Below the pieces are notes generated by a model. That model saw only the letters and a program-made list of their open reading frames with translations. It was not told the origin of the DNA and did not search any database. Positions 1-64,000 of a stretch of DNA of 64,000 nt are shown here, piece by piece. Where the stretch lies: IMG/VR virus record IMGVR_UViG_3300015261_000002, positions 1-64,000 of that record; one strand, 5' to 3'. Within the stretch, counting starts at the first letter, position 1. Every line of letters begins with the position of its first letter. A program made the position numbers and the translations under genes.

Positions 1-690
1 GCACGGGCTGAGTTCATCATCAACCCGAAGACGGGTATCCACTACGACGCTTTCACCAAAATGGATGACGACAAGAAAATCGTCTACATGGTCGGCGATA
101 TCCAGAACCGGTTGCGTCGGGCAATCAACGACATCAACAAAGTGTTCCACGACGTCAAGAACAAAACCGACATCGTGCGCATTGACGGTGCAAAGGTAAA
201 CCTCGGCGACGAGTTGGCGTTAAAGACGCAGACCAAAGAGATCACGCAATTCGGTCTCTACCTTGATCGCATCCTCACCGAGGAAACCTCGTTCTACAAG
301 GACGAGTTGATCAAGTATGCGGCAGACGCGTTGGAAGGTTGTCCTCGTGACAAGGTGGCGTATGTCATCCAACAGTTCCCAGCGCTCTACAACAACCCGA
401 AGAAGCCGGAGTACAAACAGTTCGCTGACGCAGTTCTTCAGCACATGTTTGAATACCTACACACCAATGGTATTAAGAAAACCAACGTGTACGACGTCTT
501 GATCAAAATGCGCGGCGCCTATGGGGCTCCTCGTAGCAAGAACGACACGGTCAAGGTTATCCGAACCCTTGGTGACGAGATCGTCAAAGAACGAACGGGC
601 GTTAAAACCCAACAAACCGTGCAACTGGTACGTACCGCGCTGTGTCTCTACATCGTGCTGCGTATCCTGAGCAAGGATTATTTTGAGTAA
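1..690 (+). CDS. Conserved jumbo-phage hypothetical protein, 5'-truncated by the window edge
   Basis: Frame 1 is open from base 1 (ARAEFIINPK...) to TAA at 690 and has phage-like codon usage. No function recognised. Confidence 0.8.
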   Translation, partial: ARAEFIINPKTGIHYDAFTKMDDDKKIVYMVGDIQNRLRRAINDINKVFHDVKNKTDIVRIDGAKVNLGDELALKTQTKEITQFGLYLDRILTEETSFYKDELIKYAADALEGCPRDKVAYVIQQFPALYNNPKKPEYKQFADAVLQHMFEYLHTNGIKKTNVYDVLIKMRGAYGAPRSKNDTVKVIRTLGDEIVKERTGVKTQQTVQLVRTALCLYIVLRILSKDYFE

Positions 691-701
691 GGAGTGTTTC
701 A

Positions 702-1268
702 ATGCATTACTTTAACGTGGATGGTCAGAACGAGCTGACGGTAGCCGCTGCCCTGCACCAGATCAAAGACAAGCTTACCCTCGAAGGCAAGACTGTTGCT
801 ATCTGTTCGGACGTTGGTGTGGGATCCGACGCTCTGATGCAAGACCGCGATCTCTGGATGGCCATCACCCACCCCGACAAGAGCAACGAAGAAAAGATCG
901 TCGCCCTTCTTGAGGCACGTTCAAAGTTCTACAAAGAAACCCTACTCCCCGCCCTCAGTCAATACGAAATTGTGTTGGTAAAGGGCGGGTTGATTCATGA
1001 CATGCGTTGGATGGATTACCGCTCGGACTCTTTCCAAACTGTCTTGAAAGAAAACCTGGAGATGTTACAATCCCTGGGTGGTGTCGCTTATCCAGCGGGA
1101 GTAATCCTTGTGAAAGGAGTGGATGAGATCGACTTGACTGAAGGTTACACCGAGCTATTCGAAACACGGGCTCAACGTATGGGCGACGCCATGTCTCGTT
1201 TCAAGTACGTACAGTACGAGTTTGGTAACGGGGGTCGCTCTGATGTGAGCATGCTTCTCAACTCTTAA
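702..1268 (+). CDS. Degenerate thymidylate-kinase-fold protein lacking the P-loop
   Basis: RBS AAGGAG. Aligns by eye to the Tmk at 18350-19150 (ALLEARSKFYKETLLPAL vs ALLFNAARAENIKDVIRPAL), but GxxGxGKT and DR motifs are absent. Confidence 0.6.
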   Translation: MHYFNVDGQNELTVAAALHQIKDKLTLEGKTVAICSDVGVGSDALMQDRDLWMAITHPDKSNEEKIVALLEARSKFYKETLLPALSQYEIVLVKGGLIHDMRWMDYRSDSFQTVLKENLEMLQSLGGVAYPAGVILVKGVDEIDLTEGYTELFETRAQRMGDAMSRFKYVQYEFGNGGRSDVSMLLNS

Positions 1269-1284
1269 CACACGGAGACCAGCC

Positions 1285-1716
1285 ATGGTTCTTCAACACT
1301 TCGTAGGAACGAAAATCGTTAAGTCAAAACCAATGACAAGATTGGTGTACTGCGATTACAGAGGCTGGGAACTCCCAGCCGATGAAGATGGCTCTGATGA
1401 AGGCTATTTGGTCGAATACCTGGACGGCGGGAAACCTAACCATCCGGACCACGAAGGTTATATCTCCTGGGCGCCCAAGGAACAGCATGAAAATGCTTAC
1501 CTGTGTATGGGCAACCTGGGTACGTATACCCCGGCTCAACAAAAGTTGTTTGCACAAAAAGCTCAGCTGGAATACCAAATCAAATCACTTCGCCAAGAGA
1601 TCAAGGAAGTCGACGAGGTTCTCGTGACGACCTGGGAAGTGCAGCTGATGGAAACGCAGTTGGCTTACATGGAAGCACAATTAAACGTGCTGACGGAACG
1701 GACGGAGTGGTTCTGA
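1285..1716 (+). CDS. Two-domain phage protein: GTK..PM..GYLVEY..GYxSWxPK domain plus crAss001_48-like helical C-terminus
   Basis: RBS GGAG. Motif recognised from phage proteins often fused to DUF2829. Confidence 0.6.
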   Translation: MVLQHFVGTKIVKSKPMTRLVYCDYRGWELPADEDGSDEGYLVEYLDGGKPNHPDHEGYISWAPKEQHENAYLCMGNLGTYTPAQQKLFAQKAQLEYQIKSLRQEIKEVDEVLVTTWEVQLMETQLAYMEAQLNVLTERTEWF

Positions 1717-1723
1717 TTTTATG

Positions 1724-1777
1724 TAACTCCTCCCCTAACTCCTCCCCCTAGTCTTCACGGGCTAGGGCGGGAGTTAA
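1724..1777 (+). terminator. Imperfect stem-loop with duplicated left arm (TAACTCCTCCCC twice)
   Basis: Inverted repeat TAACTCC...GGAGTTA downstream of the 143-aa gene. Confidence 0.5.
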
Positions 1778-1818
1778 ATGTCCCCTATTCTGATACACCT
1801 ACTAAACACGAGACTACT

Positions 1819-2502
1819 ATGTCTGTCGACATCAGCAACTTTCTCATTGCCACACCGCTACCGGTCTCCATCACCAATCCGGTCGCCCTTGAAATCCCAG
1901 GCCTCGAAGCCCTGGAACGCTGTCCTGAAGTGATTCGCTTACTGGAGGATGGATCTCTTCAGATGTCTGCTTTAACGCTGGGAGCATCGAGTAAGAGCGT
2001 TAAGCGTACCCGCTGTGAATGGAAAGAGTCCGAGTACTGGTCTCTGGGTAGTGCGGACCGTCATTGGAGCCGCCAAGAAATGATCCTGGAAAAGGTCAAT
2101 GCTGCCCAAAAGGTGGTCATTGGTCAGATCCATGTCAAGAACGCTAACACCCCGCCTCTGAAGGTGTTCTGGAACCGGGGCAATATCACGGTAGGCTTCC
2201 GAGCCAGCTACGATAAACCCGATATCAAAAACTTCACTGTTCATGCAGGCGTTCCTCTGGGCGCCAAGTTCAAACTGAACATCGGGGTTACCCGAGCGGG
2301 TAAAGTGCAGATCAATGGTACTTGCAACGGGGTGGCATTCGAACCGTGCAATCTGCAAATGAACTACTCCTGGCAAAGACAGCTGCTGCAATTCCACGGC
2401 GGCGTCTACAACCAGGTTGATTACTCCGATGAAACCGCAGCCGATGATGGGTCGGTGTGCGTTATCAAAGCGCTGACTGTTTCACACAGTTCCGTCGAGT
2501 AG
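1819..2502 (+). CDS. Polysaccharide lyase family 7 (alginate-lyase-like)
   Basis: PL7 motifs RTRCEWKE (RxELR-like), VIGQIH and FHGGVYNQ (YFKAGxYxQ-like). Confidence 0.85.
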   Translation: MSVDISNFLIATPLPVSITNPVALEIPGLEALERCPEVIRLLEDGSLQMSALTLGASSKSVKRTRCEWKESEYWSLGSADRHWSRQEMILEKVNAAQKVVIGQIHVKNANTPPLKVFWNRGNITVGFRASYDKPDIKNFTVHAGVPLGAKFKLNIGVTRAGKVQINGTCNGVAFEPCNLQMNYSWQRQLLQFHGGVYNQVDYSDETAADDGSVCVIKALTVSHSSVE

Positions 2503-2543
2503 CAGCCATAACCCTGGAGCCTCCTTGCGGGGGCTCCAGGGTT
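2502..2543. terminator. Long stem-loop at a convergent junction, preceded by GCAGCCATA
   Basis: AACCCTGGAGCCTCC-TTGC-GGGGGCTCCAGGGTT, 15 bp with one G.T pair. Confidence 0.75.
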
Positions 2544-2550
2544 TAGGTGT

Positions 2551-5500
2551 TTACGCGCGTTTACGTTCTCGCAACATACGTTTAGCCCTTTCGAGTTTGG
2601 CGTCCTCGATAAGACTGTCCACGGTGAGGAGTTTCGCTGTTTCTGGAGGAAGCAGTTTGCTGAGCTTGTTGATCTCAGCTTCCAGACGCATCGCCAGGAT
2701 GTTGTCGTTGGTGTTCAACAGCTCATCCGTCAACTTCTGCACACGTTTCTTGATGTTGTCCATGAACGAGATAATGCTTGGATCAACTTCAGGAGCGCTC
2801 TTCTGCTTACCGGCGTCAAGGAGGTTACGCGTCTCCGACAACTGAATCCCGGTAGGAATCCCGTACATCGGTTTGTTTTGTCCCAACTTGATAAACCAGT
2901 ACGTCAGCAACCAGGCGATAACCAAGTCATCGTGCTGTTTACTGTCGTGGTCGATACGGTCTCCTTTCGTCTTGAGGTTGATCAACTCATCAGCCAGTCG
3001 ATCGTAGTTCAGCCCATACCCCGTTACCCCCACAGCTTCCTGAATTAAACCGTACAGGACTTCACGGGATTTAGCCGTGGTGTTAAATCCAAAGAACTGT
3101 TTGTACTTCAGGTAGAAGCTCTTACTGCGGTGAGCGAACTTGGTGTGCTGAACAGCCTCGTACTCCTTCGAATGGTTGACCGGGTCCTGGAAGATCTGGT
3201 TGTAGATCTTCGTGAACGGATCCATCCCTTTTGCCGGCAACATCACGAGGAGGTTATCGATCATGTGGTGAGCGTAGTTGCGTTCAATCACCAGCAGACT
3301 GTTTTCAAAGGTGGCCAGCATGTCCACAATGATCCCGGTTACATCATCCAGGAAAGCCAACTGATAACGTCCCACCCCAATCACCTTACCGGTTCGCATA
3401 CTGCGGATAATCAGCGTACAGGCGTCCTTGTTGATAGCCGATGAGGTATCCACCCCAATGAGGAAGAAGTCGTTATGGCTCTTCTTCGCCATCTCCAGCA
3501 GTTCTTGCTGCGTGACAAAGAAGTCTACAAACAGACCACTGTCACGATACTCCTTACTCCACACCTTATCCCGCTTCACGTTGTTGATCGCTTCACGGGT
3601 GATGTCGTCGAACACACGGTTCTCACCGTCTTCAACCCACATCAACAGCAAGTCGATCTTAGCCTTAGCCAAACTGAGGTTCAGGCTGTCAATCGTTTCA
3701 CGGACCCAGGCTTTGTCCTTGCCGAGTTGCAGGTAGTTATACACCAAGGCCACAGACGGTGACGTGGTCTTCTTCGGAGACGCTTTCAGCAATCGCATCT
3801 TCAGATGGCTTTCGCTGTAGGAGTCAAAGAACTTCTCACGCCACTCGGTCGACGTCATCAGCTTCTCAAACATGAACTCACCGCTTGGGTGAAGGGTCGT
3901 GTTTGGTGTCGTGATGTAACTGATCCCGTAAGGAATACCGCTGTCACGACAAATCTCCATCTCTGTCAGAGCAGAAGGAGAGCATCCGTTGATGATCGCC
4001 TCGATCCAGTTAATGTAACCTGGCTCGTCGTAGTTCGTGGTGCCTACCGTGAGACCCCGTCCAAGGTCACCTGCGGCGTCTTCACCCATCTGGGGTACCG
4101 AGATGGTCAGGGTGTTAACGTGCTCCTCCCCAAACGCTTTATACGTCAGGTAGTTACCCGCGTCCTTGTCTTTCCAGGTTGGGTTAACAAGGTACTTCGG
4201 CAAACAGGTTCGGATCTTTTTGATCGCGTCAATGAACTGAGCCCGGTTATCCGACTTCAGTGTCACAAGGTGAGACTTGTAGCCGCGCCCCATGATGTAC
4301 GTCAGCCAGAAAGCAATCACCTGTACCGATACCGTGTTGTGGGTGACCAGGAAGTCGTCAGTGACGTAGAGGTGTTCCTCGTTGTCGACTTCAATGCAGG
4401 TGCACGGTGCTTCACCGTAGTACTCGATCCGATCTACAAACAAACGGTTGTCGAATACAAACTCATCTTCAACGGTCTTGTACTTAAACAAAGCCATCGA
4501 AGCAGGAAGCGTAACCGTGAACTTACTGCCTTCCTTCAAAGCAGTGCCACCCAGTCCACGAGCGAGATACTGTACGTGACCGCCTACAAGCCTGCTGGAG
4601 GTCTTGTAGATGACACCCTCATCGCCGACTACTCCTTGGTCCAGAAACGCCTGTAACAGCAACAGGCGATCTTCCCAGGCCCCTTCCAGGTAGTCTACAG
4701 GCACCCCAAGCTCAGGATCGATAGAGATCTTCACATTCTCATCGGTCGAATGAATCTCACGACGATTACCCTTACAGACGAGTTCCAACCCTTCAGGCAG
4801 GTTCTCAACCAAGAAAGCATCGCAAGCATCCGACACCTTTTTGATCAACAGGTAACCACCAATCTGCTGAGCCCCGATCAAGGTCCCCATGACATACGGG
4901 TTGATCTTGAAGGTCTTTGCTTCTCCCTTCTCGGTCTCAATCAGTGGGAACTCAAGTTTAACCCCATCCTTGAGTTTCGTGATCATCTCGGCAGTCGTGT
5001 AGTCATCCCAGATGGGTTCGTCGTTAACCGTACGACCGTGGTCTGCCAGAGTCCACAGGTGCTCAGGCCCTGCGCTGACATAACGACCATCACTGGCATA
5101 AACACGGTACAGCCGTTTGATACCTTGAGCGTGGATACCGATAACCGTGGACTTCTTGCCGTAGCGATCGATAACCTCATCACCGGCTTGCAGATCCCCA
5201 ATCCGTCTCCAGGTCCCATCAGCCATGCGAACCTTGTCATTGTCATCCTGGTACTTGCCCTGTTGACGAGGCATGATCATGTACTGGGTGATGTGGTTCA
5301 GGTAGTTCCAGATAAAACTGATGTTCCCCCGATTCGCAAGGAACTGTCGGTCTGCCCGCAACTTACACACCTCACGGAGGAAGTACCAGAAGTTGGTCTC
5401 GCTCTCGTGCATGATCATGACTTTCTGTTCGTTTGTCAGATCGTCAGCGTAAGGGTCTACCCCGATAAGGGCCGGGTTGTTCAGTTGCAGCAGGAAGTTA

Positions 5501-5808
5501 AAGTTCTTAATCCCCTGTTGCCGAAAGATCTCAGCGGTCCGGATGAAACTGGTGTTACGGGTGGTGGTGTCAGGAATTGCACGATAACGAGCAAAGTCCT
5601 TTAGGAATCGAACGGTCTTGATCTTTGACAAACTGTCTTCATTGAAGTGAGCCATGATCAGCTCATCTTCGGTACGCTTCTCCCAGTCGACCCGGTTCTT
5701 ACGGTCGTCAATCAATTCACGTGGAAGGTTTTGTGCCCCAAGGTAATTCATGAGGTCTTTGGCAAACTTGAGCTGGCCCTCGTCTGCCGTATTCTCGGCT
5801 GTAGTCAT
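2551..5808 (-). CDS. terL: Terminase large subunit containing an intein
   Basis: After intein removal: Walker A PRQQGK|T, Walker B YDE, nuclease motif LIGVDTS. Position divergent from the sheath/tube genes matches phiKZ-like phages. ATG at 5808 preferred over GTG at 5826. Confidence 0.92.
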   Translation of the reverse strand: MTTAENTADEGQLKFAKDLMNYLGAQNLPRELIDDRKNRVDWEKRTEDELIMAHFNEDSLSKIKTVRFLKDFARYRAIPDTTTRNTSFIRTAEIFRQQGIKNFNFLLQLNNPALIGVDPYADDLTNEQKVMIMHESETNFWYFLREVCKLRADRQFLANRGNISFIWNYLNHITQYMIMPRQQGKYQDDNDKVRMADGTWRRIGDLQAGDEVIDRYGKKSTVIGIHAQGIKRLYRVYASDGRYVSAGPEHLWTLADHGRTVNDEPIWDDYTTAEMITKLKDGVKLEFPLIETEKGEAKTFKINPYVMGTLIGAQQIGGYLLIKKVSDACDAFLVENLPEGLELVCKGNRREIHSTDENVKISIDPELGVPVDYLEGAWEDRLLLLQAFLDQGVVGDEGVIYKTSSRLVGGHVQYLARGLGGTALKEGSKFTVTLPASMALFKYKTVEDEFVFDNRLFVDRIEYYGEAPCTCIEVDNEEHLYVTDDFLVTHNTVSVQVIAFWLTYIMGRGYKSHLVTLKSDNRAQFIDAIKKIRTCLPKYLVNPTWKDKDAGNYLTYKAFGEEHVNTLTISVPQMGEDAAGDLGRGLTVGTTNYDEPGYINWIEAIINGCSPSALTEMEICRDSGIPYGISYITTPNTTLHPSGEFMFEKLMTSTEWREKFFDSYSESHLKMRLLKASPKKTTSPSVALVYNYLQLGKDKAWVRETIDSLNLSLAKAKIDLLLMWVEDGENRVFDDITREAINNVKRDKVWSKEYRDSGLFVDFFVTQQELLEMAKKSHNDFFLIGVDTSSAINKDACTLIIRSMRTGKVIGVGRYQLAFLDDVTGIIVDMLATFENSLLVIERNYAHHMIDNLLVMLPAKGMDPFTKIYNQIFQDPVNHSKEYEAVQHTKFAHRSKSFYLKYKQFFGFNTTAKSREVLYGLIQEAVGVTGYGLNYDRLADELINLKTKGDRIDHDSKQHDDLVIAWLLTYWFIKLGQNKPMYGIPTGIQLSETRNLLDAGKQKSAPEVDPSIISFMDNIKKRVQKLTDELLNTNDNILAMRLEAEINKLSKLLPPETAKLLTVDSLIEDAKLERAKRMLRERKRA
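4336..5253 (-). mobile_element. 306-aa class-3-type intein (Tyr1) with degenerate LAGLIDADG remnants
   Basis: YQDDNDKVRMADG...IGDL...EHLW...CTCIEVD...VTHN|T, inserted between K and T of Walker A. Confidence 0.9.
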
Positions 5809-5848
5809 GATAGGTTCCCATTGCACATCAAAAAATAAAAGATACTCG

Positions 5849-5887
5849 CAAAAATAAAGCAGGCCCAGGGTGTTACCCCCAGGCCTG
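5849..5887 (-). terminator. Putative intrinsic terminator
   Basis: Imperfect GC hairpin followed on the minus strand by TTTATTTTT. Confidence 0.5.
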
Positions 5888-5897
5888 TTGTAGCGGG

Positions 5898-6128
5898 TTA
5901 CTTCAGGATCGACGCAGGGACACCAACTTCGGGATCCACTGGTTCTGCTTCTTCTTTCAGACGCTCATGAGTCGTCACAGCGCGGTTGTCGTAGATCAGC
6001 ACTTCACGGCTTTCACCGTTTTGCAGTGTGAACTGTTCGAACAGGCTACCGTCGGTGATGTTGAACACCTGGACCAGCACTTCTTTCGTATCCGCACAAT
6101 GAGCGGCAACCTTAACTTGCGATGTCAT
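5898..6128 (-). CDS. Small hypothetical protein (76 aa)
   Basis: RBS GGAG; fills the gap in a minus-strand operon. Confidence 0.75.
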   Translation of the reverse strand: MTSQVKVAAHCADTKEVLVQVFNITDGSLFEQFTLQNGESREVLIYDNRAVTTHERLKEEAEPVDPEVGVPASILK

Positions 6129-6160
6129 ACATTTCTCCGATAGGGATTACACGTATAACA

Positions 6161-7882
6161 TTAAGGCGCCAACTCCACGGTTACACCGGTCATGCCCAGT
6201 TGCAACTCAACGCCAGAGACGTCTTTGTTGATCCAGTTGACGTACCACGTCTTGCCCTTTTGCATGGCAATGGTGATCGCATTGGTCTGGTTCCAGGCTG
6301 TAATCGGGAACCGCCATTTACGGCCATCTTCATGCATCAGGTCGAAGTGAGTCGCCACCGGCGCCTTGTCTTCGTTGAAGATGTCGTAGCTTGGGTAGAT
6401 CGACCAGTACATCACGTTCAGCCACTCGTCGATGTGATCCTGACCGTTAGCAATGGTAAACGTGGTGTTAGCCCCGTTGTTCTTCGCCACGACATTCAAC
6501 GCCGTGTAGGCTGGCTTGCCGTAGGAGTAGTTGACACTCCAACGCTTGCCTGGACCGTTTACATCTTTCAACAACACAATCTCGGTGTGCTGAATGAACG
6601 GCACACTTTCATACGTCTGAGCGACGTCTTTGAGGTTGATGTTGAAGATGAGTGCCTGCGACAGACCATACGACGACGGTTTGTAGACCGGGCTCTTGTC
6701 GTTATAGGTAACCACCGCAGTAACGTCGGTAAACGTCTTGCGATCGAGGTCGTACAGGAAGTGCTGCAAACGGTAACCGTTGAGCGACGCATCCCATTGA
6801 GGGTAGGTGAAGATCCGTGGGCTGTAAGCACCCTTGGCTGCACCGGCCTCGAAGGTGTAGGTGTGTCGGGCAAAGTTCGGGTTACCCGGCTGAGCGACGT
6901 CATGCTGCTCGTTCGGGGCCAGTTTCTTGATCAACACCACGTCAGCACTTTGACCTGGGAACTTCGGACGGTATTCGTTAACGCCATGCAGCGTGTACTC
7001 ACCACCGTTGACCGGACCAGGTTCAGAAGTCGAACCGTCAGAGTAATGCGTAACCGCTCGCAGTTCGACAGACGACAGTTGAACGTTGACCGGAATGATC
7101 AGACGATCGCGATCGCTCACATGAGTGAACCATGGCGACAGCAGTTCCACACCGGTGACGTACTTGACGCCGATGTTGTGGTCTTTCATGTACGCCGAAT
7201 GCTGAACCATCAAAGGCTGAGCAGGCGGGATGAACGTTTCGCCATCGAAGAACACCAGCCAAGCACGCGTGCCATCCGGCAGAGCGAGTTCGTTCTTCGT
7301 TACGCTGAACGCACCGGTCGTCATGATCGACTTGTTCGTGTACTCGTTGATCAAGGCCAACTTAACCGGAACGGTCTTGCTGATCATGTTCATCGATTGG
7401 TCGTACTGAGCCGAGATGATGTTACCCTCGACAGCGGCATTACCCAGGTATACGAATGCATGGGTAGCACCCGGACGCATGATCGTCGCATCCACACGCG
7501 CCACGTTAGGGCGTACGGAGTAGTCGATCGACAGCAGAGCTTCACCGGCCATTGGACCACCACGGAGACCGTAGATGTAGTCCTGGTCGGTGGTGTTACC
7601 TTCGTCAACGTTGGTCAGGCGCCAAGGCACCAGGGTCGACTTCAGGGTAGCCTGCCAGTCCACTTTGGCAACGAGGTAAATCATGCCGTTAGGAGGATCA
7701 AACACCAGCTCCCCTTCCTGGGGCACAACGTACTTGGTCAGATCACTTGGTGGATGGACGTCTGGATCATAAATGTTCCAGAGGTAGTGGAAGTTTTTGC
7801 GTTCACCGGTGTTGAGGGGATGGATGTTCGTCCCCGCAACCGCAGCAATCGCGTTAGACAACGGCGACTGGTCAAACAGCAT
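6161..7882 (-). CDS. Virion structural protein (phiKZ gp26-like by synteny)
   Basis: 573-aa beta-rich ORF next to the terminase in the conserved block. Confidence 0.7.
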   Translation of the reverse strand: MLFDQSPLSNAIAAVAGTNIHPLNTGERKNFHYLWNIYDPDVHPPSDLTKYVVPQEGELVFDPPNGMIYLVAKVDWQATLKSTLVPWRLTNVDEGNTTDQDYIYGLRGGPMAGEALLSIDYSVRPNVARVDATIMRPGATHAFVYLGNAAVEGNIISAQYDQSMNMISKTVPVKLALINEYTNKSIMTTGAFSVTKNELALPDGTRAWLVFFDGETFIPPAQPLMVQHSAYMKDHNIGVKYVTGVELLSPWFTHVSDRDRLIIPVNVQLSSVELRAVTHYSDGSTSEPGPVNGGEYTLHGVNEYRPKFPGQSADVVLIKKLAPNEQHDVAQPGNPNFARHTYTFEAGAAKGAYSPRIFTYPQWDASLNGYRLQHFLYDLDRKTFTDVTAVVTYNDKSPVYKPSSYGLSQALIFNINLKDVAQTYESVPFIQHTEIVLLKDVNGPGKRWSVNYSYGKPAYTALNVVAKNNGANTTFTIANGQDHIDEWLNVMYWSIYPSYDIFNEDKAPVATHFDLMHEDGRKWRFPITAWNQTNAITIAMQKGKTWYVNWINKDVSGVELQLGMTGVTVELAP

Positions 7883-10544
7883 TGTTGTTCACCTCGAAGT
7901 AACCTTCAATCACGCAGACCGATTCCAGGTAGAGATCGTTAACCTGTTTGAAGAAGATGAGTTGTTTATCCGACACGGTGAGTTTACCGTAGTTAGCAAA
8001 CGGGGTAATAGCGAAATAACGACGGTCATACTTCAGCGTTACCGGGTCATACTTCAGCCACCAGACGTAAGACTTAAGAGCATCCTTGATGTCTTGGTTG
8101 CTGTAATAGGTATCACCGTCCGATTGGTTGGGCAAGCGGATCAAACCGTTCAGCACACCGTTTACCACCACGTTCATGAACGGGCTGTACAAACGGTATT
8201 TGTCTTGCAGGTTTGGAATCACCGCGCTACCAATGCCGGCCGGACGTTGGGGATCCCCATTTTCCCAGTGAATCTCTTCGTCATTCGTTTGAGGTTTCGG
8301 CAGGTACTTGGTCAGGTAGTCACTCACACGCTGATCGGTTTCACGGCTGCGTTGACGATAAGGCAACTCGTCATAGTCTTCCACGAAACGAATCGGACAC
8401 CAGTGGTGCTTAACCATGTACGGCTTACCGTTCAGAGGGTTACCGATGTCATCAGGAACGTCTCGCTCTGCCCGCGGTACTTCATCGGTCAGGTAAAGGG
8501 CTCCATTAATAACCGTACGAGTAACTCGATCACCGCGCAGATTATAACGATCAACGCGACCGATAACCCCACCATCCACAAATCCCAGTTCGGTGTCAGC
8601 GTTCGGCAGCACCACAGTTTTATCGAGACCCATAGCACGGACAGTAATCGTCTGAGGCCCGTCAACGAGGAATTCCTTGTTGTTGATGTAGCAGTACTGG
8701 CCTTCATAGATCCAATCCACTTTGTCAACCAACGGATGGCCGTTCAGCCAAATGTCGATCTGTGCCCAGGTCAGGCCGGTCAGGTGACCACCATCTTCGT
8801 AAATGTCCGTGATCGCAAACGCAAGGCTGTGATCCATGTGCTCGAGTTGGAACTGGTAACCGAGGATCTTCTTGTTGCTGATGAGGATCCCACGCTTGTT
8901 GACCCGGTCCAGCCCTTTCCAGATCAGCAGCCCATTCTCGATGCGATACATCGCTGGGTCACCTGTCACGTTCGTCCAGGGTCCAACGAGTTCGTTGAGG
9001 TTGATATTCCAACCTGACGTGTAAACCTGATAGTCCCAATCTTTCGAGACTTCAACGTCTTGGTTAGTAACCACCATGTCGAGGGTACGACCGGTAGAGC
9101 CCATCGTGAACTCAACCATGGCACAGGCTGGATTGTTCGGCGAGTAGTAAAGAACACCACTCATGTTCCGCCATTCCAACAGCTGACCGTTCTCGTCATG
9201 CTCCCAGGCTGTACAAGCCTCCTGGTAGGTCGCAGGGATGTCGACACCCCGGCTGCCTAGCAAGTAGGTCGCTCGAACCGGCGTCTCGCTCAGAACGCGT
9301 GTGGCGGCGTTGTAGCCTACCGACATGATGGCGTCTTCACGCTTCACATTCTTCCACTGCTTACGCAACAGCTTCATGACCGGACCTTGTTCCAATTGCT
9401 TAGCTGTCCATTCCGGCATGTTTGCCCGTGCGTCCACCATGGCTCGCATGATGTCGATGTCAGGCATCCGGTACAGGTAACGGATACGCTGATGTTCATG
9501 AGGCCACTGGAAGGTCCAGGCGGTCTTACGAATCAACACAAGGATACGGCAGTCGGCGATGTTCGACAGATCCGGGTGGTATTCGGTTGCTGCGTGCAAG
9601 ACATCGTCCGCAATGGCCACGTCCACATGGGTCAGTTGACGAATGGTCTTCTCATCATTGCGATGCAGATAAACCCCACGACGCTTACCACCCATCCAGT
9701 AGTAGTCGTTGTCGTCAAAGTAGCGAATGGTGAAATCGCCTTTGATCTTTGGTGGGTGCAGGATAACCTTGTCCTTCAGATCCATCTCGGAGTAGAAGGC
9801 CTGTAGCTGGTTGTACGCGTACAGTTCCGAGCGCAGCACCGTTGGGTCATGCCAGAACTCGATCACGTCACCCGGTGCAATCGGGTTGATCACAGAAGGC
9901 GGACCGTTGATGATCGTCCCGTTATGGAACAAGCCTGTGTAACCAGGCCGTGCCTTGACCGTTGCATAACGACCGAGGAACGTGCTGTATTCCGACGGGT
10001 TCTCGTACACACAGGTTTCAAGAATAAACGGGTTACCGGTTTCATTGGTAACGAGTCGGCTCTTGTCCACGAGGACCGAAGGCGTGTAGCAACGGAAGTG
10101 CATGTCGTCGCCATTCTTCACCGGAGTCTTGCTGAGCTTTTGAATCGCGATCAGAACAAGACCGTCGTAAGTCACCATGATCCAGCAGTGGCTACGGCTC
10201 TGCATGTAACCTTTCGTCGAATACACGTCGGTCAGCAAACCACGGGACTTGCACAACATCCCCAGGTTCACCCAACGGTCCAACGGATTGCGACGCAGCG
10301 TGTTGTTCTTGAAGTTCCAGTAACCTGGATGGAGACCACCTACCGAGAACACGTGGAAGAACGTATTCTTTTTCGGCAAGGACCGCCACTTGTTCATGTA
10401 GCTGAAGTTGGAACTGTAACCGTATTCCTCGGTAATGCGATTAAGCTTTACCTGGTACTGCTGGTTCTCTTCCGGATTAGACCAGAGATGATCGTCCGTG
10501 TATCGAACCAGCGGCGTATTGTCTTCCGGTCCACGAATACCCAT
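7872..10544 (-). CDS. Virion structural protein (phiKZ gp27-like by synteny)
   Basis: 890-aa ORF overlapping the next gene; size and position match the conserved block. Confidence 0.7.
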   Translation of the reverse strand: MGIRGPEDNTPLVRYTDDHLWSNPEENQQYQVKLNRITEEYGYSSNFSYMNKWRSLPKKNTFFHVFSVGGLHPGYWNFKNNTLRRNPLDRWVNLGMLCKSRGLLTDVYSTKGYMQSRSHCWIMVTYDGLVLIAIQKLSKTPVKNGDDMHFRCYTPSVLVDKSRLVTNETGNPFILETCVYENPSEYSTFLGRYATVKARPGYTGLFHNGTIINGPPSVINPIAPGDVIEFWHDPTVLRSELYAYNQLQAFYSEMDLKDKVILHPPKIKGDFTIRYFDDNDYYWMGGKRRGVYLHRNDEKTIRQLTHVDVAIADDVLHAATEYHPDLSNIADCRILVLIRKTAWTFQWPHEHQRIRYLYRMPDIDIMRAMVDARANMPEWTAKQLEQGPVMKLLRKQWKNVKREDAIMSVGYNAATRVLSETPVRATYLLGSRGVDIPATYQEACTAWEHDENGQLLEWRNMSGVLYYSPNNPACAMVEFTMGSTGRTLDMVVTNQDVEVSKDWDYQVYTSGWNINLNELVGPWTNVTGDPAMYRIENGLLIWKGLDRVNKRGILISNKKILGYQFQLEHMDHSLAFAITDIYEDGGHLTGLTWAQIDIWLNGHPLVDKVDWIYEGQYCYINNKEFLVDGPQTITVRAMGLDKTVVLPNADTELGFVDGGVIGRVDRYNLRGDRVTRTVINGALYLTDEVPRAERDVPDDIGNPLNGKPYMVKHHWCPIRFVEDYDELPYRQRSRETDQRVSDYLTKYLPKPQTNDEEIHWENGDPQRPAGIGSAVIPNLQDKYRLYSPFMNVVVNGVLNGLIRLPNQSDGDTYYSNQDIKDALKSYVWWLKYDPVTLKYDRRYFAITPFANYGKLTVSDKQLIFFKQVNDLYLESVCVIEGYFEVNNNAV

Positions 10545-10549
10545 GATGT

Positions 10550-11428
10550 TTACCCGTTGAGGTCGTAGGTGTAGTCGATGTGTTTGGTGAACGACTCCAG
10601 TACACCTTTGTTGTATTTAGGATCCAACGCCATACCCAACGGGGTCTTAGCGTACAGTTTGTAACGCGCTGCACCGTAGACCAATGCAGTAAACAAGCAC
10701 GGGGCTTCAGCCGCGGCAATGATCACCTTGCTACCCAGTGCCACAAAGCTGATACCGCCCAACAGCGCCATGAAGTCTTTGAACTCCACACCCTTCAGCT
10801 GATACAGCACGGGGTTATTGCGGATGGCGTCGAACAGGTCTTGCAGGGTGGAGAGTTTAGGCAGTTCTTCCACTACCCCGAGGATGTAACCCTTCTCGCT
10901 GCCGTAGATCGAACGGATTACGTTCAAGGCCAACAGCTCGAGATCAGTGGTGACATCTTCCTGGATGCAGATCATGTAGTACGCCAATAGGACCTTCAAA
11001 GTGAGGCCTGCGTTGACGTCCAAACCGGCTCGTTTGATGAGTCGGCTACCAAAAGCTTCAGCAAAAGCCTTCGTTGCCATGAGTCGGCAGTTCTTCAAAG
11101 GCACCACATCGCCTTCGGCTACGTCGTGTTGCATGAATGCCGCCAGACGCATGATCGCGATCTCGTTGGAGTTTACGACGGCGTTACTTTTGTTGCGGAA
11201 TGGACGTTCGTCATAGACGGTGATCATTTGACGATTGAACCCTTCCATGGTGATAGGAAAGGCGAAAATAGGGATCGGAAGGTCGGTTTCGTGAGTCACC
11301 ACAAACACCCCGGGCTTCTTTGTAGGGGTCAGATTGCGGGTCACGTGAAGGGTCTTGATAGTGCTCTCAACCTTGTCAGTGACCTTGAAGGGTTTCCCGA
11401 CCGTGGTGTCATAGGCGTTGATCAGCAT
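10550..11428 (-). CDS. Virion structural protein (phiKZ gp28-like by synteny)
   Basis: 292-aa ORF, RBS GAGG, divergent from the sheath gene. Confidence 0.7.
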   Translation of the reverse strand: MLINAYDTTVGKPFKVTDKVESTIKTLHVTRNLTPTKKPGVFVVTHETDLPIPIFAFPITMEGFNRQMITVYDERPFRNKSNAVVNSNEIAIMRLAAFMQHDVAEGDVVPLKNCRLMATKAFAEAFGSRLIKRAGLDVNAGLTLKVLLAYYMICIQEDVTTDLELLALNVIRSIYGSEKGYILGVVEELPKLSTLQDLFDAIRNNPVLYQLKGVEFKDFMALLGGISFVALGSKVIIAAAEAPCLFTALVYGAARYKLYAKTPLGMALDPKYNKGVLESFTKHIDYTYDLNG

Positions 11429-11444
11429 GAGGTTACCTCTAAAA

Positions 11445-11457
11445 ATAACATGTTATG
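11445..11457 (+). promoter_or_regulatory. Candidate late promoter (ATGTTATG) within a 12-bp palindrome ATAACATGTTAT
   Basis: TATG is the phiKZ late-promoter core. The same ATGTTATG occurs at 52432. Confidence 0.4.
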
Positions 11458-11546
11458 TGCCAGTGGTATAACACACTGTACGGCCCAGAAATGGCTAGCA
11501 TACGATTGTTTTAGGACCCACAAACAGGACATCAACGAGGTTCTCC

Positions 11547-13718
11547 ATGACTGTTCTTAACAGCATCATTCCGGGGAAAGTGAATAATCGTGGTATCAAC
11601 GACAAGTCGATCCCCGATTACACTATCTCCGACCCGACGTATCCGCTCCATCTTCCTGTGATTACCATGGTGACCCCGGTCGGTGATTTGGCGGATGACA
11701 AGGGTACCCAGTGGATCGCCACCGAGGACTTCGTTAAGAAGTTCGGTAACGTGATGGACCACAACACTCCGTTCTTCAACCCGAACGCTGCGCTGATCAG
11801 TCAGCTCATCAAAGGCGGTCAAGCTGCCATCGGTGTTCGTCGCGTATCGGCTAACAAAGAAGTTGCCCGTGTGGCAATCTCTGCGTTCGTACAACTGGTT
11901 GAATTGCCAGACTACGAACGTGACATGGCCGGTAAGTTCAAGCGCGACGCTGACGGCAAGAAGATCCCAACCGGTGAGAAATTCACCACTGCTCTGAGCA
12001 TCGAGATCAAACCTGATCCTGAAGCGAAGAAAGGTGTGGCGGTTGGTGCTCTGCAACGTCGTACCATCGCGGGCACTCCAGCCAACGGTGAAATCCCGGC
12101 CGTCCCTGACACCATCGTTTATCCGCTTTACGAAGCGGTAGCCGGTGTGGGCGACCTTTACAACCGCGGCGGTCTCGTGACCGGTGTTTCCGACAACGCT
12201 ATCAACTGGCGTCAGATTTCGGAATTCGTGATGGCAACGGGCGTGTTCCCGTTCGACCTGAAGATGTTCACCGAAAACGACAACGGTGGTCGCAGCTTCT
12301 CCAAGACGCCAAAGCGTCTGGAAACTGTTTCCTACACCCTCTTCAAAACCGAAGTCGGCGGTACCAAGTACGGCATCAAAGACGCCTTCGGCCAGTTCAC
12401 CGGCACGAACGTCAACCGCAAGGTTGTGCCTGTTCAACAGCCGTTCAACTCGGTGTACGTGTACGAAGACCACATCACTTCGCTCTGCCAGGCGATGTAT
12501 GCGGTTGAAGAACCGAACAACCCGAACCTGGTTGACGTGGGCCAGTTCCCGTACCAGCAGATGAACCCTTTCACCTGCGTGAACCACACCGGTGCTCCGT
12601 ACTACGCGCTCGTCAACACCGGCGCAGTGACCTGGGACATGACCGGTTCGGTTAAAGCCACTGGCGGCGTCTCGCCGTTCCTGGATGCCGACGGCAAGCT
12701 GCCTTCGTACGTGACCGTGCCTACTCTGGACGATCCGTTCAACGTGCTGGCCAACGCCAAGTACCCGATCACCAACGTTCAAGCTTGGGAAGTCAACAAC
12801 AAGCTGATGGCGCTGGACATGGCCGAGTACCTCGCCGGTACCGAAACCAAGAACTACACCAAGAACCGTCAATCCTTCTACTGGGACGTTGGTTTCTCCC
12901 AGGAAGTGAAAGACCTCGCGGTGCAGCTCCTGGCCAGCCGTAAAGACATCATCGTCATCCCGGATGCCACGGTGTTTGCTCCAGGCAGCACGAACAAACT
13001 GGCCGACGTGTACTCGCGCTTCACTGCGCTGTCCGCACAAGCCAAGCTGTTCCCGGAATCCCAGTACTGGGGTACCCCGACCTGCCGTTCGGCTGTGAAC
13101 CTGATCGAAGCGTACGTGATCGACGAGAAGAGCGGTGAAGCAATGTCGGGTAACCTCGACCTGGCCTACGCCTTTGCTCTGTTCGCTGGTAACGCCGCTG
13201 GCGTGATCCGTGCAGCGTTCTCGCCTGACAGCAAGAACAACCGCAACCTGCGTACCATGCACTCCCCGAACATCGAGTTCGAGGAAGATTTCGTTGCTGG
13301 TGACAACTTCACCAACGGCGGTATCACGCTGCGTCCGCGCAACACCGAAACCCTGTTCCGTCCATCGCTGGTTACCCTGTACCCGAACCCGGATTCCGTG
13401 TTGAAGGACTTGGTCACCAACTTCCTCTGCGTATGCATCGAGAAGATCGCGCAGGACGAGTGGAACAACGTCTGCGGTGACACCTCGCTGTCGGCTTCCG
13501 ACTACGTGGCGAACTTCAAAGACGGCGCGGAACGTAAGTGCCGCGATCGCCTCGGTGGCCTGTGCAAGTCCATCACGTTCGTTCCAAGCTACGACGAAAC
13601 CCAGCCGGGTGGTCGTGCGGTTCTGAACACCATCGCCCATGCTTACTTCAACAAAGGTAAGTACATGATGAACCTGGATCTCTTCGCTTACAATGAAGAA
13701 GATCTGGCCACTGCGTAA
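11547..13718 (+). CDS. Tail sheath protein (phiKZ gp29-like)
   Basis: 723 aa with strong codon bias and FYWDVGF motif, followed by the tube gene. Confidence 0.88.
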   Translation: MTVLNSIIPGKVNNRGINDKSIPDYTISDPTYPLHLPVITMVTPVGDLADDKGTQWIATEDFVKKFGNVMDHNTPFFNPNAALISQLIKGGQAAIGVRRVSANKEVARVAISAFVQLVELPDYERDMAGKFKRDADGKKIPTGEKFTTALSIEIKPDPEAKKGVAVGALQRRTIAGTPANGEIPAVPDTIVYPLYEAVAGVGDLYNRGGLVTGVSDNAINWRQISEFVMATGVFPFDLKMFTENDNGGRSFSKTPKRLETVSYTLFKTEVGGTKYGIKDAFGQFTGTNVNRKVVPVQQPFNSVYVYEDHITSLCQAMYAVEEPNNPNLVDVGQFPYQQMNPFTCVNHTGAPYYALVNTGAVTWDMTGSVKATGGVSPFLDADGKLPSYVTVPTLDDPFNVLANAKYPITNVQAWEVNNKLMALDMAEYLAGTETKNYTKNRQSFYWDVGFSQEVKDLAVQLLASRKDIIVIPDATVFAPGSTNKLADVYSRFTALSAQAKLFPESQYWGTPTCRSAVNLIEAYVIDEKSGEAMSGNLDLAYAFALFAGNAAGVIRAAFSPDSKNNRNLRTMHSPNIEFEEDFVAGDNFTNGGITLRPRNTETLFRPSLVTLYPNPDSVLKDLVTNFLCVCIEKIAQDEWNNVCGDTSLSASDYVANFKDGAERKCRDRLGGLCKSITFVPSYDETQPGGRAVLNTIAHAYFNKGKYMMNLDLFAYNEEDLATA

Positions 13719-13731
13719 GGAGTAAGTAGTT

Positions 13732-14634
13732 ATGGCAGCTGATACTAACTACCCACACCGTACAGACACGACGTTGATGCCAACGAGTGACCCGTTTGTC
13801 GAGGCCCTTGACCTCGGTAACCGTCCAGTCATCGATGGCGACGCCGGTGGTATGTACGGTTGGGCGGGTAACGTGTTCGAGTACATGTCGGCTCAGCCAC
13901 ATGTGTCTCAACAGGGCTGGTGCATTGTTCTGAGCACCCCCAACTTCTTCTCCCGTCTGCCCGGCGGCAACAAACTCCACTCTCTCTGCAAAGCGTTCTT
14001 CGAGAACCGTTCGCAAGAGTGGAGCGGCATCCGTGACTCCACTGAAATCAACTTCGGTTCGATGGAATGGACAGGTCACAAAATGTCGGTGGCTACCGGC
14101 GCTACCCGCAGCTTGGGTAGCGTGACCCACAAGGCCTACGACGTGGAAGGTGAAGTCTTCACTCACATGTTGAAGACCTGGTCGCGTTGGGGTGTCATGG
14201 ACCCTGAAATCCTGAACGCCAAAATGGTGATTCTGGATGATCCGGGCGACATGCTGCTCGACGACACCTCGTACTCGGCGATCTACTTCGAGCCAACCCG
14301 CAACATGAAGGACGTAGCTCACGCCGCGATCCTGGTAGCGGGTCAACCGACCACGACCGTTCCGATCGAGATCAAACGCAACAAAGCCGATGAAAACCAG
14401 ATCCGCTCCATCGAGATGGAATTCACCGGTGTGATCGAAATGGACACCCTCGCGGTGAAACAGATCGCTCGCAAAATGCTCCAACTCCTGCCACTGTTCA
14501 ACCCTGATGCAGTGACCGCGCCGGCTGGCTTCCAGGAACGTACTTCGGTACTGGAAAACCTGACCAACGCAGGTACCATCGAACGTATGACCGCGGCGAA
14601 AGCCACTGTCGAAAACGCCGACTACCTGGGTTAA
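13732..14634 (+). CDS. Tail tube protein (phiKZ gp30-like)
   Basis: 300 aa directly after the sheath, RBS AAGGAG, strong codon bias. Confidence 0.82.
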   Translation: MAADTNYPHRTDTTLMPTSDPFVEALDLGNRPVIDGDAGGMYGWAGNVFEYMSAQPHVSQQGWCIVLSTPNFFSRLPGGNKLHSLCKAFFENRSQEWSGIRDSTEINFGSMEWTGHKMSVATGATRSLGSVTHKAYDVEGEVFTHMLKTWSRWGVMDPEILNAKMVILDDPGDMLLDDTSYSAIYFEPTRNMKDVAHAAILVAGQPTTTVPIEIKRNKADENQIRSIEMEFTGVIEMDTLAVKQIARKMLQLLPLFNPDAVTAPAGFQERTSVLENLTNAGTIERMTAAKATVENADYLG

Positions 14635-14641
14635 GCGTAAA

Positions 14642-14687
14642 TATAACCCCTCCTGCCCCGCAAAGGGCAGGAGGGGTTATAGCTGCT
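14642..14687. terminator. 17-bp stem-loop at a convergent junction (TATAACC family)
   Basis: TATAACCCCTCCTGCCC-CGCAAA-GGGCAGGAGGGGTTATA. Confidence 0.8.
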
Positions 14688-14689
14688 AC

Positions 14690-15118
14690 TCAATAAAACC
14701 CTTTTCCATCGCGATTATCGAAGACAAAGATTTGACCATAGACACTGATCAACGCATTGTTGTTTCGATTTACCACCTCATTAAAGATCCAGAGGTCTTT
14801 TGAGTGAGGGGTATCCTCTGAACAGTGAGGAGCATAGGCCCTGATGTACCCACACATTTCCTTGTTGGTATAAGACACAGGGAAACGACACAGCCAGCCC
14901 AAAACGTTTCCGGAAAGCTGGGGCTCCTTCACCATTGCATCACGAATCATTGTTACCGTTCCGGCGTAGATTCCTAATCTGTACCAGAACGTCATACCGT
15001 CATCAGTCAAGGTAAGGCCGTAGAGCAATCCGCGTCTTTCCTTTCGTCTGACCACCAGTAAGACAACAACGGCAAGCCAGATCATAACCGTTATCAAATT
15101 CATGATGAGCTCTGACAT
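14690..15118 (-). CDS. Hypothetical membrane-anchored protein
   Basis: N-terminal hydrophobic helix followed by RRKERR. Confidence 0.7.
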   Translation of the reverse strand: MSELIMNLITVMIWLAVVVLLVVRRKERRGLLYGLTLTDDGMTFWYRLGIYAGTVTMIRDAMVKEPQLSGNVLGWLCRFPVSYTNKEMCGYIRAYAPHCSEDTPHSKDLWIFNEVVNRNNNALISVYGQIFVFDNRDGKGFY

Positions 15119-15123
15119 ACCTT

Positions 15124-15858
15124 TTACCTTCGAGCAAAAATGCGGTTATAGTTATTCTTCACAAGTCCTCCGATGTACTCAGGGTCGTCGGCTAGAGCTT
15201 GGAAGTTTCTTAACTGCTCCTGCTTGTTGTTAAGGACCATAATTGGCAGCGTTTTCCACGCCGTTCCACGTCGGCCAAAGCGTTCGGCAAAGCTACCCGC
15301 CAGCGCCAAGCACCATTCATCAGGGTCCATGGGGGCGAGATTCGGCGTAGAATTGTTTCTGACGAAATCAATGACCATCTTTGCGTGGTTCGGATAGAAG
15401 ACGTCTGTTAACAACCGCACCTCATTCGCAATGACTGAGATAGCGGTATCGACTGAGGGACGCAAGTTCATGGTAGTGGCTCGGCGACAACACTTGTAGA
15501 TGCTTTGAATTTCGTCGTCGGTAAAGAAGCCATCCGAGTGTTCATTCAAAAAGACAACCGCAAAAGCTGCTGATGCATCATTAGGGGTAGAACCATCATA
15601 GGTCCTGCCGGTCTCCATGAGCATCGTTACAGCGTACATGATGTGAAGAGCACCCGTAGGGAGGGAATGGAGATCAGACAGCTCCTTGGTAGCACACAGA
15701 GCGTTGTAGAGCCACTCATGATCGTAACCTTTAGGGTTTTTCTTCATGTGATTAAAAATCTTGAAGATAAAGTCCAAAGGTAGATGATTGCCAACGACGG
15801 TTAAGATCCCTTGAAACGTCTGAAAGTTTTTACGGTCCGCTGAACGGAAGCGGTTCAT
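15124..15858 (-). CDS. Degenerate HD-domain-like protein
   Basis: Spacing matches the HD fold (GYDHEW...AVTMLMETG...DASAAFA...FTDDEIQSI), but ME replaces HD. Confidence 0.5.
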   Translation of the reverse strand: MNRFRSADRKNFQTFQGILTVVGNHLPLDFIFKIFNHMKKNPKGYDHEWLYNALCATKELSDLHSLPTGALHIMYAVTMLMETGRTYDGSTPNDASAAFAVVFLNEHSDGFFTDDEIQSIYKCCRRATTMNLRPSVDTAISVIANEVRLLTDVFYPNHAKMVIDFVRNNSTPNLAPMDPDEWCLALAGSFAERFGRRGTAWKTLPIMVLNNKQEQLRNFQALADDPEYIGGLVKNNYNRIFARR

Positions 15859-15881
15859 AAGCTACTCCTGTCACTTAAGGC

Positions 15882-15926
15882 AAAAAAATAAAAGAGTAAG
15901 AGGTGGGGAGGAATACCCTCCCCATT
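15882..15926 (-). terminator. Intrinsic terminator
   Basis: TGGGGAGG/CCTCCCCA stem, then TCTTTTATTTTTTT on the minus strand. Confidence 0.65.
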
Positions 15927-15928
15927 CC

Positions 15929-16402
15929 TCAGTCTACTTCAGTCATGTTCGAAAAGTATTCAGAGAAATCAAATGCACTGCTAATACTCGCAGCAGTACA
16001 CTTATCCGAAATCAATTTCGTCACGCCCGTCTGTAAACTGTAATACGCCGAAATGACACCGCCCTTATCCATGTAGCCCACTGTAGTGAACTGTTGCCCA
16101 TCCGCCGAGTAGATCTCTCGCGTGTCGGTTGCCTCCGACGCTGAATGGTGGTAGGACGTACCCATGTCATTCCCTTGTTTCACGATCGTCTGTTCTGGTA
16201 GAACAAGGTCCTTACCGTAGAGAATCGTAAAGGTATCCGTCTTGGGGTCATGCAACACCAGGAGACTTTTGCCAGCCTCTGTATCGCAACTCAACAAGAC
16301 ATTTTCACGATGCTCTTTTGGTATTTCGTCAACAACGCCTGCCATAACAGAACTGGACTGAACGGAAACAAAGAACAGGAACAGCGCAACAAGCAAGCGC
16401 AT
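15929..16402 (-). CDS. Secreted or periplasmic protein with a signal peptide
   Basis: MRLLVALFLFFVSVQSSSVMA signal-like N-terminus; two Cys. Confidence 0.75.
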   Translation of the reverse strand: MRLLVALFLFFVSVQSSSVMAGVVDEIPKEHRENVLLSCDTEAGKSLLVLHDPKTDTFTILYGKDLVLPEQTIVKQGNDMGTSYHHSASEATDTREIYSADGQQFTTVGYMDKGGVISAYYSLQTGVTKLISDKCTAASISSAFDFSEYFSNMTEVD

Positions 16403-16443
16403 AACTTGACTCCTTTGATAAAGGGGAATATTCCTAATCCCCC

Positions 16444-16479
16444 AAAAAATAAAAGACAGAGGATTTCTCCTCTGTCTTT
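16444..16479 (-). terminator. Intrinsic terminator
   Basis: AAAGACAGAGGA/TCCTCTGTCTTT stem with a minus-strand T-tract. Confidence 0.75.
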
Positions 16480-16487
16480 CGTCCTGG

Positions 16488-17378
16488 TTAGATCAGTGTT
16501 ACGTTGTTAACCGAACCACAGGAGAAGCGATTGCCCTCCATGGCTTTGTTGTACGACGCGATACCTTGCTCGAGAGTGACGTTCTGAGATTTAGGGGTGT
16601 GGATCACACCGGCCACTGCACGAGTGGAGATGTGAGGTACACCGTCTTCGTCCAGATACAGTTCGTTGAGCGAGAAGTAGTCGTCGTCGATCAGGGCGAT
16701 TGGAATGGAGATACCGTCTTTATCCAGAGTCGCCACGCCGCACAGCTTCAGTGTGCCACCGATCGAGGAACGGTGATCGTCTTTCACAACGCCTTTAACA
16801 GCCTTTACCGCTTCGACCACTTTCGCGAAGCCGTAGCCACGCGTAGTGTTGACCACTGCCAGAGCACGGTCATCGGTCGATACTTCATCGTCAGGTACCA
16901 CACGCGCCACAACGCCCTTTTCCGGCATTGTTTCGGAAGCCACGTCAACACGCTTGGCGATACGGGCTTTAACGCCTGCATCAACCAGCGCATTAACATA
17001 ACGGCTGATGTTTTCTTGCGGGTGGTAAGTGCAGACGATCAGTTCCAGCTTCTCGGCAGTCAGTGCTGGTTCGCCGATGAAAGGACGCAGTGCCTTTGGT
17101 GCGTGCCAGGTCAGGATAAACGGCTGCTGGAGGTCTGGCGAATAACGTTCGAATACCACGACGGTACCCAGCACGGTGCCGATCAGAATGATGCGACGTG
17201 CCGTTGTTGGGCAAATGGTCTTCACCACTTGACCTTCAGCTACGAAGCAGTCAACAGCATGGTCGAAGTAACCAGTACCGTTTTTCCAGTCTGCATCAAA
17301 ATCGATTGCCACTTCCAGGCGCTGAAAGAGAGCAGTGAAATTACGAGCAATCAGTGCAGCAGAGGTAGAAATAGTCAT
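16488..17378 (-). CDS. Hypothetical early protein (WKNGTGYFD...VVVFERY N-terminal domain)
   Basis: RBS GGAG; directly downstream of a TATATTAC motif. Confidence 0.8.
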   Translation of the reverse strand: MTISTSAALIARNFTALFQRLEVAIDFDADWKNGTGYFDHAVDCFVAEGQVVKTICPTTARRIILIGTVLGTVVVFERYSPDLQQPFILTWHAPKALRPFIGEPALTAEKLELIVCTYHPQENISRYVNALVDAGVKARIAKRVDVASETMPEKGVVARVVPDDEVSTDDRALAVVNTTRGYGFAKVVEAVKAVKGVVKDDHRSSIGGTLKLCGVATLDKDGISIPIALIDDDYFSLNELYLDEDGVPHISTRAVAGVIHTPKSQNVTLEQGIASYNKAMEGNRFSCGSVNNVTLI

Positions 17379-17426
17379 GCGGTATTACTCCGGAGTATGA
17401 AAGACTTAATTGTCTTAATCACATGA

Positions 17427-17434
17427 GTAATATA
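17427..17434 (-). promoter_or_regulatory. phiKZ-type early promoter motif TATATTAC
   Basis: Exact match to the phiKZ early consensus, intergenic, about 50 nt upstream of an ATG. Confidence 0.7.
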
Positions 17435-17459
17435 GACCCAAAAAACAATGTATCTTAAA

Positions 17460-17499
17460 TATAACCTCTCCTAGCCTGTAAGGGCTAGGAGAGGTTATA
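17460..17499. terminator. 17-bp stem-loop (TATAACC family)
   Basis: TATAACCTCTCCTAGCC-TGTAAG-GGCTAGGAGAGGTTATA. Confidence 0.75.
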
Positions 17500-17506
17500 A
17501 GTGCAG

Positions 17507-18118
17507 TCACACAACTTTCTTGCGCTGGTCTTGGCCGATCGTCAACTCATACACTTCCTTCACAGGAATGATGCCCGTGCTTGGGTACAGCATAACGTGC
17601 GGGACGTTAGCCGCATACTTGTTGTAACCCCAGTCAAAGTCAGGGCGTGCTTTCGCCGCCAGATAACCAAACTTAGTGGTGCCTCTGGATAAGGTTTTGA
17701 GGAAGGCTTTGAACTCGGCTTTACTGTGCCCGACCTCGCCGTACTTCCTTTGCATCTTAAACAATTCAGCATTCCACAAAACGAGTGTTCTTGGGTCACC
17801 ATCTTCCCAGTTATGCTCTTTGGAGAACTCGTCCAGCAGTTCAGTCTTGCGGGCGCTTTCCACCACACGGAAACTGAACTTATCTTCCAGATCATCAACA
17901 TCGATCACGTGCTCGTAGAGCTTATGTCCCTTATACCAAAAAGGATGTCCTTTATCAAAGATATCCGGCATCAGCTTAGAGGGAATGGGATCGAAGAAGA
18001 ATGAGATATGGTCGAAGTAGTCGTCTGAGACCTTTACCCCAGGAGGCCCCGGAAGCCCGGATACCCGACGACTTTGCAGCTGGACGTATTGTGCGTCGGA
18101 ATAATGATAGAGCTTCAT
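17507..18118 (-). CDS. Conserved jumbo-phage hypothetical protein (MKLYHYS...HISFFFDPIP...VPHVMLYP)
   Basis: 203-aa ORF in a minus-strand operon. Confidence 0.75.
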   Translation of the reverse strand: MKLYHYSDAQYVQLQSRRVSGLPGPPGVKVSDDYFDHISFFFDPIPSKLMPDIFDKGHPFWYKGHKLYEHVIDVDDLEDKFSFRVVESARKTELLDEFSKEHNWEDGDPRTLVLWNAELFKMQRKYGEVGHSKAEFKAFLKTLSRGTTKFGYLAAKARPDFDWGYNKYAANVPHVMLYPSTGIIPVKEVYELTIGQDQRKKVV

Positions 18119-18126
18119 GGCGATCC

Positions 18127-18315
18127 CTACTTCTTAGGCAGTTGCAGGTCCATGCCGTAACCGAATTGCTTAGGCGGGTCAGCACGCTTTACAAAGTTCG
18201 GATCTTCCTTCAGCCCTTGAGGGCTCCAGGGTTGACGCTCTGGGGGAACGGTCGAGTAGACCTTACCCAAAGAATCCAGGTGAAGCCGTTGGCGCATTTC
18301 GTCATCAGGTGTCAT
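18127..18315 (-). CDS. Small hypothetical protein (62 aa)
   Basis: RBS GAGG; fills an operon gap. Confidence 0.6.
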   Translation of the reverse strand: MTPDDEMRQRLHLDSLGKVYSTVPPERQPWSPQGLKEDPNFVKRADPPKQFGYGMDLQLPKK

Positions 18316-18349
18316 AGCCTTATCCTCGTGTAGACTATAGCATCAATCG

Positions 18350-19150
18350 TTATGCGTCTTCAGCGGGAGTTGGATACGGCGCTGTTGCTGTCGCAAATTC
18401 ACGACTGGAGACACGTTGAGTAGGAGTGTCCGATACAACAAGATTGCCCAAAGTCTTTTGGTGCCGTTCCAAAAGACTGTCCACAGTTGGAACTACTTCG
18501 GGAACCGGACGTTGCTTCATCTTGTCGATGACCTTCATCAACTCAGGCATGATCTGTGCATACACCTGGTCTGGGTTTACCTCGGCATTTACCAGCACGT
18601 AACGCCCGTCGTGAATCCGGAACTTGGTTAGGTTCACATAGTTCCAACGAGCCACATTCAACTTTTCCATCGCCATGGAATCAAATTGATCGCGTGCCAT
18701 TTCCTCTGGGGAGATGCGTTTCTGAAAGATAGCAGGGTCACCATCCAGCAGGAACGTAATGTCCGGAAAGAAGTCACCATGCACGGCGTGGTGAAGATCC
18801 AGGAGTTTCTTCAGCCCCGCATCATGCTGGAAAGCAAACGTCGAATCGCAGAAACGATCACACAGTACAACTTTACCTTCTTGCAATGCTGGTCTGATAA
18901 CGTCTTTGATGTTCTCTGCCCGCGCGGCATTGAACAGTAACGCTACTGTTGTCGGATCCAGTTTACCTGGATTGCCCGGAATACCTTCACGACACAGCTT
19001 ACGCAGGTACTCAGCCGCAAAGGTACCGCCTGGCTCACGAGTACGCACGTACGGCACGTTGGCTTGTTGCAGTTGCGCTTCCATACGGTCCAGCACTGTG
19101 GTCTTACCAGAGCCCCCTAGCCCTTCTACAACGATTAACTGTCCTTTCAT
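18350..19150 (-). CDS. tmk: Thymidylate (dTMP) kinase
   Basis: VEGLGGSGKTT P-loop, TREPGG, LCDRF and PDITFLLD motifs. Confidence 0.95.
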   Translation of the reverse strand: MKGQLIVVEGLGGSGKTTVLDRMEAQLQQANVPYVRTREPGGTFAAEYLRKLCREGIPGNPGKLDPTTVALLFNAARAENIKDVIRPALQEGKVVLCDRFCDSTFAFQHDAGLKKLLDLHHAVHGDFFPDITFLLDGDPAIFQKRISPEEMARDQFDSMAMEKLNVARWNYVNLTKFRIHDGRYVLVNAEVNPDQVYAQIMPELMKVIDKMKQRPVPEVVPTVDSLLERHQKTLGNLVVSDTPTQRVSSREFATATAPYPTPAEDA

Positions 19151-19530
19151 TGAGTTGATGCCTTTTCAAGAGAAATAATGAGAGCCTCTACAGAATCCAT
19201 GGCATCTTTCAATAACGGTGGTTGAGCCACCCAAACAGAACCGTCTGGATAAAAGTCAACCACCTTACGAATGGGGCGGGATGGTCTGTAACGATCTCCC
19301 ACCACTTTGTCAGCTTCTTTCTGTACAGACAGGGCTCCGTTACCCCAGCTGTCATGCAGCGTGATAAGGAAACCGTTTAACTTTTGAGGACCCAATACCT
19401 TAAGCCTAGATTGAGCCTTCAGTCTAGCATACAGCCCTTTATAATCGTAAGCCGTCTTAGTCCCCACAGGTCGCTCCTTAAGCCACCGCTTCTTCCTGTT
19501 TAAAGGCGGGAAGTTTTCCCACCATTTCAA
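19147..19530 (-). CDS. Hypothetical protein (127 aa)
   Basis: ATGA-coupled to tmk; overlaps the upstream gene by 53 nt, so the start is uncertain. Confidence 0.55.
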   Translation of the reverse strand: MKWWENFPPLNRKKRWLKERPVGTKTAYDYKGLYARLKAQSRLKVLGPQKLNGFLITLHDSWGNGALSVQKEADKVVGDRYRPSRPIRKVVDFYPDGSVWVAQPPLLKDAMDSVEALIISLEKASTQ

Positions 19531-20422
19531 TATGAGCTTTCACAAAACGCTTGAAGTCATATACCGCGTTATGGTATTCGTGTTTATCAAACGTAATGTC
19601 GTACTTCCAGCTAAACAACTTACTCATTTCACTTACCAGATCCATCGCATCGTCAGGCAGCCCGACGTCAGACGGCAACCCATATCCACACATAATGCGA
19701 ATATGAGCTGGAATGTCAGTCAGAGCCACTTCCCAATGCTCGCGCATTTCCATATCCAGCTGCCGGCCAATTTCCTTTAGCTTTGTTGGATAGGCGTTAT
19801 AGGAGGCTTTATTTTCACGGCGGTGTATCGAGGCCTTGCCGTTAACCAAGGTCAGGTCTTTTAGCTTCTGCGGCAATATCGCGTAAATTTCTTTCTTGGT
19901 CAAATCCCACAGCGGCATGCGGAAAGGTGTCTCGAGGTTGTCCGCATTACCCAGTCGTCCGATAAGTGCGGGCATTGTGGTGATCAAATCGTGATAGTCC
20001 TGTTCGGAGTGATCCCACTCTTCCAACGAACTCTCAGCAGCATCCGCACGATTCCAACCAATCCAGGTACCAGGGCACTCGTCATAATTCATACGACGGA
20101 TATCGGCCATACCCAAAACAGTGGCCAATTGTTGGACAATGGAATTGCAGACCTGGTTCTCACCATCACTGCGTTTCATCCGTGCCGGGAATGGCGAAGA
20201 GAAACGGTAGGATACGTCCGCAATACGTCCACCTCCCGGAAATTCCATTTTCTTTACTTCCTGCACGATCAGCCACATTGCATACGCTTCATACATCATG
20301 GTCTCGGGAACCCCGGACACATTGATCATGTGCAAGTTAACTGTAAACCCTCGACGGAGGGCGAGTACCAACAAAGCGGTAGAGTCGATACCTGAACTGA
20401 AAGCAATGTTGACGTGTGGCAT
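19478..20422 (-). CDS. PP-loop (QueC-like) adenine-nucleotide alpha-hydrolase
   Basis: N-terminal IAFSSGIDST PP-loop and MPLWDLTKKEI (QueC PLxxxxKxEI-like). No C-terminal Cys cluster. Confidence 0.65.
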   Translation of the reverse strand: MPHVNIAFSSGIDSTALLVLALRRGFTVNLHMINVSGVPETMMYEAYAMWLIVQEVKKMEFPGGGRIADVSYRFSSPFPARMKRSDGENQVCNSIVQQLATVLGMADIRRMNYDECPGTWIGWNRADAAESSLEEWDHSEQDYHDLITTMPALIGRLGNADNLETPFRMPLWDLTKKEIYAILPQKLKDLTLVNGKASIHRRENKASYNAYPTKLKEIGRQLDMEMREHWEVALTDIPAHIRIMCGYGLPSDVGLPDDAMDLVSEMSKLFSWKYDITFDKHEYHNAVYDFKRFVKAHIEMVGKLPAFKQEEAVA

Positions 20423-20850
20423 TATTTCTTCTTCCTTGCTTTACGTTGAGGAGGTGCTATGTAATCGGGATCTGTGAAAATATGAACGTGTTCGGGACGC
20501 ACACCCAGCTCCAGTCCCTGAACCTCGGCAATACGACGTTTAATGAGATCTGGAAGAACCCGCATCTCACGGAGTACCGTTTCTTCGGAAAGGTACACGT
20601 CAGTGTGATGCCCTTTCTTAGAGTAGGGTCTTAGCACGAGAGACACGCCATCATAACCAATCTCCGCAACCGGAGAACGAAGGTTCTGGAAATCGTAGAA
20701 GTAAATGTTCGGTGACGAATGTTCACGTCTAACAATGACAATTGTTAAATCGCCAGCCCAGATACCTGATACGTTATCAGACAGCGTCCGGACTACTTCT
20801 TTGTACAACGCCTTTAGTTCTGCGTTCAGTTCTTTTGTTTTAGCGGCCAT
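20422..20850 (-). CDS. Hypothetical protein (about 142 aa, basic C-terminus)
   Basis: Start MAAKTK chosen because the longer ORF runs through a terminator and into the upstream gene. Confidence 0.7.
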   Translation of the reverse strand: MAAKTKELNAELKALYKEVVRTLSDNVSGIWAGDLTIVIVRREHSSPNIYFYDFQNLRSPVAEIGYDGVSLVLRPYSKKGHHTDVYLSEETVLREMRVLPDLIKRRIAEVQGLELGVRPEHVHIFTDPDYIAPPQRKARKKK

Positions 20851-20870
20851 TAATAAATTCCCCATTGGAC

Positions 20871-20907
20871 AAAAAATAAAACACCACCCTCCGAAGAGGG
20901 CAGTGCT
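20871..20907 (-). terminator. Intrinsic terminator
   Basis: CCCTC-CGAA-GAGGG hairpin (TTCG loop on the minus strand) plus TTTTATTTTTT. Confidence 0.7.
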
Positions 20908-20914
20908 ATTGCGG

Positions 20915-21736
20915 TTAGGCGGCCGCCGCGAAGTGCGACAAGATGTAGTCTTCAACCGCGTCGATCTGCTCGACGATCATTTGCGACCACGGCTCGAACG
21001 GACAGTCAGGGTTCTTGAACAGCGAATCGTTCTTGAGTTCATCGGCGGATGCCCAGGCAACGGCGTCGTTCTGAGGCTCGGCCATGTCGAAGCGAACGGC
21101 TTCAGAAGCGTCGATGGCGTACACCACACCGTAGTGGATGTTGCCGACGTAACCCGGTTCTGGTTTGCTGTCCATGACGAAACCGATTTTGTCGAACGAC
21201 TTACCGACCGTAGCGTCCTGGGCGTCGATCATGACACCGTTGGTAACGTCGTGACCGTCTTTGTCGAACAGCTTGACTTCTTCACCACCTTCGCGTTGAA
21301 CGGAATCATCGGTGGTTTCACCCAGGTCGATGATCGGGGTTTGCGTCAGCATTTCGTTTTCGACGATCTGGTGGTAAGAAAGATCGTAGCCTTCGATGTG
21401 GCCACCGGCACCCAGGCTCAACTTGGAGGCCAGACGACCTTCGTTGTTGGTCTTATTGCGACGGTAGACCATGAAGACAACCTGAGGGCGGTCTTGCTGG
21501 AGGTTTTGGACGATGCGGTAGAACAGGATGTAACCGATGCCTTGGCGCAGCAGTTCGAACTTGCCATTCAGCGCACGTACGGAGCCCATGGTGATGGCGT
21601 CGAGTTCGCGGATTGCTTGTTGCAGCTTGTCCTGCGGCAACAGCGTGAACGCGTTGTCAGGAACGATAGCGGCCAGGGATGGGCCGTGTACGCCGTAGGT
21701 GAATTCAGCGCCTTTAGGGATAGACTTCAACAGCAT
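20915..21736 (-). CDS. Nudix-family hydrolase (COG4112-like)
   Basis: YRR...EGRL..KLSLGAGGHIE...QREGGEEV...VGNIHYG. Confidence 0.8.
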   Translation of the reverse strand: MLLKSIPKGAEFTYGVHGPSLAAIVPDNAFTLLPQDKLQQAIRELDAITMGSVRALNGKFELLRQGIGYILFYRIVQNLQQDRPQVVFMVYRRNKTNNEGRLASKLSLGAGGHIEGYDLSYHQIVENEMLTQTPIIDLGETTDDSVQREGGEEVKLFDKDGHDVTNGVMIDAQDATVGKSFDKIGFVMDSKPEPGYVGNIHYGVVYAIDASEAVRFDMAEPQNDAVAWASADELKNDSLFKNPDCPFEPWSQMIVEQIDAVEDYILSHFAAAA

Positions 21737-21763
21737 GGGTGTTACTCCTGATGGATTAAACGA

Positions 21764-22699
21764 TTAGTCGTGACCGTGTTCACGGTAGTATTCGTTACGG
21801 GCTACACCTACCTGGTGAATCTCTTCCCAGGTCTTGCCCCCGAAGTTGTAGAACATACAGATAACCCAGCCCAGTGTAAGATGACCGTTGCGTTCACGCT
21901 CGCAGTTCACAAGGCTGATACTGTTGACTGGACGCAGTGGTTCACTTTCCAGAGCGGCAATCAGCGCTTGGCGGTGCTCTTCACCCTTAGCACCGAGCGG
22001 GGTCGAATAGCGTTCAGCACGCCACACTACCCAGGGATGATCATCCACTCCTACAGCCTTCTGACCAAAAGGACTCGGTTCATCCTTCTGGGGTTTGTAG
22101 AAGAGGCCATGGAAGCGGAGTTTTTCTTCTTTCGCTAAATCAGCAACAGCTGCGGTATAGTTTTTGCTAGCCATTTTTGGGTCTGCTTTGTTGAGAGTGG
22201 CGGTCATTACGACTTCCCTGTTGTATGGATTGAGTTGATATGCCCAAGGACTGATAACGTTTACTTGCCGTGTGGTGATTGGCGCAGCCAGGGAAACGCG
22301 CGGATCTACTTCTACCGTGCGAATATGTCCCTTGAAGTCAGGGTCTAGTTCCAAAGCTGCGTCGATAAGCGCCAGGTAAGTACCCGGACCCGCCATCATG
22401 TCCACAGCCGTAGCATCGTACCACTTGACTATGGCAGCGGATAAAACCTGCCGTAGCGTAAACGTGTTCATTGTTTTGGAGAGAAAACAATGCGTCTTGA
22501 TATCGCCATAGACATAATTGTACCAAGGGACGAACCCATCAGTATAAAACAAATGGCGGACAGACACTTCTAATTTGTTCTCTTCGAACTCGGGGGCTGT
22601 AAATACCGTGACTAAATAGTCCTTAATTACAAACTTGTCTTTAGGGCCAAAGAACACACCCATTTTAACAAGTAGTTCTACTAGCTCGTAGGTATCCAT
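21764..22699 (-). CDS. Hypothetical protein (311 aa)
   Basis: Long ORF in the operon; N-terminal LVKMGVFFGP motif. Confidence 0.75.
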   Translation of the reverse strand: MDTYELVELLVKMGVFFGPKDKFVIKDYLVTVFTAPEFEENKLEVSVRHLFYTDGFVPWYNYVYGDIKTHCFLSKTMNTFTLRQVLSAAIVKWYDATAVDMMAGPGTYLALIDAALELDPDFKGHIRTVEVDPRVSLAAPITTRQVNVISPWAYQLNPYNREVVMTATLNKADPKMASKNYTAAVADLAKEEKLRFHGLFYKPQKDEPSPFGQKAVGVDDHPWVVWRAERYSTPLGAKGEEHRQALIAALESEPLRPVNSISLVNCERERNGHLTLGWVICMFYNFGGKTWEEIHQVGVARNEYYREHGHD

Positions 22700-22702
22700 G
22701 GA

Positions 22703-23377
22703 CTACACCAATAAGCCGTTGTCGGCATTCACCATCAGTCCATTGATAACGTCGTTGTAGCGATGCAACGCATCTTTAAGGGTTTGATTGAAAGATACCC
22801 GTTCCATAGACCCTGGATAAATTTCGTACTTACCGTTCTGATGGTAGTTCATGAACCACCGGGCTTCGAGGAGGCCGTGTAATTCAGGTTGTTGCAGCTG
22901 GCCCAGACGAAAGATAACGTCGGTCGGATCTGAATGGTCCATACGAACCACCAGCTGACCTACCAGGATGTCAGGCAGCTTGGCCTCGAAGATACCGCGC
23001 TTGGCCAGTACCCACATCATTGCTTCTGGCGACAGCTGGTCTGATAACTCGCTGTGTTCTTTGCTCACGACGTAACGAGGAAGAGCCAGCGACACAGTCG
23101 ACCGGAGGGTGCTCTTTGAAATCAACCGGGTCCTTACCTCAGAAAGAACTTTTTCAATCACGTCCCGCGGGTAACCATCATTTACATCAAGTCCCGCCGG
23201 AGACAGTACCGCGATAGAGTCGGCGATCTGACTCGGGGACGGTAGCGAGATGTGGATCATTTTTGAGGCTAACCGAACGTCTACCTTGAATGTCGGCGTT
23301 CTTTCTGCCAGCTGTGCCGTCACTAGGTATTCTTCCGGACCCTCAAAAATACCCAACTGTCTTAATTCATGATACAT
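22703..23377 (-). CDS. Hypothetical protein (224 aa) with a possible internal repeat
   Basis: LRQLGIFEGP and LAKRGIFEAK motifs. Confidence 0.75.
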   Translation of the reverse strand: MYHELRQLGIFEGPEEYLVTAQLAERTPTFKVDVRLASKMIHISLPSPSQIADSIAVLSPAGLDVNDGYPRDVIEKVLSEVRTRLISKSTLRSTVSLALPRYVVSKEHSELSDQLSPEAMMWVLAKRGIFEAKLPDILVGQLVVRMDHSDPTDVIFRLGQLQQPELHGLLEARWFMNYHQNGKYEIYPGSMERVSFNQTLKDALHRYNDVINGLMVNADNGLLV

Positions 23378-23414
23378 GATCCACCCCCAGTAAAAAATGA
23401 AAATGCGTAATAGT

Positions 23415-23455
23415 GGATGACTAAGGATCTCTCCCTAGTCATCCTTTATCGCTGC
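23415..23455 (-). terminator. Stem-loop preceded on the minus strand by GCAGCGATA
   Basis: GGATGACTA...TAGTCATCC inverted repeat after the stop codon at 23463. Confidence 0.6.
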
Positions 23456-23462
23456 GGGTTAC

Positions 23463-23903
23463 TTAGCCAAACAGTTTGGCTGCCAGCGAGGCTGCGCTGT
23501 CACGGTGTTCTTGCAGCCAGTCGGTTTGCTCTTCGCTGTGGTAGTAGTCGATGGCAGTGGTGGACACGCCATGGATGAAGTCGTCGCCCACTTGCTGTTG
23601 CAGGTGGTGTTGGGAGTTGACGGTGAAACCGCCGAAGTCCAGGGTGCCGTCGATGGTGGTCAGCTTGTTGTTGTCAGCGAACTGATCGCGTGCGATTTGC
23701 GAAGTAGCAACTTCGACCTGGCCGGACAGTTGGTTGATGTAGGTCACGTGGGCCTGCATGGATTCCGGGGTGATGTCTTCCGGCAGTTCCAGCTTCGAGG
23801 CATCGAACGTAGCGTGGTTGGTCGCCTTGTCGTAAGTCGAGTTTTCAACCAGTTGTTTAACGGCTTCGTTCTGTGCGGCAGCGTATTCTTTATTCAAGCT
23901 CAT
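23463..23903 (-). CDS. Acidic, probably highly expressed early protein (146 aa)
   Basis: RBS GAGG before MSLNKE, strong codon bias, upstream TATATTAC motif. Confidence 0.8.
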   Translation of the reverse strand: MSLNKEYAAAQNEAVKQLVENSTYDKATNHATFDASKLELPEDITPESMQAHVTYINQLSGQVEVATSQIARDQFADNNKLTTIDGTLDFGGFTVNSQHHLQQQVGDDFIHGVSTTAIDYYHSEEQTDWLQEHRDSAASLAAKLFG

Positions 23904-23997
23904 TGTAAACCTCGTGAGTACAGGTGTGTGAAAAATAAGGAAGCAAGAAGAGGTGGTGTCCACGTCCCCCCAGACGGTAAGTCTGTTGCTCGGGAAA

Positions 23998-24010
23998 GTA
24001 ATATAGGTTT
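23998..24010 (-). promoter_or_regulatory. Early promoter motif AAACCTATATTAC
   Basis: Intergenic; the same 13-mer occurs at 47985-47997. Confidence 0.72.
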
Positions 24011-24043
24011 CAAATATTCTAACCCAAACAACAGACCTGGACC

Positions 24044-25063
24044 TTACTCGCTCAGTGGCTTGTCGAGAGTTTCACCGGCGAACGCCATACCTTCTTGCAC
24101 ATCAGCTTTAACTTGCTCAGCCGTGCCGTTAGCATTAACACCGACGGTCAGAGAAGATGCGCGCATCGCTTCTACCAACTGAGGAACCGACAGCTGGGAA
24201 GTCGACAAGAGTTGACGCATTTCGTCAGACAGCGGAGAAACAACCTGGACGTTATTGCCGTACAGCTCTTTCACGTGTTTGATGGTGCCTACCGGATCCT
24301 GATCATCTTTATCAATGATCACGGTCACCACACCAGCGCCGAGCATTGCAGCCACGTCACCCAGGTTATCGAACGGAGAGTCAGTGGCCAGCATGTCCAG
24401 CATGTCGAACGGGTTGTCCAGCAGGACAGTGCCTTCCGATACCGGCGAGTGATAGTAGGCGATCACCTGGCCGATGGTTTTCAGGAAGTATTCGTTGGTG
24501 AAACCGTCTTTCTCGAACATGGCTTCAAACATGTCGATCGAGCCCAGGTATTCAACCAGTGCAGTGTCGTGGTTCTCGGTGAGGTCGTAACGGGTCGCCA
24601 TGTACGACACCAGCGCCGTTGCCTTCTCACGAGGGGTAGTGGCTGCTGCCAGAGTGATCACGCCTTCATCGTAGCCCAGGAGGCGCACACCGACCATTTT
24701 GAACAGGTCGAGGTGGTCGTGGAACACATCGGCGGCGATGCGGTTGGAAATGGCAACGTTGGTGTTGTTTTCGGAAGCAACAGTCGCTTTGCTCCACGCG
24801 GTCAGATGGTTACCCACCGAACGCATGTTCTGCGCAACGATCTTGGCGATGTAGATGTGAACGGCATCGGACTTGATCGTGCTGACAGCCACACCCTTGA
24901 TCAGGTGGTTGTCGGTGTTTGCGTCTTTGGCGTTGTCCCATTCCTTCGAGGAGGTTTCCAGCAACGCCTGAACGATTTTGATACCGCCGGTGACTTCGCG
25001 CAGCGTGTTTACGAAAGACAGGGTTTCCAACAGCTGGGTAGCTGCACGCGATTGAGTATCCAT
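24044..25063 (-). CDS. Hypothetical protein (about 339 aa)
   Basis: RBS GAGG before MDTQSR; strong codon bias. Confidence 0.8.
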   Translation of the reverse strand: MDTQSRAATQLLETLSFVNTLREVTGGIKIVQALLETSSKEWDNAKDANTDNHLIKGVAVSTIKSDAVHIYIAKIVAQNMRSVGNHLTAWSKATVASENNTNVAISNRIAADVFHDHLDLFKMVGVRLLGYDEGVITLAAATTPREKATALVSYMATRYDLTENHDTALVEYLGSIDMFEAMFEKDGFTNEYFLKTIGQVIAYYHSPVSEGTVLLDNPFDMLDMLATDSPFDNLGDVAAMLGAGVVTVIIDKDDQDPVGTIKHVKELYGNNVQVVSPLSDEMRQLLSTSQLSVPQLVEAMRASSLTVGVNANGTAEQVKADVQEGMAFAGETLDKPLSE

Positions 25064-25130
25064 TGCTTCATCCTCTATGTTTTTAACAAAACGCACTAAT
25101 GGCTATATCTATAACCATGCCGTGAATAAA

Positions 25131-25166
25131 TATAACCCCTACCAGGTGTGAGCCTGGTAGGGGTTA
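25131..25166. terminator. 14-bp stem-loop (TATAACC family)
   Basis: TAACCCCTACCAGG-TGTGAG-CCTGGTAGGGGTTA. Confidence 0.7.
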
Positions 25167-25172
25167 ATGGGG

Positions 25173-26033
25173 TCACTTGAAGACCGAAAGTGCACTGGAA
25201 CGAACGATCTGAATCTTCTTGTCGTGTTGACCACGAAGACGTTGTTCTACTTCACGGATCATCGAAGTAACCCGCTCGTAACTTTCAGTACCAGCAAAGC
25301 GGGCTTGCGCGGCTTCGCTGTTTACCTTTTGCTTGCACATGAACAGGAACTCGTCAACCGTTGCTTCGACTTCGGCTGGCGTTGGGTTGTAAAGCGCGGT
25401 AGAGAGGAAGTCCTCCAGACCTGCTGTGCGGTGCTTGCAGGCTTCCAACATGCCCTGCTCCATTACCACGTCATAACCCGTCCAGTATTCCACCTCACGA
25501 ACGCGGTCACCCATCTGTTGCGGCTTGGTCACCGTACGGATGGAAATCGCCGTGTTCATGTCTGGATCTTCGATGCTGTCCTGGAACACTTCCTTGAGAG
25601 GACCGAACGAACGGATCTCCACCTGGTTGTGTACCGGGTCACGATCGCTACCCGTGATGTGGAAATGGATCTTCCGGATCGACGCACAGACGTTGGGTTC
25701 CAACACGGTACGCAAACGGTGGATCCACTGGTACAGATCCGTGATAGGCGTTTGAATGATGCGACCGCCTTCACGGGTCCAGAAGTACTGCGGAGGATGC
25801 CCCAGTTCACACCAGAGCTGGTTTTCGGCGGCACGACGGTTGAGGTCGCTGTCCGGGTTCATGCACTCTTTGACATACTCGTTGAAGCGATAACCCACAC
25901 CACCTCGGTTGAGGATGTTGAAACCACCTGCGTTCATCAGGTAGTAATGACCACCGGGTTCCATGGGCTTGAGAATACCCTTCTTGCCCGTCTGTGGCAG
26001 GATGGTACTGCCAAAGGTTAACTTCTGACTCAT
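25173..26033 (-). CDS. Prohead maturation protease (phiKZ gp175-like)
   Basis: ELGHP, AISIR and GYDVV motifs; G-L-E candidate autocleavage site; synteny. Confidence 0.85.
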   Translation of the reverse strand: MSQKLTFGSTILPQTGKKGILKPMEPGGHYYLMNAGGFNILNRGGVGYRFNEYVKECMNPDSDLNRRAAENQLWCELGHPPQYFWTREGGRIIQTPITDLYQWIHRLRTVLEPNVCASIRKIHFHITGSDRDPVHNQVEIRSFGPLKEVFQDSIEDPDMNTAISIRTVTKPQQMGDRVREVEYWTGYDVVMEQGMLEACKHRTAGLEDFLSTALYNPTPAEVEATVDEFLFMCKQKVNSEAAQARFAGTESYERVTSMIREVEQRLRGQHDKKIQIVRSSALSVFK

Positions 26034-26755
26034 ACGGGGACCCCTTTAATAATCTTCTCCAGATCAGTAACACGGTCATCAGGGTTCACAATTGCTGCCA
26101 CCGTGTTATCACGTTGGTAACCGCCCATGATTTTCGGGAAGGTCCCGTCGATCAATAGACCACTGTTGTTAAGACCCACAATGACTGGAGGTCGTCCTTC
26201 TAACATCGCCTTACTGTACCGGTACTGCCTTTCCAGGTTGTCTGGATCGCGGAACATTAATGACATGTAGACACGCATGACCTGAGGACTGCTACCGACC
26301 GGGTCGCCACTTTGAGAAGCCGCCAAGTCAAACATCGACGACAGGGCATCTTCAACAACATACCAGGGGCGTTTGGCGTAGTAGAGGAACTCCATGTAAT
26401 ACGCGTACGGGTGATTGGGCTCTTGCAGCACGTTGGTGTTCTCGATTACCGTGTCGCCTTTGGTAAACTCCAACACCAGGTACTGCACGCCCTTGATTGC
26501 AACTTCACGAATGCTCAGCGGAACAAGGGTAATGTCCATCAGCGACATCAGGGAAGCAAAACTTTCCCCTGGTATCACCAACCCAAGCACCGCCGGCGTT
26601 GTGACTGTTTCCCCGACGACTGCCATGCCGTTGTCAACAAAGCGTTTAGGAAGATGGATCTCGAAATCGCGTTTAGCAATAACGGACCCATCTTTCTGTT
26701 CGTCGAACAAACGGTCTGCAATCTTGAGGTCGTGCTTGAGATTGCTGACGTCCAT
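26030..26755 (-). CDS. Virion RNAP beta' C-terminal fragment (phiKZ gp176 / SPN3US gp244-like)
   Basis: Size and position next to the protease; C-terminal DLEKIIKG resembles the beta' terminus. Confidence 0.65.
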   Translation of the reverse strand: MDVSNLKHDLKIADRLFDEQKDGSVIAKRDFEIHLPKRFVDNGMAVVGETVTTPAVLGLVIPGESFASLMSLMDITLVPLSIREVAIKGVQYLVLEFTKGDTVIENTNVLQEPNHPYAYYMEFLYYAKRPWYVVEDALSSMFDLAASQSGDPVGSSPQVMRVYMSLMFRDPDNLERQYRYSKAMLEGRPPVIVGLNNSGLLIDGTFPKIMGGYQRDNTVAAIVNPDDRVTDLEKIIKGVPV

Positions 26756-26758
26756 CGA

Positions 26759-28291
26759 TTAAGCCCCGAGCAGACGCTTCACGAGTTCGTTGACGACGGC
26801 CACGGTCAGGCGCTCACGCTTGTCCATGACGTTGTCTTCTTTGCTCGTGTCCACGAAGGTGGCTTCAATAACGTCGGCGGTCAAGGTAGCACCGCAGGCG
26901 CGCAGGAACGCAGGAACCAGCGAGGTTTCCAGCAGCGTGTCCAGACGTGGATCCGATTCCTCGGTAACCACGGTATCGGCCTGAACCACATCACCGCCGG
27001 TAAAACGTTCGGCGAGAATGTAGTGGGCACGCTCCAGCTCAGAAGAGAAGGTCGACTGCACCCAGCTCATCAGCATCTGGTTTTCGCCACGGGCAACGTT
27101 GACACGTTCCAGCAGCAGCGCGTTTTCGGAGATGAAGTCGTTGATCGCTTTGACGCCGCCCTTGATGAACAGGTCGCGCGATTGAGTCGACAGCTTCTCG
27201 TGGATGTGGTTGAAGTAGGCTTTCGCGAATGCACCACCCTTACCGACGTCAGCGATGAACTCGGTCACAGTCATTGGTTTGCCGGTGAGGGCAGCCCAGT
27301 GGTAACCCATCAGCGCTTCGGTAAAGCCAACGCCTGCTTCCTGGATCTTTTCCAGGATACCGTTGGTGTAGAACACCTTCAGCTTGGCTTGCATGAAACG
27401 GGTGTCGCCGTACTGCGTCTGGTTGTGAGGAGTCAGCGAAGGCTGCTTCTCGGCCGCAATCACCAGCTGACGCTGACGGTAGACTTCTACCACCTTCTTC
27501 AGATTGATGAGGTACAGGGTCATGCCGTTCCACAGCAGGCTCACGTAACGACGGTAGGTCGCCAGCTCGCCTGTTTCCAGCCACGGCGCAGGATCTTCGC
27601 AGAAATACATCTTCGTCAGCAGCACATACATCTTCAGCAGCAGAACGAAACGCACCGACTTGATCTGCGAGAAATCGAAGATACCGTCGTTGTTAACGAA
27701 CAGGCCTTGCAGATCGTTGAAGTCGCAGATGTACCAGCTGGCATTGCCGAGCGACTCGTCGTCGTCTTCGAGGATGTTCAGCAGGTCGCCGTGAGAAGCG
27801 CCGATGAAGTCGACGATCTCTTTCTGATCCGGGTAGCGCCATTTCAGCTGGTTGGCCAGCTTCAGGTCAACACCGGTGTAGGTGAGCGACTTGTCGCGGA
27901 CTTCAGTTGGATACAGCGCCGATTCGAAGAACGGGTTGTCGACGTTGATGTACTGAACTTCGACCAGCTGCTCGGTCAGGCTTTGCAGTTGCTTGCGCGA
28001 GTACAGCAGCTGGGTGTCCTTCAGGACGCGGCGAGCCATCGGTACGCCGTAGGTACGGATGTTGCCGAGCGAGTCACGGATGATCTCAGCGAGACGCTCA
28101 GCGGACGCTTCAAGGGCCTCGGTGTGCATGTTGCCTTTACTGGCTTCCATGATTTCCTGACGGAAGCTGTCAGTGAAAGCCAATGCGCCACCCGACTCGC
28201 CGTTCAGACCGGCAATGACCGGACCCGGACGGAAGTTACCGCCGCCTACGGCGATCAGTTCGCCAAGTGCAATGCTGGATTCGCGAATCAT
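26759..28291 (-). CDS. Virion head protein (phiKZ gp177 / SPN3US gp243-like by synteny)
   Basis: ATG at 28291 (MIRESS) with RBS AAGGAG, coupled to the upstream small ORF. Confidence 0.65.
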   Translation of the reverse strand: MIRESSIALGELIAVGGGNFRPGPVIAGLNGESGGALAFTDSFRQEIMEASKGNMHTEALEASAERLAEIIRDSLGNIRTYGVPMARRVLKDTQLLYSRKQLQSLTEQLVEVQYINVDNPFFESALYPTEVRDKSLTYTGVDLKLANQLKWRYPDQKEIVDFIGASHGDLLNILEDDDESLGNASWYICDFNDLQGLFVNNDGIFDFSQIKSVRFVLLLKMYVLLTKMYFCEDPAPWLETGELATYRRYVSLLWNGMTLYLINLKKVVEVYRQRQLVIAAEKQPSLTPHNQTQYGDTRFMQAKLKVFYTNGILEKIQEAGVGFTEALMGYHWAALTGKPMTVTEFIADVGKGGAFAKAYFNHIHEKLSTQSRDLFIKGGVKAINDFISENALLLERVNVARGENQMLMSWVQSTFSSELERAHYILAERFTGGDVVQADTVVTEESDPRLDTLLETSLVPAFLRACGATLTADVIEATFVDTSKEDNVMDKRERLTVAVVNELVKRLLGA

Positions 28292-28464
28292 TTCGACGCT
28301 CCTTGAACGCAACCGGTGATGGCCTTGCTGATCTTTTCGTCCAGAACGGACTCACTCAGTGGAGCAAGGTATTGCAACCCTACTTTGGCGAGGGTCTTTT
28401 TGACCACCTCCACGGTATTGGCAACCGTGACGATGTTGGTGATGAGTTGCGCTTTATCAGTCAT
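28288..28464 (-). CDS. 58-aa protein missing from the ORF track (MTDKAQLITN...VQGASK)
   Basis: Hand-translated. RBS AGGAG, ATGA overlap with the next gene, fills the gap exactly. Confidence 0.75.
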   Translation of the reverse strand: MTDKAQLITNIVTVANTVEVVKKTLAKVGLQYLAPLSESVLDEKISKAITGCVQGASK

Positions 28465-28484
28465 CGGACCGATCTCCTGTAGGG

Positions 28485-29411
28485 TTAAAGTGATGAAGAG
28501 CTGGAGACACGATTCTTGGTCGCCATCCCTGAGTAATACGTGTCGTAGAGACGAGTGCAGATCTCGCCGACAGTGATGTCGCCATCTTTGTTGATATCGA
28601 ACCCGCTGTTTTGCAGGTAGGACTTCGCTTCGATGGGAACCGGTGAATCTTTGCGGAACAGAACTTCGTCTGGACCTTTACCTACCGCAGCAGGATAGAA
28701 GATCGTCAGATAGAAGTCTTCGAGGCGCTTGTAGACCTTGCCGCGCTTTTGCCACATTTCGAAATACTTGAACACCAGATCGAGTTGATCCAGTTGACTC
28801 ATGCGCTTGACGTCGTCGAGGGTGATGTTCAACCCGTAGGTCTTCGACAGGTCAGTCACTGCCGCAGTGCCGAACTGGATGAGACCCCAGTAGTTACTGC
28901 CGCCGTTGTTCTGTTTATCAGGACGATAGGTACCGCCCGATTCGAAGTGCATGCACGCCATCAGTGCAGACGCTGCACCCGGGAACATGTTTTGCTTCGT
29001 GCACCAGTCCCGAACCTTTTGAGTAAAGGCCGCAGGAACCAGCTTGCTCCAACCGAGGTCGTAGAACGGAACCTGGTTACGCTTGGCGTAGCTGAACAAC
29101 ACCTGACGCAAACCACCGAGGCTACCGTTACCCGGAATGCCATCAATTGCACCGGTATAGAGACCGATCAGCTTCAGGTTACTCTGGATGTCCTTGACCG
29201 CTTGTACTGCAACTTCGTAGCCAGCTCCTGAGGCAACAGGCAGGGGCACAGAGCGCCCCCCGTTGAGGAACAGGTGGTAGTCCTGAAACAGCTTCAGGAC
29301 CCCATCCCGACTTCCATTACCCCAGACGCCGTCAATACCACCAGAGTAGACATGGCCCTCACCGAGAACCACTTGAATGTCCTTAACCCCGTTGACTGTC
29401 CGGAAGCTCAT
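28485..29411 (-). CDS. Modular endolysin: two peptidoglycan-binding repeats plus lysozyme-like/SLT domain (EL188-like)
   Basis: VKDIQ...IDGxxGNGS twice; MHFESG, GLIQFG and DINKDG motifs. Confidence 0.85.
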   Translation of the reverse strand: MSFRTVNGVKDIQVVLGEGHVYSGGIDGVWGNGSRDGVLKLFQDYHLFLNGGRSVPLPVASGAGYEVAVQAVKDIQSNLKLIGLYTGAIDGIPGNGSLGGLRQVLFSYAKRNQVPFYDLGWSKLVPAAFTQKVRDWCTKQNMFPGAASALMACMHFESGGTYRPDKQNNGGSNYWGLIQFGTAAVTDLSKTYGLNITLDDVKRMSQLDQLDLVFKYFEMWQKRGKVYKRLEDFYLTIFYPAAVGKGPDEVLFRKDSPVPIEAKSYLQNSGFDINKDGDITVGEICTRLYDTYYSGMATKNRVSSSSSL

Positions 29412-29413
29412 CT

Positions 29414-32400
29414 TTACTTACCTCTGTAAATGGCAATAGCCTGTTTGGTAACCCCAACCGACAATTCACTCGTACCCAGTCGATCCCGTAAGCTCAGTAC
29501 CATGCGGTTAAAGCCGCCTTTAAAGCTACACTTGACGTCTACCACACGGCCGTCCTGAGTCATCAGCGGCTTCTTCATTACACCGTTGACGGTACCTTTC
29601 ATCTGGTTGGCAATCACGTATTTGTCCGAGGTGGTCGAGCCATCCATGGATTCAACGTAGACAGTAAACAATACCTTGCCAGGCGACAGCACAGGCTTAG
29701 CAACGTTCAGGTTGTTACCCACGCTACCTGTTGGAAAACTGCCGTCGATGGAAGACATGCGCTTGCGTTCTTTGTCTGCATTCGCAATCAATTTACGCAC
29801 ACTGTCAGACATCTTCTCCGTAGGTGAGTTGTACATCACCTCGATCTTGATCACCTCGCCATGATGCTTGGAACGATACTGTTTGATGCCCAAACGGTTA
29901 ATATCACCGATCTGAGCATTGTCGTCCCCAGCCCCAGCCAGGTGGCTCTCTTCAACTTCGCATAAAATCGCGTCGTAGTCGATTTGGTCACCTTGTTTGA
30001 CCCGGAAGGTCACAACCTTATCCACATCCACAACGAAAGTGTTCTTCGTCAGGAACGGGGTAATCGATTCCTCCATGATCTCTTTCGAAACCGCAATGGA
30101 GTCTTCGTAGGTGTCTTGGTCTTCTACCAGCGCAATACGAACTTGACGACCGTTAAGCCAAACCACTTGTCCTGGGCAGAATGGGTCACGTGCAAACCAC
30201 TGCTTGTCCCAACCCAGTACTTCACCCTTTGCAAACTTGTCACCGACCTTCATGTCAGTCACGCGGGTGTGACGATGGTACTCACCACTGGCCTCACCAA
30301 TAGCCAAGCCCAACGGATACTTCTCAACCGTACCGTCGTTATAGGTGATTTCCATGTGGTCACTTTCGACTGCCGTTACCTTGCCTGGCTCTTTAGCAAC
30401 CTTGCTGTAGAGTTCGGAAGTCCGTTGGGCGATGATGTTGTCATAGCCTGTCCGGGTGATTGGCATGGTGTAGTTTTCAGCACTGACCGCTTGAGACGCT
30501 TGAGTCGAGGTAAACATACCGCGCTTGGTGTCGTCCTTGTTCATACCAAACGCCAGGTTACCAGTCACCGACAACAGCGAGGTTGGCGACGGCTTGCTCT
30601 TCGTATCAATGTTGCCGCGGTAGTCGAGCACCAACGGGTCAGACGTCGTGTAGGTTACGAAACCTACCTTACCGCTGTCCTTGTTAGCCTCGGAGACTTT
30701 ACCCCGATACGACTTCAGCTGCACACGTGCACGCTTCCGTACCGTGATCTCAGTACGACCGCCCGTACCACCAAAGGTCAGCTCCTCCTGATCCTTCAAC
30801 TGGTGAATCGGGTTTACTTCCTCTACTCGGTTAACCGAGGTGTCCTTGAGGATGGCCATGATCACAGCTTCAGGATTGATCTCCAGCTTTTGTGCGCGAC
30901 CTTTACCTTTGTTGAAGAACTGACGAGAAGCCCCAACGAGAACTTTGTAGAAGTGTCCTGCAAAGCGCTCATAGCCCACGAACCGCTGCTCTTCCAATTC
31001 CACCTCATGACGGGTGTAATCGGTTTCCAGCAGCTTAGCTGCATCGATGAGCAGATAGTGGAAGGACTCACTGTACCCCATGCGTTTCAACTGGTCTTTC
31101 GTGACCGGGTCGATAAACATTTTGTACAGCAGGTTCATTTCAAGGAACTGCGAAGGACGAACCTTCGGATCTCCCATCAACGGACCCCACACGCCTTGGT
31201 TGTTCAGATCACTTCGGCTGAAGTTACTGATGTTGTTCAACTTAGGCAGACCACCAAAGATCAAGGTGGAGAGTTTCTCACGACGGTTAAAGATCAGGTA
31301 CTCATCGTTGAACTGGATGGCGTATTCATCGTCAGCCAGCTTTGGATTCGTCCCCATCGGCACGGCACGTGTGGTCGCCTTGGTGATCTTCAACAGCTGG
31401 TCAATACCGAAGTAGTAACACAGCACCACACCCAGTGGGAACAGATAGCCGCTGATGTTGATCACGGCATGCTCGTTAGGTGCTTTTCTGAAGTTGATCC
31501 CCATTAAACCTTCAAAGGTGTTAAACTCAACACCGTCGAGGTAGAGGTTACCGTAGCTATCGATCGTGATTGGCTTCTTATCCTTGACGCCAACCAGGAA
31601 CATCTCCGGCTTTGTGAACTTCTTGTACTCGGGATACTCTTCCAACAACTTGTCGATGCGGAAGTCCAGCATGTAACCGCCGACATTGATCCACTGGAAC
31701 CGACTGGCAAGGATGCTGTAGATCCGTGGACCGTTATAGTCACGGTTACGACCCGTACCCCGGCTCAGCGTAATGGTCTTGTCAGCCCCAGCACGCAGCA
31801 GGATTTGTTTCTTCAGCCACACACCCAGGTCGTCAACAACCTTTTTACTGCGGGTCACCATCAGCTGGCGGTCGTAGTGACTGGTCAGCAGAACAGTGCT
31901 TGCATCGATCTTCCGGATCGGTAGTTCCATGCGTTGCAGTTGCAGGTGGGACTTAACCCCGTCAACGGTAAAGGAGCCATCGTCGTTGCTCACCTTCGGG
32001 AAACGAACCGGGTGAGTGGATTGCTGACCGTCCGGGTGATGAACCTGAATGGTCACAACGTCGTAGGAACCTTCTACACCGTGGATCACTTCCTGCTTGT
32101 AGTCATTCAGTGCAAAACCGGCGTTCTGAATGCCCACCGCCATGCGAGCAATGTCCTTGTGCAGGAACTTGTTCACATAACCCTGCTTCAAGACCTTGGC
32201 ACGGCTCTGGAGCATCGAATCGTCGAGGATCGTGGGAATGTTGGCTTCAATCTTGGCGTCGCTTACAAGCGTCTCCAGCGCCTCCTGTTTGACCTCCATG
32301 AATTCAGCCAGACTCTGACCGTTCTCCATTTCGATGTGATAAACCTGAGTGCCTTTACGCATAAAGAACTGTTGTTCGGAAACAGACAGCTTACCTTCAC

Positions 32401-33787
32401 GCGCCTTCTCTTCCAGCGCCGCCATTACCCCGCTCTCGAACTTCGTGAACGGGTCCTTCTTGACCGAAGTCTCAGCCGATACCTTTTCCTGTTCGAGCAG
32501 ACGGTCATCTACATGTGATGTCCACTCTTCAATGCTTTCAGGATTTGTTCCGTCTCCCTCTTGTCCGGCCCCTTCATGAACGACGCTGTCAGTTCCTTTA
32601 CCCCCACCGAAAGCATCACGGAGAGGATCAGGATGATCAACAGTTCGCCCACTGTCATTTTTGCCAGGAAGCGCTCCTTCTCCGGGTCGATTGGATGCTT
32701 TGCTTTGCCCTTTCTCAGTTCGCGCCGCTTCTGCATCCAGGCGCCCAGACGCCTTTGCTTCTTCTCCTCGTCCATCGGATTCTTCCTCTTTTACAACTTC
32801 CTCTTCCGAGACACCACCCCGGGTAAGGTTCATCAGGGCTAAGTAAACACGCTTCGATGCGTTCAGACGTTTACTGTGTTTGTCACGCTCACTCTTCGGT
32901 GAACCTTCTTTCTCGGGTTTTGCCTTTGGATCCATTTCTGCATCCAACCACCCTTTCAGCGTACCGAGGTGTAGCACCAACGCACGACTGTTGAATACAA
33001 AGATTAGGTGGAAATCTTCGATGGCTTCAGCTGACAACTTGTTCAGCAGACTGTATTCGTAATCTCCAAACAGAAACGCCATCCAGTCCATTAACCAGTA
33101 AGAGCTTTCCTGCTTAGTTGTACGCACAGTCTTGTTGCTTGCCAACGGCCTGCCATCCCGGAAGCTCTGGACGTAATGATCGTAGTCGGTCATCAGTTCA
33201 GTAAAGGACGGCATGTGCAGTGGCAGGTCGATGCGGTAGAACTGTTTACGACGTTTTGCACGTTGGGCTTCTTCGTTAACGCCATCCATCAACAGGTTGA
33301 AGTGGTTGTAATACCGCTCGAAGTTGATGAACAACGAAGCACGAGGATGCCAGAGCATATCGGCAAGACCGTAGCTCTTAACGATCAACACCTTGTCCTT
33401 GTTGTAAACGGTATTGATGTCTTTCGTCCAGTTGTACTTGTAGTGCGTGCCGCGGTAACCGAGGATGATCTTGCGGGGTTCGATCTGTACACCACGACCG
33501 TTACCAATCACCGGGGTGTACTTGGCTGGGAACTCAACAAACACTTCATCAGGGTAGTTGCTGATAAAGGCTTCAGAAACCGAAGGACCGATCTCTTGTG
33601 GGTTGCTTGGAAAGAAGTGGACCAGCGAGGCGCGAGGCAAGATGATCTCGCCAATCCCGATGAAGACAGGGGCGATCAACTCTTGACGCTTGCGCTGCAC
33701 GAAGGCGCGATAGAACTGAGGGTATAACGCTTCATCCCCCGTTACCGCGTCTAGGGGACTCAGCGTGATCGCCGATGGGTTATTCAT
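29414..33787 (-). CDS. Virion RNA polymerase beta subunit, N-terminal part (phiKZ gp178-like)
   Basis: GGTGGR, SEANKDSGKVG, TYEDSIAVS, DKYVIANQMKGT and FNRMV motifs. Confidence 0.9.
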   Translation of the reverse strand: MNNPSAITLSPLDAVTGDEALYPQFYRAFVQRKRQELIAPVFIGIGEIILPRASLVHFFPSNPQEIGPSVSEAFISNYPDEVFVEFPAKYTPVIGNGRGVQIEPRKIILGYRGTHYKYNWTKDINTVYNKDKVLIVKSYGLADMLWHPRASLFINFERYYNHFNLLMDGVNEEAQRAKRRKQFYRIDLPLHMPSFTELMTDYDHYVQSFRDGRPLASNKTVRTTKQESSYWLMDWMAFLFGDYEYSLLNKLSAEAIEDFHLIFVFNSRALVLHLGTLKGWLDAEMDPKAKPEKEGSPKSERDKHSKRLNASKRVYLALMNLTRGGVSEEEVVKEEESDGRGEEAKASGRLDAEAARTEKGQSKASNRPGEGALPGKNDSGRTVDHPDPLRDAFGGGKGTDSVVHEGAGQEGDGTNPESIEEWTSHVDDRLLEQEKVSAETSVKKDPFTKFESGVMAALEEKAREGKLSVSEQQFFMRKGTQVYHIEMENGQSLAEFMEVKQEALETLVSDAKIEANIPTILDDSMLQSRAKVLKQGYVNKFLHKDIARMAVGIQNAGFALNDYKQEVIHGVEGSYDVVTIQVHHPDGQQSTHPVRFPKVSNDDGSFTVDGVKSHLQLQRMELPIRKIDASTVLLTSHYDRQLMVTRSKKVVDDLGVWLKKQILLRAGADKTITLSRGTGRNRDYNGPRIYSILASRFQWINVGGYMLDFRIDKLLEEYPEYKKFTKPEMFLVGVKDKKPITIDSYGNLYLDGVEFNTFEGLMGINFRKAPNEHAVINISGYLFPLGVVLCYYFGIDQLLKITKATTRAVPMGTNPKLADDEYAIQFNDEYLIFNRREKLSTLIFGGLPKLNNISNFSRSDLNNQGVWGPLMGDPKVRPSQFLEMNLLYKMFIDPVTKDQLKRMGYSESFHYLLIDAAKLLETDYTRHEVELEEQRFVGYERFAGHFYKVLVGASRQFFNKGKGRAQKLEINPEAVIMAILKDTSVNRVEEVNPIHQLKDQEELTFGGTGGRTEITVRKRARVQLKSYRGKVSEANKDSGKVGFVTYTTSDPLVLDYRGNIDTKSKPSPTSLLSVTGNLAFGMNKDDTKRGMFTSTQASQAVSAENYTMPITRTGYDNIIAQRTSELYSKVAKEPGKVTAVESDHMEITYNDGTVEKYPLGLAIGEASGEYHRHTRVTDMKVGDKFAKGEVLGWDKQWFARDPFCPGQVVWLNGRQVRIALVEDQDTYEDSIAVSKEIMEESITPFLTKNTFVVDVDKVVTFRVKQGDQIDYDAILCEVEESHLAGAGDDNAQIGDINRLGIKQYRSKHHGEVIKIEVMYNSPTEKMSDSVRKLIANADKERKRMSSIDGSFPTGSVGNNLNVAKPVLSPGKVLFTVYVESMDGSTTSDKYVIANQMKGTVNGVMKKPLMTQDGRVVDVKCSFKGGFNRMVLSLRDRLGTSELSVGVTKQAIAIYRGK

Positions 33788-33791
33788 ACCT

Positions 33792-35408
33792 TTATTTCTC
33801 CATACCGCTGGTGGCGGCTTTGAGCATAAACAAGATGGGTTCGTTTACAGGGTCATAAAGGAATCGACCGCTGCCGCTGATGTAGTACTCGCGTTTACCG
33901 AACAGGTCGTTCACTTGAGCCTTACTGTCTTCAGCGCACACACTGTTGCTGTTGAGCATGTCACCGTCGTGGTCGGAATCGAGGCCGGCCTCACGTGTTG
34001 GATCCACAGACATGGCGTCGAAGTAATCCGGACGCTCGCTGTTGTGAGGATAACGCAGGCACTCTTCGATTACTTCCCACTCGGTATTACGAATGGTCCG
34101 CGGTTTAGCCCCTTCAATGCTCAAGAGGTTAACCTTTGCAGGGAAGATAGAACCGATACCAATTACGGGGTAACGGGTCTGCTGAGAAACCTGTTCGCCG
34201 ATCACTTTGTGACAGGACAGGTAGTAGAGCTGCATGTAGGTGATCGGAGTCACCAGCTTGCGATCTTTACCCTCTGGCAGATCGTTGATGTCACTCAGGA
34301 CACAAACATCATGACCGTCGTCGTACACCAGCGCCAGATAGTGGCCAGAAAGGATGATGGGCTTGGAGCGGAGTCGTGCGTTACCAAATCCGTTAAAGAG
34401 TTTGGAGATGCCTGTGGCGGTTGACCACTTTTCGACAACGGCTGCTGAGACCTCAACATATTCATACTCCAGTGACTTACTGTTAACTAACTTGACATTT
34501 TGGGACCCTGGTTGAAAGATGTCACCCAGGTACTTGGTGAGCAGTGCGTGAATGCAGACGTACTGGAAGTTCAGCAACGCCTGATAGAGGCCCATGTCCA
34601 CCGAGTTCGGGTTAACCCCGTTCCCTTTGTGCAAGTGCTCTCTGGAGACCTTACGGGCGGTAATAACGTTACGGGTACCCGACACCACACCTCGGGTAGA
34701 GACCCGACGCTGGAAGAGACCCGACTTGCCGTCCATCAAGTCAAAGATGTACTGGTCGATGTCGTTGTAGGAACTCTGAAGCCCCCAACGAACTGTGTCA
34801 TACAGTGGGTTGTCCCCATCTTCCTTACTCGCGATCGATACAACCCGTGTGCGGAACAACAGCTTCCGATACAGATCGGTGATCTCAGGTTCAACCGTGG
34901 AACCGTCGGGTTGGAATTCGATGTCGCGCAAACCGGCAGGAGGGACCAACACCTTTGGAGCCAGTGCAATAGGCTTAAAGCGTTGGACCAGCTCAACCTT
35001 TTGTTTACGTTTGTAACTGTCGCTGAGAGTCGGATTCAATTCTCTGAAGTGTTTGATGAAGAAACTGAAACCGGTCTCCCCTTCGAGGAGGTTGGATTTT
35101 ATGAAATCTTTGGCCTGCGGGTCCCAGACGGCGTATTCCGTGCCTTTGACAATTCCGAGGTAAAGCGACTTTGTTTGAATCATCGCTTTAAAGTAAGTTG
35201 GGTTGAATATTTCTAATTTGGTATCAATGTACGCTTCGGTTTCGTCGCGCTGCTTGCTGCCCAATTTGCCAAAGATTTCAGGAGAATACAGACCCTCTTC
35301 GTTCAGGTTTTGGGTCATGCCTTCAAACGCGTCAGTGGACGTCACCGGTTGAAACACAGGCGGTGCGATTTTGTTAAAGTCCAGCAACGTAAGGTTTGTG
35401 GGTTTCAT
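33792..35408 (-). CDS. Virion RNA polymerase beta' catalytic subunit (phiKZ gp180-like)
   Basis: EGLYSPEIFG, GTRNVIT, TRYP and catalytic DHDGD. Confidence 0.9.
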   Translation of the reverse strand: MKPTNLTLLDFNKIAPPVFQPVTSTDAFEGMTQNLNEEGLYSPEIFGKLGSKQRDETEAYIDTKLEIFNPTYFKAMIQTKSLYLGIVKGTEYAVWDPQAKDFIKSNLLEGETGFSFFIKHFRELNPTLSDSYKRKQKVELVQRFKPIALAPKVLVPPAGLRDIEFQPDGSTVEPEITDLYRKLLFRTRVVSIASKEDGDNPLYDTVRWGLQSSYNDIDQYIFDLMDGKSGLFQRRVSTRGVVSGTRNVITARKVSREHLHKGNGVNPNSVDMGLYQALLNFQYVCIHALLTKYLGDIFQPGSQNVKLVNSKSLEYEYVEVSAAVVEKWSTATGISKLFNGFGNARLRSKPIILSGHYLALVYDDGHDVCVLSDINDLPEGKDRKLVTPITYMQLYYLSCHKVIGEQVSQQTRYPVIGIGSIFPAKVNLLSIEGAKPRTIRNTEWEVIEECLRYPHNSERPDYFDAMSVDPTREAGLDSDHDGDMLNSNSVCAEDSKAQVNDLFGKREYYISGSGRFLYDPVNEPILFMLKAATSGMEK

Positions 35409-35435
35409 TTAAAAATTATCCCTTAGGAGTTAAAG

Positions 35436-38400
35436 ATGGCCGATGATTTCGATTCATGGGACGACGATCCCTTCGGTGGCGATCTAGACTTTGACGACGA
35501 TTTTGATAAACCCAAGGCAGGTTTTATCAGAAGCTTTGCTACGGGCTTTCTTTCGGGTGTCGTCGGTAAGACTGTGGGTGACACCGATGCCAGGGTCAAT
35601 ACCCTCAAAATGGTTTTGCCCAATACCTGGCTCGGGGCATTCAGTAACGTTGCTCAACTGAACCAGCGTCGCCGTGAGGTGATGGAGGAAATAAAGGGAG
35701 ATAGTTACCAAACGGTACAGGATCTCCAGTATCTCGCAAAAAGGGCCGGATCCAAACTGGGTAAAGGGGGTCCTAATAAAATCTCCGATCAACTGATGAA
35801 GTTCAGTGGTCACGATTTTTCGGACTGGGAAAAGACCGACTTTACTGACGGCGACAGCGCCCCTCGCATGGAGGGAACGTCAGACAGTGAGATCAAAACG
35901 GTACTCGAAGCAAGCGAAGCAAATTCGCTGCTAGAACGAGAAACCATGGAAACCATTGCAGACCGTACGATGAGTATGATGTCTGAAGTGGGTGGTCGAA
36001 CCATTGGTGGTATCAACACACTTAACCGTGCGATGGTACGTAACAACCAGCTCATGGAACAGTTGGTCGACTATCAGCGTCGTGTGCAGGCTCGTCATGA
36101 TGCCATGCAGCTGAACGTCATGACCCGGATGTACCTGACAAACGCGAAGTACTACAAGTTCCAGGAAGCCGCCCAACACCGCGTTATCAGTGAACTGAAA
36201 AGCATCCGTGAATTCTCGAAAATGTCGGACTATGAGAAAACCTCTCACAGCCAGGCAATTCGTAAAGAGATCCGGTCGCAGTTCTTCAGTACCGTCCGTA
36301 GCAAGTTTGGCGGTATCTCTGAGTTCATTAACGACAAGTTCGGTAAGGATGCACGGGGCGAGACGATCGGGGCTGTCAGCGACGTTGTAGGCTCTGTACG
36401 GATGGCTGCTGAAATGACTGAGGGGATGACCCTCAATCTCGGCGACATCGCAGGTAATGCGGCAGCAGGTCTGTTTATCAGTCAGCTGCCTCGGTTGCTG
36501 AAAAGCGGTCGTGCTCGTGAGTACCTGGCCAAGTTCAAAAAGAACTATCCGAAACAAGCGAAGTGGGCAGAAGACGCCTATAAGCGAATGGAGGATCTCG
36601 GTAACGTTGCGACCTACACCACTGGCAATGCCACTGGGTTGGTTAACGCCATGCAGCGTCACTACAGCGGTGGCATGGATATCGAGGGTCATGAGGACTA
36701 CGAAGAGTACCTGGCGTCTCTGCCACCGGGTGCTAAGCCTACCCCGAAACTGGAGTGGGAAGTTCTCAACACACTGAAGAAGACGGCGAACAAAGGCCTG
36801 GGTGCGCTGTACAGCAACTCCTGGTCGAGCAGCGGTAGTCGTTACTCACTGACTAACCGTACGCTGGCTGACAGCTACGAGCAGTCTCAGTGGACCCGTC
36901 GCAGTGACCGTACCCTGAACGAAATCATTCCGCAGTGGCTCAGCCAGATTCACCTGTCGTTGGAAAAACAACGTACCGGTGATGACCGCATGAAGGCCAT
37001 GTCGTATGACTACGTAAAGGCTCGGTTCGTTTCGCACGACCAGAAAGTCAACAACGTTGTCAACAAGGTCATTGACCGTAACAGTTTCAGTTCGGTGGCT
37101 CAATCGTCGAACAACATCACAGACACAATTGACCAGCTGGGTTTGGGTGCGCTCAGTCCAGAGGCTAAACGTGCGCTGTCGATGGAACTGATCATGGGCA
37201 GCGATAAGGAAGAGGCGTTTACGCCTTGGAACTTCCTGAAGCTGGATCAGCACGCCAACGTGCCTCCAAAGATCGCCGCAGAAATCCGTCGGGCGATGAA
37301 GGCTGCTTTCGACATCACGGATAAACACATCAACGACTTTGAAACAGGCACCGATGCTGACCGCATCAAGATGGCGAGTTACCTGCCAACTGAAAAGGCC
37401 CGTAAGAACGTCGTGGGTGTGGCAGACGCTGTTAAAAGCCTCGGTAACCTGGTTCCGGACATCGCGGCACAGTTGGACATCCATAAAGGCACCGGCAGTT
37501 ATGACGCCTTGAAGGAAGCGGGGTTGATTGTCACGGATGAGTATAACCGTGATGACATCAACATGGATATGATTAAGCAGGCCCTGGCCTCTTACATCGC
37601 TGATCCAAACCGTCGCAATACAAGCATCCCTGATCGTGCGCCTCTCCCAACGCGTCCTGGGAGCTTTGGTGGGTTCCCTTACACTGTGCCGAACTTCGGC
37701 AACAGAACGCCTGTAATCCCCACTGAGGAGTCTTCAGAGGGCATTAAGGTACAGGGGATGGACAAGCTGACTGAGTCGCTGGCCAGTATGGGCGATTTGA
37801 AGGCAGCGATGCACAACATGGGTCCGAGCAACCCTCTGGGTCAGCTGCTGGACTTGGACCCGATGAACCGTGGGATGACGTCACTGAACGAGCAGGTTAA
37901 GCGTTTGGTAGAAATGGGGGCAGAGCGTAACGACCTCCTGACGCGCATCCTCAATAACCAACCCATGCGAAGCGCCGACTTAAACAATGCTGACACCCAA
38001 CGAGACATTGCGGCTGGTAAACGGTCGATCATCGATCGCTTGAAAGCAACAAACTTGAAGGACATGTTTAACAAGGGCGTGGGTAAACTGTTGGATGCAG
38101 AACCGCTGGTCCTGGGGGGTCTGTTGGGTGGTCTTGCCACCTACGCCTTCCACGACCCTAAAGCAGCTGCCTTGATCGGCGGTGGAGCTGCGGCTGCATT
38201 GGCGTACAACAAGTTCCGCACTATGGCCATGGTCAAGGCCGCCAAGGACAACGAAGACCTCTACGAGGAAGGTAACCCGGATGTTCCTATCCTGGAAGCC
38301 TGGAAGTTGGCTCGGGGCGATTACCTCGACATGACCACCGGCTATATCCTCAGTACCTGGGAAGGTATCAAGGGTAGCGTTAAAGACATCACCAGTGGCG

Positions 38401-41400
38401 TTATCATTGGTGCTCGTCGTCTGTCGGCAAAACTCTTTACAGCTGAGAACAAGGAAGTACTGCTCAGCGGTTTGAGTCGTATGCGAGATCTTACTCTTCG
38501 TGCATTCCGTTGGGCTGATCCATTTGGCCGTGCGGTAGCGTTGAAGGACAAGGTCGTTAATCGTTTCCACCAGATGGACGTTTACAAGGAGGGCGAAAAG
38601 ACTCCGGTGTTGGTAGGCAAGCGCTTTGCTACTGGCGAGTACTGGAAACGTGGTGAGAACGGTGAAGCAGTACAGCTGACAGGCTGGCATGAGATCGACG
38701 GTCCTGTTTACGATAAGGACGGCGAGATCATCATTACCCAAGAGGAATACGACCGCGGTCTGAAAACCTCGATGGGTGTGAGCATCAACAAGCTGGGGAT
38801 GGCCGGTAAGCGTTTCGGTGCTCTGACCATGGACCTGTTCAACAAAGCACGGGCAAAAGCAGCCCCTGCCTTTGGTAAGGCCAAGGATGCCACCACAAAG
38901 GCCTTTAAAGCCGATTACAGCCCGATCGTCAACTCGGTCGACCGTATCTACCACTTGCTGCTGAAGCACTGGGGTTACGCCGAGGAGAAACCTTCCAACG
39001 AAGGATCGGTTCCAGTCGGTGATGAGGAAGTTAACGTCCCTATCACTAACGTCAAGCCTCCAAAGCTGAAGGTGAAGTTGAAGTTGAAGGCTACGGCCTA
39101 CGACAAGAAGCCTGTCGGTCCGCTTGATCGTCTGGAGATTCCAAAGGCTGCTCAGCAAGCTGAAGTGAGCCCTGAGGAACTGGCCCGTCGCGAGGAAGAA
39201 GAGCGTGGCGGTAAAGCGGGTGCGTACGGTTCTGTGGATGAGGAAATCAAGAAGCGCATTCGTGAGCAACTTGGTGAACAGCCAGAACAGGACGTACGTC
39301 TGAACTCTCGTGCTGACAAGATGGCGAAGGCTAAGGCTAAGAAGGACGAAGACGCTAAGGATGCCTTGATCAAGATGAGCAAGGGCTTTGGCTTCTTTGG
39401 TGGTGGGGACAAGAAAGACAAGAAGGAAAGCGGCGGTATCTTTGGCATGTTGAAAGACGGCTTGGGTGCAATCGCAGGTGGTATCTTCGGCTTGACTAAG
39501 TTCTTTACCGGTTCTTGGTTTAACAGCTTTAAAACGCTCGGTACGTTTGCGAGCATTGGCATCAAGACCTTGCCGTTTATTGCGACGGGTATCGCTGCAA
39601 TGGCTAAGGGTCTCTTGGCTCTGGCTCGTGGTGAAGGCCTGGCGGGTGCCGGTGGGGATGCCTTGGATCACCTCCGTGGTAAGAAGCGCACCAAGGCTGA
39701 ACGCGACAAGATCCGTGCCCGTCGTAAAGCCCCACGCGGCCGTGTTATGAACGGCGGCATGAAAGTGGGTGCAGGCCTGGCACTGGGCTTGGGTGTTGAT
39801 GCGCTTGTGAACTCTGGCTTCATCGATGAAGGTGGAGCACTGGAGCACATTGGCGATATCGCTTCTACTGCAACGACGGTAGTGGGGACGTACCAGATGG
39901 CTGCTGGTGTCGCTGCGGCGGCAGGAGTGGACATTGGTGTCGGTGCGTTGGCAGCAGGTGCAGGGACCGCGGCTTCGGCTGCTTGGGGTCTGGCTGCTCC
40001 GTTGCTCTTTAACCCTGTCACTCTCGGTGTCTTGGCAGTTGGTGCAATCGGCTACGGCATTTATCGTTACGTGAAACGCGGTTCGGGTAAGCAGTACGAA
40101 CTCCGCATGACACAATACGGTGTGTCGGATCCTGATAGCGATCTGGCGAAGAAGATTCTCCAGGTGGAAGAGAAGCTGAAGGACTTCGTGGTTATTGGTA
40201 ATGGCAAGGCATCGCTGTCTAAGGATGCGCCGTTGCAAGAAGTACTCCAGGCTTTCATTCCGAACGCCAATGACAAGACTCAAATCGGCAGCGTATTCAG
40301 CTGGTTCAACGGACGTTTCAAACCTGTCTTCATGACCTACATGGCTTGCTTGGATGTCATCAAGTTGAAGTCGCTGAAGGAATATGACGACGCAGTTAGC
40401 CAAGACGTCTACAAGGTGGCGAAGCAAGTCCACCAGACCCTCGGCTCAGTGATGCCGTTCCCGTACTCGATTGTGGCTAAGATCGATCCGGAGACACCGC
40501 TGCTGGGTGAGAAGGCAACTGTGGTCCGTTGCAACAACTTGCTCGATGAGCTGAAGCAATACATCGATCGTAAAACCGATGCACCGGCTGATACCGATGT
40601 GATCAAAACCCCTGAAAGTGTGGCGATGCTTCAGAAGGAGCAAGCAACTCTCCAGGAGAAACTGAACGGACCAATGAGTGCGTTTGGTAGTGGTAGCGAA
40701 CGCATCCAAAACGTCGACGCAGCGAAGAAGCGCCTCAATGAAGTGAATACTCAGCTGTCTCAGTTGAATACAAGCTACAAGGTGTCTGCGGTTGCGGCCC
40801 AGGTCTTTGTCAAGGACTTGTTGCCTGATAACCGTCCGGTGGATATGCTCACCGGTATTCGTCTGGCGTGCTACGGTAACGATCTGGACTTGACCTGGCG
40901 TGTGGAAGCCGTTCTGAAACTGGAACGCTACTGCGAATCCCTGATGGTGGTTTCTGAAGGGGGTGCTCAGTTCAAAGGTCAAGTGGGTGACATGTTTGGC
41001 ATCTTTAAGGAAGCCTTCCGTCTTGACGCAGGGGATGCAGACAACTGGTGCCGGTGGTTCAAGGACCGCTTTATGCCGGTGCTCATCAACTACTTCAACC
41101 TCATGCAGAATTACCGTCGTGGTAATCCAGGCGTGGTGTGGAGGAGCCTGTCGGTTACCGCACGTTACGAGATTGCCCGAGGGCTGGTAGAGACAAAGGT
41201 AGAACCGGGACGTGGTCTGTTGGTACCGATCTGGGTCGTCAGGGCTTCGCCGTTTAAGGACTCGGTATCTCCGGGTAAACCAGACCGGGTTGACCGGATG
41301 CTGGATATCTTGGGGCAAGCCAGTACAACGGCTAAGCTGCGGGATCCTGAAAAGGAAGCCGGTAAAACGAGTACAAGTGCCTGGGCTAAAGAAATCTCCC

Positions 41401-43445
41401 CTCGCAAGGTGGGTGGTGACTTTACAACGAAGCGCGCAAACATCGATGATGTGAGCACGGCTAGAAATAGTCGCGACGTTGGCTTGGGTGGGCAATACGG
41501 TACGAGCACCAGTCGTGGTTCGGGGACTGGCAACACCTTTAACCTGGGCGGTGCTTATCAGACCCCAGGTAACTCCTACGGCTACCAACCGCTTACCGGT
41601 GACAGCGATACCAGTCACTTGGATCTGAGCGGTGTTCAGGCGGCCGATGGTAAGGACAACGGTGTTAAAGTTCCTAAGCAGTTGGCAGAGCAGCTCATCA
41701 TTCGCGAGATGTTGAAACAAGGCTTCACTGACCCTCGCGCTATTGCTGAGATGTTGGCGCTCACCAACTACGAGACTGGAGGTTTTGGTCGTACCGTAGA
41801 AAACATGAACTACACCACTCCTGAAAACCTGATGAAGACCTTCCGTGAGGTCACTAGTCTGGCACAGGCGCGAGCGCTTATTGCGGCTGGCCCTGTGGCT
41901 ATTGCCAACACTGTTTACGGTGGCGGTAAAGGTCAGTCGTTGGGCAACGTTGCTCCAGGGGATGGTTGGAAGTATCGTGGTCGTGGCTTGGTGCAACTGA
42001 CGGGTCGGGCTCAGTACGCTCGCATTGGACAACAACTGGGCATTGACCTGGTGAACAATCCGGAGCTGGCGTCGAACGATCCAAACGTTATGGCGGCGAT
42101 TGCGGTTAACTTCTACAAAAACAACAAGCTCCTGCAAAGCATCACCCAGGACGGTAACTTTGGTCGTGCAGCCACCGGTTTGAATGGTGGTAATGAACTG
42201 CCGGGTATGCCGAAGCGATTCCAGCTCTACACGCAGTACCTGCAACAGCTGACCAGCGGACAGTTAAAAGCTGACGACAAGGCGGCTCAGGGTACTAACG
42301 TCTCACCTGCAATGGGTGCTGGCGGCATGTACGGCAGTAATCCAGCCCCAACCATCGGTGGTGGTAACACACCTCAGATCGGTGCGGCTCCGGGTGGTGG
42401 CTCTCGTAACGCAGCGGCTTACGCAACACCTCCAAGCCTGATGTCTCCAGGTGGCGGTGGCGGGGATTACAGCGGCAACTACGGGAATGGTGGCGGTGGC
42501 GAACCAGGCTCTCTGGTTGGTGGCGGTGCGGGTATTAACTCGAGTGGATTGCGTCTTAAGTCAGGAGAGGCCATTGCGGGCGGTAACGCTCACCCTGGTA
42601 TTGTCCGTCTGGCTCAACTGATCCAGAGTCAAGTTCCAAACTTCCGTTACTTCTCTGCGCTGAATGATGCGTACCACCAACGTGCCAAGCCTAACTCCAA
42701 GCATGCTCAGGGGTTGGCGCTGGACTTTACGTTGACGAATGGTGTAAGTGGCAGTGAACAAGGGATGTCCGTTGTTAACACCATCATGCGTCAAGCCAAC
42801 ATGGGACCGCAGGATTATCTGTTGCTGAACGAGTACAAGAAAGCCTCGGCAGGAGCCACCGGCGGACACGTACACTTTGGGTTCAAAACCAAAGAAGCAG
42901 CCGATAAGTTTGCACAAGCAGCTGGTGCTAGTCAGCCAGCCGGTCAGGATACAACAGCGGGTGGTACGGTACAAGCCAAAGATCAGCAGTACGATCCAGG
43001 TCAAATGCCGTCTACTCCGCCAGATACGACGGCCGTTCCAACTCCGGCAATGAGGAGCAACGCTCAAGCGCCTGGCGCGAGCGCTCCGGTTACTCCGGGT
43101 GCGGGTGGGGGAGCAATCCCTGGTCCGTACACCAATCTTCCGTTGCCGGGAGCTGGCGGTACTACAAGTGACCCGAACGGTCCTGTGTCTGAGCCTGGTG
43201 CACCAACCCAGGCGAGCAAACAGCCACTGCCTGAAGGTTACGGTAAACCCGCGCCTAAACAGCAAGCCAACAGTCAGCAGCCTGTACCCGCTGACCCAGG
43301 TGGCTTGATGGAGAAACTGACCACTGTTGTAGGCGAAGGCACCAGTAAGCAGGACGACACCAATAGCCTGCTGAAAGTTATCGCTGAAACCTTGGCGAAG
43401 ATCGAGTCTAACTCGAAGCCTGCTCCAAGTAGCGTTAACATTTGA
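35436..43445 (+). CDS. Large tail / tape-measure-like protein with GH19 lysozyme and M15-like peptidase domains (phiKZ gp181-like)
   Basis: 2669 aa with hydrophobic segments. GH19 motifs ETGGF...ENMNY...YRGRGLVQLTG; peptidase motifs SKHAQGLALDF...HVHF. Confidence 0.85.
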   Translation: MADDFDSWDDDPFGGDLDFDDDFDKPKAGFIRSFATGFLSGVVGKTVGDTDARVNTLKMVLPNTWLGAFSNVAQLNQRRREVMEEIKGDSYQTVQDLQYLAKRAGSKLGKGGPNKISDQLMKFSGHDFSDWEKTDFTDGDSAPRMEGTSDSEIKTVLEASEANSLLERETMETIADRTMSMMSEVGGRTIGGINTLNRAMVRNNQLMEQLVDYQRRVQARHDAMQLNVMTRMYLTNAKYYKFQEAAQHRVISELKSIREFSKMSDYEKTSHSQAIRKEIRSQFFSTVRSKFGGISEFINDKFGKDARGETIGAVSDVVGSVRMAAEMTEGMTLNLGDIAGNAAAGLFISQLPRLLKSGRAREYLAKFKKNYPKQAKWAEDAYKRMEDLGNVATYTTGNATGLVNAMQRHYSGGMDIEGHEDYEEYLASLPPGAKPTPKLEWEVLNTLKKTANKGLGALYSNSWSSSGSRYSLTNRTLADSYEQSQWTRRSDRTLNEIIPQWLSQIHLSLEKQRTGDDRMKAMSYDYVKARFVSHDQKVNNVVNKVIDRNSFSSVAQSSNNITDTIDQLGLGALSPEAKRALSMELIMGSDKEEAFTPWNFLKLDQHANVPPKIAAEIRRAMKAAFDITDKHINDFETGTDADRIKMASYLPTEKARKNVVGVADAVKSLGNLVPDIAAQLDIHKGTGSYDALKEAGLIVTDEYNRDDINMDMIKQALASYIADPNRRNTSIPDRAPLPTRPGSFGGFPYTVPNFGNRTPVIPTEESSEGIKVQGMDKLTESLASMGDLKAAMHNMGPSNPLGQLLDLDPMNRGMTSLNEQVKRLVEMGAERNDLLTRILNNQPMRSADLNNADTQRDIAAGKRSIIDRLKATNLKDMFNKGVGKLLDAEPLVLGGLLGGLATYAFHDPKAAALIGGGAAAALAYNKFRTMAMVKAAKDNEDLYEEGNPDVPILEAWKLARGDYLDMTTGYILSTWEGIKGSVKDITSGVIIGARRLSAKLFTAENKEVLLSGLSRMRDLTLRAFRWADPFGRAVALKDKVVNRFHQMDVYKEGEKTPVLVGKRFATGEYWKRGENGEAVQLTGWHEIDGPVYDKDGEIIITQEEYDRGLKTSMGVSINKLGMAGKRFGALTMDLFNKARAKAAPAFGKAKDATTKAFKADYSPIVNSVDRIYHLLLKHWGYAEEKPSNEGSVPVGDEEVNVPITNVKPPKLKVKLKLKATAYDKKPVGPLDRLEIPKAAQQAEVSPEELARREEEERGGKAGAYGSVDEEIKKRIREQLGEQPEQDVRLNSRADKMAKAKAKKDEDAKDALIKMSKGFGFFGGGDKKDKKESGGIFGMLKDGLGAIAGGIFGLTKFFTGSWFNSFKTLGTFASIGIKTLPFIATGIAAMAKGLLALARGEGLAGAGGDALDHLRGKKRTKAERDKIRARRKAPRGRVMNGGMKVGAGLALGLGVDALVNSGFIDEGGALEHIGDIASTATTVVGTYQMAAGVAAAAGVDIGVGALAAGAGTAASAAWGLAAPLLFNPVTLGVLAVGAIGYGIYRYVKRGSGKQYELRMTQYGVSDPDSDLAKKILQVEEKLKDFVVIGNGKASLSKDAPLQEVLQAFIPNANDKTQIGSVFSWFNGRFKPVFMTYMACLDVIKLKSLKEYDDAVSQDVYKVAKQVHQTLGSVMPFPYSIVAKIDPETPLLGEKATVVRCNNLLDELKQYIDRKTDAPADTDVIKTPESVAMLQKEQATLQEKLNGPMSAFGSGSERIQNVDAAKKRLNEVNTQLSQLNTSYKVSAVAAQVFVKDLLPDNRPVDMLTGIRLACYGNDLDLTWRVEAVLKLERYCESLMVVSEGGAQFKGQVGDMFGIFKEAFRLDAGDADNWCRWFKDRFMPVLINYFNLMQNYRRGNPGVVWRSLSVTARYEIARGLVETKVEPGRGLLVPIWVVRASPFKDSVSPGKPDRVDRMLDILGQASTTAKLRDPEKEAGKTSTSAWAKEISPRKVGGDFTTKRANIDDVSTARNSRDVGLGGQYGTSTSRGSGTGNTFNLGGAYQTPGNSYGYQPLTGDSDTSHLDLSGVQAADGKDNGVKVPKQLAEQLIIREMLKQGFTDPRAIAEMLALTNYETGGFGRTVENMNYTTPENLMKTFREVTSLAQARALIAAGPVAIANTVYGGGKGQSLGNVAPGDGWKYRGRGLVQLTGRAQYARIGQQLGIDLVNNPELASNDPNVMAAIAVNFYKNNKLLQSITQDGNFGRAATGLNGGNELPGMPKRFQLYTQYLQQLTSGQLKADDKAAQGTNVSPAMGAGGMYGSNPAPTIGGGNTPQIGAAPGGGSRNAAAYATPPSLMSPGGGGGDYSGNYGNGGGGEPGSLVGGGAGINSSGLRLKSGEAIAGGNAHPGIVRLAQLIQSQVPNFRYFSALNDAYHQRAKPNSKHAQGLALDFTLTNGVSGSEQGMSVVNTIMRQANMGPQDYLLLNEYKKASAGATGGHVHFGFKTKEAADKFAQAAGASQPAGQDTTAGGTVQAKDQQYDPGQMPSTPPDTTAVPTPAMRSNAQAPGASAPVTPGAGGGAIPGPYTNLPLPGAGGTTSDPNGPVSEPGAPTQASKQPLPEGYGKPAPKQQANSQQPVPADPGGLMEKLTTVVGEGTSKQDDTNSLLKVIAETLAKIESNSKPAPSSVNI

Positions 43446-43450
43446 CTGTA

Positions 43451-43490
43451 TGGGAGGTGGGGTCACACCCACCTCCTCTTTTTTCTTTTC
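43451..43490 (+). terminator. Intrinsic terminator
   Basis: GGAGGTGGG/CCCACCTCC stem plus TCTTTTTTCTTTT. Confidence 0.75.
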
Positions 43491-43509
43491 ACCCACCAGG
43501 TATTTATCA

Positions 43510-45684
43510 ATGGCCGTAACAATTCGAGACAGGGACATTATCACCAAGTCGTTCCGTCTATTGACCCGTGGCGTACAACCCAGTGACCTGCTTCAACAAA
43601 TGGACTGGGATCGTTACTTCAACGTGTTCAGTAGTGCGACGGGTGACAACCGTTACGTTAACCCGATTCCACAATGCAGTCCCGCTACCGATCCTCGCTA
43701 CAGCCGTTTCCTCAACTCCTCTGAGGGCGGCATGGGTAGCATGTACAAAGAGGTGTACGAGAATAACGTCACCCTCTTGACCCTGACACCAAGCGTCCCT
43801 CAGTTTGCAGGACTGCTCAGCTTTATCACGAACATGTTCAGCCCTACTGCTGCGATCATTGCTAACAAAGGTCGTGCCCCCGGTACAGCGTTCTACATGG
43901 GTCAGGCGGCTACCGCTATTGCCTTCTGGCCAATGCAGCTTATCAGTATCAGTATTCAGTTCTTGGCCTTCCTGACCGATGCGCCTAAGAACAACTTCTG
44001 GACCTGTAAGCCTGCAATGGGTGCTTACACCATGGCAGCGACGGGCATCATGAACGACCTCATGGTTAAGCTGGGTTACATCGACCCGGTACTGCCTAAG
44101 CGTAACCAGGAACAAACGGATACCCTTTACGGACGTCCTGCTGATTACGACAACAGCAAAGCGGTTCAAGACCTCAGCTTGTTGATGCCGGACGTGATTA
44201 ACGCCGACGGTACACTCGACCTGATGCGTCTCATCATGAAGGGTACTCGTAAACACCGGGTGATGCTGAATAAGCTCGCTGCGATGGATAACGAGGCACT
44301 GACCACTCCTGATGAGAAACTGAGCCGCGCACAACAGCTCATGGAAGAGGTCACGTTTGATGACACTGTCTGGGCAGGTGATCCTACTCAAGAGTTTATT
44401 GAGAAGGAGATGAACTCGGTTGGCAAGTACCGTGGTGACGATGAAGGCAAGTTCGTTGAGCAGGACAGTGCGTACGCAAACGAAAGTGCTTATTCGAACA
44501 TCAACAACGCTGACCAAGGTTTGGCTTCCTTCGGGGTAGACCAGTCCAGTGCAGCGAATGGCGGGGCGGGCTCAAGCGCTGGGATGGAACCTTCCAGTCA
44601 GGGTGCTCCAGGTGCTACACCAGGTATTAACCCTAACCAACAATCCAATCGTCCTCAACCGGCTTCTTTGCAGACAGGTGGTAGCGCAGCGTTCGCTAAC
44701 GGGCAAACCATCTCGTACGAAGACAACCCGAATGACCGTACCTGGGCAGGCGATGTGGCCGACCTTGTACAGACGGCCTTCTCGGGTGGTCTCGATGCGA
44801 TCACGTTCCGGGTGGATGGTGCAGTAGGTCCTGTGACCGACAGCTTCTCGAACAGTCACTCTCCTTCTCCAATGGCGGAGAAGTTCAACTCGGTTGTTAA
44901 AGCTGCCAACGACTTCCGCTTTGACGTGGCGGGTGGTGCAACCGGTATCGGTATTATCGACTCTGTTGTTAACACCATCAAGGAAGGTGCTATCGGTGCG
45001 CTGTCTGGGACAGTAATCGGTAACATCCCCCTGGCGTTGGTTAACAACAGCTCTGTGAAGATTGCAGACCACTGGGACGGTTCGACAACTAACCTGCACA
45101 AGGAAAGCTACTCGATCTACTCCCACTGCAACTACGCTCACCCGTATGAACAGATCATGAAGGTCTGGGTACTGCTGTCGTTGTTCCTCCCGATGGTGGC
45201 TCCAAACAGTGCGGGTGGTTCTACTTACACCTCGCCGTTTATGTTGAAGGCTTTCTGTAAGTCGCGTTCGATCATTCGTACCGGCATGATGGAATCCCTA
45301 ACCTTTACCCTCGGCAGCGGTGATGGCGGGTGGACAATTGACCGTAAGCCGTTGAACATCAAGATCGACTTCACTATTGTTGACCTTGAGCCGTTGATCA
45401 CTGTTCCAGTTGACCGCTCCTTGAGCCTGCTGGACTTGACCAACCCATCGCAGGTAGCCAACCGTCTGTTTAACGACGACACGGCGTGGAACAACTTTGC
45501 ATCCCGTTTGACCGGTGTGGATTACCTTGACACCGTCATGAAGTACGCACGTCTCAACCGTAACCTCACAGGTATCTCCCTTGATATGAAACAGAGCATC
45601 CGGGCTGACAACATTGCAGCCAAGGTGAACGACTCGATCATCGGTGACCTGTCGCGTATCTTTGTAAGACCTGTTGCACGATAA
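43510..45684 (+). CDS. Virion tail/baseplate protein (phiKZ gp182-like)
   Basis: Follows the gp181-like gene; GMGSMYKEVYE and YTSPF motifs. Start MAVTIRD lies after the terminator. Confidence 0.7.
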   Translation: MAVTIRDRDIITKSFRLLTRGVQPSDLLQQMDWDRYFNVFSSATGDNRYVNPIPQCSPATDPRYSRFLNSSEGGMGSMYKEVYENNVTLLTLTPSVPQFAGLLSFITNMFSPTAAIIANKGRAPGTAFYMGQAATAIAFWPMQLISISIQFLAFLTDAPKNNFWTCKPAMGAYTMAATGIMNDLMVKLGYIDPVLPKRNQEQTDTLYGRPADYDNSKAVQDLSLLMPDVINADGTLDLMRLIMKGTRKHRVMLNKLAAMDNEALTTPDEKLSRAQQLMEEVTFDDTVWAGDPTQEFIEKEMNSVGKYRGDDEGKFVEQDSAYANESAYSNINNADQGLASFGVDQSSAANGGAGSSAGMEPSSQGAPGATPGINPNQQSNRPQPASLQTGGSAAFANGQTISYEDNPNDRTWAGDVADLVQTAFSGGLDAITFRVDGAVGPVTDSFSNSHSPSPMAEKFNSVVKAANDFRFDVAGGATGIGIIDSVVNTIKEGAIGALSGTVIGNIPLALVNNSSVKIADHWDGSTTNLHKESYSIYSHCNYAHPYEQIMKVWVLLSLFLPMVAPNSAGGSTYTSPFMLKAFCKSRSIIRTGMMESLTFTLGSGDGGWTIDRKPLNIKIDFTIVDLEPLITVPVDRSLSLLDLTNPSQVANRLFNDDTAWNNFASRLTGVDYLDTVMKYARLNRNLTGISLDMKQSIRADNIAAKVNDSIIGDLSRIFVRPVAR

Positions 45685-45698
45685 AAACTCAGTGGTAA

Positions 45699-45741
45699 CT
45701 ATAACCCCTCCTACCCCGCAAAGGGTAGGAGGGGTTATAGC
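45699..45741. terminator. 18-bp stem-loop at a convergent junction, near-copy of 14642-14683
   Basis: CTATAACCCCTCCTACCC-CGCAAA-GGGTAGGAGGGGTTATAG. Confidence 0.8.
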
Positions 45742-45744
45742 GTT

Positions 45745-46848
45745 TTAGAAGGCGTACTTTGCGGCACCAGGGAATTGACCCCTGAGTTGTACCAGCGCAG
45801 ACTGGTCATGGAACATACCAGCGGTGCACAACAGTGGAACCAGATCGTCCACAGGTTGCAGCAACTTCTTCAGGTCAGGACTCGCAGCATTCATCAACCC
45901 CAGGTCCAGCACTTTACCGAAGTATGTCTGCTTCATGTACCACTCAGGGCCGATCAAGTCCGTAAGGATAGCCAGCAGCTTAGTGCGGATTGCCGGGTAC
46001 TCTTCAGGAATAGCCGTCTTGTCAAAACGGAAGTTGCTGAACAGCACCGAAACAAAGCGTGGGTATTTGCTCAACAGCACGTTCTTTGTTTGCGTGTCAA
46101 ACAGCTTCAGCATGGCATCCATGGATTCGATGTCACCATTGGTGATCACGTTCTGCATGGCTTCCAGTGCAGCATCGCGCTTGATCAGTTCAAACCCTTT
46201 CGGGTAGGAATCCCAGATTCGACGATAGCTGTCAGACATACCAAACATCGTGGCATTCTTCAGCACACTGTTGTAGAACGCGCCCTTAACACTCGTGTCC
46301 AGCAGGTCGTCTAAACCAGCGGCTTTTCCCAGCATGTTCAGTGTCTGCTTACCGAGTTGCCCACGCCAGTTATCATTGACGCGAAACTTTGTGCCGTTCG
46401 TGGTCAAGATATTGCTGATGTTCAAGCCGGTGATCTTCTTGAACTCGTCTGCCAAGGAGGCCGACAGAGCCCGAGCCGCACCGCTTTGACCATTCACCTT
46501 GTAACCCGCAGCACCCGTAACCGCCGAGATGATTGCGTTGTCACTGAAGGTGATCCCATCGGGTCCCATCCGGATACTCTTCGTGAGATCCTTAAGGTTC
46601 AGGTGGCCACCCGACAACGAACCAATAATGCCGTTCAGTTGTTCTACCGCAGTCGAACGGTATTGGGAGATCGTGCCCAGCACACCAGTATCACGGCTGG
46701 TCTTTAACGCCACACCTTGTTTCTGGTTAGCGGTGGTAACGTCAGCAGGTGTCAGTGACGATTCCTTGACCGACTTCATTGCAGTGTTCGTGTTCGTCTG
46801 GAAACTGCTCACCGAGGGGTTGAGGTCCAGTCCGCTGAATAAGTCCAT
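45745..46848 (-). CDS. Probable virion structural protein (367 aa)
   Basis: RBS GGAG; position convergent on the gp182-like gene. Confidence 0.65.
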   Translation of the reverse strand: MDLFSGLDLNPSVSSFQTNTNTAMKSVKESSLTPADVTTANQKQGVALKTSRDTGVLGTISQYRSTAVEQLNGIIGSLSGGHLNLKDLTKSIRMGPDGITFSDNAIISAVTGAAGYKVNGQSGAARALSASLADEFKKITGLNISNILTTNGTKFRVNDNWRGQLGKQTLNMLGKAAGLDDLLDTSVKGAFYNSVLKNATMFGMSDSYRRIWDSYPKGFELIKRDAALEAMQNVITNGDIESMDAMLKLFDTQTKNVLLSKYPRFVSVLFSNFRFDKTAIPEEYPAIRTKLLAILTDLIGPEWYMKQTYFGKVLDLGLMNAASPDLKKLLQPVDDLVPLLCTAGMFHDQSALVQLRGQFPGAAKYAF

Positions 46849-46864
46849 GGAATGTCTCCACTAA

Positions 46865-46910
46865 ACAAAAAAATAAAGAGGTCGAGGTGGGGGAAGACCC
46901 CCACCTATAC
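46865..46910 (-). terminator. Intrinsic terminator
   Basis: AGGTGGGG/CCCCACCT stem with minus-strand TCTTTATTTTTTT. Confidence 0.65.
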
Positions 46911-46918
46911 CCTACCGG

Positions 46919-47359
46919 TCAAGAACTTTCAGGTTCGTCACGTACCGGAGGAATCTCTATGCGGTCTTTACCAACAATCCGCAAGGGCTCCGATATCTCG
47001 TAAACTTTGCCTTCGGTGTCTGTTACCCTCATGATAACTTCAACCTTGGCCATCCTTAAAATTGAAAGTCCTTCCAGAAACTTGCTGAATGTAAGGCCAG
47101 GCTTCTGGAAATAGGTGTCCTTGATGTTGCCGGTTCGGGTTGTCCTTTCCTCTTTTGCTTTATCAGGATCTTCGGTCGTTACCTTCCAGTCCAGGTAGTC
47201 TCGCAGATAGCTGATCCACTTACGCGGAGTCATGTCCATCTTTCGTAGCAGCTGCCTGAACAACCGCGCCGGTGTGTCCTGGAGCTGGTCGTCATCTACA
47301 TACTTGTGCGAGATACTGTCCAGCTGGTTAGCCCTTAGGTCTTTCTTTGGCTTCTCCAT
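46919..47359 (-). CDS. Hypothetical protein, possible HTH-like DNA binder
   Basis: Basic protein with an LTFSKFLEGLSIL segment. Confidence 0.6.
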   Translation of the reverse strand: MEKPKKDLRANQLDSISHKYVDDDQLQDTPARLFRQLLRKMDMTPRKWISYLRDYLDWKVTTEDPDKAKEERTTRTGNIKDTYFQKPGLTFSKFLEGLSILRMAKVEVIMRVTDTEGKVYEISEPLRIVGKDRIEIPPVRDEPESS

Positions 47360-47954
47360 TGAGCACCCTTAGCTGTGATTGCACAATTAGCCGAGCAATG
47401 GCGATAAGATCTTCAGTCAACATTTTGAAGTGCTTGCTCGTTAAAAATGCATCGAGTGGTGGATTGAAGGAATTCTTCTTAGCCTTAGCTTGCTCAGGTG
47501 TTAACTGCGAAAGATGATTCTCACAGTACAGCCTGACCAGACTAACCCCATGCGTAAAGAAAAGTTCCGTGGTATAACCACTGCTGTACCAGTCCATGAA
47601 TGGTACCTTACTGCCCACGCCAAAACTCCGGAAAGTATCTTCTACCTTTACCGGGTTAGCGCGTATTAGCCCCTCTAAGAGCCTGTGAGCCTCTCCAGAG
47701 GTGCGTGTATAAACGCTGAGCTCTATGGTGTAGAACCAGGCGAAGTCTTCCTCAAACTCAAGCAGGGCGACCTGAGCCAGCGCATCGTATAGAAGTGTCA
47801 CAGAGTCAATAAAACGGACCTTTGCGGACCCGTAACCTCTTTGTACCTCATCGAATTGATTTAGCAGCTGATTGAAGTGTTCCAGCTGCGCCCATTTCCC
47901 AATCAAAGGAAGCTTGCCTAGTACCTGTAATACGGATCGCTTGGTGAGTATCAT
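47328..47954 (-). CDS. Hypothetical protein (208 aa)
   Basis: Downstream of an early promoter motif; overlaps the next gene. Confidence 0.7.
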   Translation of the reverse strand: MILTKRSVLQVLGKLPLIGKWAQLEHFNQLLNQFDEVQRGYGSAKVRFIDSVTLLYDALAQVALLEFEEDFAWFYTIELSVYTRTSGEAHRLLEGLIRANPVKVEDTFRSFGVGSKVPFMDWYSSGYTTELFFTHGVSLVRLYCENHLSQLTPEQAKAKKNSFNPPLDAFLTSKHFKMLTEDLIAIARLIVQSQLRVLNGEAKERPKG

Positions 47955-47984
47955 GAACTCATGCCCCTTACTGTTCTCAGACTA

Positions 47985-47997
47985 GTAATATAGGTTT
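47985..47997 (-). promoter_or_regulatory. Early promoter motif AAACCTATATTAC
   Basis: Identical to 23998-24010; in a divergent intergenic gap. Confidence 0.72.
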
Positions 47998-48005
47998 AAA
48001 AAATT

Positions 48006-48563
48006 ATGGACAGCACAGAAGAAGCAGTAAAACCAGTTATTCCGAAAGAGATCTCTCCGTTTGCGGACACCATGTCGGACTTGGACAAGAAGCACAAGAC
48101 CGAAGATGATGAAGCCGCTGAGGCCATGGAAACCCTGCGCAAGGCACTGGTCATTGACCTGGAAGACGAAGACCAGAACAAACTGGTAGAAGCGATCCAA
48201 CAGAACCGAGCCTTGCTGCTGAAGTACGCCATGCAGCAATACCTCTCCAAACCAACCAGCGCCTCCCTTCTGGAAGGTGTCAGTTCGTTGATCGGACACA
48301 TGGAAAAAACCGTACGGGATAACCGTAAGGAAAAAGCCAAAAAGAAAGAAGGCGAAACGAACGTACTGGCGTTCAACCAGATGCTCGAAGCCATGAAAAG
48401 CATCAGCAGTGGTGCGGTTGCCTTGCCGGTCTTTGATATGTCGAGCTTCTTGCTCGATCCTAACAAGTCGCTGCTGGACACCGCCAAAGATGTTGCTCCA
48501 ATCAAGCCAGAAGAATTGGTGCAGGGTAACTCGTTGGTCGATATAGATGGCAACCCGGTGTAA
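48006..48563 (+). CDS. Hypothetical helical protein (185 aa)
   Basis: Good codon bias; followed by a hairpin. Confidence 0.75.
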   Translation: MDSTEEAVKPVIPKEISPFADTMSDLDKKHKTEDDEAAEAMETLRKALVIDLEDEDQNKLVEAIQQNRALLLKYAMQQYLSKPTSASLLEGVSSLIGHMEKTVRDNRKEKAKKKEGETNVLAFNQMLEAMKSISSGAVALPVFDMSSFLLDPNKSLLDTAKDVAPIKPEELVQGNSLVDIDGNPV

Positions 48564-48573
48564 AAACATTTCA

Positions 48574-48619
48574 CAGCATAAAGGCTAGAGTGGAGGCACT
48601 GCCTCCACTCTAGTTAGCC
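48574..48619. terminator. Stem-loop at a convergent junction, preceded by CAGCATA
   Basis: CTAGAGTGGAGGC-ACT-GCCTCCACTCTAG. Confidence 0.7.
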
Positions 48620-48622
48620 CGG

Positions 48623-49360
48623 TCATTTTTCCGCGTAATCAAAGAACTGATGCTTGATCGGCACCAGGGTGATCGCCGTTCCCAACGACAAGCTCATGCT
48701 GAAGATCAGGTCAGAAACACTACCGGTAAAGGTGTCGAGTTTCTTGGCCAGGATATCCGGCACGATAAACGCTGTGTTTGGAATCGGTGTCTGGCTCAGG
48801 GTTTCGATCAACAGCTTCGAGTCCTCGCCAATCAGCGAATCATACTTGAACACGTAACGGAACTGCTTGTAGTACTGAGCAGTCATCTTCGACGGATCAG
48901 CGCTGAACGTCTTCACCGTTACTAGCCCTTTGAATGCTGCCCGGCAATGGACGACAAAATCATCGAGCATCGCTTGGTCGAATTCATAGGGGAAGGTATT
49001 AACGTTGAGGTTAACGGTCTTAATGCCCACCGGCCGTTCTTCAAGTTGCTCCAACTGCACAACAGTGCGGATGAATTCATTGTAGAAGTTGGACGGGTAG
49101 TACATCAGCCAGTCGCTCAGGCTTCGCTTCTTCCAGGCCTTCTCGTACTTCTCCCGATCGATGTTGAAGAACGGGTAGCTGAACGTGTCCATCTCGCGGG
49201 CTTTGTAGTTGTCGGCCACGTGCAGATCCCAGAGGCGATTACCTTCTGCGATTCGCTTGGTATCATCTTCAATACCCTCAGTCATCAACAGACTGAGCAG
49301 CCCACGACGAGGATCATAGATACAATCGATCTCCGTGTAGATTTCTAAGACCTTGTTCAT
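48623..49360 (-). CDS. Conserved hypothetical protein (245 aa)
   Basis: YTEIDCIYDPR N-terminus, weakly HAD-like; coupled to the upstream gene. Confidence 0.7.
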   Translation of the reverse strand: MNKVLEIYTEIDCIYDPRRGLLSLLMTEGIEDDTKRIAEGNRLWDLHVADNYKAREMDTFSYPFFNIDREKYEKAWKKRSLSDWLMYYPSNFYNEFIRTVVQLEQLEERPVGIKTVNLNVNTFPYEFDQAMLDDFVVHCRAAFKGLVTVKTFSADPSKMTAQYYKQFRYVFKYDSLIGEDSKLLIETLSQTPIPNTAFIVPDILAKKLDTFTGSVSDLIFSMSLSLGTAITLVPIKHQFFDYAEK

Positions 49361-49797
49361 TTCTCACCGCCTTTATCACCGACCTTCTCACCAGCATCCG
49401 GTAACTCCAAGCGCATGGCGTCGCCGTACACACGGGTGGCCAGCAGGAGAAGGTAGGACACTGCTTTGTGGTCTGCGTGACGTGTTGCAGCCTCACCACC
49501 TGGCGTGCCAGAGATAACAGTGTTCAGCAAGTTTTCAAAATCGTCGATGAGCTTTTCACGAGAGGCGCCCAGGTCGGTCAGTACCTGCATCTGGAAATTG
49601 ATCCAGCCGTCGTAGGCATCGCCGTCTTCACCCACGGCCTTAAAGAAAGCGTCGTAGGCCTCACCGAAACGGATCAGTGGAACAAAGAAGATACCTGACA
49701 GTGGAATCTTCAGGCTAGGAAACTCTCTTGGCTGAAGATCCACCAACGCGTTGTTGATCACCACTTTAAGGTGCAACAGGTCATTCATGTCATCCAT
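49357..49797 (-). CDS. Hypothetical protein (146 aa)
   Basis: Operonic, ATGA overlap. Confidence 0.7.
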   Translation of the reverse strand: MDDMNDLLHLKVVINNALVDLQPREFPSLKIPLSGIFFVPLIRFGEAYDAFFKAVGEDGDAYDGWINFQMQVLTDLGASREKLIDDFENLLNTVISGTPGGEAATRHADHKAVSYLLLLATRVYGDAMRLELPDAGEKVGDKGGEK

Positions 49798-49805
49798 GGT
49801 GCACC

Positions 49806-50486
49806 TTAAGTCCGGGAGTTCATGTTGTTATCGATACCACGCGCTCGCAACAGATAGTGCGCAGTCTTCAACACCTTGGCGATGTCGCCACGCTCCAGGC
49901 TGGAGTTGGTGTTTGTCTTACCGGTGGTAAGGATGTCGTTCTTGTACGCACGCAGGGCCTGCTGGTCACCACCCTTGACGTTATACAGTTCGTTGGCCAT
50001 GATGGTCAGACCGAGGTTACGAAGAACGGTAATCTCAGGCTGACTGATGCCCGTTGAACGGCTGTCACCCATGACCTGCCCTGTGAGGTCGTCGATGGCT
50101 GTGTCGTCTTTGGCAGCGGAGAACTTTTTTACCCACATCTGACGTTGTTTACGCAGCACATCGGTACCCACGATAGCGGTGTACGGTGTCATCGACTTGA
50201 TGCCCGTTTCCTCATCGTAGATCACCAGCCGTTGTTCCAAGGACACGTTGTATTCCTTGGCCAGCTTCTTCAGGTTTTCCCAGTCAATCATCTCATCCGG
50301 GTTATGGTTGCTTCCCCAGATGGCCAGTACACCGATTTCTTCCAGCTTGACCATGAACTCGTCAAACTGTTTGTCGTTTAAGGCTTTGAACAACCGCTCG
50401 TAGATAACACGGTTGCCACCGCCCTTGGTGACTTTACCCATAAACGTCAGGATAAAGTCTTCAAATCCCTTACGGTTCTTTGCCAT
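49806..50486 (-). CDS. Virion RNAP beta C-terminal fragment (phiKZ gp149 / SPN3US gp218-like)
   Basis: DDLTGQV.GDSR...ISQPE and KGGD, equivalent to the beta C-terminal region. Confidence 0.8.
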   Translation of the reverse strand: MAKNRKGFEDFILTFMGKVTKGGGNRVIYERLFKALNDKQFDEFMVKLEEIGVLAIWGSNHNPDEMIDWENLKKLAKEYNVSLEQRLVIYDEETGIKSMTPYTAIVGTDVLRKQRQMWVKKFSAAKDDTAIDDLTGQVMGDSRSTGISQPEITVLRNLGLTIMANELYNVKGGDQQALRAYKNDILTTGKTNTNSSLERGDIAKVLKTAHYLLRARGIDNNMNSRT

Positions 50487-50489
50487 GGT

Positions 50490-50867
50490 TTACTTCCTCA
50501 GGTACCCGTACTTGGTGTAAGGCTTGTTGGCGTTGGTCACCACCTCACAGGCCATCGAGAGGAAGGGATCGTTTTGTGCGATCGTGATGGTTACCAGGCG
50601 GTCGAACAGCATGGTGACGTTTTCCAACGTTTGACCAAACACGGTTTTGTTCTTGTCGTCGACCGGAATCACTTGGATGGATTCGTCAACGTTACCCAGC
50701 CCGTACTTACCAGAAACAGTGAACATGGTAATGCCTTCGGCTGAGCGTTCGGCCAACTTAGCTTTCAAGTTCGCCATGTAAGTGAAAGGATCTGCACACA
50801 GGTTGATAAAATTACTGTCGGCAACCACCAACACGACATTTCCACATTGTTCGGTATCCATGCTCAC
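50490..50867 (-). CDS. Hypothetical protein (125 aa)
   Basis: Operonic alpha/beta ORF. Confidence 0.65.
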   Translation of the reverse strand: MSMDTEQCGNVVLVVADSNFINLCADPFTYMANLKAKLAERSAEGITMFTVSGKYGLGNVDESIQVIPVDDKNKTVFGQTLENVTMLFDRLVTITIAQNDPFLSMACEVVTNANKPYTKYGYLRK

Positions 50868-50924
50868 TTTCCCCTAAATAAGAATAGGGACTCGATGAAT
50901 TGAGTCCCCCTATACATTGCCGCA

Positions 50925-52415
50925 TTACTTAGCGACTTTCTTTTCCAGCCAGTACGGCTTACGTTCGCCAATGGCGATTTTCAACAGCTCCATAGTTGAG
51001 ACGGTGTGCTTCTTGATCTCTGGGTTCGTGTGCCAATAGTACACGGTGTTTTCCAGAATGTCGTCCCAGCTATACCCCTGCTCTTTGATTTTTTGGTAGA
51101 GTTCTTGGGGTGTGATGCGGTAACGCTTTGGTGTATCGAGCCAGAAGGCTTGCATGTGCAGCATCTGGTAGCAGATCGTCAGTGCACGTTCCAGCTTAGG
51201 ATCGGACAGTGTCTTCTCCCAGATGGTAGTACGGCCGAGTTTCAGCTCAGGGTACAGAACACAGGCGTGGCTGATCGCCGAGCCTTCCAGACCAAACATG
51301 CCATTCGTTTTCATAGCATGATACATGGTCAGACCTTCCTGGATCCCTAGACTTTGGGAACCAATAAAGAAGAAACTGCCACCACTGCTGCCACTCTTGT
51401 TACGATAAGCAGTGAATGGGTAAAACAGTAGATCAGGGTTTTCTTTAGCATCTGCATCGAGGACAATGTCTTTACCGAACGGGTTAGGGTACAGCCATTC
51501 CTGGCCGCTTTTCAATGCGGAACCCTTGATGATCTCCCAGCCTACTTGTGGGACACGCATCATCGACTTCGGCCCTTTAAGCTTCTTGCCAGGACGAATG
51601 AAGACGGATTCCTTTTCTTGTGGGCGACCGGTCATGTTGATCGTGTCAACAACCTGGGCCGTCCAGAACTGCACGCAGCCGATTTCACCGCCCAGTACGT
51701 CGGCGTCTTCGTAAACGATACGCTTCATGTTACCGATGGCCATGTCACGGGTACGCTTCTCGCCGCCTTCGTCGACGTCGCCGTCTTGGAAGTGAGCAGA
51801 GACCTTGTGGAAGTGCATCTCGGAGATCGAGTCCACAAAGGTAATGATCGGAGTGATCAGCTTGATTGGCAAACCATCGTTACCCAGGTACGGGGTTTCG
51901 ATGTAGATATCTTTCTTCGCCTTGATATCTTCTTTAACTTTGGCGTTGAGGTCCTTGAAGAAGTTGTGGACCCAGGTACCGTCAACACCGGCGATCTCAG
52001 CCTTTGGATCATGACGACCAAATGGATTGGCCTTGTGATCGTTACGGTTGAAATAGAAGAAACGTTTGTTAAGAACGTGTTCGTTGAAATAACCGGGAAT
52101 GCCACACTCACGGTCATACATGTCGGCCATACGCTTCACCGACAACGTGGCCTCGATATCCATGACGAAAGCAATCGACGTTGGAATGCGAAACAACAGG
52201 CGCACGATTTGCAGTGCGGTCTCACCAGTCTTCTGCGTGTTGTTACCGCCGGTCACTGCGTTGTTACGGCACGCGCCACCGTTGAGGTAGGTGATACCGT
52301 TTGGACCGATTACGTGTTCGCCGTTAACCATGTCGTTGATCGGTGACACGTTGTACGCGGGAATCAATGCGTCAGATGATTTAATGTCTTCAACAAAAGA
52401 AAACGGACTCGCCAT
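50925..52415 (-). CDS. UvsX/RecA-like recombinase (phiKZ gp152-like)
   Basis: Divergent Walker A GGNNTQKT, MDIEAT, FVDSIS and RNKSG motifs; synteny. Confidence 0.75.
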   Translation of the reverse strand: MASPFSFVEDIKSSDALIPAYNVSPINDMVNGEHVIGPNGITYLNGGACRNNAVTGGNNTQKTGETALQIVRLLFRIPTSIAFVMDIEATLSVKRMADMYDRECGIPGYFNEHVLNKRFFYFNRNDHKANPFGRHDPKAEIAGVDGTWVHNFFKDLNAKVKEDIKAKKDIYIETPYLGNDGLPIKLITPIITFVDSISEMHFHKVSAHFQDGDVDEGGEKRTRDMAIGNMKRIVYEDADVLGGEIGCVQFWTAQVVDTINMTGRPQEKESVFIRPGKKLKGPKSMMRVPQVGWEIIKGSALKSGQEWLYPNPFGKDIVLDADAKENPDLLFYPFTAYRNKSGSSGGSFFFIGSQSLGIQEGLTMYHAMKTNGMFGLEGSAISHACVLYPELKLGRTTIWEKTLSDPKLERALTICYQMLHMQAFWLDTPKRYRITPQELYQKIKEQGYSWDDILENTVYYWHTNPEIKKHTVSTMELLKIAIGERKPYWLEKKVAK

Positions 52416-52431
52416 TGCAGTCTTCCTGATA

Positions 52432-52439
52432 ATGTTATG
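52432..52439 (+). promoter_or_regulatory. Candidate late promoter ATGTTATG
   Basis: Same octamer as upstream of the sheath gene, about 80 nt before an ATG. Confidence 0.4.
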
Positions 52440-52519
52440 AATTCAATCCAGGGGCCATCCGCCCAATCATTATTGGGCAAACTGCCCTCCCCCAAACTAT
52501 AGTGATACAGAGGTCAGTA

Positions 52520-53341
52520 ATGGAACAATCCACTGAAACCCCGAACTACCTGGCACTGGTACAGAAACCAGAACCCTTTACTGTTCAAGGCTTTGAAGCC
52601 CTGGGCCTGGGTGAAAACTTTAAGCTGTTCTTTAAAGAGTTCACATCTTCGATCGACAACCGCATGGCAACGCTGAGCAAGTCTATCCACAAGGTAGATG
52701 CCTCCGCTGCCCTTCTCAACATCGAGCGCAATAAAGTGCTCTATGTGAAGAACACCGGTGTTGAAATCCTGACCCCCGAAGGTTTCTCCGCGGGCATGGG
52801 TAACATGATGGCACATACCAAAGCGGTAACCGCCGGTATCTACATCGTGTGCAGTTTGAAAACCGAAGCATCGAGACTATATGATTGGCTGAAACAAGTC
52901 ATTCGTACCGGTCGCATCGATCGCAGCTTCGGCTGGACCATTCGTGACTTCGACACGGCCCTGAGCAAGACCGAAAACTTCGTACGTCAACTGCCTACCG
53001 GTAGCCGTAAACTGAAGTTCAACCTCGGTCAGGTCTACTTCAACTTCGACGAGTTCTTTGACTGTGTCAATACCTTCAACGACACGGTACAGACCCTCGG
53101 CGCTCGTGATGTGGAAATGCTCGCCAAGGAACTGTCGAACGTCTACGAACTCGGTGAATTGCTCGTACACAAGATCAAGACGAGCGAACTGGTGATCAAT
53201 GAACAAGGCATCGACGACATCGAAACCGTCGTAAACAAGTTCGTTGCCCTCACCAACCTGTCGGGTGCCGTCCTGGTGCTCCTGAATGACCTCACAGCGG
53301 TCTTCAACGAACAGGTCAAGACCATCGCAGCCCTTCGTTAA
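52520..53341 (+). CDS. Virion head protein (phiKZ gp153-like by synteny)
   Basis: RBS GAGG; N-terminal G-F-E candidate protease site. Confidence 0.65.
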   Translation: MEQSTETPNYLALVQKPEPFTVQGFEALGLGENFKLFFKEFTSSIDNRMATLSKSIHKVDASAALLNIERNKVLYVKNTGVEILTPEGFSAGMGNMMAHTKAVTAGIYIVCSLKTEASRLYDWLKQVIRTGRIDRSFGWTIRDFDTALSKTENFVRQLPTGSRKLKFNLGQVYFNFDEFFDCVNTFNDTVQTLGARDVEMLAKELSNVYELGELLVHKIKTSELVINEQGIDDIETVVNKFVALTNLSGAVLVLLNDLTAVFNEQVKTIAALR

Positions 53342-53344
53342 CAA

Positions 53345-53392
53345 GCAGCCATAAACCTAACTACAGGAGCCCACACAGGCTCCTGTAGTTAG
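53345..53392. terminator. 15-bp stem-loop at a convergent junction, preceded by GCAGCCATA
   Basis: CTAACTACAGGAGCC-CACACA-GGCTCCTGTAGTTAG. Confidence 0.78.
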
Positions 53393-53400
53393 TAAGCGTT

Positions 53401-54918
53401 TTATGAATTTCTTCCCAGCTCAGCTTCTGACAGTACACGAAGATTTGCTCCTGCACTGGTGTGCACGTAGATAAAGTCGTTTGTCTTTACCAGCGTACAG
53501 AAACGCATGCCTTGTGCGTTCCGGGAATCAACAGCTACCCACACCTCTACATCAGGATCTTCTACCGAGTTAAACGCGTTACGCTCTGGAATGTCGTAAC
53601 CCACAGACAACGTGATCGGAACTGGCTTAACCGCATTGCGATGTTCGACCGGAACCTTAAAGGTTGTCTTGAGCTGGTTGAAGTCAGGATGCAACTTCAA
53701 CTTAGTGACGCCCTTGCCATTGACTTCCTTGACGTAGATCAGATCCGTGATGTTGTAGAACTTGGTATCACCAAAGACGTTCTTCTCATCCTTCTTGAGG
53801 AAAGACTCGAGTACTATGTCCATGGTGTCCAAGAACTCACGGATACGGTACGACATCAGGACCGGCGAGATCAGTTCGATCAGGACCGGTTTGCCATTGC
53901 CTTTAGTAACAGGCGAGACAAGGTTGTTGTCTTCCTTAACAGCAGGAATACTGTCCAGCATGCGCGCAACGTCTTTGCTCGTGAGGTTGTTGAGCGTTCC
54001 TGCCGACAGGTACCCATCAGGGTTCGCAATCTTCTTGGCAGTAAACTCATACATCTTGTCCAACAACTTGATTGGAGTCAAGGTGTACAACTTCGAATAC
54101 GTCACGTCCGGGGTGATTTTCCCGTAATAGTTTTTGTCGGGTTCCACTTTACCGAAACTGTAGACTCGGTACCCGTTAAAGAGATCGTAAAACTTTTCGT
54201 ACTGACCGGTTTCGAAGTACCAACGACTGGCGCTGACTATCTTGTTAAAATCCGTCTCTGGGTTCTCGTATTCCTTACGAGACATTACCGAAATATCCGG
54301 CTTCTGCTCATGACCCCATACGCTGGATATCTCAGCGATTTCCATTTGCTTGTGAGCGAGACGGTTACCCAACCCACCCTCAGCAGATCCTGGAAGATCG
54401 AAAAACAACTTACGTTCCTTGTTGTTCCTCAGAATCTCCAGTTGTTCGCACAGTTCGATACCGGTTTTGATTTCTTCCGGAGTCAGGACATGCTTACCCA
54501 CCTTCACGTCCTGGCCGGATACCACTTTCCAAGCAGGTTCCTGCATGCGGCTAATGAGTTCGAGTTCCTTGTGAGGCGTTACAATCCATAGGTTCTTTTG
54601 CCCACGCTCGTTAGCGACTTTCAGAACTTCCAAGAATCCTTTCATCAAGCTGTCAATCAAACTGCTTGCATTAGGCACAATCAGATTGACGATGTCCTGG
54701 ACTACTACAACGGTGTTCGGTTTTTGCTTGTTGCCAGTGTAGTACCCTGTCGAGGTCGCTACATCTTTGGCCAACTTTTTCTTGCCCTCTTCTTTAACAT
54801 CATAGGTATAACCATGGCCACCCATGTAGTAATGATGTTTCCGACGACCTTCCTTGGGCTCTAAGGCATTTGCAATGAGATAAACGACCATGTTTATCGT
54901 TGGAATATTTTCGTCCAT
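53401..54918 (-). CDS. RNase H-like protein (phiKZ gp155-like) with apparently degenerate catalytic residues
   Basis: Synteny and size; GGHGYTY and LGNRLAH (GNxxAD-like); first strand VVYLIAN lacks the Asp. Confidence 0.6.
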   Translation of the reverse strand: MDENIPTINMVVYLIANALEPKEGRRKHHYYMGGHGYTYDVKEEGKKKLAKDVATSTGYYTGNKQKPNTVVVVQDIVNLIVPNASSLIDSLMKGFLEVLKVANERGQKNLWIVTPHKELELISRMQEPAWKVVSGQDVKVGKHVLTPEEIKTGIELCEQLEILRNNKERKLFFDLPGSAEGGLGNRLAHKQMEIAEISSVWGHEQKPDISVMSRKEYENPETDFNKIVSASRWYFETGQYEKFYDLFNGYRVYSFGKVEPDKNYYGKITPDVTYSKLYTLTPIKLLDKMYEFTAKKIANPDGYLSAGTLNNLTSKDVARMLDSIPAVKEDNNLVSPVTKGNGKPVLIELISPVLMSYRIREFLDTMDIVLESFLKKDEKNVFGDTKFYNITDLIYVKEVNGKGVTKLKLHPDFNQLKTTFKVPVEHRNAVKPVPITLSVGYDIPERNAFNSVEDPDVEVWVAVDSRNAQGMRFCTLVKTNDFIYVHTSAGANLRVLSEAELGRNS

Positions 54919-54977
54919 TCGATGTGCCCTTAAGAGGTGTAGTTACACATTAATGAGCTCCCGGGTGAAGATTCACA

Positions 54978-55430
54978 TCAAGGACGTCGAAGAGCTTTAT
55001 CGAGCAGCACTTTGTTGTTTTTCCGCAAGAGGTCGTTCTCGTCCAGAGTCTGGATAAGCTGTAAACGCAACCAGTGGTTTTGTTCAAACAGTCGAGCGTT
55101 CGTCTTGAGGAACAGGATATTTTCTTGCTTTAAGGTCGCGTTCTGACCGGCAAGCATGTCGTTGATGCGAATGAACCCTTTGATAGGTCCACCGTTGTCC
55201 CCATCGAACAAAAGGTTTACTTTAGAAATACCCTCCTCCATGTCCGAGAGTTCAGTACGCATATTGACGTTTGCAATCAAAAGACTGGTCACGAGAAACA
55301 TGAGTACCGTCACCAAGAAGATCGAGGTCTTCAGCGCCGATGTTAATTGCTCTTCAAGTGTTTCACCCTTTGTCAACGAGAGGACAAATTCTATAGATCT
55401 GTTGGTTAGCTCTCTAAAGACCGCTAACAT
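54978..55430 (-). CDS. Membrane protein with one TM helix and a coiled coil
   Basis: SIFLVTVLMFLVTSLLIA followed by heptad repeats. Confidence 0.7.
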   Translation of the reverse strand: MLAVFRELTNRSIEFVLSLTKGETLEEQLTSALKTSIFLVTVLMFLVTSLLIANVNMRTELSDMEEGISKVNLLFDGDNGGPIKGFIRINDMLAGQNATLKQENILFLKTNARLFEQNHWLRLQLIQTLDENDLLRKNNKVLLDKALRRP

Positions 55431-55462
55431 GGGACCATTCCTTACTGAAGAGGTGAGAGTTT

Positions 55463-56806
55463 ATGAGCGTTACAATGTTTTTGTCTTTCGGCAGTATTTC
55501 ACCACTTTATAACAACAATCCCGAGAATGCCGCCCCACTGGGAGAGCTCTCTAACAAATCCAGGAGCTATCAGAAAGATCCTGGTACCTTTACCCGTACT
55601 GATGTTGCTACGGTTACTGAACTGGTTAACTTCCTCAGCATTACCGATGAAGTTGAAGTCAAGATGCCTACCAGCATTGCGCTGGTACAGATCGGTATCA
55701 GTGACTGGTTGTACGCACAGGCGAAGTTGGGCAACATTACCAGCAGTCGTCCAAACACGCTAGCTCTTTTGAAGGCAAACTTTTCCAACAACATCGATAT
55801 TACTGATGTTGGTGAAATGGTTACCGACAATGCCATCTGGATGCCAAGTTTCGTACAAGGCGCCCATCTGGTAAACGGCGAGCGTCAAGAGTTCTACCTG
55901 TGGTTTGCTGACGCTTACTTCCAGGATCAATTCCCCCGGGTTAAGTTCACCGCAGTGCATCCGCTTCCTCTTGAGGAAATGGACTTCCTGATGAACGCCA
56001 ACTACAAGCAGATTGAAGCCCGCTTGTTGATGGAAACCCCAAAGGTTATCGAAGACCGCCTGAAGACCCTGAACAGCGACAGTGCATGGCCCTATACCGA
56101 CCGGGATGTGTTGGAGTTCCAGATCATGGACCTCATTAACACCCCAAGCTTCAACGTCGGTAGCTGGACCTACATCTGGTGGGGTAACGGCAAAGACGCC
56201 GAAGATCAACTCTTCGATCAACTCCAAAAGGAGATTCTCGACAATTCCGAGTACCCACGTTCGCGTTGGGAAGAGAAGATCCCGGATCTGTTCAACCCGC
56301 TCGAGTTCTACGTCATCCCAAGCTTCGACCGCTATGGTCTGTTGAACAAGGCCAACGGTGCTAAGCAGTTCTCCCCTATCACCGATCGTGAAACCATGAT
56401 GGTGTTGGTGGACAAGTACCTGACGCCGAACATGACGAGTGACCACGTCATAAAATCCATGCAGATGGTTCCGTTCATGTACAAGTCGCTCAACTGTGCC
56501 TTTGTGGCGAAGTTGAATAACCGTGCAGGCATGGAAAAGATCACAGCGCTGTTCCCGGATTACTCGCTGATTTCTCCACTCGATCCAGACTTCGGTCTGA
56601 TCTCCGATGTAACGATGGACTTCATTCGTCGTATGGAAGATCTGCTGGCTGCTGCTGAAACGGTTACCCCGATCAGTCTGCCGCCTCAGGGTATCACCCG
56701 AGTAGAACGGTTCGGCAAGGTTTACGTGGCTCGTCGTATTGGCAAGGTGAAGATCCTGGTCTTGACGCGTTATCAAATGCTGCAAGACGGTGTAGTGAGT
56801 AACTAA
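55463..56806 (+). CDS. Virion structural protein (phiKZ gp157-like by synteny)
   Basis: RBS GAGG; LGELS and IPDLF..EFYVIP motifs. Confidence 0.65.
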   Translation: MSVTMFLSFGSISPLYNNNPENAAPLGELSNKSRSYQKDPGTFTRTDVATVTELVNFLSITDEVEVKMPTSIALVQIGISDWLYAQAKLGNITSSRPNTLALLKANFSNNIDITDVGEMVTDNAIWMPSFVQGAHLVNGERQEFYLWFADAYFQDQFPRVKFTAVHPLPLEEMDFLMNANYKQIEARLLMETPKVIEDRLKTLNSDSAWPYTDRDVLEFQIMDLINTPSFNVGSWTYIWWGNGKDAEDQLFDQLQKEILDNSEYPRSRWEEKIPDLFNPLEFYVIPSFDRYGLLNKANGAKQFSPITDRETMMVLVDKYLTPNMTSDHVIKSMQMVPFMYKSLNCAFVAKLNNRAGMEKITALFPDYSLISPLDPDFGLISDVTMDFIRRMEDLLAAAETVTPISLPPQGITRVERFGKVYVARRIGKVKILVLTRYQMLQDGVVSN

Positions 56807-56808
56807 CC

Positions 56809-57549
56809 ATGGCAGATCAAAACCTGATCCCGGCTATTAATGCCGCGGGTCGCTTCGAAGCGGCAGCGCCTTTCAATGCTGTCGTTAACCAGGATGTCTA
56901 CTACACAGTAGAGGCCACCCGAACCATCCACGAGATGGAAGGTGCCAAGCTGGATATGTACAGCCTGGTCTTTCAACCGGTGGGGGTTTCACCCGAAGAC
57001 TTCCCAGTTGTGCTGAAACGAGCCAAAGATGCCGGAGCTATTATCTGCGCGTTGCTGGACCGTAACGGTACTCCGGTTTATGTACCCTCCACCTACCTGA
57101 CGTCGTTCCCGATGGTAGATGGTGTGTCGTATGAGCGTATGTGCATGATCGCTGATCTGGGTCCTGTGCCGCCGTCCATGCGTGAAGCAATGCAACAGGT
57201 ACTGGATCACACCAACCAGTACATCGCTGCCACCATGGGTATCACCTCTACCGTAAGACTGGGGACGATTCCAACGGTCGGGTATGTCAGTCAGAACCAA
57301 GCCGATGCTTACGAGAACACGCGTAAGGAAAACATCACCGACAGCAGTAATGATGTCGCCAAGGTAAGAGCACTGACTCAACAGGCCGCTTCGAAGGATG
57401 CATACATTTCGAAACTGGAGGCCGACCTGATCGGTACGAAGAACACCTTGACCACCACCCAGGCAAAACTTACCGCCACGCAAGCAGCTTTGGCCAGTGC
57501 AAACGAGGCGTTGGTAGCGGCTGGGTTACCCGCGATACCAGTACCCTGA
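56809..57549 (+). CDS. Conserved protein with a C-terminal coiled-coil extension
   Basis: Operonic; YVPSTYL..FP and DLGP motifs. Confidence 0.7.
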   Translation: MADQNLIPAINAAGRFEAAAPFNAVVNQDVYYTVEATRTIHEMEGAKLDMYSLVFQPVGVSPEDFPVVLKRAKDAGAIICALLDRNGTPVYVPSTYLTSFPMVDGVSYERMCMIADLGPVPPSMREAMQQVLDHTNQYIAATMGITSTVRLGTIPTVGYVSQNQADAYENTRKENITDSSNDVAKVRALTQQAASKDAYISKLEADLIGTKNTLTTTQAKLTATQAALASANEALVAAGLPAIPVP

Positions 57550-57550
57550 A

Positions 57551-57594
57551 GCAGCCATAACGCCTCTAACAGCCCTTGTGGGGGCTGTTAGAGG
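57551..57594. terminator. 13-bp stem-loop at a convergent junction, preceded by GCAGCCATA
   Basis: CCTCTAACAGCCC-TTGTGG-GGGCTGTTAGAGG. Confidence 0.75.
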
Positions 57595-57604
57595 TAGTCG
57601 TGGT

Positions 57605-59332
57605 TTACACCTGACGAATCGATCCAACTTCAATGCCGTCATCGCCTTCAACTACCTGACGGTAGGTGTACGGTTTGATGTACGGGCACTGAACGTCGAG
57701 CAGATAGCCATAGACCGCATCGACAAAGCTTTGCGTGTAGCTGTTCAGGATCTGCTTCTTGAAGTCCAGCTCTTCGTTTTCGATCGGAGTCGGGCGACCT
57801 TCTTCGTGATACTCGTAAACGACCCACTCGTTCAGATCGAGACCGATGTTGCCGCCGTGAGCGGTCAGCTTCGTGATCACTTCGTTCGCCACTTCTTCCA
57901 TGTACTTGACGCCGTACGCTGGAGAGAAACCGTAGACACGGTTCAGGAAGTGACTCGACGCCATCAGTTGTTCTTTGAGGTTGGTGTCAAAGATCTCCTG
58001 AATCATCGGATGCGGGTTGATCATGTCGCGGTGCTTCTGGAACATGCGATTGATCTGGCGCGTGCCGTGGCTGATGCGCTTGACGTTGACCTGAACGGAC
58101 TTGCTGTACGAAGACCACTCGAAGATGTTGATCGGTTCATCACCGAGAACGATCTCCCCGGATTCAGGCAGACGAGGGTAAACGCGATCCAGCGCAACGT
58201 TCATCTCTTTCAGACCATTGACACCCTTGAAGCTCAGGTAGAGGTCGTGGTCTTTTTCCTTGACGAGGTCGGCCAGTTTCAGAGCGATACGGTTGAGTTC
58301 AGACAGACGACCACGGAGGTCTTCGTTCATGCGCTCGCAGACTTCTTTGACGAGGGTAAAGTCGCCATCTACGAGTTCATCGATCGGCTCTTTGCTGAAC
58401 GAGAGCGGGAAGAAGGACAGCGGCAACTCTATAGGCGCCTGGGTTACATTGAGGTTGAAACCCCGCTCGGAGTGACGACGTTGGTGGGTCCACTTCATCG
58501 GGTCTTCGCCTTCCATCTCGTAGAAGAAGACCGGAATGTCCTTGCTCCGAACAACAAACGAGCGCGACACTTCATCCACCTGGAAACGGAACCAGGTCAC
58601 TTCCTGATCGCCATCCATGCCGAGGTAACGGAAGATACGCAGATAGACAGGATACGTCAGGTCGATGCGGGGGTCGTGTGCCACTACGCTGAACGGCACA
58701 TCGGTAACCGCCATCATGAAGAAACGGATCAACGCGGCGGTAGTCTTTGGAAGACTGTCGTCACGGTTCGGGAAGATCTGCGGCAGCGAGTGCATTGCGT
58801 TGGCGAGCATGCCGGCGATGTTGGCTTCCTTGGTGCTACTGGCAAAGCTTTCCACCGGACCAACTTTAATCGTGGCGTCATCGGTACCTTCTTTTGGTGT
58901 GGTCATGTCCTTCAGAAGCTCACCGAAGCTTTCAGGGGAGTGCGTTTCAACAAGAACAGCATCACCCGCTTGATGCAGTACCTGAGCCTCGCCGTCGGCA
59001 ATAACGAGTTCACCTTTTTCATCACGTTCGTGAACTGGCTGTTCGTACGCCAATGGAACACGATCACCGGCTTCGTTGGTGGTCTCAACAGGCAGCTCCA
59101 TAACTTCTGCCAGTTTGTCCATGTGATTGTTCCAGTCGGTCAGCTGTACCGGGATACCTTCTGGCATCTTTTCGATGTAACCTTCTTTGGGAGCGTTAGC
59201 CCGAGTCTCTTCGACCAGCGTATGCCATTCTTCGTCAGTCCCAACAAAACCTTTTGCCACCGCATTTTCGTAGGAAGCGTCAGGGTGGACGTAACCAATG
59301 TCACCGCCTACATCTTTCTTTTCATCGCTCAT
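57605..59332 (-). CDS. Hypothetical protein (575 aa) with an acidic N-terminal region
   Basis: Long ORF with strong codon bias and RBS GAGGG. Confidence 0.8.
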   Translation of the reverse strand: MSDEKKDVGGDIGYVHPDASYENAVAKGFVGTDEEWHTLVEETRANAPKEGYIEKMPEGIPVQLTDWNNHMDKLAEVMELPVETTNEAGDRVPLAYEQPVHERDEKGELVIADGEAQVLHQAGDAVLVETHSPESFGELLKDMTTPKEGTDDATIKVGPVESFASSTKEANIAGMLANAMHSLPQIFPNRDDSLPKTTAALIRFFMMAVTDVPFSVVAHDPRIDLTYPVYLRIFRYLGMDGDQEVTWFRFQVDEVSRSFVVRSKDIPVFFYEMEGEDPMKWTHQRRHSERGFNLNVTQAPIELPLSFFPLSFSKEPIDELVDGDFTLVKEVCERMNEDLRGRLSELNRIALKLADLVKEKDHDLYLSFKGVNGLKEMNVALDRVYPRLPESGEIVLGDEPINIFEWSSYSKSVQVNVKRISHGTRQINRMFQKHRDMINPHPMIQEIFDTNLKEQLMASSHFLNRVYGFSPAYGVKYMEEVANEVITKLTAHGGNIGLDLNEWVVYEYHEEGRPTPIENEELDFKKQILNSYTQSFVDAVYGYLLDVQCPYIKPYTYRQVVEGDDGIEVGSIRQV

Positions 59333-59373
59333 CTTTTTCCCTCTTTTTAAATGGGTGCCATCGGAGGCAGTTC

Positions 59374-62217
59374 ATGCTTAACTTATTTTCAGTTGCTGTA
59401 AGGCAAACTGGGGTCTTTGTACATATCACAGGAGTTTCATACGGCGCCCTGTCACGAGATATCGAGAAGTTCTACAGCAGTTCATTGCTCACCAAATGGC
59501 AGATCCGCCGAGAGACCTGGGATTCCATCAAGGTTCATAACTTCTTTCTGGTAGAGCTGCACATCATCCTGGGTGAACTGCTAAAGGTTCGTAACCTCCG
59601 TAGTCGTCGTAGAGAGTTGGCAGAATTAAAACACCTGCTTGAAACGGAAACCTGGATCAAAGATACTGTCAATCCTGCTGGTAAGCGGTTCGACTTCAAA
59701 AAGCTGGATCGCTTCAACGTGGTTCCTTTCCCGAAACAGCGTGAGTTTCTGGAACAGTACCCCATCATCAAACAGAGCTATCACCTTAAAGGATTGTTGC
59801 TCGATGCCGCAGTGGGTAGCGGTAAGGCGATGCCACTGAACACGCAAGTCAAGGTGCCGGGTGGCTGGAAGCGTCTTGGCGACCTTAAGATAGGTGACCA
59901 GGTGATAGGACCCAAGGGTAACGTCGCTAACGTCACAGGTTACTTCCCTCAAGGTGTAACCGAGAGTTTCCGTTTTACCTTTGAAGACGGACGTACTGCT
60001 GACTCTCACCCATTGCATTTGTGGGAAGTGGCGGAGTCAGGATTTGACGGCAGTGGTAATGCGGTGGGTCAGACCCATGTGACCACGACAAAGGATATCG
60101 TGAATCACTTCGACCAGTTCAGTTACCACATCCCATTGGTAGGTGATGTCGGTGACAGTATTGAACCGTCAGCACTCGACCTGGAGCAGATCGCCACCGG
60201 GCTGCTGACTGCTGGTATACATATGGCCGACCCAGTGACAGAACTTTCCTACGTGGATCGTCGTCAGATCGCCAAGCACATGATCGAAAAGTCGGGCTGT
60301 CATTTGTCTGAGGTTGGGGTGTCAGTAATCACCGATAATGCCTACGGCGCCACAAACTTCCAGAAGCTCATGTGGAGCCTTGGGGGCGTCGCTAACCTCG
60401 AAACCTTTGGTGACCTGTTCAAGGTTAGCTTTAAGCACCGAGACATCGCCTGGCTCGTCGACAGCCTTGTATTGGAGTCCCTCGGTAACATCCTCGACGT
60501 TACCCAGTACATGAACCTGAAGTTGAAGCTGGTCGCCATCCAGCAGCAGCCGCAGATCGAAACCGCCTGCATCAGTATTGACAGTGAAGACTGCCTTTAC
60601 ATCGTTGACAACTGGATCGTCACGCACAACACCGTAACCTCGTTGATGTGGTCGATGCTTGTCAGTGATAACAAATGCATCATCGTCTGCCCTCTGAACA
60701 TCGTTGAAGAAGTTTGGCTGGGCAACATGAGGAAGCGCCTCAAAGAGATGCCGCGGGTATGGACGTCTACGTCAGGTCGTTTGTTAACGGACGATTACGA
60801 CTACTACATCATCCACTACGAATTCCTCCAGGGGAATCACTACGACCACATGCGTAAATGGTTTAACGAAGCCATGAAGCGCAACAAGAAGAAGTTCAGC
60901 TTGATCGTCGATGAGTCTCACAACTTTAACGACATCAAGTCTAAGCAGACTCGCCGGTTAGTAGAGTTGGCGGACGATGGGTTGTTCGAAGACTCCCTAC
61001 CGATGTCTGGGACACCGCTGAAGGCACTTGGGAGTGAGATCTACCCCATCACCTGCCTTATCGACAAACACTTCGACAAGCCGGCCAGAGAGTTCTTCAT
61101 GGCGAGCTATGGACGTAACCGTCCCGCGCTAATCTCGTTGTTGGCCAACCGTATCGGGCGTGGGAAGTTCTCCATTCCTGAACTGGCTGGTATGGGCGAT
61201 CCTCCTCCGTTTGAGATCATCAAGGTTAAAATCCCCGACGGGGATAAGTACACCCTGGAATCCATTCGCCTGGAGATGCAGAACTACATTGTGGAACGGT
61301 TCGCGTTCTACAGTAAGCACATGGCGCAGTTCATCGTGTTCTATAACGATGTAATTCAGCGCTATGAGTATTCGATCGCTAAACAACCCAAAGAACTTGC
61401 TGACCTGAAACGCTACAAGGCTATCGTTAACCGCTTCCGTACCCAGGGGTATAACAACTTCACGGACTCGGTCGACAGCGCCTTCTGCAAGGCTGTAGAG
61501 GAGGATATTGAACGTGGTCTAAAAGGTCCTGAGCTGGCTGAGTTCCGTAATGTGAAATCGGCCGTTAAGTACCTGGCGTTGAAGATCCGTGGTGAGGCGT
61601 TGGGTAATGTCTTGAGTCGTGCTCGTATCAATGCGATTAAAGACTTGATCGCGCACGCTGAACTGCCTAAGTACATCAACGACGTAGAGAAGAAAACCTT
61701 GATTTTTACCTCTTACGTCGAAGCCTTGAAACTCTCGGTAGACTACTTGGCTGCCCAGGGCTTTAAGCCTGTATCGGTGTACGGTGAGAACAGCAGTGAA
61801 CGTGACGCCACCGTCAAGCTGTTTGCCGAAGATCCAAAGATCAACCCGCTGACAGCCACGTACAACAGTCTGAAAGAAGGTTACCCGATGTTGATGGCTA
61901 ACCAGATCATTGGACTGGACTCCCCATTCAGGGAACATGAACTGCGACAAGTAAAAGGAAGGATCTGGCGCACCGGTCAGGATGCCGCCCAGTGTTTCTT
62001 CCGTATGCTGGATATGGATACCGGAGATAAGCTCAACATCACCACGCGCAGTCTGGACATCCTGGCCTGGAGTAAAGAACAGGTAGATGCCTTGATGGGT
62101 CGCATGGAAGGTCACGTGGCGTTTGCTAACGTAACCGGTGAGGAGTGTCTCGATATCAGCGAAGAATTAATCGGTCGTCCGTTGAAGATGACTAACAGTG
62201 TTCTCTCACTCTTTTAA
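59374..62217 (+). CDS. SF2 (SNF2-like) helicase containing an intein
   Basis: GSGK|T, VDESH, MSGTP and GRIWRTGQ motifs; RBS GGAGG before MLNLFS. Confidence 0.88.
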   Translation: MLNLFSVAVRQTGVFVHITGVSYGALSRDIEKFYSSSLLTKWQIRRETWDSIKVHNFFLVELHIILGELLKVRNLRSRRRELAELKHLLETETWIKDTVNPAGKRFDFKKLDRFNVVPFPKQREFLEQYPIIKQSYHLKGLLLDAAVGSGKAMPLNTQVKVPGGWKRLGDLKIGDQVIGPKGNVANVTGYFPQGVTESFRFTFEDGRTADSHPLHLWEVAESGFDGSGNAVGQTHVTTTKDIVNHFDQFSYHIPLVGDVGDSIEPSALDLEQIATGLLTAGIHMADPVTELSYVDRRQIAKHMIEKSGCHLSEVGVSVITDNAYGATNFQKLMWSLGGVANLETFGDLFKVSFKHRDIAWLVDSLVLESLGNILDVTQYMNLKLKLVAIQQQPQIETACISIDSEDCLYIVDNWIVTHNTVTSLMWSMLVSDNKCIIVCPLNIVEEVWLGNMRKRLKEMPRVWTSTSGRLLTDDYDYYIIHYEFLQGNHYDHMRKWFNEAMKRNKKKFSLIVDESHNFNDIKSKQTRRLVELADDGLFEDSLPMSGTPLKALGSEIYPITCLIDKHFDKPAREFFMASYGRNRPALISLLANRIGRGKFSIPELAGMGDPPPFEIIKVKIPDGDKYTLESIRLEMQNYIVERFAFYSKHMAQFIVFYNDVIQRYEYSIAKQPKELADLKRYKAIVNRFRTQGYNNFTDSVDSAFCKAVEEDIERGLKGPELAEFRNVKSAVKYLALKIRGEALGNVLSRARINAIKDLIAHAELPKYINDVEKKTLIFTSYVEALKLSVDYLAAQGFKPVSVYGENSSERDATVKLFAEDPKINPLTATYNSLKEGYPMLMANQIIGLDSPFREHELRQVKGRIWRTGQDAAQCFFRMLDMDTGDKLNITTRSLDILAWSKEQVDALMGRMEGHVAFANVTGEECLDISEELIGRPLKMTNSVLSLF
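59827..60630 (+). mobile_element. 268-aa class-3-type intein (Ala1) with a decayed endonuclease region
   Basis: AMPLNTQV..PGGWKRLGDL...LHLW...TACISID...VTHN|T, inserted in Walker A. Confidence 0.9.
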
Positions 62218-62230
62218 GGGAAGATCCGTT

Positions 62231-63229
62231 ATGTATGAAGAAGTTCCAGAAGTAAGTCACGTTGAAGCTGTCATGGACGGCATGCTGGACAGCCTGAGCG
62301 GTAATGAGAGCCTCGATCTCACTCAGGCCCAGCGTTACCTTGCCGGTGTGCTTGAATCGGCTGACATGGTGCGTTGGAGCGTTCAGGGTACTGAAGGTTT
62401 CTTCAGTTCGATTGGCGATGGTCTCAAAGCTGCATGGGACTACGTCATGAAGATGTTCAAATCCGTCTACGACTTCTTCTTTGGCAAGAAGAACAAGGAA
62501 GACTCTGATGCAGCCAAGTCAAGCGTGAAAGACGCCAGCTCGGCTATCAAGGAGGTTGAGTCTCCTGAGGTGACCGAACAGAACGCACAGGCTGTCCTCA
62601 AACAAGTCGAAAAGAAAATCGACAAACTTCCAGAGTCCGCAAAGAAAAAGGAACTCAAGAAGAAGGTTGAAAATGCGAAGGCTGATCCAGCCAAAGCAAA
62701 AGCAGCTGCGCCTGGCCTGATCAAGGAAGTCTACGACGAGAGCATGATTGACCTGCCGCGGATGAACGCTGTGGCTAAAAAGTTCAACCAGCTCTATACC
62801 GACCTCCTGAAACGTAAAGACGAATACAAGGCCCATGTCGGTGCTGGTGACCGTCAAGTGTTAGGCCACGCCCTCGAGCAATTCCTGAACGGGTTTACCG
62901 GTCTCAAGGAACCGCGTAAAGGTCTGGCTGAATCGAAGGCGTGGCTCACCTGGGCTGGTCGTTGCCTGGAAGCCACCGATAACAGCCTGCTGACCATCAA
63001 GGCCATGAAGTCCGAGCACGAACATGCCATCAAGGATGTTCAAGCGAAGATCGACGGGCTTCAGAAGAGCCAACATACCAAGCAGGAGCTGGTGGCAGAA
63101 ATTGCTGACCTCAAGCGTGTGATGGCCACCATCGTGACGGTTATCAAGATCGCAGATGAAACGCGGGATTGCATCCGTCTGATGGCGAAGGATATCGAAT
63201 CCTGCTGCGTGAAAACGAAAGAAAATTAA
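62231..63229 (+). CDS. Probable internal head protein (propeptide-type)
   Basis: G-N-E and G-T-E candidate protease sites, then an amphipathic helix (AAWDYVMKMFKSVYDFF) and coiled coil. Confidence 0.65.
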   Translation: MYEEVPEVSHVEAVMDGMLDSLSGNESLDLTQAQRYLAGVLESADMVRWSVQGTEGFFSSIGDGLKAAWDYVMKMFKSVYDFFFGKKNKEDSDAAKSSVKDASSAIKEVESPEVTEQNAQAVLKQVEKKIDKLPESAKKKELKKKVENAKADPAKAKAAAPGLIKEVYDESMIDLPRMNAVAKKFNQLYTDLLKRKDEYKAHVGAGDRQVLGHALEQFLNGFTGLKEPRKGLAESKAWLTWAGRCLEATDNSLLTIKAMKSEHEHAIKDVQAKIDGLQKSQHTKQELVAEIADLKRVMATIVTVIKIADETRDCIRLMAKDIESCCVKTKEN

Positions 63230-63230
63230 A

Positions 63231-63272
63231 AGCCATAGTACCCTACCTAACCCACATGGGTTAGGTAGGGTA
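63231..63272. terminator. 15-bp stem-loop at a convergent junction, preceded by AGCCATA
   Basis: TACCCTACCTAACCC-ACAT-GGGTTAGGTAGGGTA. Confidence 0.78.
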
Positions 63273-63279
63273 TAACGGT

Positions 63280-63546
63280 TCACCAATTATCGATCGGACC
63301 GTAAAAGCCAACGTAGATTGCAACAGCTTTATCGATGTCTCGTTGTGTTTCTGCTGCCATCTGCCGAGCTGTGAAAGAATCCGCTGGATTCTCCAACTGA
63401 TGGACAAGATCCGCAAAACACTTTTTAGTGAACTCAAGTTGCTCAATGTGCTTGAGCATTCTGAGCTTCCTCTCCAGGTCTACGGCTCTTTGCTTACGGC
63501 AGTTAATCGCAGACGTGTTTCGGAATAACGGAAGAACTTGTCCCAT
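63280..63546 (-). CDS. Hypothetical protein (88 aa)
   Basis: RBS GAGGT. Confidence 0.7.
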   Translation of the reverse strand: MGQVLPLFRNTSAINCRKQRAVDLERKLRMLKHIEQLEFTKKCFADLVHQLENPADSFTARQMAAETQRDIDKAVAIYVGFYGPIDNW

Positions 63547-63573
63547 GTCGCACCTCGGTTAGTTAGCGGTTAA

Positions 63574-63879
63574 TTATTCATCCTTCTCGTAGTGGTATTC
63601 AAACCAATAATCCGGGAAGGCACCATCAGGAAGAATATGCACTTCGGTTTCCCCCAGATAACCAATCAGGCCCATTGCGCAGGTATCCGGATCGGCCTTC
63701 TTTTTCTTCTCTGGATAAAGGGTTACCCCACTCGCCAAAGTGAACTGACGTTTGAACTCACGGTCTTGCTGAATACGATCATTCAGAGATTTTGTCCCGT
63801 AAATTGCCGACGACTTCAAGTGCAACGCCAAGCGCAGATAGTGGGTGCTTGTCGGTTTACTGTCTTTGATCACAGCCAT
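63574..63879 (-). CDS. Hypothetical protein (101 aa)
   Basis: RBS GAGGT. Confidence 0.7.
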   Translation of the reverse strand: MAVIKDSKPTSTHYLRLALHLKSSAIYGTKSLNDRIQQDREFKRQFTLASGVTLYPEKKKKADPDTCAMGLIGYLGETEVHILPDGAFPDYWFEYHYEKDE

Positions 63880-63890
63880 GGACTACGACC

Positions 63891-64000
63891 TCAATGTAAT
63901 GAACGTGTTGGATTGGCGGTGGCTTTCTTCATTGCCGCCGTAACCAAACTGTTCGTGTAGTTCTGATCTTCGTTCATGAGTTTGAGCAGAGAAGGACTGG
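63891..64000 (-). CDS. 3' end of a gene running off the window (...MNEDQNY...TRSLH*)
   Basis: Open minus-strand frame ending in TGA at 63891, just before the next RBS. Confidence 0.5.
   Translation of the reverse strand, partial: SPSLLKLMNEDQNYTNSLVTAAMKKATANPTRSLH

What the first reader, a model, noticed from the sequence alone, without database searches (positions are those of the whole stretch)
14642..45741. Dispersed TATAACC hairpin family with compensatory substitutions
Seen: 14642-14683 and 45700-45741 match at 40 of 42 nt, and the two differences are the two halves of one base pair (G-C vs A-T). Copies at 17460 and 25131 keep TA(TA)ACC...GGTTA ends with further paired changes and 6-nt loops containing GCAA, GTAA or GTGA. 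This points to selection on structure plus end sequence. Three copies (14642, 25131, 45699) lie at or near core/accessory boundaries, so the family may also act as a recombination site for cassette exchange (inference).
Basis: partly seen in the sequence, partly recalled or inferred. Interest (0 to 1): 0.6.

Follow-up and report, generated by a model that had tools for sequence, protein, structure and literature searches.

The report
Jumbo-phage transcription terminator hairpins

Summary
All four hairpins are perfect palindromes, and the two differences between 14642 and 45700 are the two halves of one base pair. The window belongs to a complete 224,747-bp nucleus-forming jumbo phage (Chimalliviridae) from IMG/VR, about 52% identical in tail sheath protein to phages EL and RisingSun.

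The genome holds 26 strong hairpins. Twenty-five are intergenic: 17 lie between convergent genes, 8 lie mostly 4-14 nt after a stop codon (one 35 nt), and none lies between divergent genes. Most have a pyrimidine-rich 5' arm. The named copies end in GGTTATA, the same design as the mapped phiKZ terminator motif (CCYCCCC...GGGRRGG, then TTAT).

Orthologous hairpins in metagenomic relatives differ only by fully compensated pairs. Perfect palindromes dominate at convergent junctions. G-U-bearing hairpins occur at same-strand (tandem) junctions and fold only on the sense strand. This points to RNA-level, often bidirectional, termination.

The recombination idea is not specifically supported. The relatives are collinear through 25133 and 45699, and breakpoints follow gene boundaries whether or not a hairpin is present.

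Two side findings: loops are repeatedly flipped to their reverse complement among close relatives, and the 17460 hairpin sits in a composite terminator-promoter cassette that resembles the PeSL cassettes of T4-type phages.

The parts
14642..14681 (.). Named copy 1. A 17-bp perfect palindrome with loop CGCAAA, lying between the convergent genes 13732-14634 (+, virion structural protein) and 14690-15118 (-). Read as a bidirectional terminator. Tails: TTATAGCTGCT on the + strand, TTATATTTAC on the - strand.
   Evidence: Orthologous hairpins are present in 16 of 18 related loci with compensated stems. EL carries a hairpin with the same loop at the orthologous spot.
17460..17499 (-). Named copy 2. 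A 17-bp perfect palindrome 7 nt after the stop of minus-strand gene 17507-18118. The sense tail is UUAUAUUUAAG.
   Evidence: Homology with relatives breaks at 17489/17498.
17365..17459 (-). Promoter-like leader cassette directly downstream (in the sense direction) of hairpin 17460. It contains TTTAAGATACA, CTATATTAC and a conserved leader stem-loop, and runs into the start of gene 16488-17378. Together with the hairpin it forms a composite terminator-promoter unit.
   Evidence: The core resembles the promoters annotated in EL. It is an island of homology between two variable ORF slots in the relatives.
25133..25166 (-). Named copy 3. A 14-bp perfect palindrome 6 nt after the stop of minus-strand gene 25173-26033. 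The sense tail is UAUUUAUU.
   Evidence: The simple scan flags it as terminator-like on the - strand. Relatives carry different, compensated stems here. No synteny break.
45699..45740 (.). Named copy 4. An 18-bp perfect palindrome with loop CGCAAA, lying between convergent genes 43450-45684 (+) and 45745-46848 (-). Both tails read TTATAG.
   Evidence: The inner 15 bp of the stem are identical in all six close relatives that cover the site, and the full 18 bp in five; two of them have the loop flipped to TTTGCG. No synteny break.
2510..2543 (.). Further hairpin at a convergent junction (1819-2502 + / 2551-5826 -). One pair is G-U on the + strand.
48585..48613 (.). Further perfect palindrome at a convergent junction (48006-48563 + / 48623-49360 -).
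53357..53392 (.). Further perfect palindrome at a convergent junction (52502-53341 + / 53401-54918 -). The stem is invariant in close relatives while the loop varies. The - tail is GTTTATGGCT.
57563..57594 (.). Further perfect palindrome at a convergent junction (56809-57549 + / 57605-59332 -). The - tail is CGTTATGGCT.
63239..63272 (.). Further perfect palindrome after gene 62198-63229 (+), at a convergent junction.
16452..16479 (-). Second-class hairpin with a purine-rich 5' arm, followed on the sense (-) strand by UUUUAUUUUUU. It looks like a canonical terminator after gene 16488-17378. Homology with several relatives breaks at 16480.
23415..23444 (-). Second-class hairpin after minus-strand gene 23463-23963. 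It is conserved in the close relatives.

Best explanation
The TATAACC hairpins are intrinsic (hairpin-dependent) transcription terminators of a phiKZ-like, nucleus-forming jumbo phage. They are the local version of the conserved Chimalliviridae terminator motif.

Proposed mechanism. The RNA polymerase transcribes a C/U-rich arm, a short loop and a G/A-rich arm. A very stable hairpin (about -25 to -35 kcal/mol) forms. A short weak tail, UUAU(A/G), follows in place of a long U tract, and the transcript is released there.

At convergent gene pairs the element is a perfect palindrome with ATAA on the left and TTAT on the right, so transcripts from both strands fold and end at it (bidirectional terminator). 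After same-strand genes only the sense strand needs to fold.

What is shown and what is inferred. Shown here: the anatomy, the position at gene ends, strand-aware pairing, compensated evolution, and the similarity to the phiKZ motif. Shown in the literature for phiKZ and 201phi2-1 only: that transcript 3' ends map to such motifs, and that eight 201phi2-1 terminators stop transcription in vivo. Inferred for this phage: that termination happens at these sites, and which polymerase is stopped.
For: Identity of the genome:
- The tail sheath protein is about 52% identical to those of RisingSun and EL.
- The genome encodes chimallin, PhuZ and four split RNA polymerase beta/beta' genes.
- It is a complete record with direct terminal repeats.

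Position:
- 25 of 26 strong hairpins lie in the 4.4% of the genome that is intergenic (p = 3e-33).
- 17 lie at the 29 convergent junctions and 8 after same-strand genes, mostly 4-14 nt (one 35 nt) after the upstream gene's stop codon. None lies at the 28 divergent junctions.

Strand logic:
- At convergent junctions, 16 hairpins are perfect on both strands and 1 contains G-U.
- At tandem junctions, 7 are perfect and 11 contain G-U. All 11 fold only on the transcribed strand (Fisher p = 9e-4; binomial p = 1e-3).
- At tandem sites the sense-strand tail is T-rich: 4.8 versus 2.4 T in 8 nt (Wilcoxon p = 7e-4).

Covariation:
- All 238 pair cells are paired and 8 of 17 pairs change on both sides; 0 of 500 shuffles match this.
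- Hairpins persist at orthologous sites in relatives at 97%, 78% and 71% protein identity, with unrelated stems.

Link to the known motif:
- 61 phiKZ terminators mapped by ONT-cappable-seq share a CCYCCCC...GGGRRGG hairpin followed by TTAT (PMC10914365).
- In 201phi2-1, 132 termination sites were mapped, motif A resembles the phiKZ motif, elongated stems terminate more strongly, 15 sites are bidirectional and 8 were validated in vivo (PMC11512511).
- A covariance model built only from this clade's copies (window and IMG/VR relatives) hits phiKZ at 14831-14883 (E = 4e-8), 27645-27693, 25202-25248 and 34902-34951, and EL at 2313-2344 (E = 1.6e-5).
- The published phiKZ motif itself matches 27660 and 34908/34918.
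- 19 of 25 hairpins have a pyrimidine-rich 5' arm.
Against: - There are no transcript data for this phage.
- There is no long U tract at 14642 (+) or at 45699, so the canonical bacterial terminator rule is not met there.
- 17460 and 25133 are perfect palindromes although only one strand obviously needs them.
- Gene calls come from my own codon-usage caller. Some small ORFs that define 'convergent' junctions may be wrong.
- 3' ends at stable hairpins can also arise from exonuclease trimming rather than from termination.
Confidence: 0.85

Rival explanations
1. The hairpins are primarily DNA-level recombination sites. Similar 30-40 bp palindromes at module borders would provide the homology or cruciform for swapping gene cassettes.
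For: - Homology with relatives ends within a few nucleotides of hairpin edges at 14688 (L016), 16480 (L004, L006, L014, L016) and 17489/17498 (L001, L002, and also R62 and R08).
- 17365-17499 is an island of homology between two variable ORF slots.
- Loop flips show that the palindromes undergo DNA-level events.
- T4-type phages use composite stem-loop/promoter cassettes (PeSLs) in this way (PMC2839356, PMC4122927).
Against: - There is no break at 25133, 45699, 46885, 48585 or 53357 in any close relative; 31 kb there is collinear.
- In the variable region, 9 of 10 junctions without a hairpin are also breakpoints. The association is not significant (p = 0.25 overall, p = 1.0 within the region).
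- Replacements are ORF-precise. Selection for intact genes with any conserved regulatory flank predicts the same pattern.
- G-U-bearing, sense-only hairpins at tandem sites make no sense for a DNA-level site.
Confidence: 0.1
2. The hairpins do not stop the polymerase. They protect mRNA 3' ends, acting as barriers to 3' exonucleases or as processing sites, so that stable transcript ends form there after read-through transcription.
For: The stems are very stable, perfect and sit right after stop codons, and the U tract is weak. Mapping of 3' ends in phiKZ cannot by itself separate termination from trimming.
Against: Eight 201phi2-1 terminators of this kind reduced downstream reporter expression in vivo (PMC11512511). 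The conserved direction-specific tail after the stem (TTAT, T-rich on the sense strand) is not needed for an exonuclease block. The two roles are not exclusive.
Confidence: 0.15
3. The family is a mobile palindromic element (REP- or MITE-like) that has spread through the genome. The 40 of 42 nt match would reflect a recent copy.
For: Copies are dispersed, short and palindromic, and two are near-identical.
Against: - Flanks are not shared between copies.
- Every copy sits at a gene 3' end.
- Hairpins occupy orthologous positions in relatives as distant as EL, RisingSun and phiKZ, with unrelated stem sequences.
- Given the family consensus (8 invariant and 8 two-state positions), I estimate that a match at 16 of 17 stem positions happens by chance about one time in ten.
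Confidence: 0.03
4. The palindromes are binding sites on double-stranded DNA for a dimeric protein, such as a regulator or a nucleoid or packaging factor.
For: Perfect dyad symmetry and conserved outer half-sites TATAAC/GTTATA.
Against: Inner stem sequence is free to vary as long as pairing is kept. Stem length varies from 13 to 18 bp and loop length from 3 to 8 nt. Sense-only G-U variants exist. This pattern fits a folded single strand, not a sequence-read duplex.
Confidence: 0.04

Closest known systems
Conserved intrinsic terminator motif of phiKZ (61 mapped sites; Putzeys et al. 2024, PMC10914365) and motif A and A/B of 201phi2-1 (PMC11512511)
   Same: - Pyrimidine-rich 5' arm, purine-rich 3' arm, and TTAT directly after the stem.
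- Location after genes in a phage that transcribes with its own RNA polymerases.
- Symmetric ATAA...TTAT versions at convergent genes (phiKZ 25214 and 34917).
- A model of this clade's copies detects the phiKZ and EL sites.
   Different: - Stems here are 13-18 bp instead of about 7-9 bp; the genome has 52% G+C against 37% in phiKZ.
- Loops are mostly 6 nt (often CGCAAA or its flip) instead of UUCG-type tetraloops.
- The tail consensus is TTAT(A/G)GCT rather than TTATKYYGT.
- Transcript ends have not been mapped in this phage.
Bidirectional intrinsic terminators between convergent bacterial genes (general knowledge, not checked in a paper here)
   Same: One symmetric hairpin flanked by an A-rich and a T-rich side serves both strands. 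It must be Watson-Crick on both strands, which is the pattern seen at 16 of 17 convergent junctions.
   Different: The tail is a short UUAU-type segment with a specific following sequence, not a long U tract. The polymerase stopped is presumably the phage's own non-canonical enzyme.
PeSL (promoter-early stem-loop) cassettes of T4-type phages (PMC2839356, PMC4122927)
   Same: At 17365-17499 (and at 64.3 kb and 148.1 kb) a terminator stem-loop is fused to a conserved early-type promoter and leader. It sits in a hyperplastic region and stays conserved while the ORFs on either side are swapped.
   Different: The phage family and promoter are unrelated. Most hairpins of the family (14642, 25133, 45699 and all convergent ones) have no such promoter. 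The association of hairpins with breakpoints is not significant.
REP elements and other dispersed bacterial palindromes
   Same: Short, dispersed, imperfectly conserved extragenic palindromes.
   Different: Here they occur one per gene end, are positionally orthologous across distant relatives, have no clustered or mobile arrangement, and lie in a phage genome.

Membership tests
phiKZ-type conserved intrinsic terminator (Chimalliviridae) | Hairpin with a C/T-rich 5' arm (CCYCCCC) and a G/A-rich 3' arm (GGGRRGG). | tested here: met
   The named copies read CCCCTCCT...AGGAGGGG. 19 of 25 strong hairpins have a pyrimidine-rich 5' arm. Model R1 cross-hits phiKZ and EL sites that also fit the published motif.
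phiKZ-type conserved intrinsic terminator (Chimalliviridae) | 5'-TTAT-3' immediately after the stem. | tested here: met
   GGTTATA follows the stem at 14642, 17460 and 45699 on both strands, and at 25133 on the sense strand. In the wider set the tail is TTAT(A/G)GCT or T-rich.
phiKZ-type conserved intrinsic terminator (Chimalliviridae) | Lies at gene 3' ends or intergenic regions of a phage with its own multisubunit RNA polymerases. | tested here: met
   25 of 26 are intergenic and none lies at a divergent junction. RNA polymerase beta/beta' fragments, chimallin and PhuZ are encoded.
phiKZ-type conserved intrinsic terminator (Chimalliviridae) | Transcript 3' ends map at the motif, and it lowers read-through. 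| not testable with these tools
No RNA data exist for this uncultivated phage.
Canonical bacterial intrinsic terminator | G+C-rich hairpin followed by a U tract (at least 5 T in 8 nt). | tested here: inconclusive
   The hairpin criterion is met everywhere. The simple scan flags 25133 (- strand) and part of 14642 (- strand), but not 17460 or 45699. Tails at 14642 (+) and 45699 hold only TTATAG.
PeSL-like composite terminator/promoter cassette | Stem-loop fused to a conserved early promoter, flanking variable ORFs in hyperplastic regions, with breakpoints at the cassette. | tested here: inconclusive
   Met at 17460, and the same composite is present at 64346 and 148142. Not met at 14642 or 45699, and no such promoter motif was found near 25133. 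Breakpoints are not enriched at hairpin junctions.
GNRA-tetraloop hairpin | Four-base GNRA loop closed by a Watson-Crick pair on the functional strand. | tested here: not met
   Loops are 6 nt. At 17460 and 25133 the GNRA-like reading is on the antisense strand. Loop orientation flips between relatives.
REP/MITE-like mobile palindrome | Copies inserted without regard to gene ends, shared flanks or target duplications, and presence/absence polymorphism of the bare element. | tested here: not met
   Flanks are unrelated. All copies lie at gene 3' ends. Positions are conserved in relatives.

The most novel reading that the evidence does not exclude
The perfect palindromes are kept perfect and diversified mainly by DNA-level template switching within the hairpin. 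This would flip loops and copy one arm onto the other in a single step, so many of the 'compensatory substitutions' would be single mutational events rather than paired selection. Where such a hairpin is fused to an early promoter (17365-17499 and its three paralogues), it would act as a PeSL-like portable junction that lets Chimalliviridae swap small early genes. A further speculative element: the TTAT(G/A) tail resembles the TATG core that the phiKZ non-virion polymerase reads at late promoters, so termination might use a promoter-like pause signal.
Probability: 0.25. Interest if true: 0.5.

Novelty: new member of a known kind. Interest (0 to 1): 0.25.

Why it matters
The result gives a ready map of transcription-unit ends for an uncultivated jumbo-phage lineage. 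It extends the phiKZ terminator design (C-rich arm, G-rich arm, TTAT) to a 52% G+C clade with much longer stems, which suggests that the phage polymerases read a conserved signal.

The contrast between perfect palindromes at convergent genes and sense-only G-U hairpins at tandem genes is a simple sequence test for bidirectional termination, and it could be applied to other phages.

The frequent loop flips are a clean natural example of template-switch mutation in functional hairpins. None of this changes the current picture of how these phages work.

Tried and rejected
- Megablast of 14000-18000 against GenBank phages found no match. Relatives were found by protein search instead.
- Rfam gave no family at gathering score in the window.
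- The supplementary terminator tables of the phiKZ and 201phi2-1 papers are not held. I could not check whether the phiKZ sites hit by my model are among the mapped ones. I used the published IUPAC motif instead.
- Counting G-U pairs in minimum-free-energy folds of whole intergenic regions was uninformative because of spurious flank pairing. A strand-aware stem scan replaced it.
- I considered that the recurrent TATGGCT after hairpins marks start codons of genes missed on the other strand. Only one case (167080) is a real start. The others open no ORF with coding signal.
- Hairpins as breakpoint hotspots: tested and not significant.
- The 40 of 42 nt match as evidence for a recent duplication: rejected as unnecessary given the family consensus.
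- One search was a misjudged alignment and has no value.


Full report
**1. The observation**

- 14642-14681 has a 17-bp perfect stem and 45699-45740 an 18-bp perfect stem. Both have the loop CGCAAA.
- 17460-17499 has a 17-bp stem and the loop TGTAAG.
- 25133-25166 has a 14-bp stem and the loop TGTGAG. Its perfect stem begins at TAACC.
- 14642-14683 and 45700-45741 match at 40 of 42 nt. The two differences (14655/45713 and 14668/45726) are partners of one pair.

By a simple estimate, about 0.1 perfect stems of 12 bp or more are expected in a genome of this size. About two dozen are present.

**2. What the window is**

The window is the first 64 kb of a single 224,747-bp contig with 51.6% G+C. 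The record is a complete IMG/VR virus genome with direct terminal repeats.

ORF 11547-13718 is a tail sheath protein, and the next gene (13732-14634) is a virion structural protein. The sheath is 52-53% identical to those of Erwinia phage RisingSun and Pseudomonas phage EL, and 230 phiKZ-like records match it. The genome also encodes chimallin (the nuclear shell protein), PhuZ tubulin, a T4-like DNA polymerase, an SbcD-like nuclease and four split RNA polymerase beta/beta' genes.

It is therefore a nucleus-forming jumbo phage (Chimalliviridae). Megablast finds no close cultured relative.

**3. Genome-wide census and position**

My codon-usage gene caller gave 235 genes after gaps were filled. 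A hairpin scan gave 26 strong hairpins with folding energy of -20 kcal/mol or lower.
- 25 of the 26 lie in the 4.4% of the genome that is intergenic (p = 3e-33).
- 17 lie at the 29 convergent junctions.
- 7 lie after minus-strand genes in tandem and 1 after a plus-strand gene. These sit mostly 4-14 nt (one 35 nt) after the upstream gene's stop codon.
- None lies at the 28 divergent junctions.

Seven convergent gene pairs in the window carry one: 2510, 14642, 45699, 48585, 53357, 57563 and 63239. Of the named copies, 14642 and 45699 sit between convergent genes. 17460 and 25133 follow minus-strand genes.

A covariance model built from 14 copies finds about 17 loci in the genome at E <= 1.

**4. 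Strand logic**

I scanned each strand separately, allowing G-U pairs.
- At convergent junctions, 16 hairpins are perfect on both strands and one has a single G-U.
- At tandem junctions, 7 are perfect and 11 contain internal G-U pairs. All 11 fold only on the transcribed strand.
- Fisher p = 9e-4 and binomial p = 1e-3.
- At tandem sites the 8 nt after the stem hold 4.8 T on the sense strand against 2.4 on the antisense strand (Wilcoxon p = 7e-4).

This is what RNA-level terminators predict. It also explains why the named copies show no G-U intermediates. Where both strands are transcribed into the element, a G-U on one strand is an A-C mismatch on the other.

At convergent sites the tails recur as TTAT(A/G)GCT, often TTATGGCT or TTATAGCTGCT. 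These are not hidden start codons, apart from one real gene start at 167080.

**5. Relatives**

Three scans of IMG/VR gave loci from relatives at three distances: about 97%, 78% and 71% identity of the virion protein. I merged the pieces into stretches of about 50 kb for eight relatives.

A hairpin follows the virion-protein gene in 16 of 18 loci, with many different stems. On an alignment of 14 paralogous and orthologous copies, all 238 pair cells are paired and 8 of 17 pairs change on both sides. No shuffle and no slid register comes near these values.

Some sites keep the same stem in every close relative examined while the loop varies (48585, 53357; at 45699 the inner 15 bp are invariant). 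Others change several pairs (14642, 17460, 25133). Rare intermediates exist: an A-C mismatch in R24 at the 25133 site and an outer mismatch in R08 at 45699.

**6. Comparison with what is known**

ONT-cappable-seq of phiKZ mapped 133 termination regions. Sixty-one of them share a hairpin motif, CCYCCCC...GGGRRGG followed by TTAT (PMC10914365).

In 201phi2-1, 132 termination sites were mapped. The main motif resembles that of phiKZ, co-occurring motifs give longer stems and stronger termination, 15 sites are bidirectional, and eight terminators worked in vivo (PMC11512511).

My scan of 50 kb each of phiKZ, RisingSun and EL shows the same design.
- phiKZ has short CCCTCCC-UUCG-GGGAGGG stems followed by TTTAT.
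- phiKZ also has symmetric ATAA...TTAT versions at convergent genes, and a 16-bp palindrome with TATAAA ends at 14839-14875.
- EL and RisingSun have 12-15-bp stems.
- EL carries a hairpin with the loop CGCAAA at the spot orthologous to 14642.

The model built only from this clade's copies (window and IMG/VR relatives) hits phiKZ at 14831-14883 (E = 4e-8), 27645, 25202 and 34902, and EL at 2313-2344. The published phiKZ motif matches 27660 and 34908/34918. The family is thus the local form of a known terminator type. Rfam has no model for it.

**7. The recombination idea**

Close relatives (80-86% nucleotide identity) are collinear in a single 31-kb alignment from 24.3 to 55.7 kb. That alignment runs through hairpins 25133, 45699, 46885, 48585 and 53357.

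The region 14.7-24.3 kb is hyperplastic. Small minus-strand genes are gained, lost or replaced ORF-precisely. Some breaks coincide with hairpin edges (14688, 16480, 17489/17498). However, 9 of the 10 junctions without hairpins in that region are breakpoints too. Overall the association is not significant: 5 of 10 hairpin junctions against 9 of 34 others, p = 0.25.

Hairpin 14642 marks the left edge of the variable region in all relatives. The simple reason is that it ends the conserved tail-sheath operon. So 'near a core/accessory boundary' is true for 14642 and roughly true for 25133 (about 840 nt inside the conserved side). It is false for 45699.

**8. Side findings**

(a) Loop flips. Among close relatives the loop is often the exact reverse complement while the stem is unchanged or nearly so:
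- CGCAAA/TTTGCG at sites 14642 and 45699;
- CGAAAA/TTTTCG at site 14642;
- CAAACA/TGTTTG and TGTTAAG/CTTAACA at site 17460.

Loop inversion is a recognised footprint of template-switch mutation, which can also repair or copy stem arms (PMC8794818). Some of the 'compensatory' changes may therefore be single events. Loop orientation is evidently not under selection at bidirectional sites.

(b) A composite cassette. Hairpin 17460 is followed on the sense strand by a conserved block: TTTAAGATACA, then CTATATTAC, then a leader stem-loop. The block recurs at 64.3, 111.1 and 148.1 kb, and in three of the four cases it sits directly after a terminator hairpin. Its core resembles the promoters annotated in EL. 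In the relatives, 17365-17489 is an island of homology between two variable ORF slots. This resembles the PeSL cassettes of T4-type phages (PMC2839356, PMC4122927).

(c) The tail and the phiKZ late promoter. The TTAT(G/A) tail contains the TATG core of phiKZ late promoters (PMC4666361). Whether that has any meaning for termination is speculation.

**9. Verdict**

The structural-selection reading is right, and the element is an intrinsic, often bidirectional, terminator of a known jumbo-phage type (confidence 0.85). The cassette-exchange reading is at best a side effect at one composite site.

Limits:
- No transcript data could be obtained.
- The gene calls are my own.
- Only about 50 kb of each relative was compared.

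Noticed in passing
Window 14642, 17460, 45699, 48585 and their orthologues in L001-L039: Among relatives 14-20% diverged, loops are repeatedly the exact reverse complement of each other on unchanged stems: CGCAAA/TTTGCG, CGAAAA/TTTTCG, CAAACA/TGTTTG and TGTTAAG/CTTAACA. This looks like a footprint of template switching or intra-palindrome inversion.
   Followed up: yes
Window 17365-17459 (-); genome 64259-64345, about 111040-111110 and 148085-148141: A conserved promoter-plus-leader block (TTTAAGATACA ... CTATATTAC ... GTGATTAAGACAATAAGTCTTTCA) occurs four times, three of them directly after a terminator hairpin. TATATTA occurs only 9 times in the genome, 8 of them intergenic. The core resembles EL's annotated phage promoters.
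   Followed up: partly
Window 14690-24300: A hyperplastic region of small minus-strand genes. Nearly every gene junction is a homology breakpoint against close relatives, and replacements are ORF-precise. Gene 17507-18118 (phrog_23338) is absent from five relatives. Gene 16488-17378 is replaced by a shorter unrelated ORF in five relatives.
   Followed up: partly
Window 16452-16479, 20880-20907, 23415-23444, 46885-46906, about 15893-15926; genome 95771, 153463, 185334, 210319, 216862, 219564: A second class of gene-end hairpins has purine-rich 5' arms or G-U pairs. They fold only on the sense strand, and many are followed by a canonical U tract such as UUUUAUUUUUU. This may be a different terminator class, or serve a different polymerase or expression phase.
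   Followed up: partly
Tails of hairpins at 2510, 14642, 53357, 57563, 63239 (window) and 145608, 167085, 177346, 183435, 219564 (genome): A recurrent sequence TTAT(A/G)GCT(GCT) follows the stem. It contains the TATG core known as the phiKZ late promoter and start site. It is enriched after genes, not before them (TTATG occurs 24 times against 5 expected in the 60 nt downstream of genes).
   Followed up: partly
Window 11532-13640 (-) opposite 11547-13718 (+): A 702-codon open frame runs antisense to the tail sheath gene and has no family match. Several other long shadow ORFs exist, so ORF length alone misleads in this genome.
   Followed up: partly
Window 47669-48006: An unusually long (about 340 nt) intergenic region contains a promoter-like CCTATATTAC on the minus strand at about 47992 and folds strongly. 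It was not examined further.
   Followed up: no
Whole genome, 60 nt downstream of genes: CTAG-containing words (CTAGA, ACTAG, CTAGG, GCTAG) are enriched about 6-10-fold after genes, because they are common in the terminator stems.
   Followed up: no
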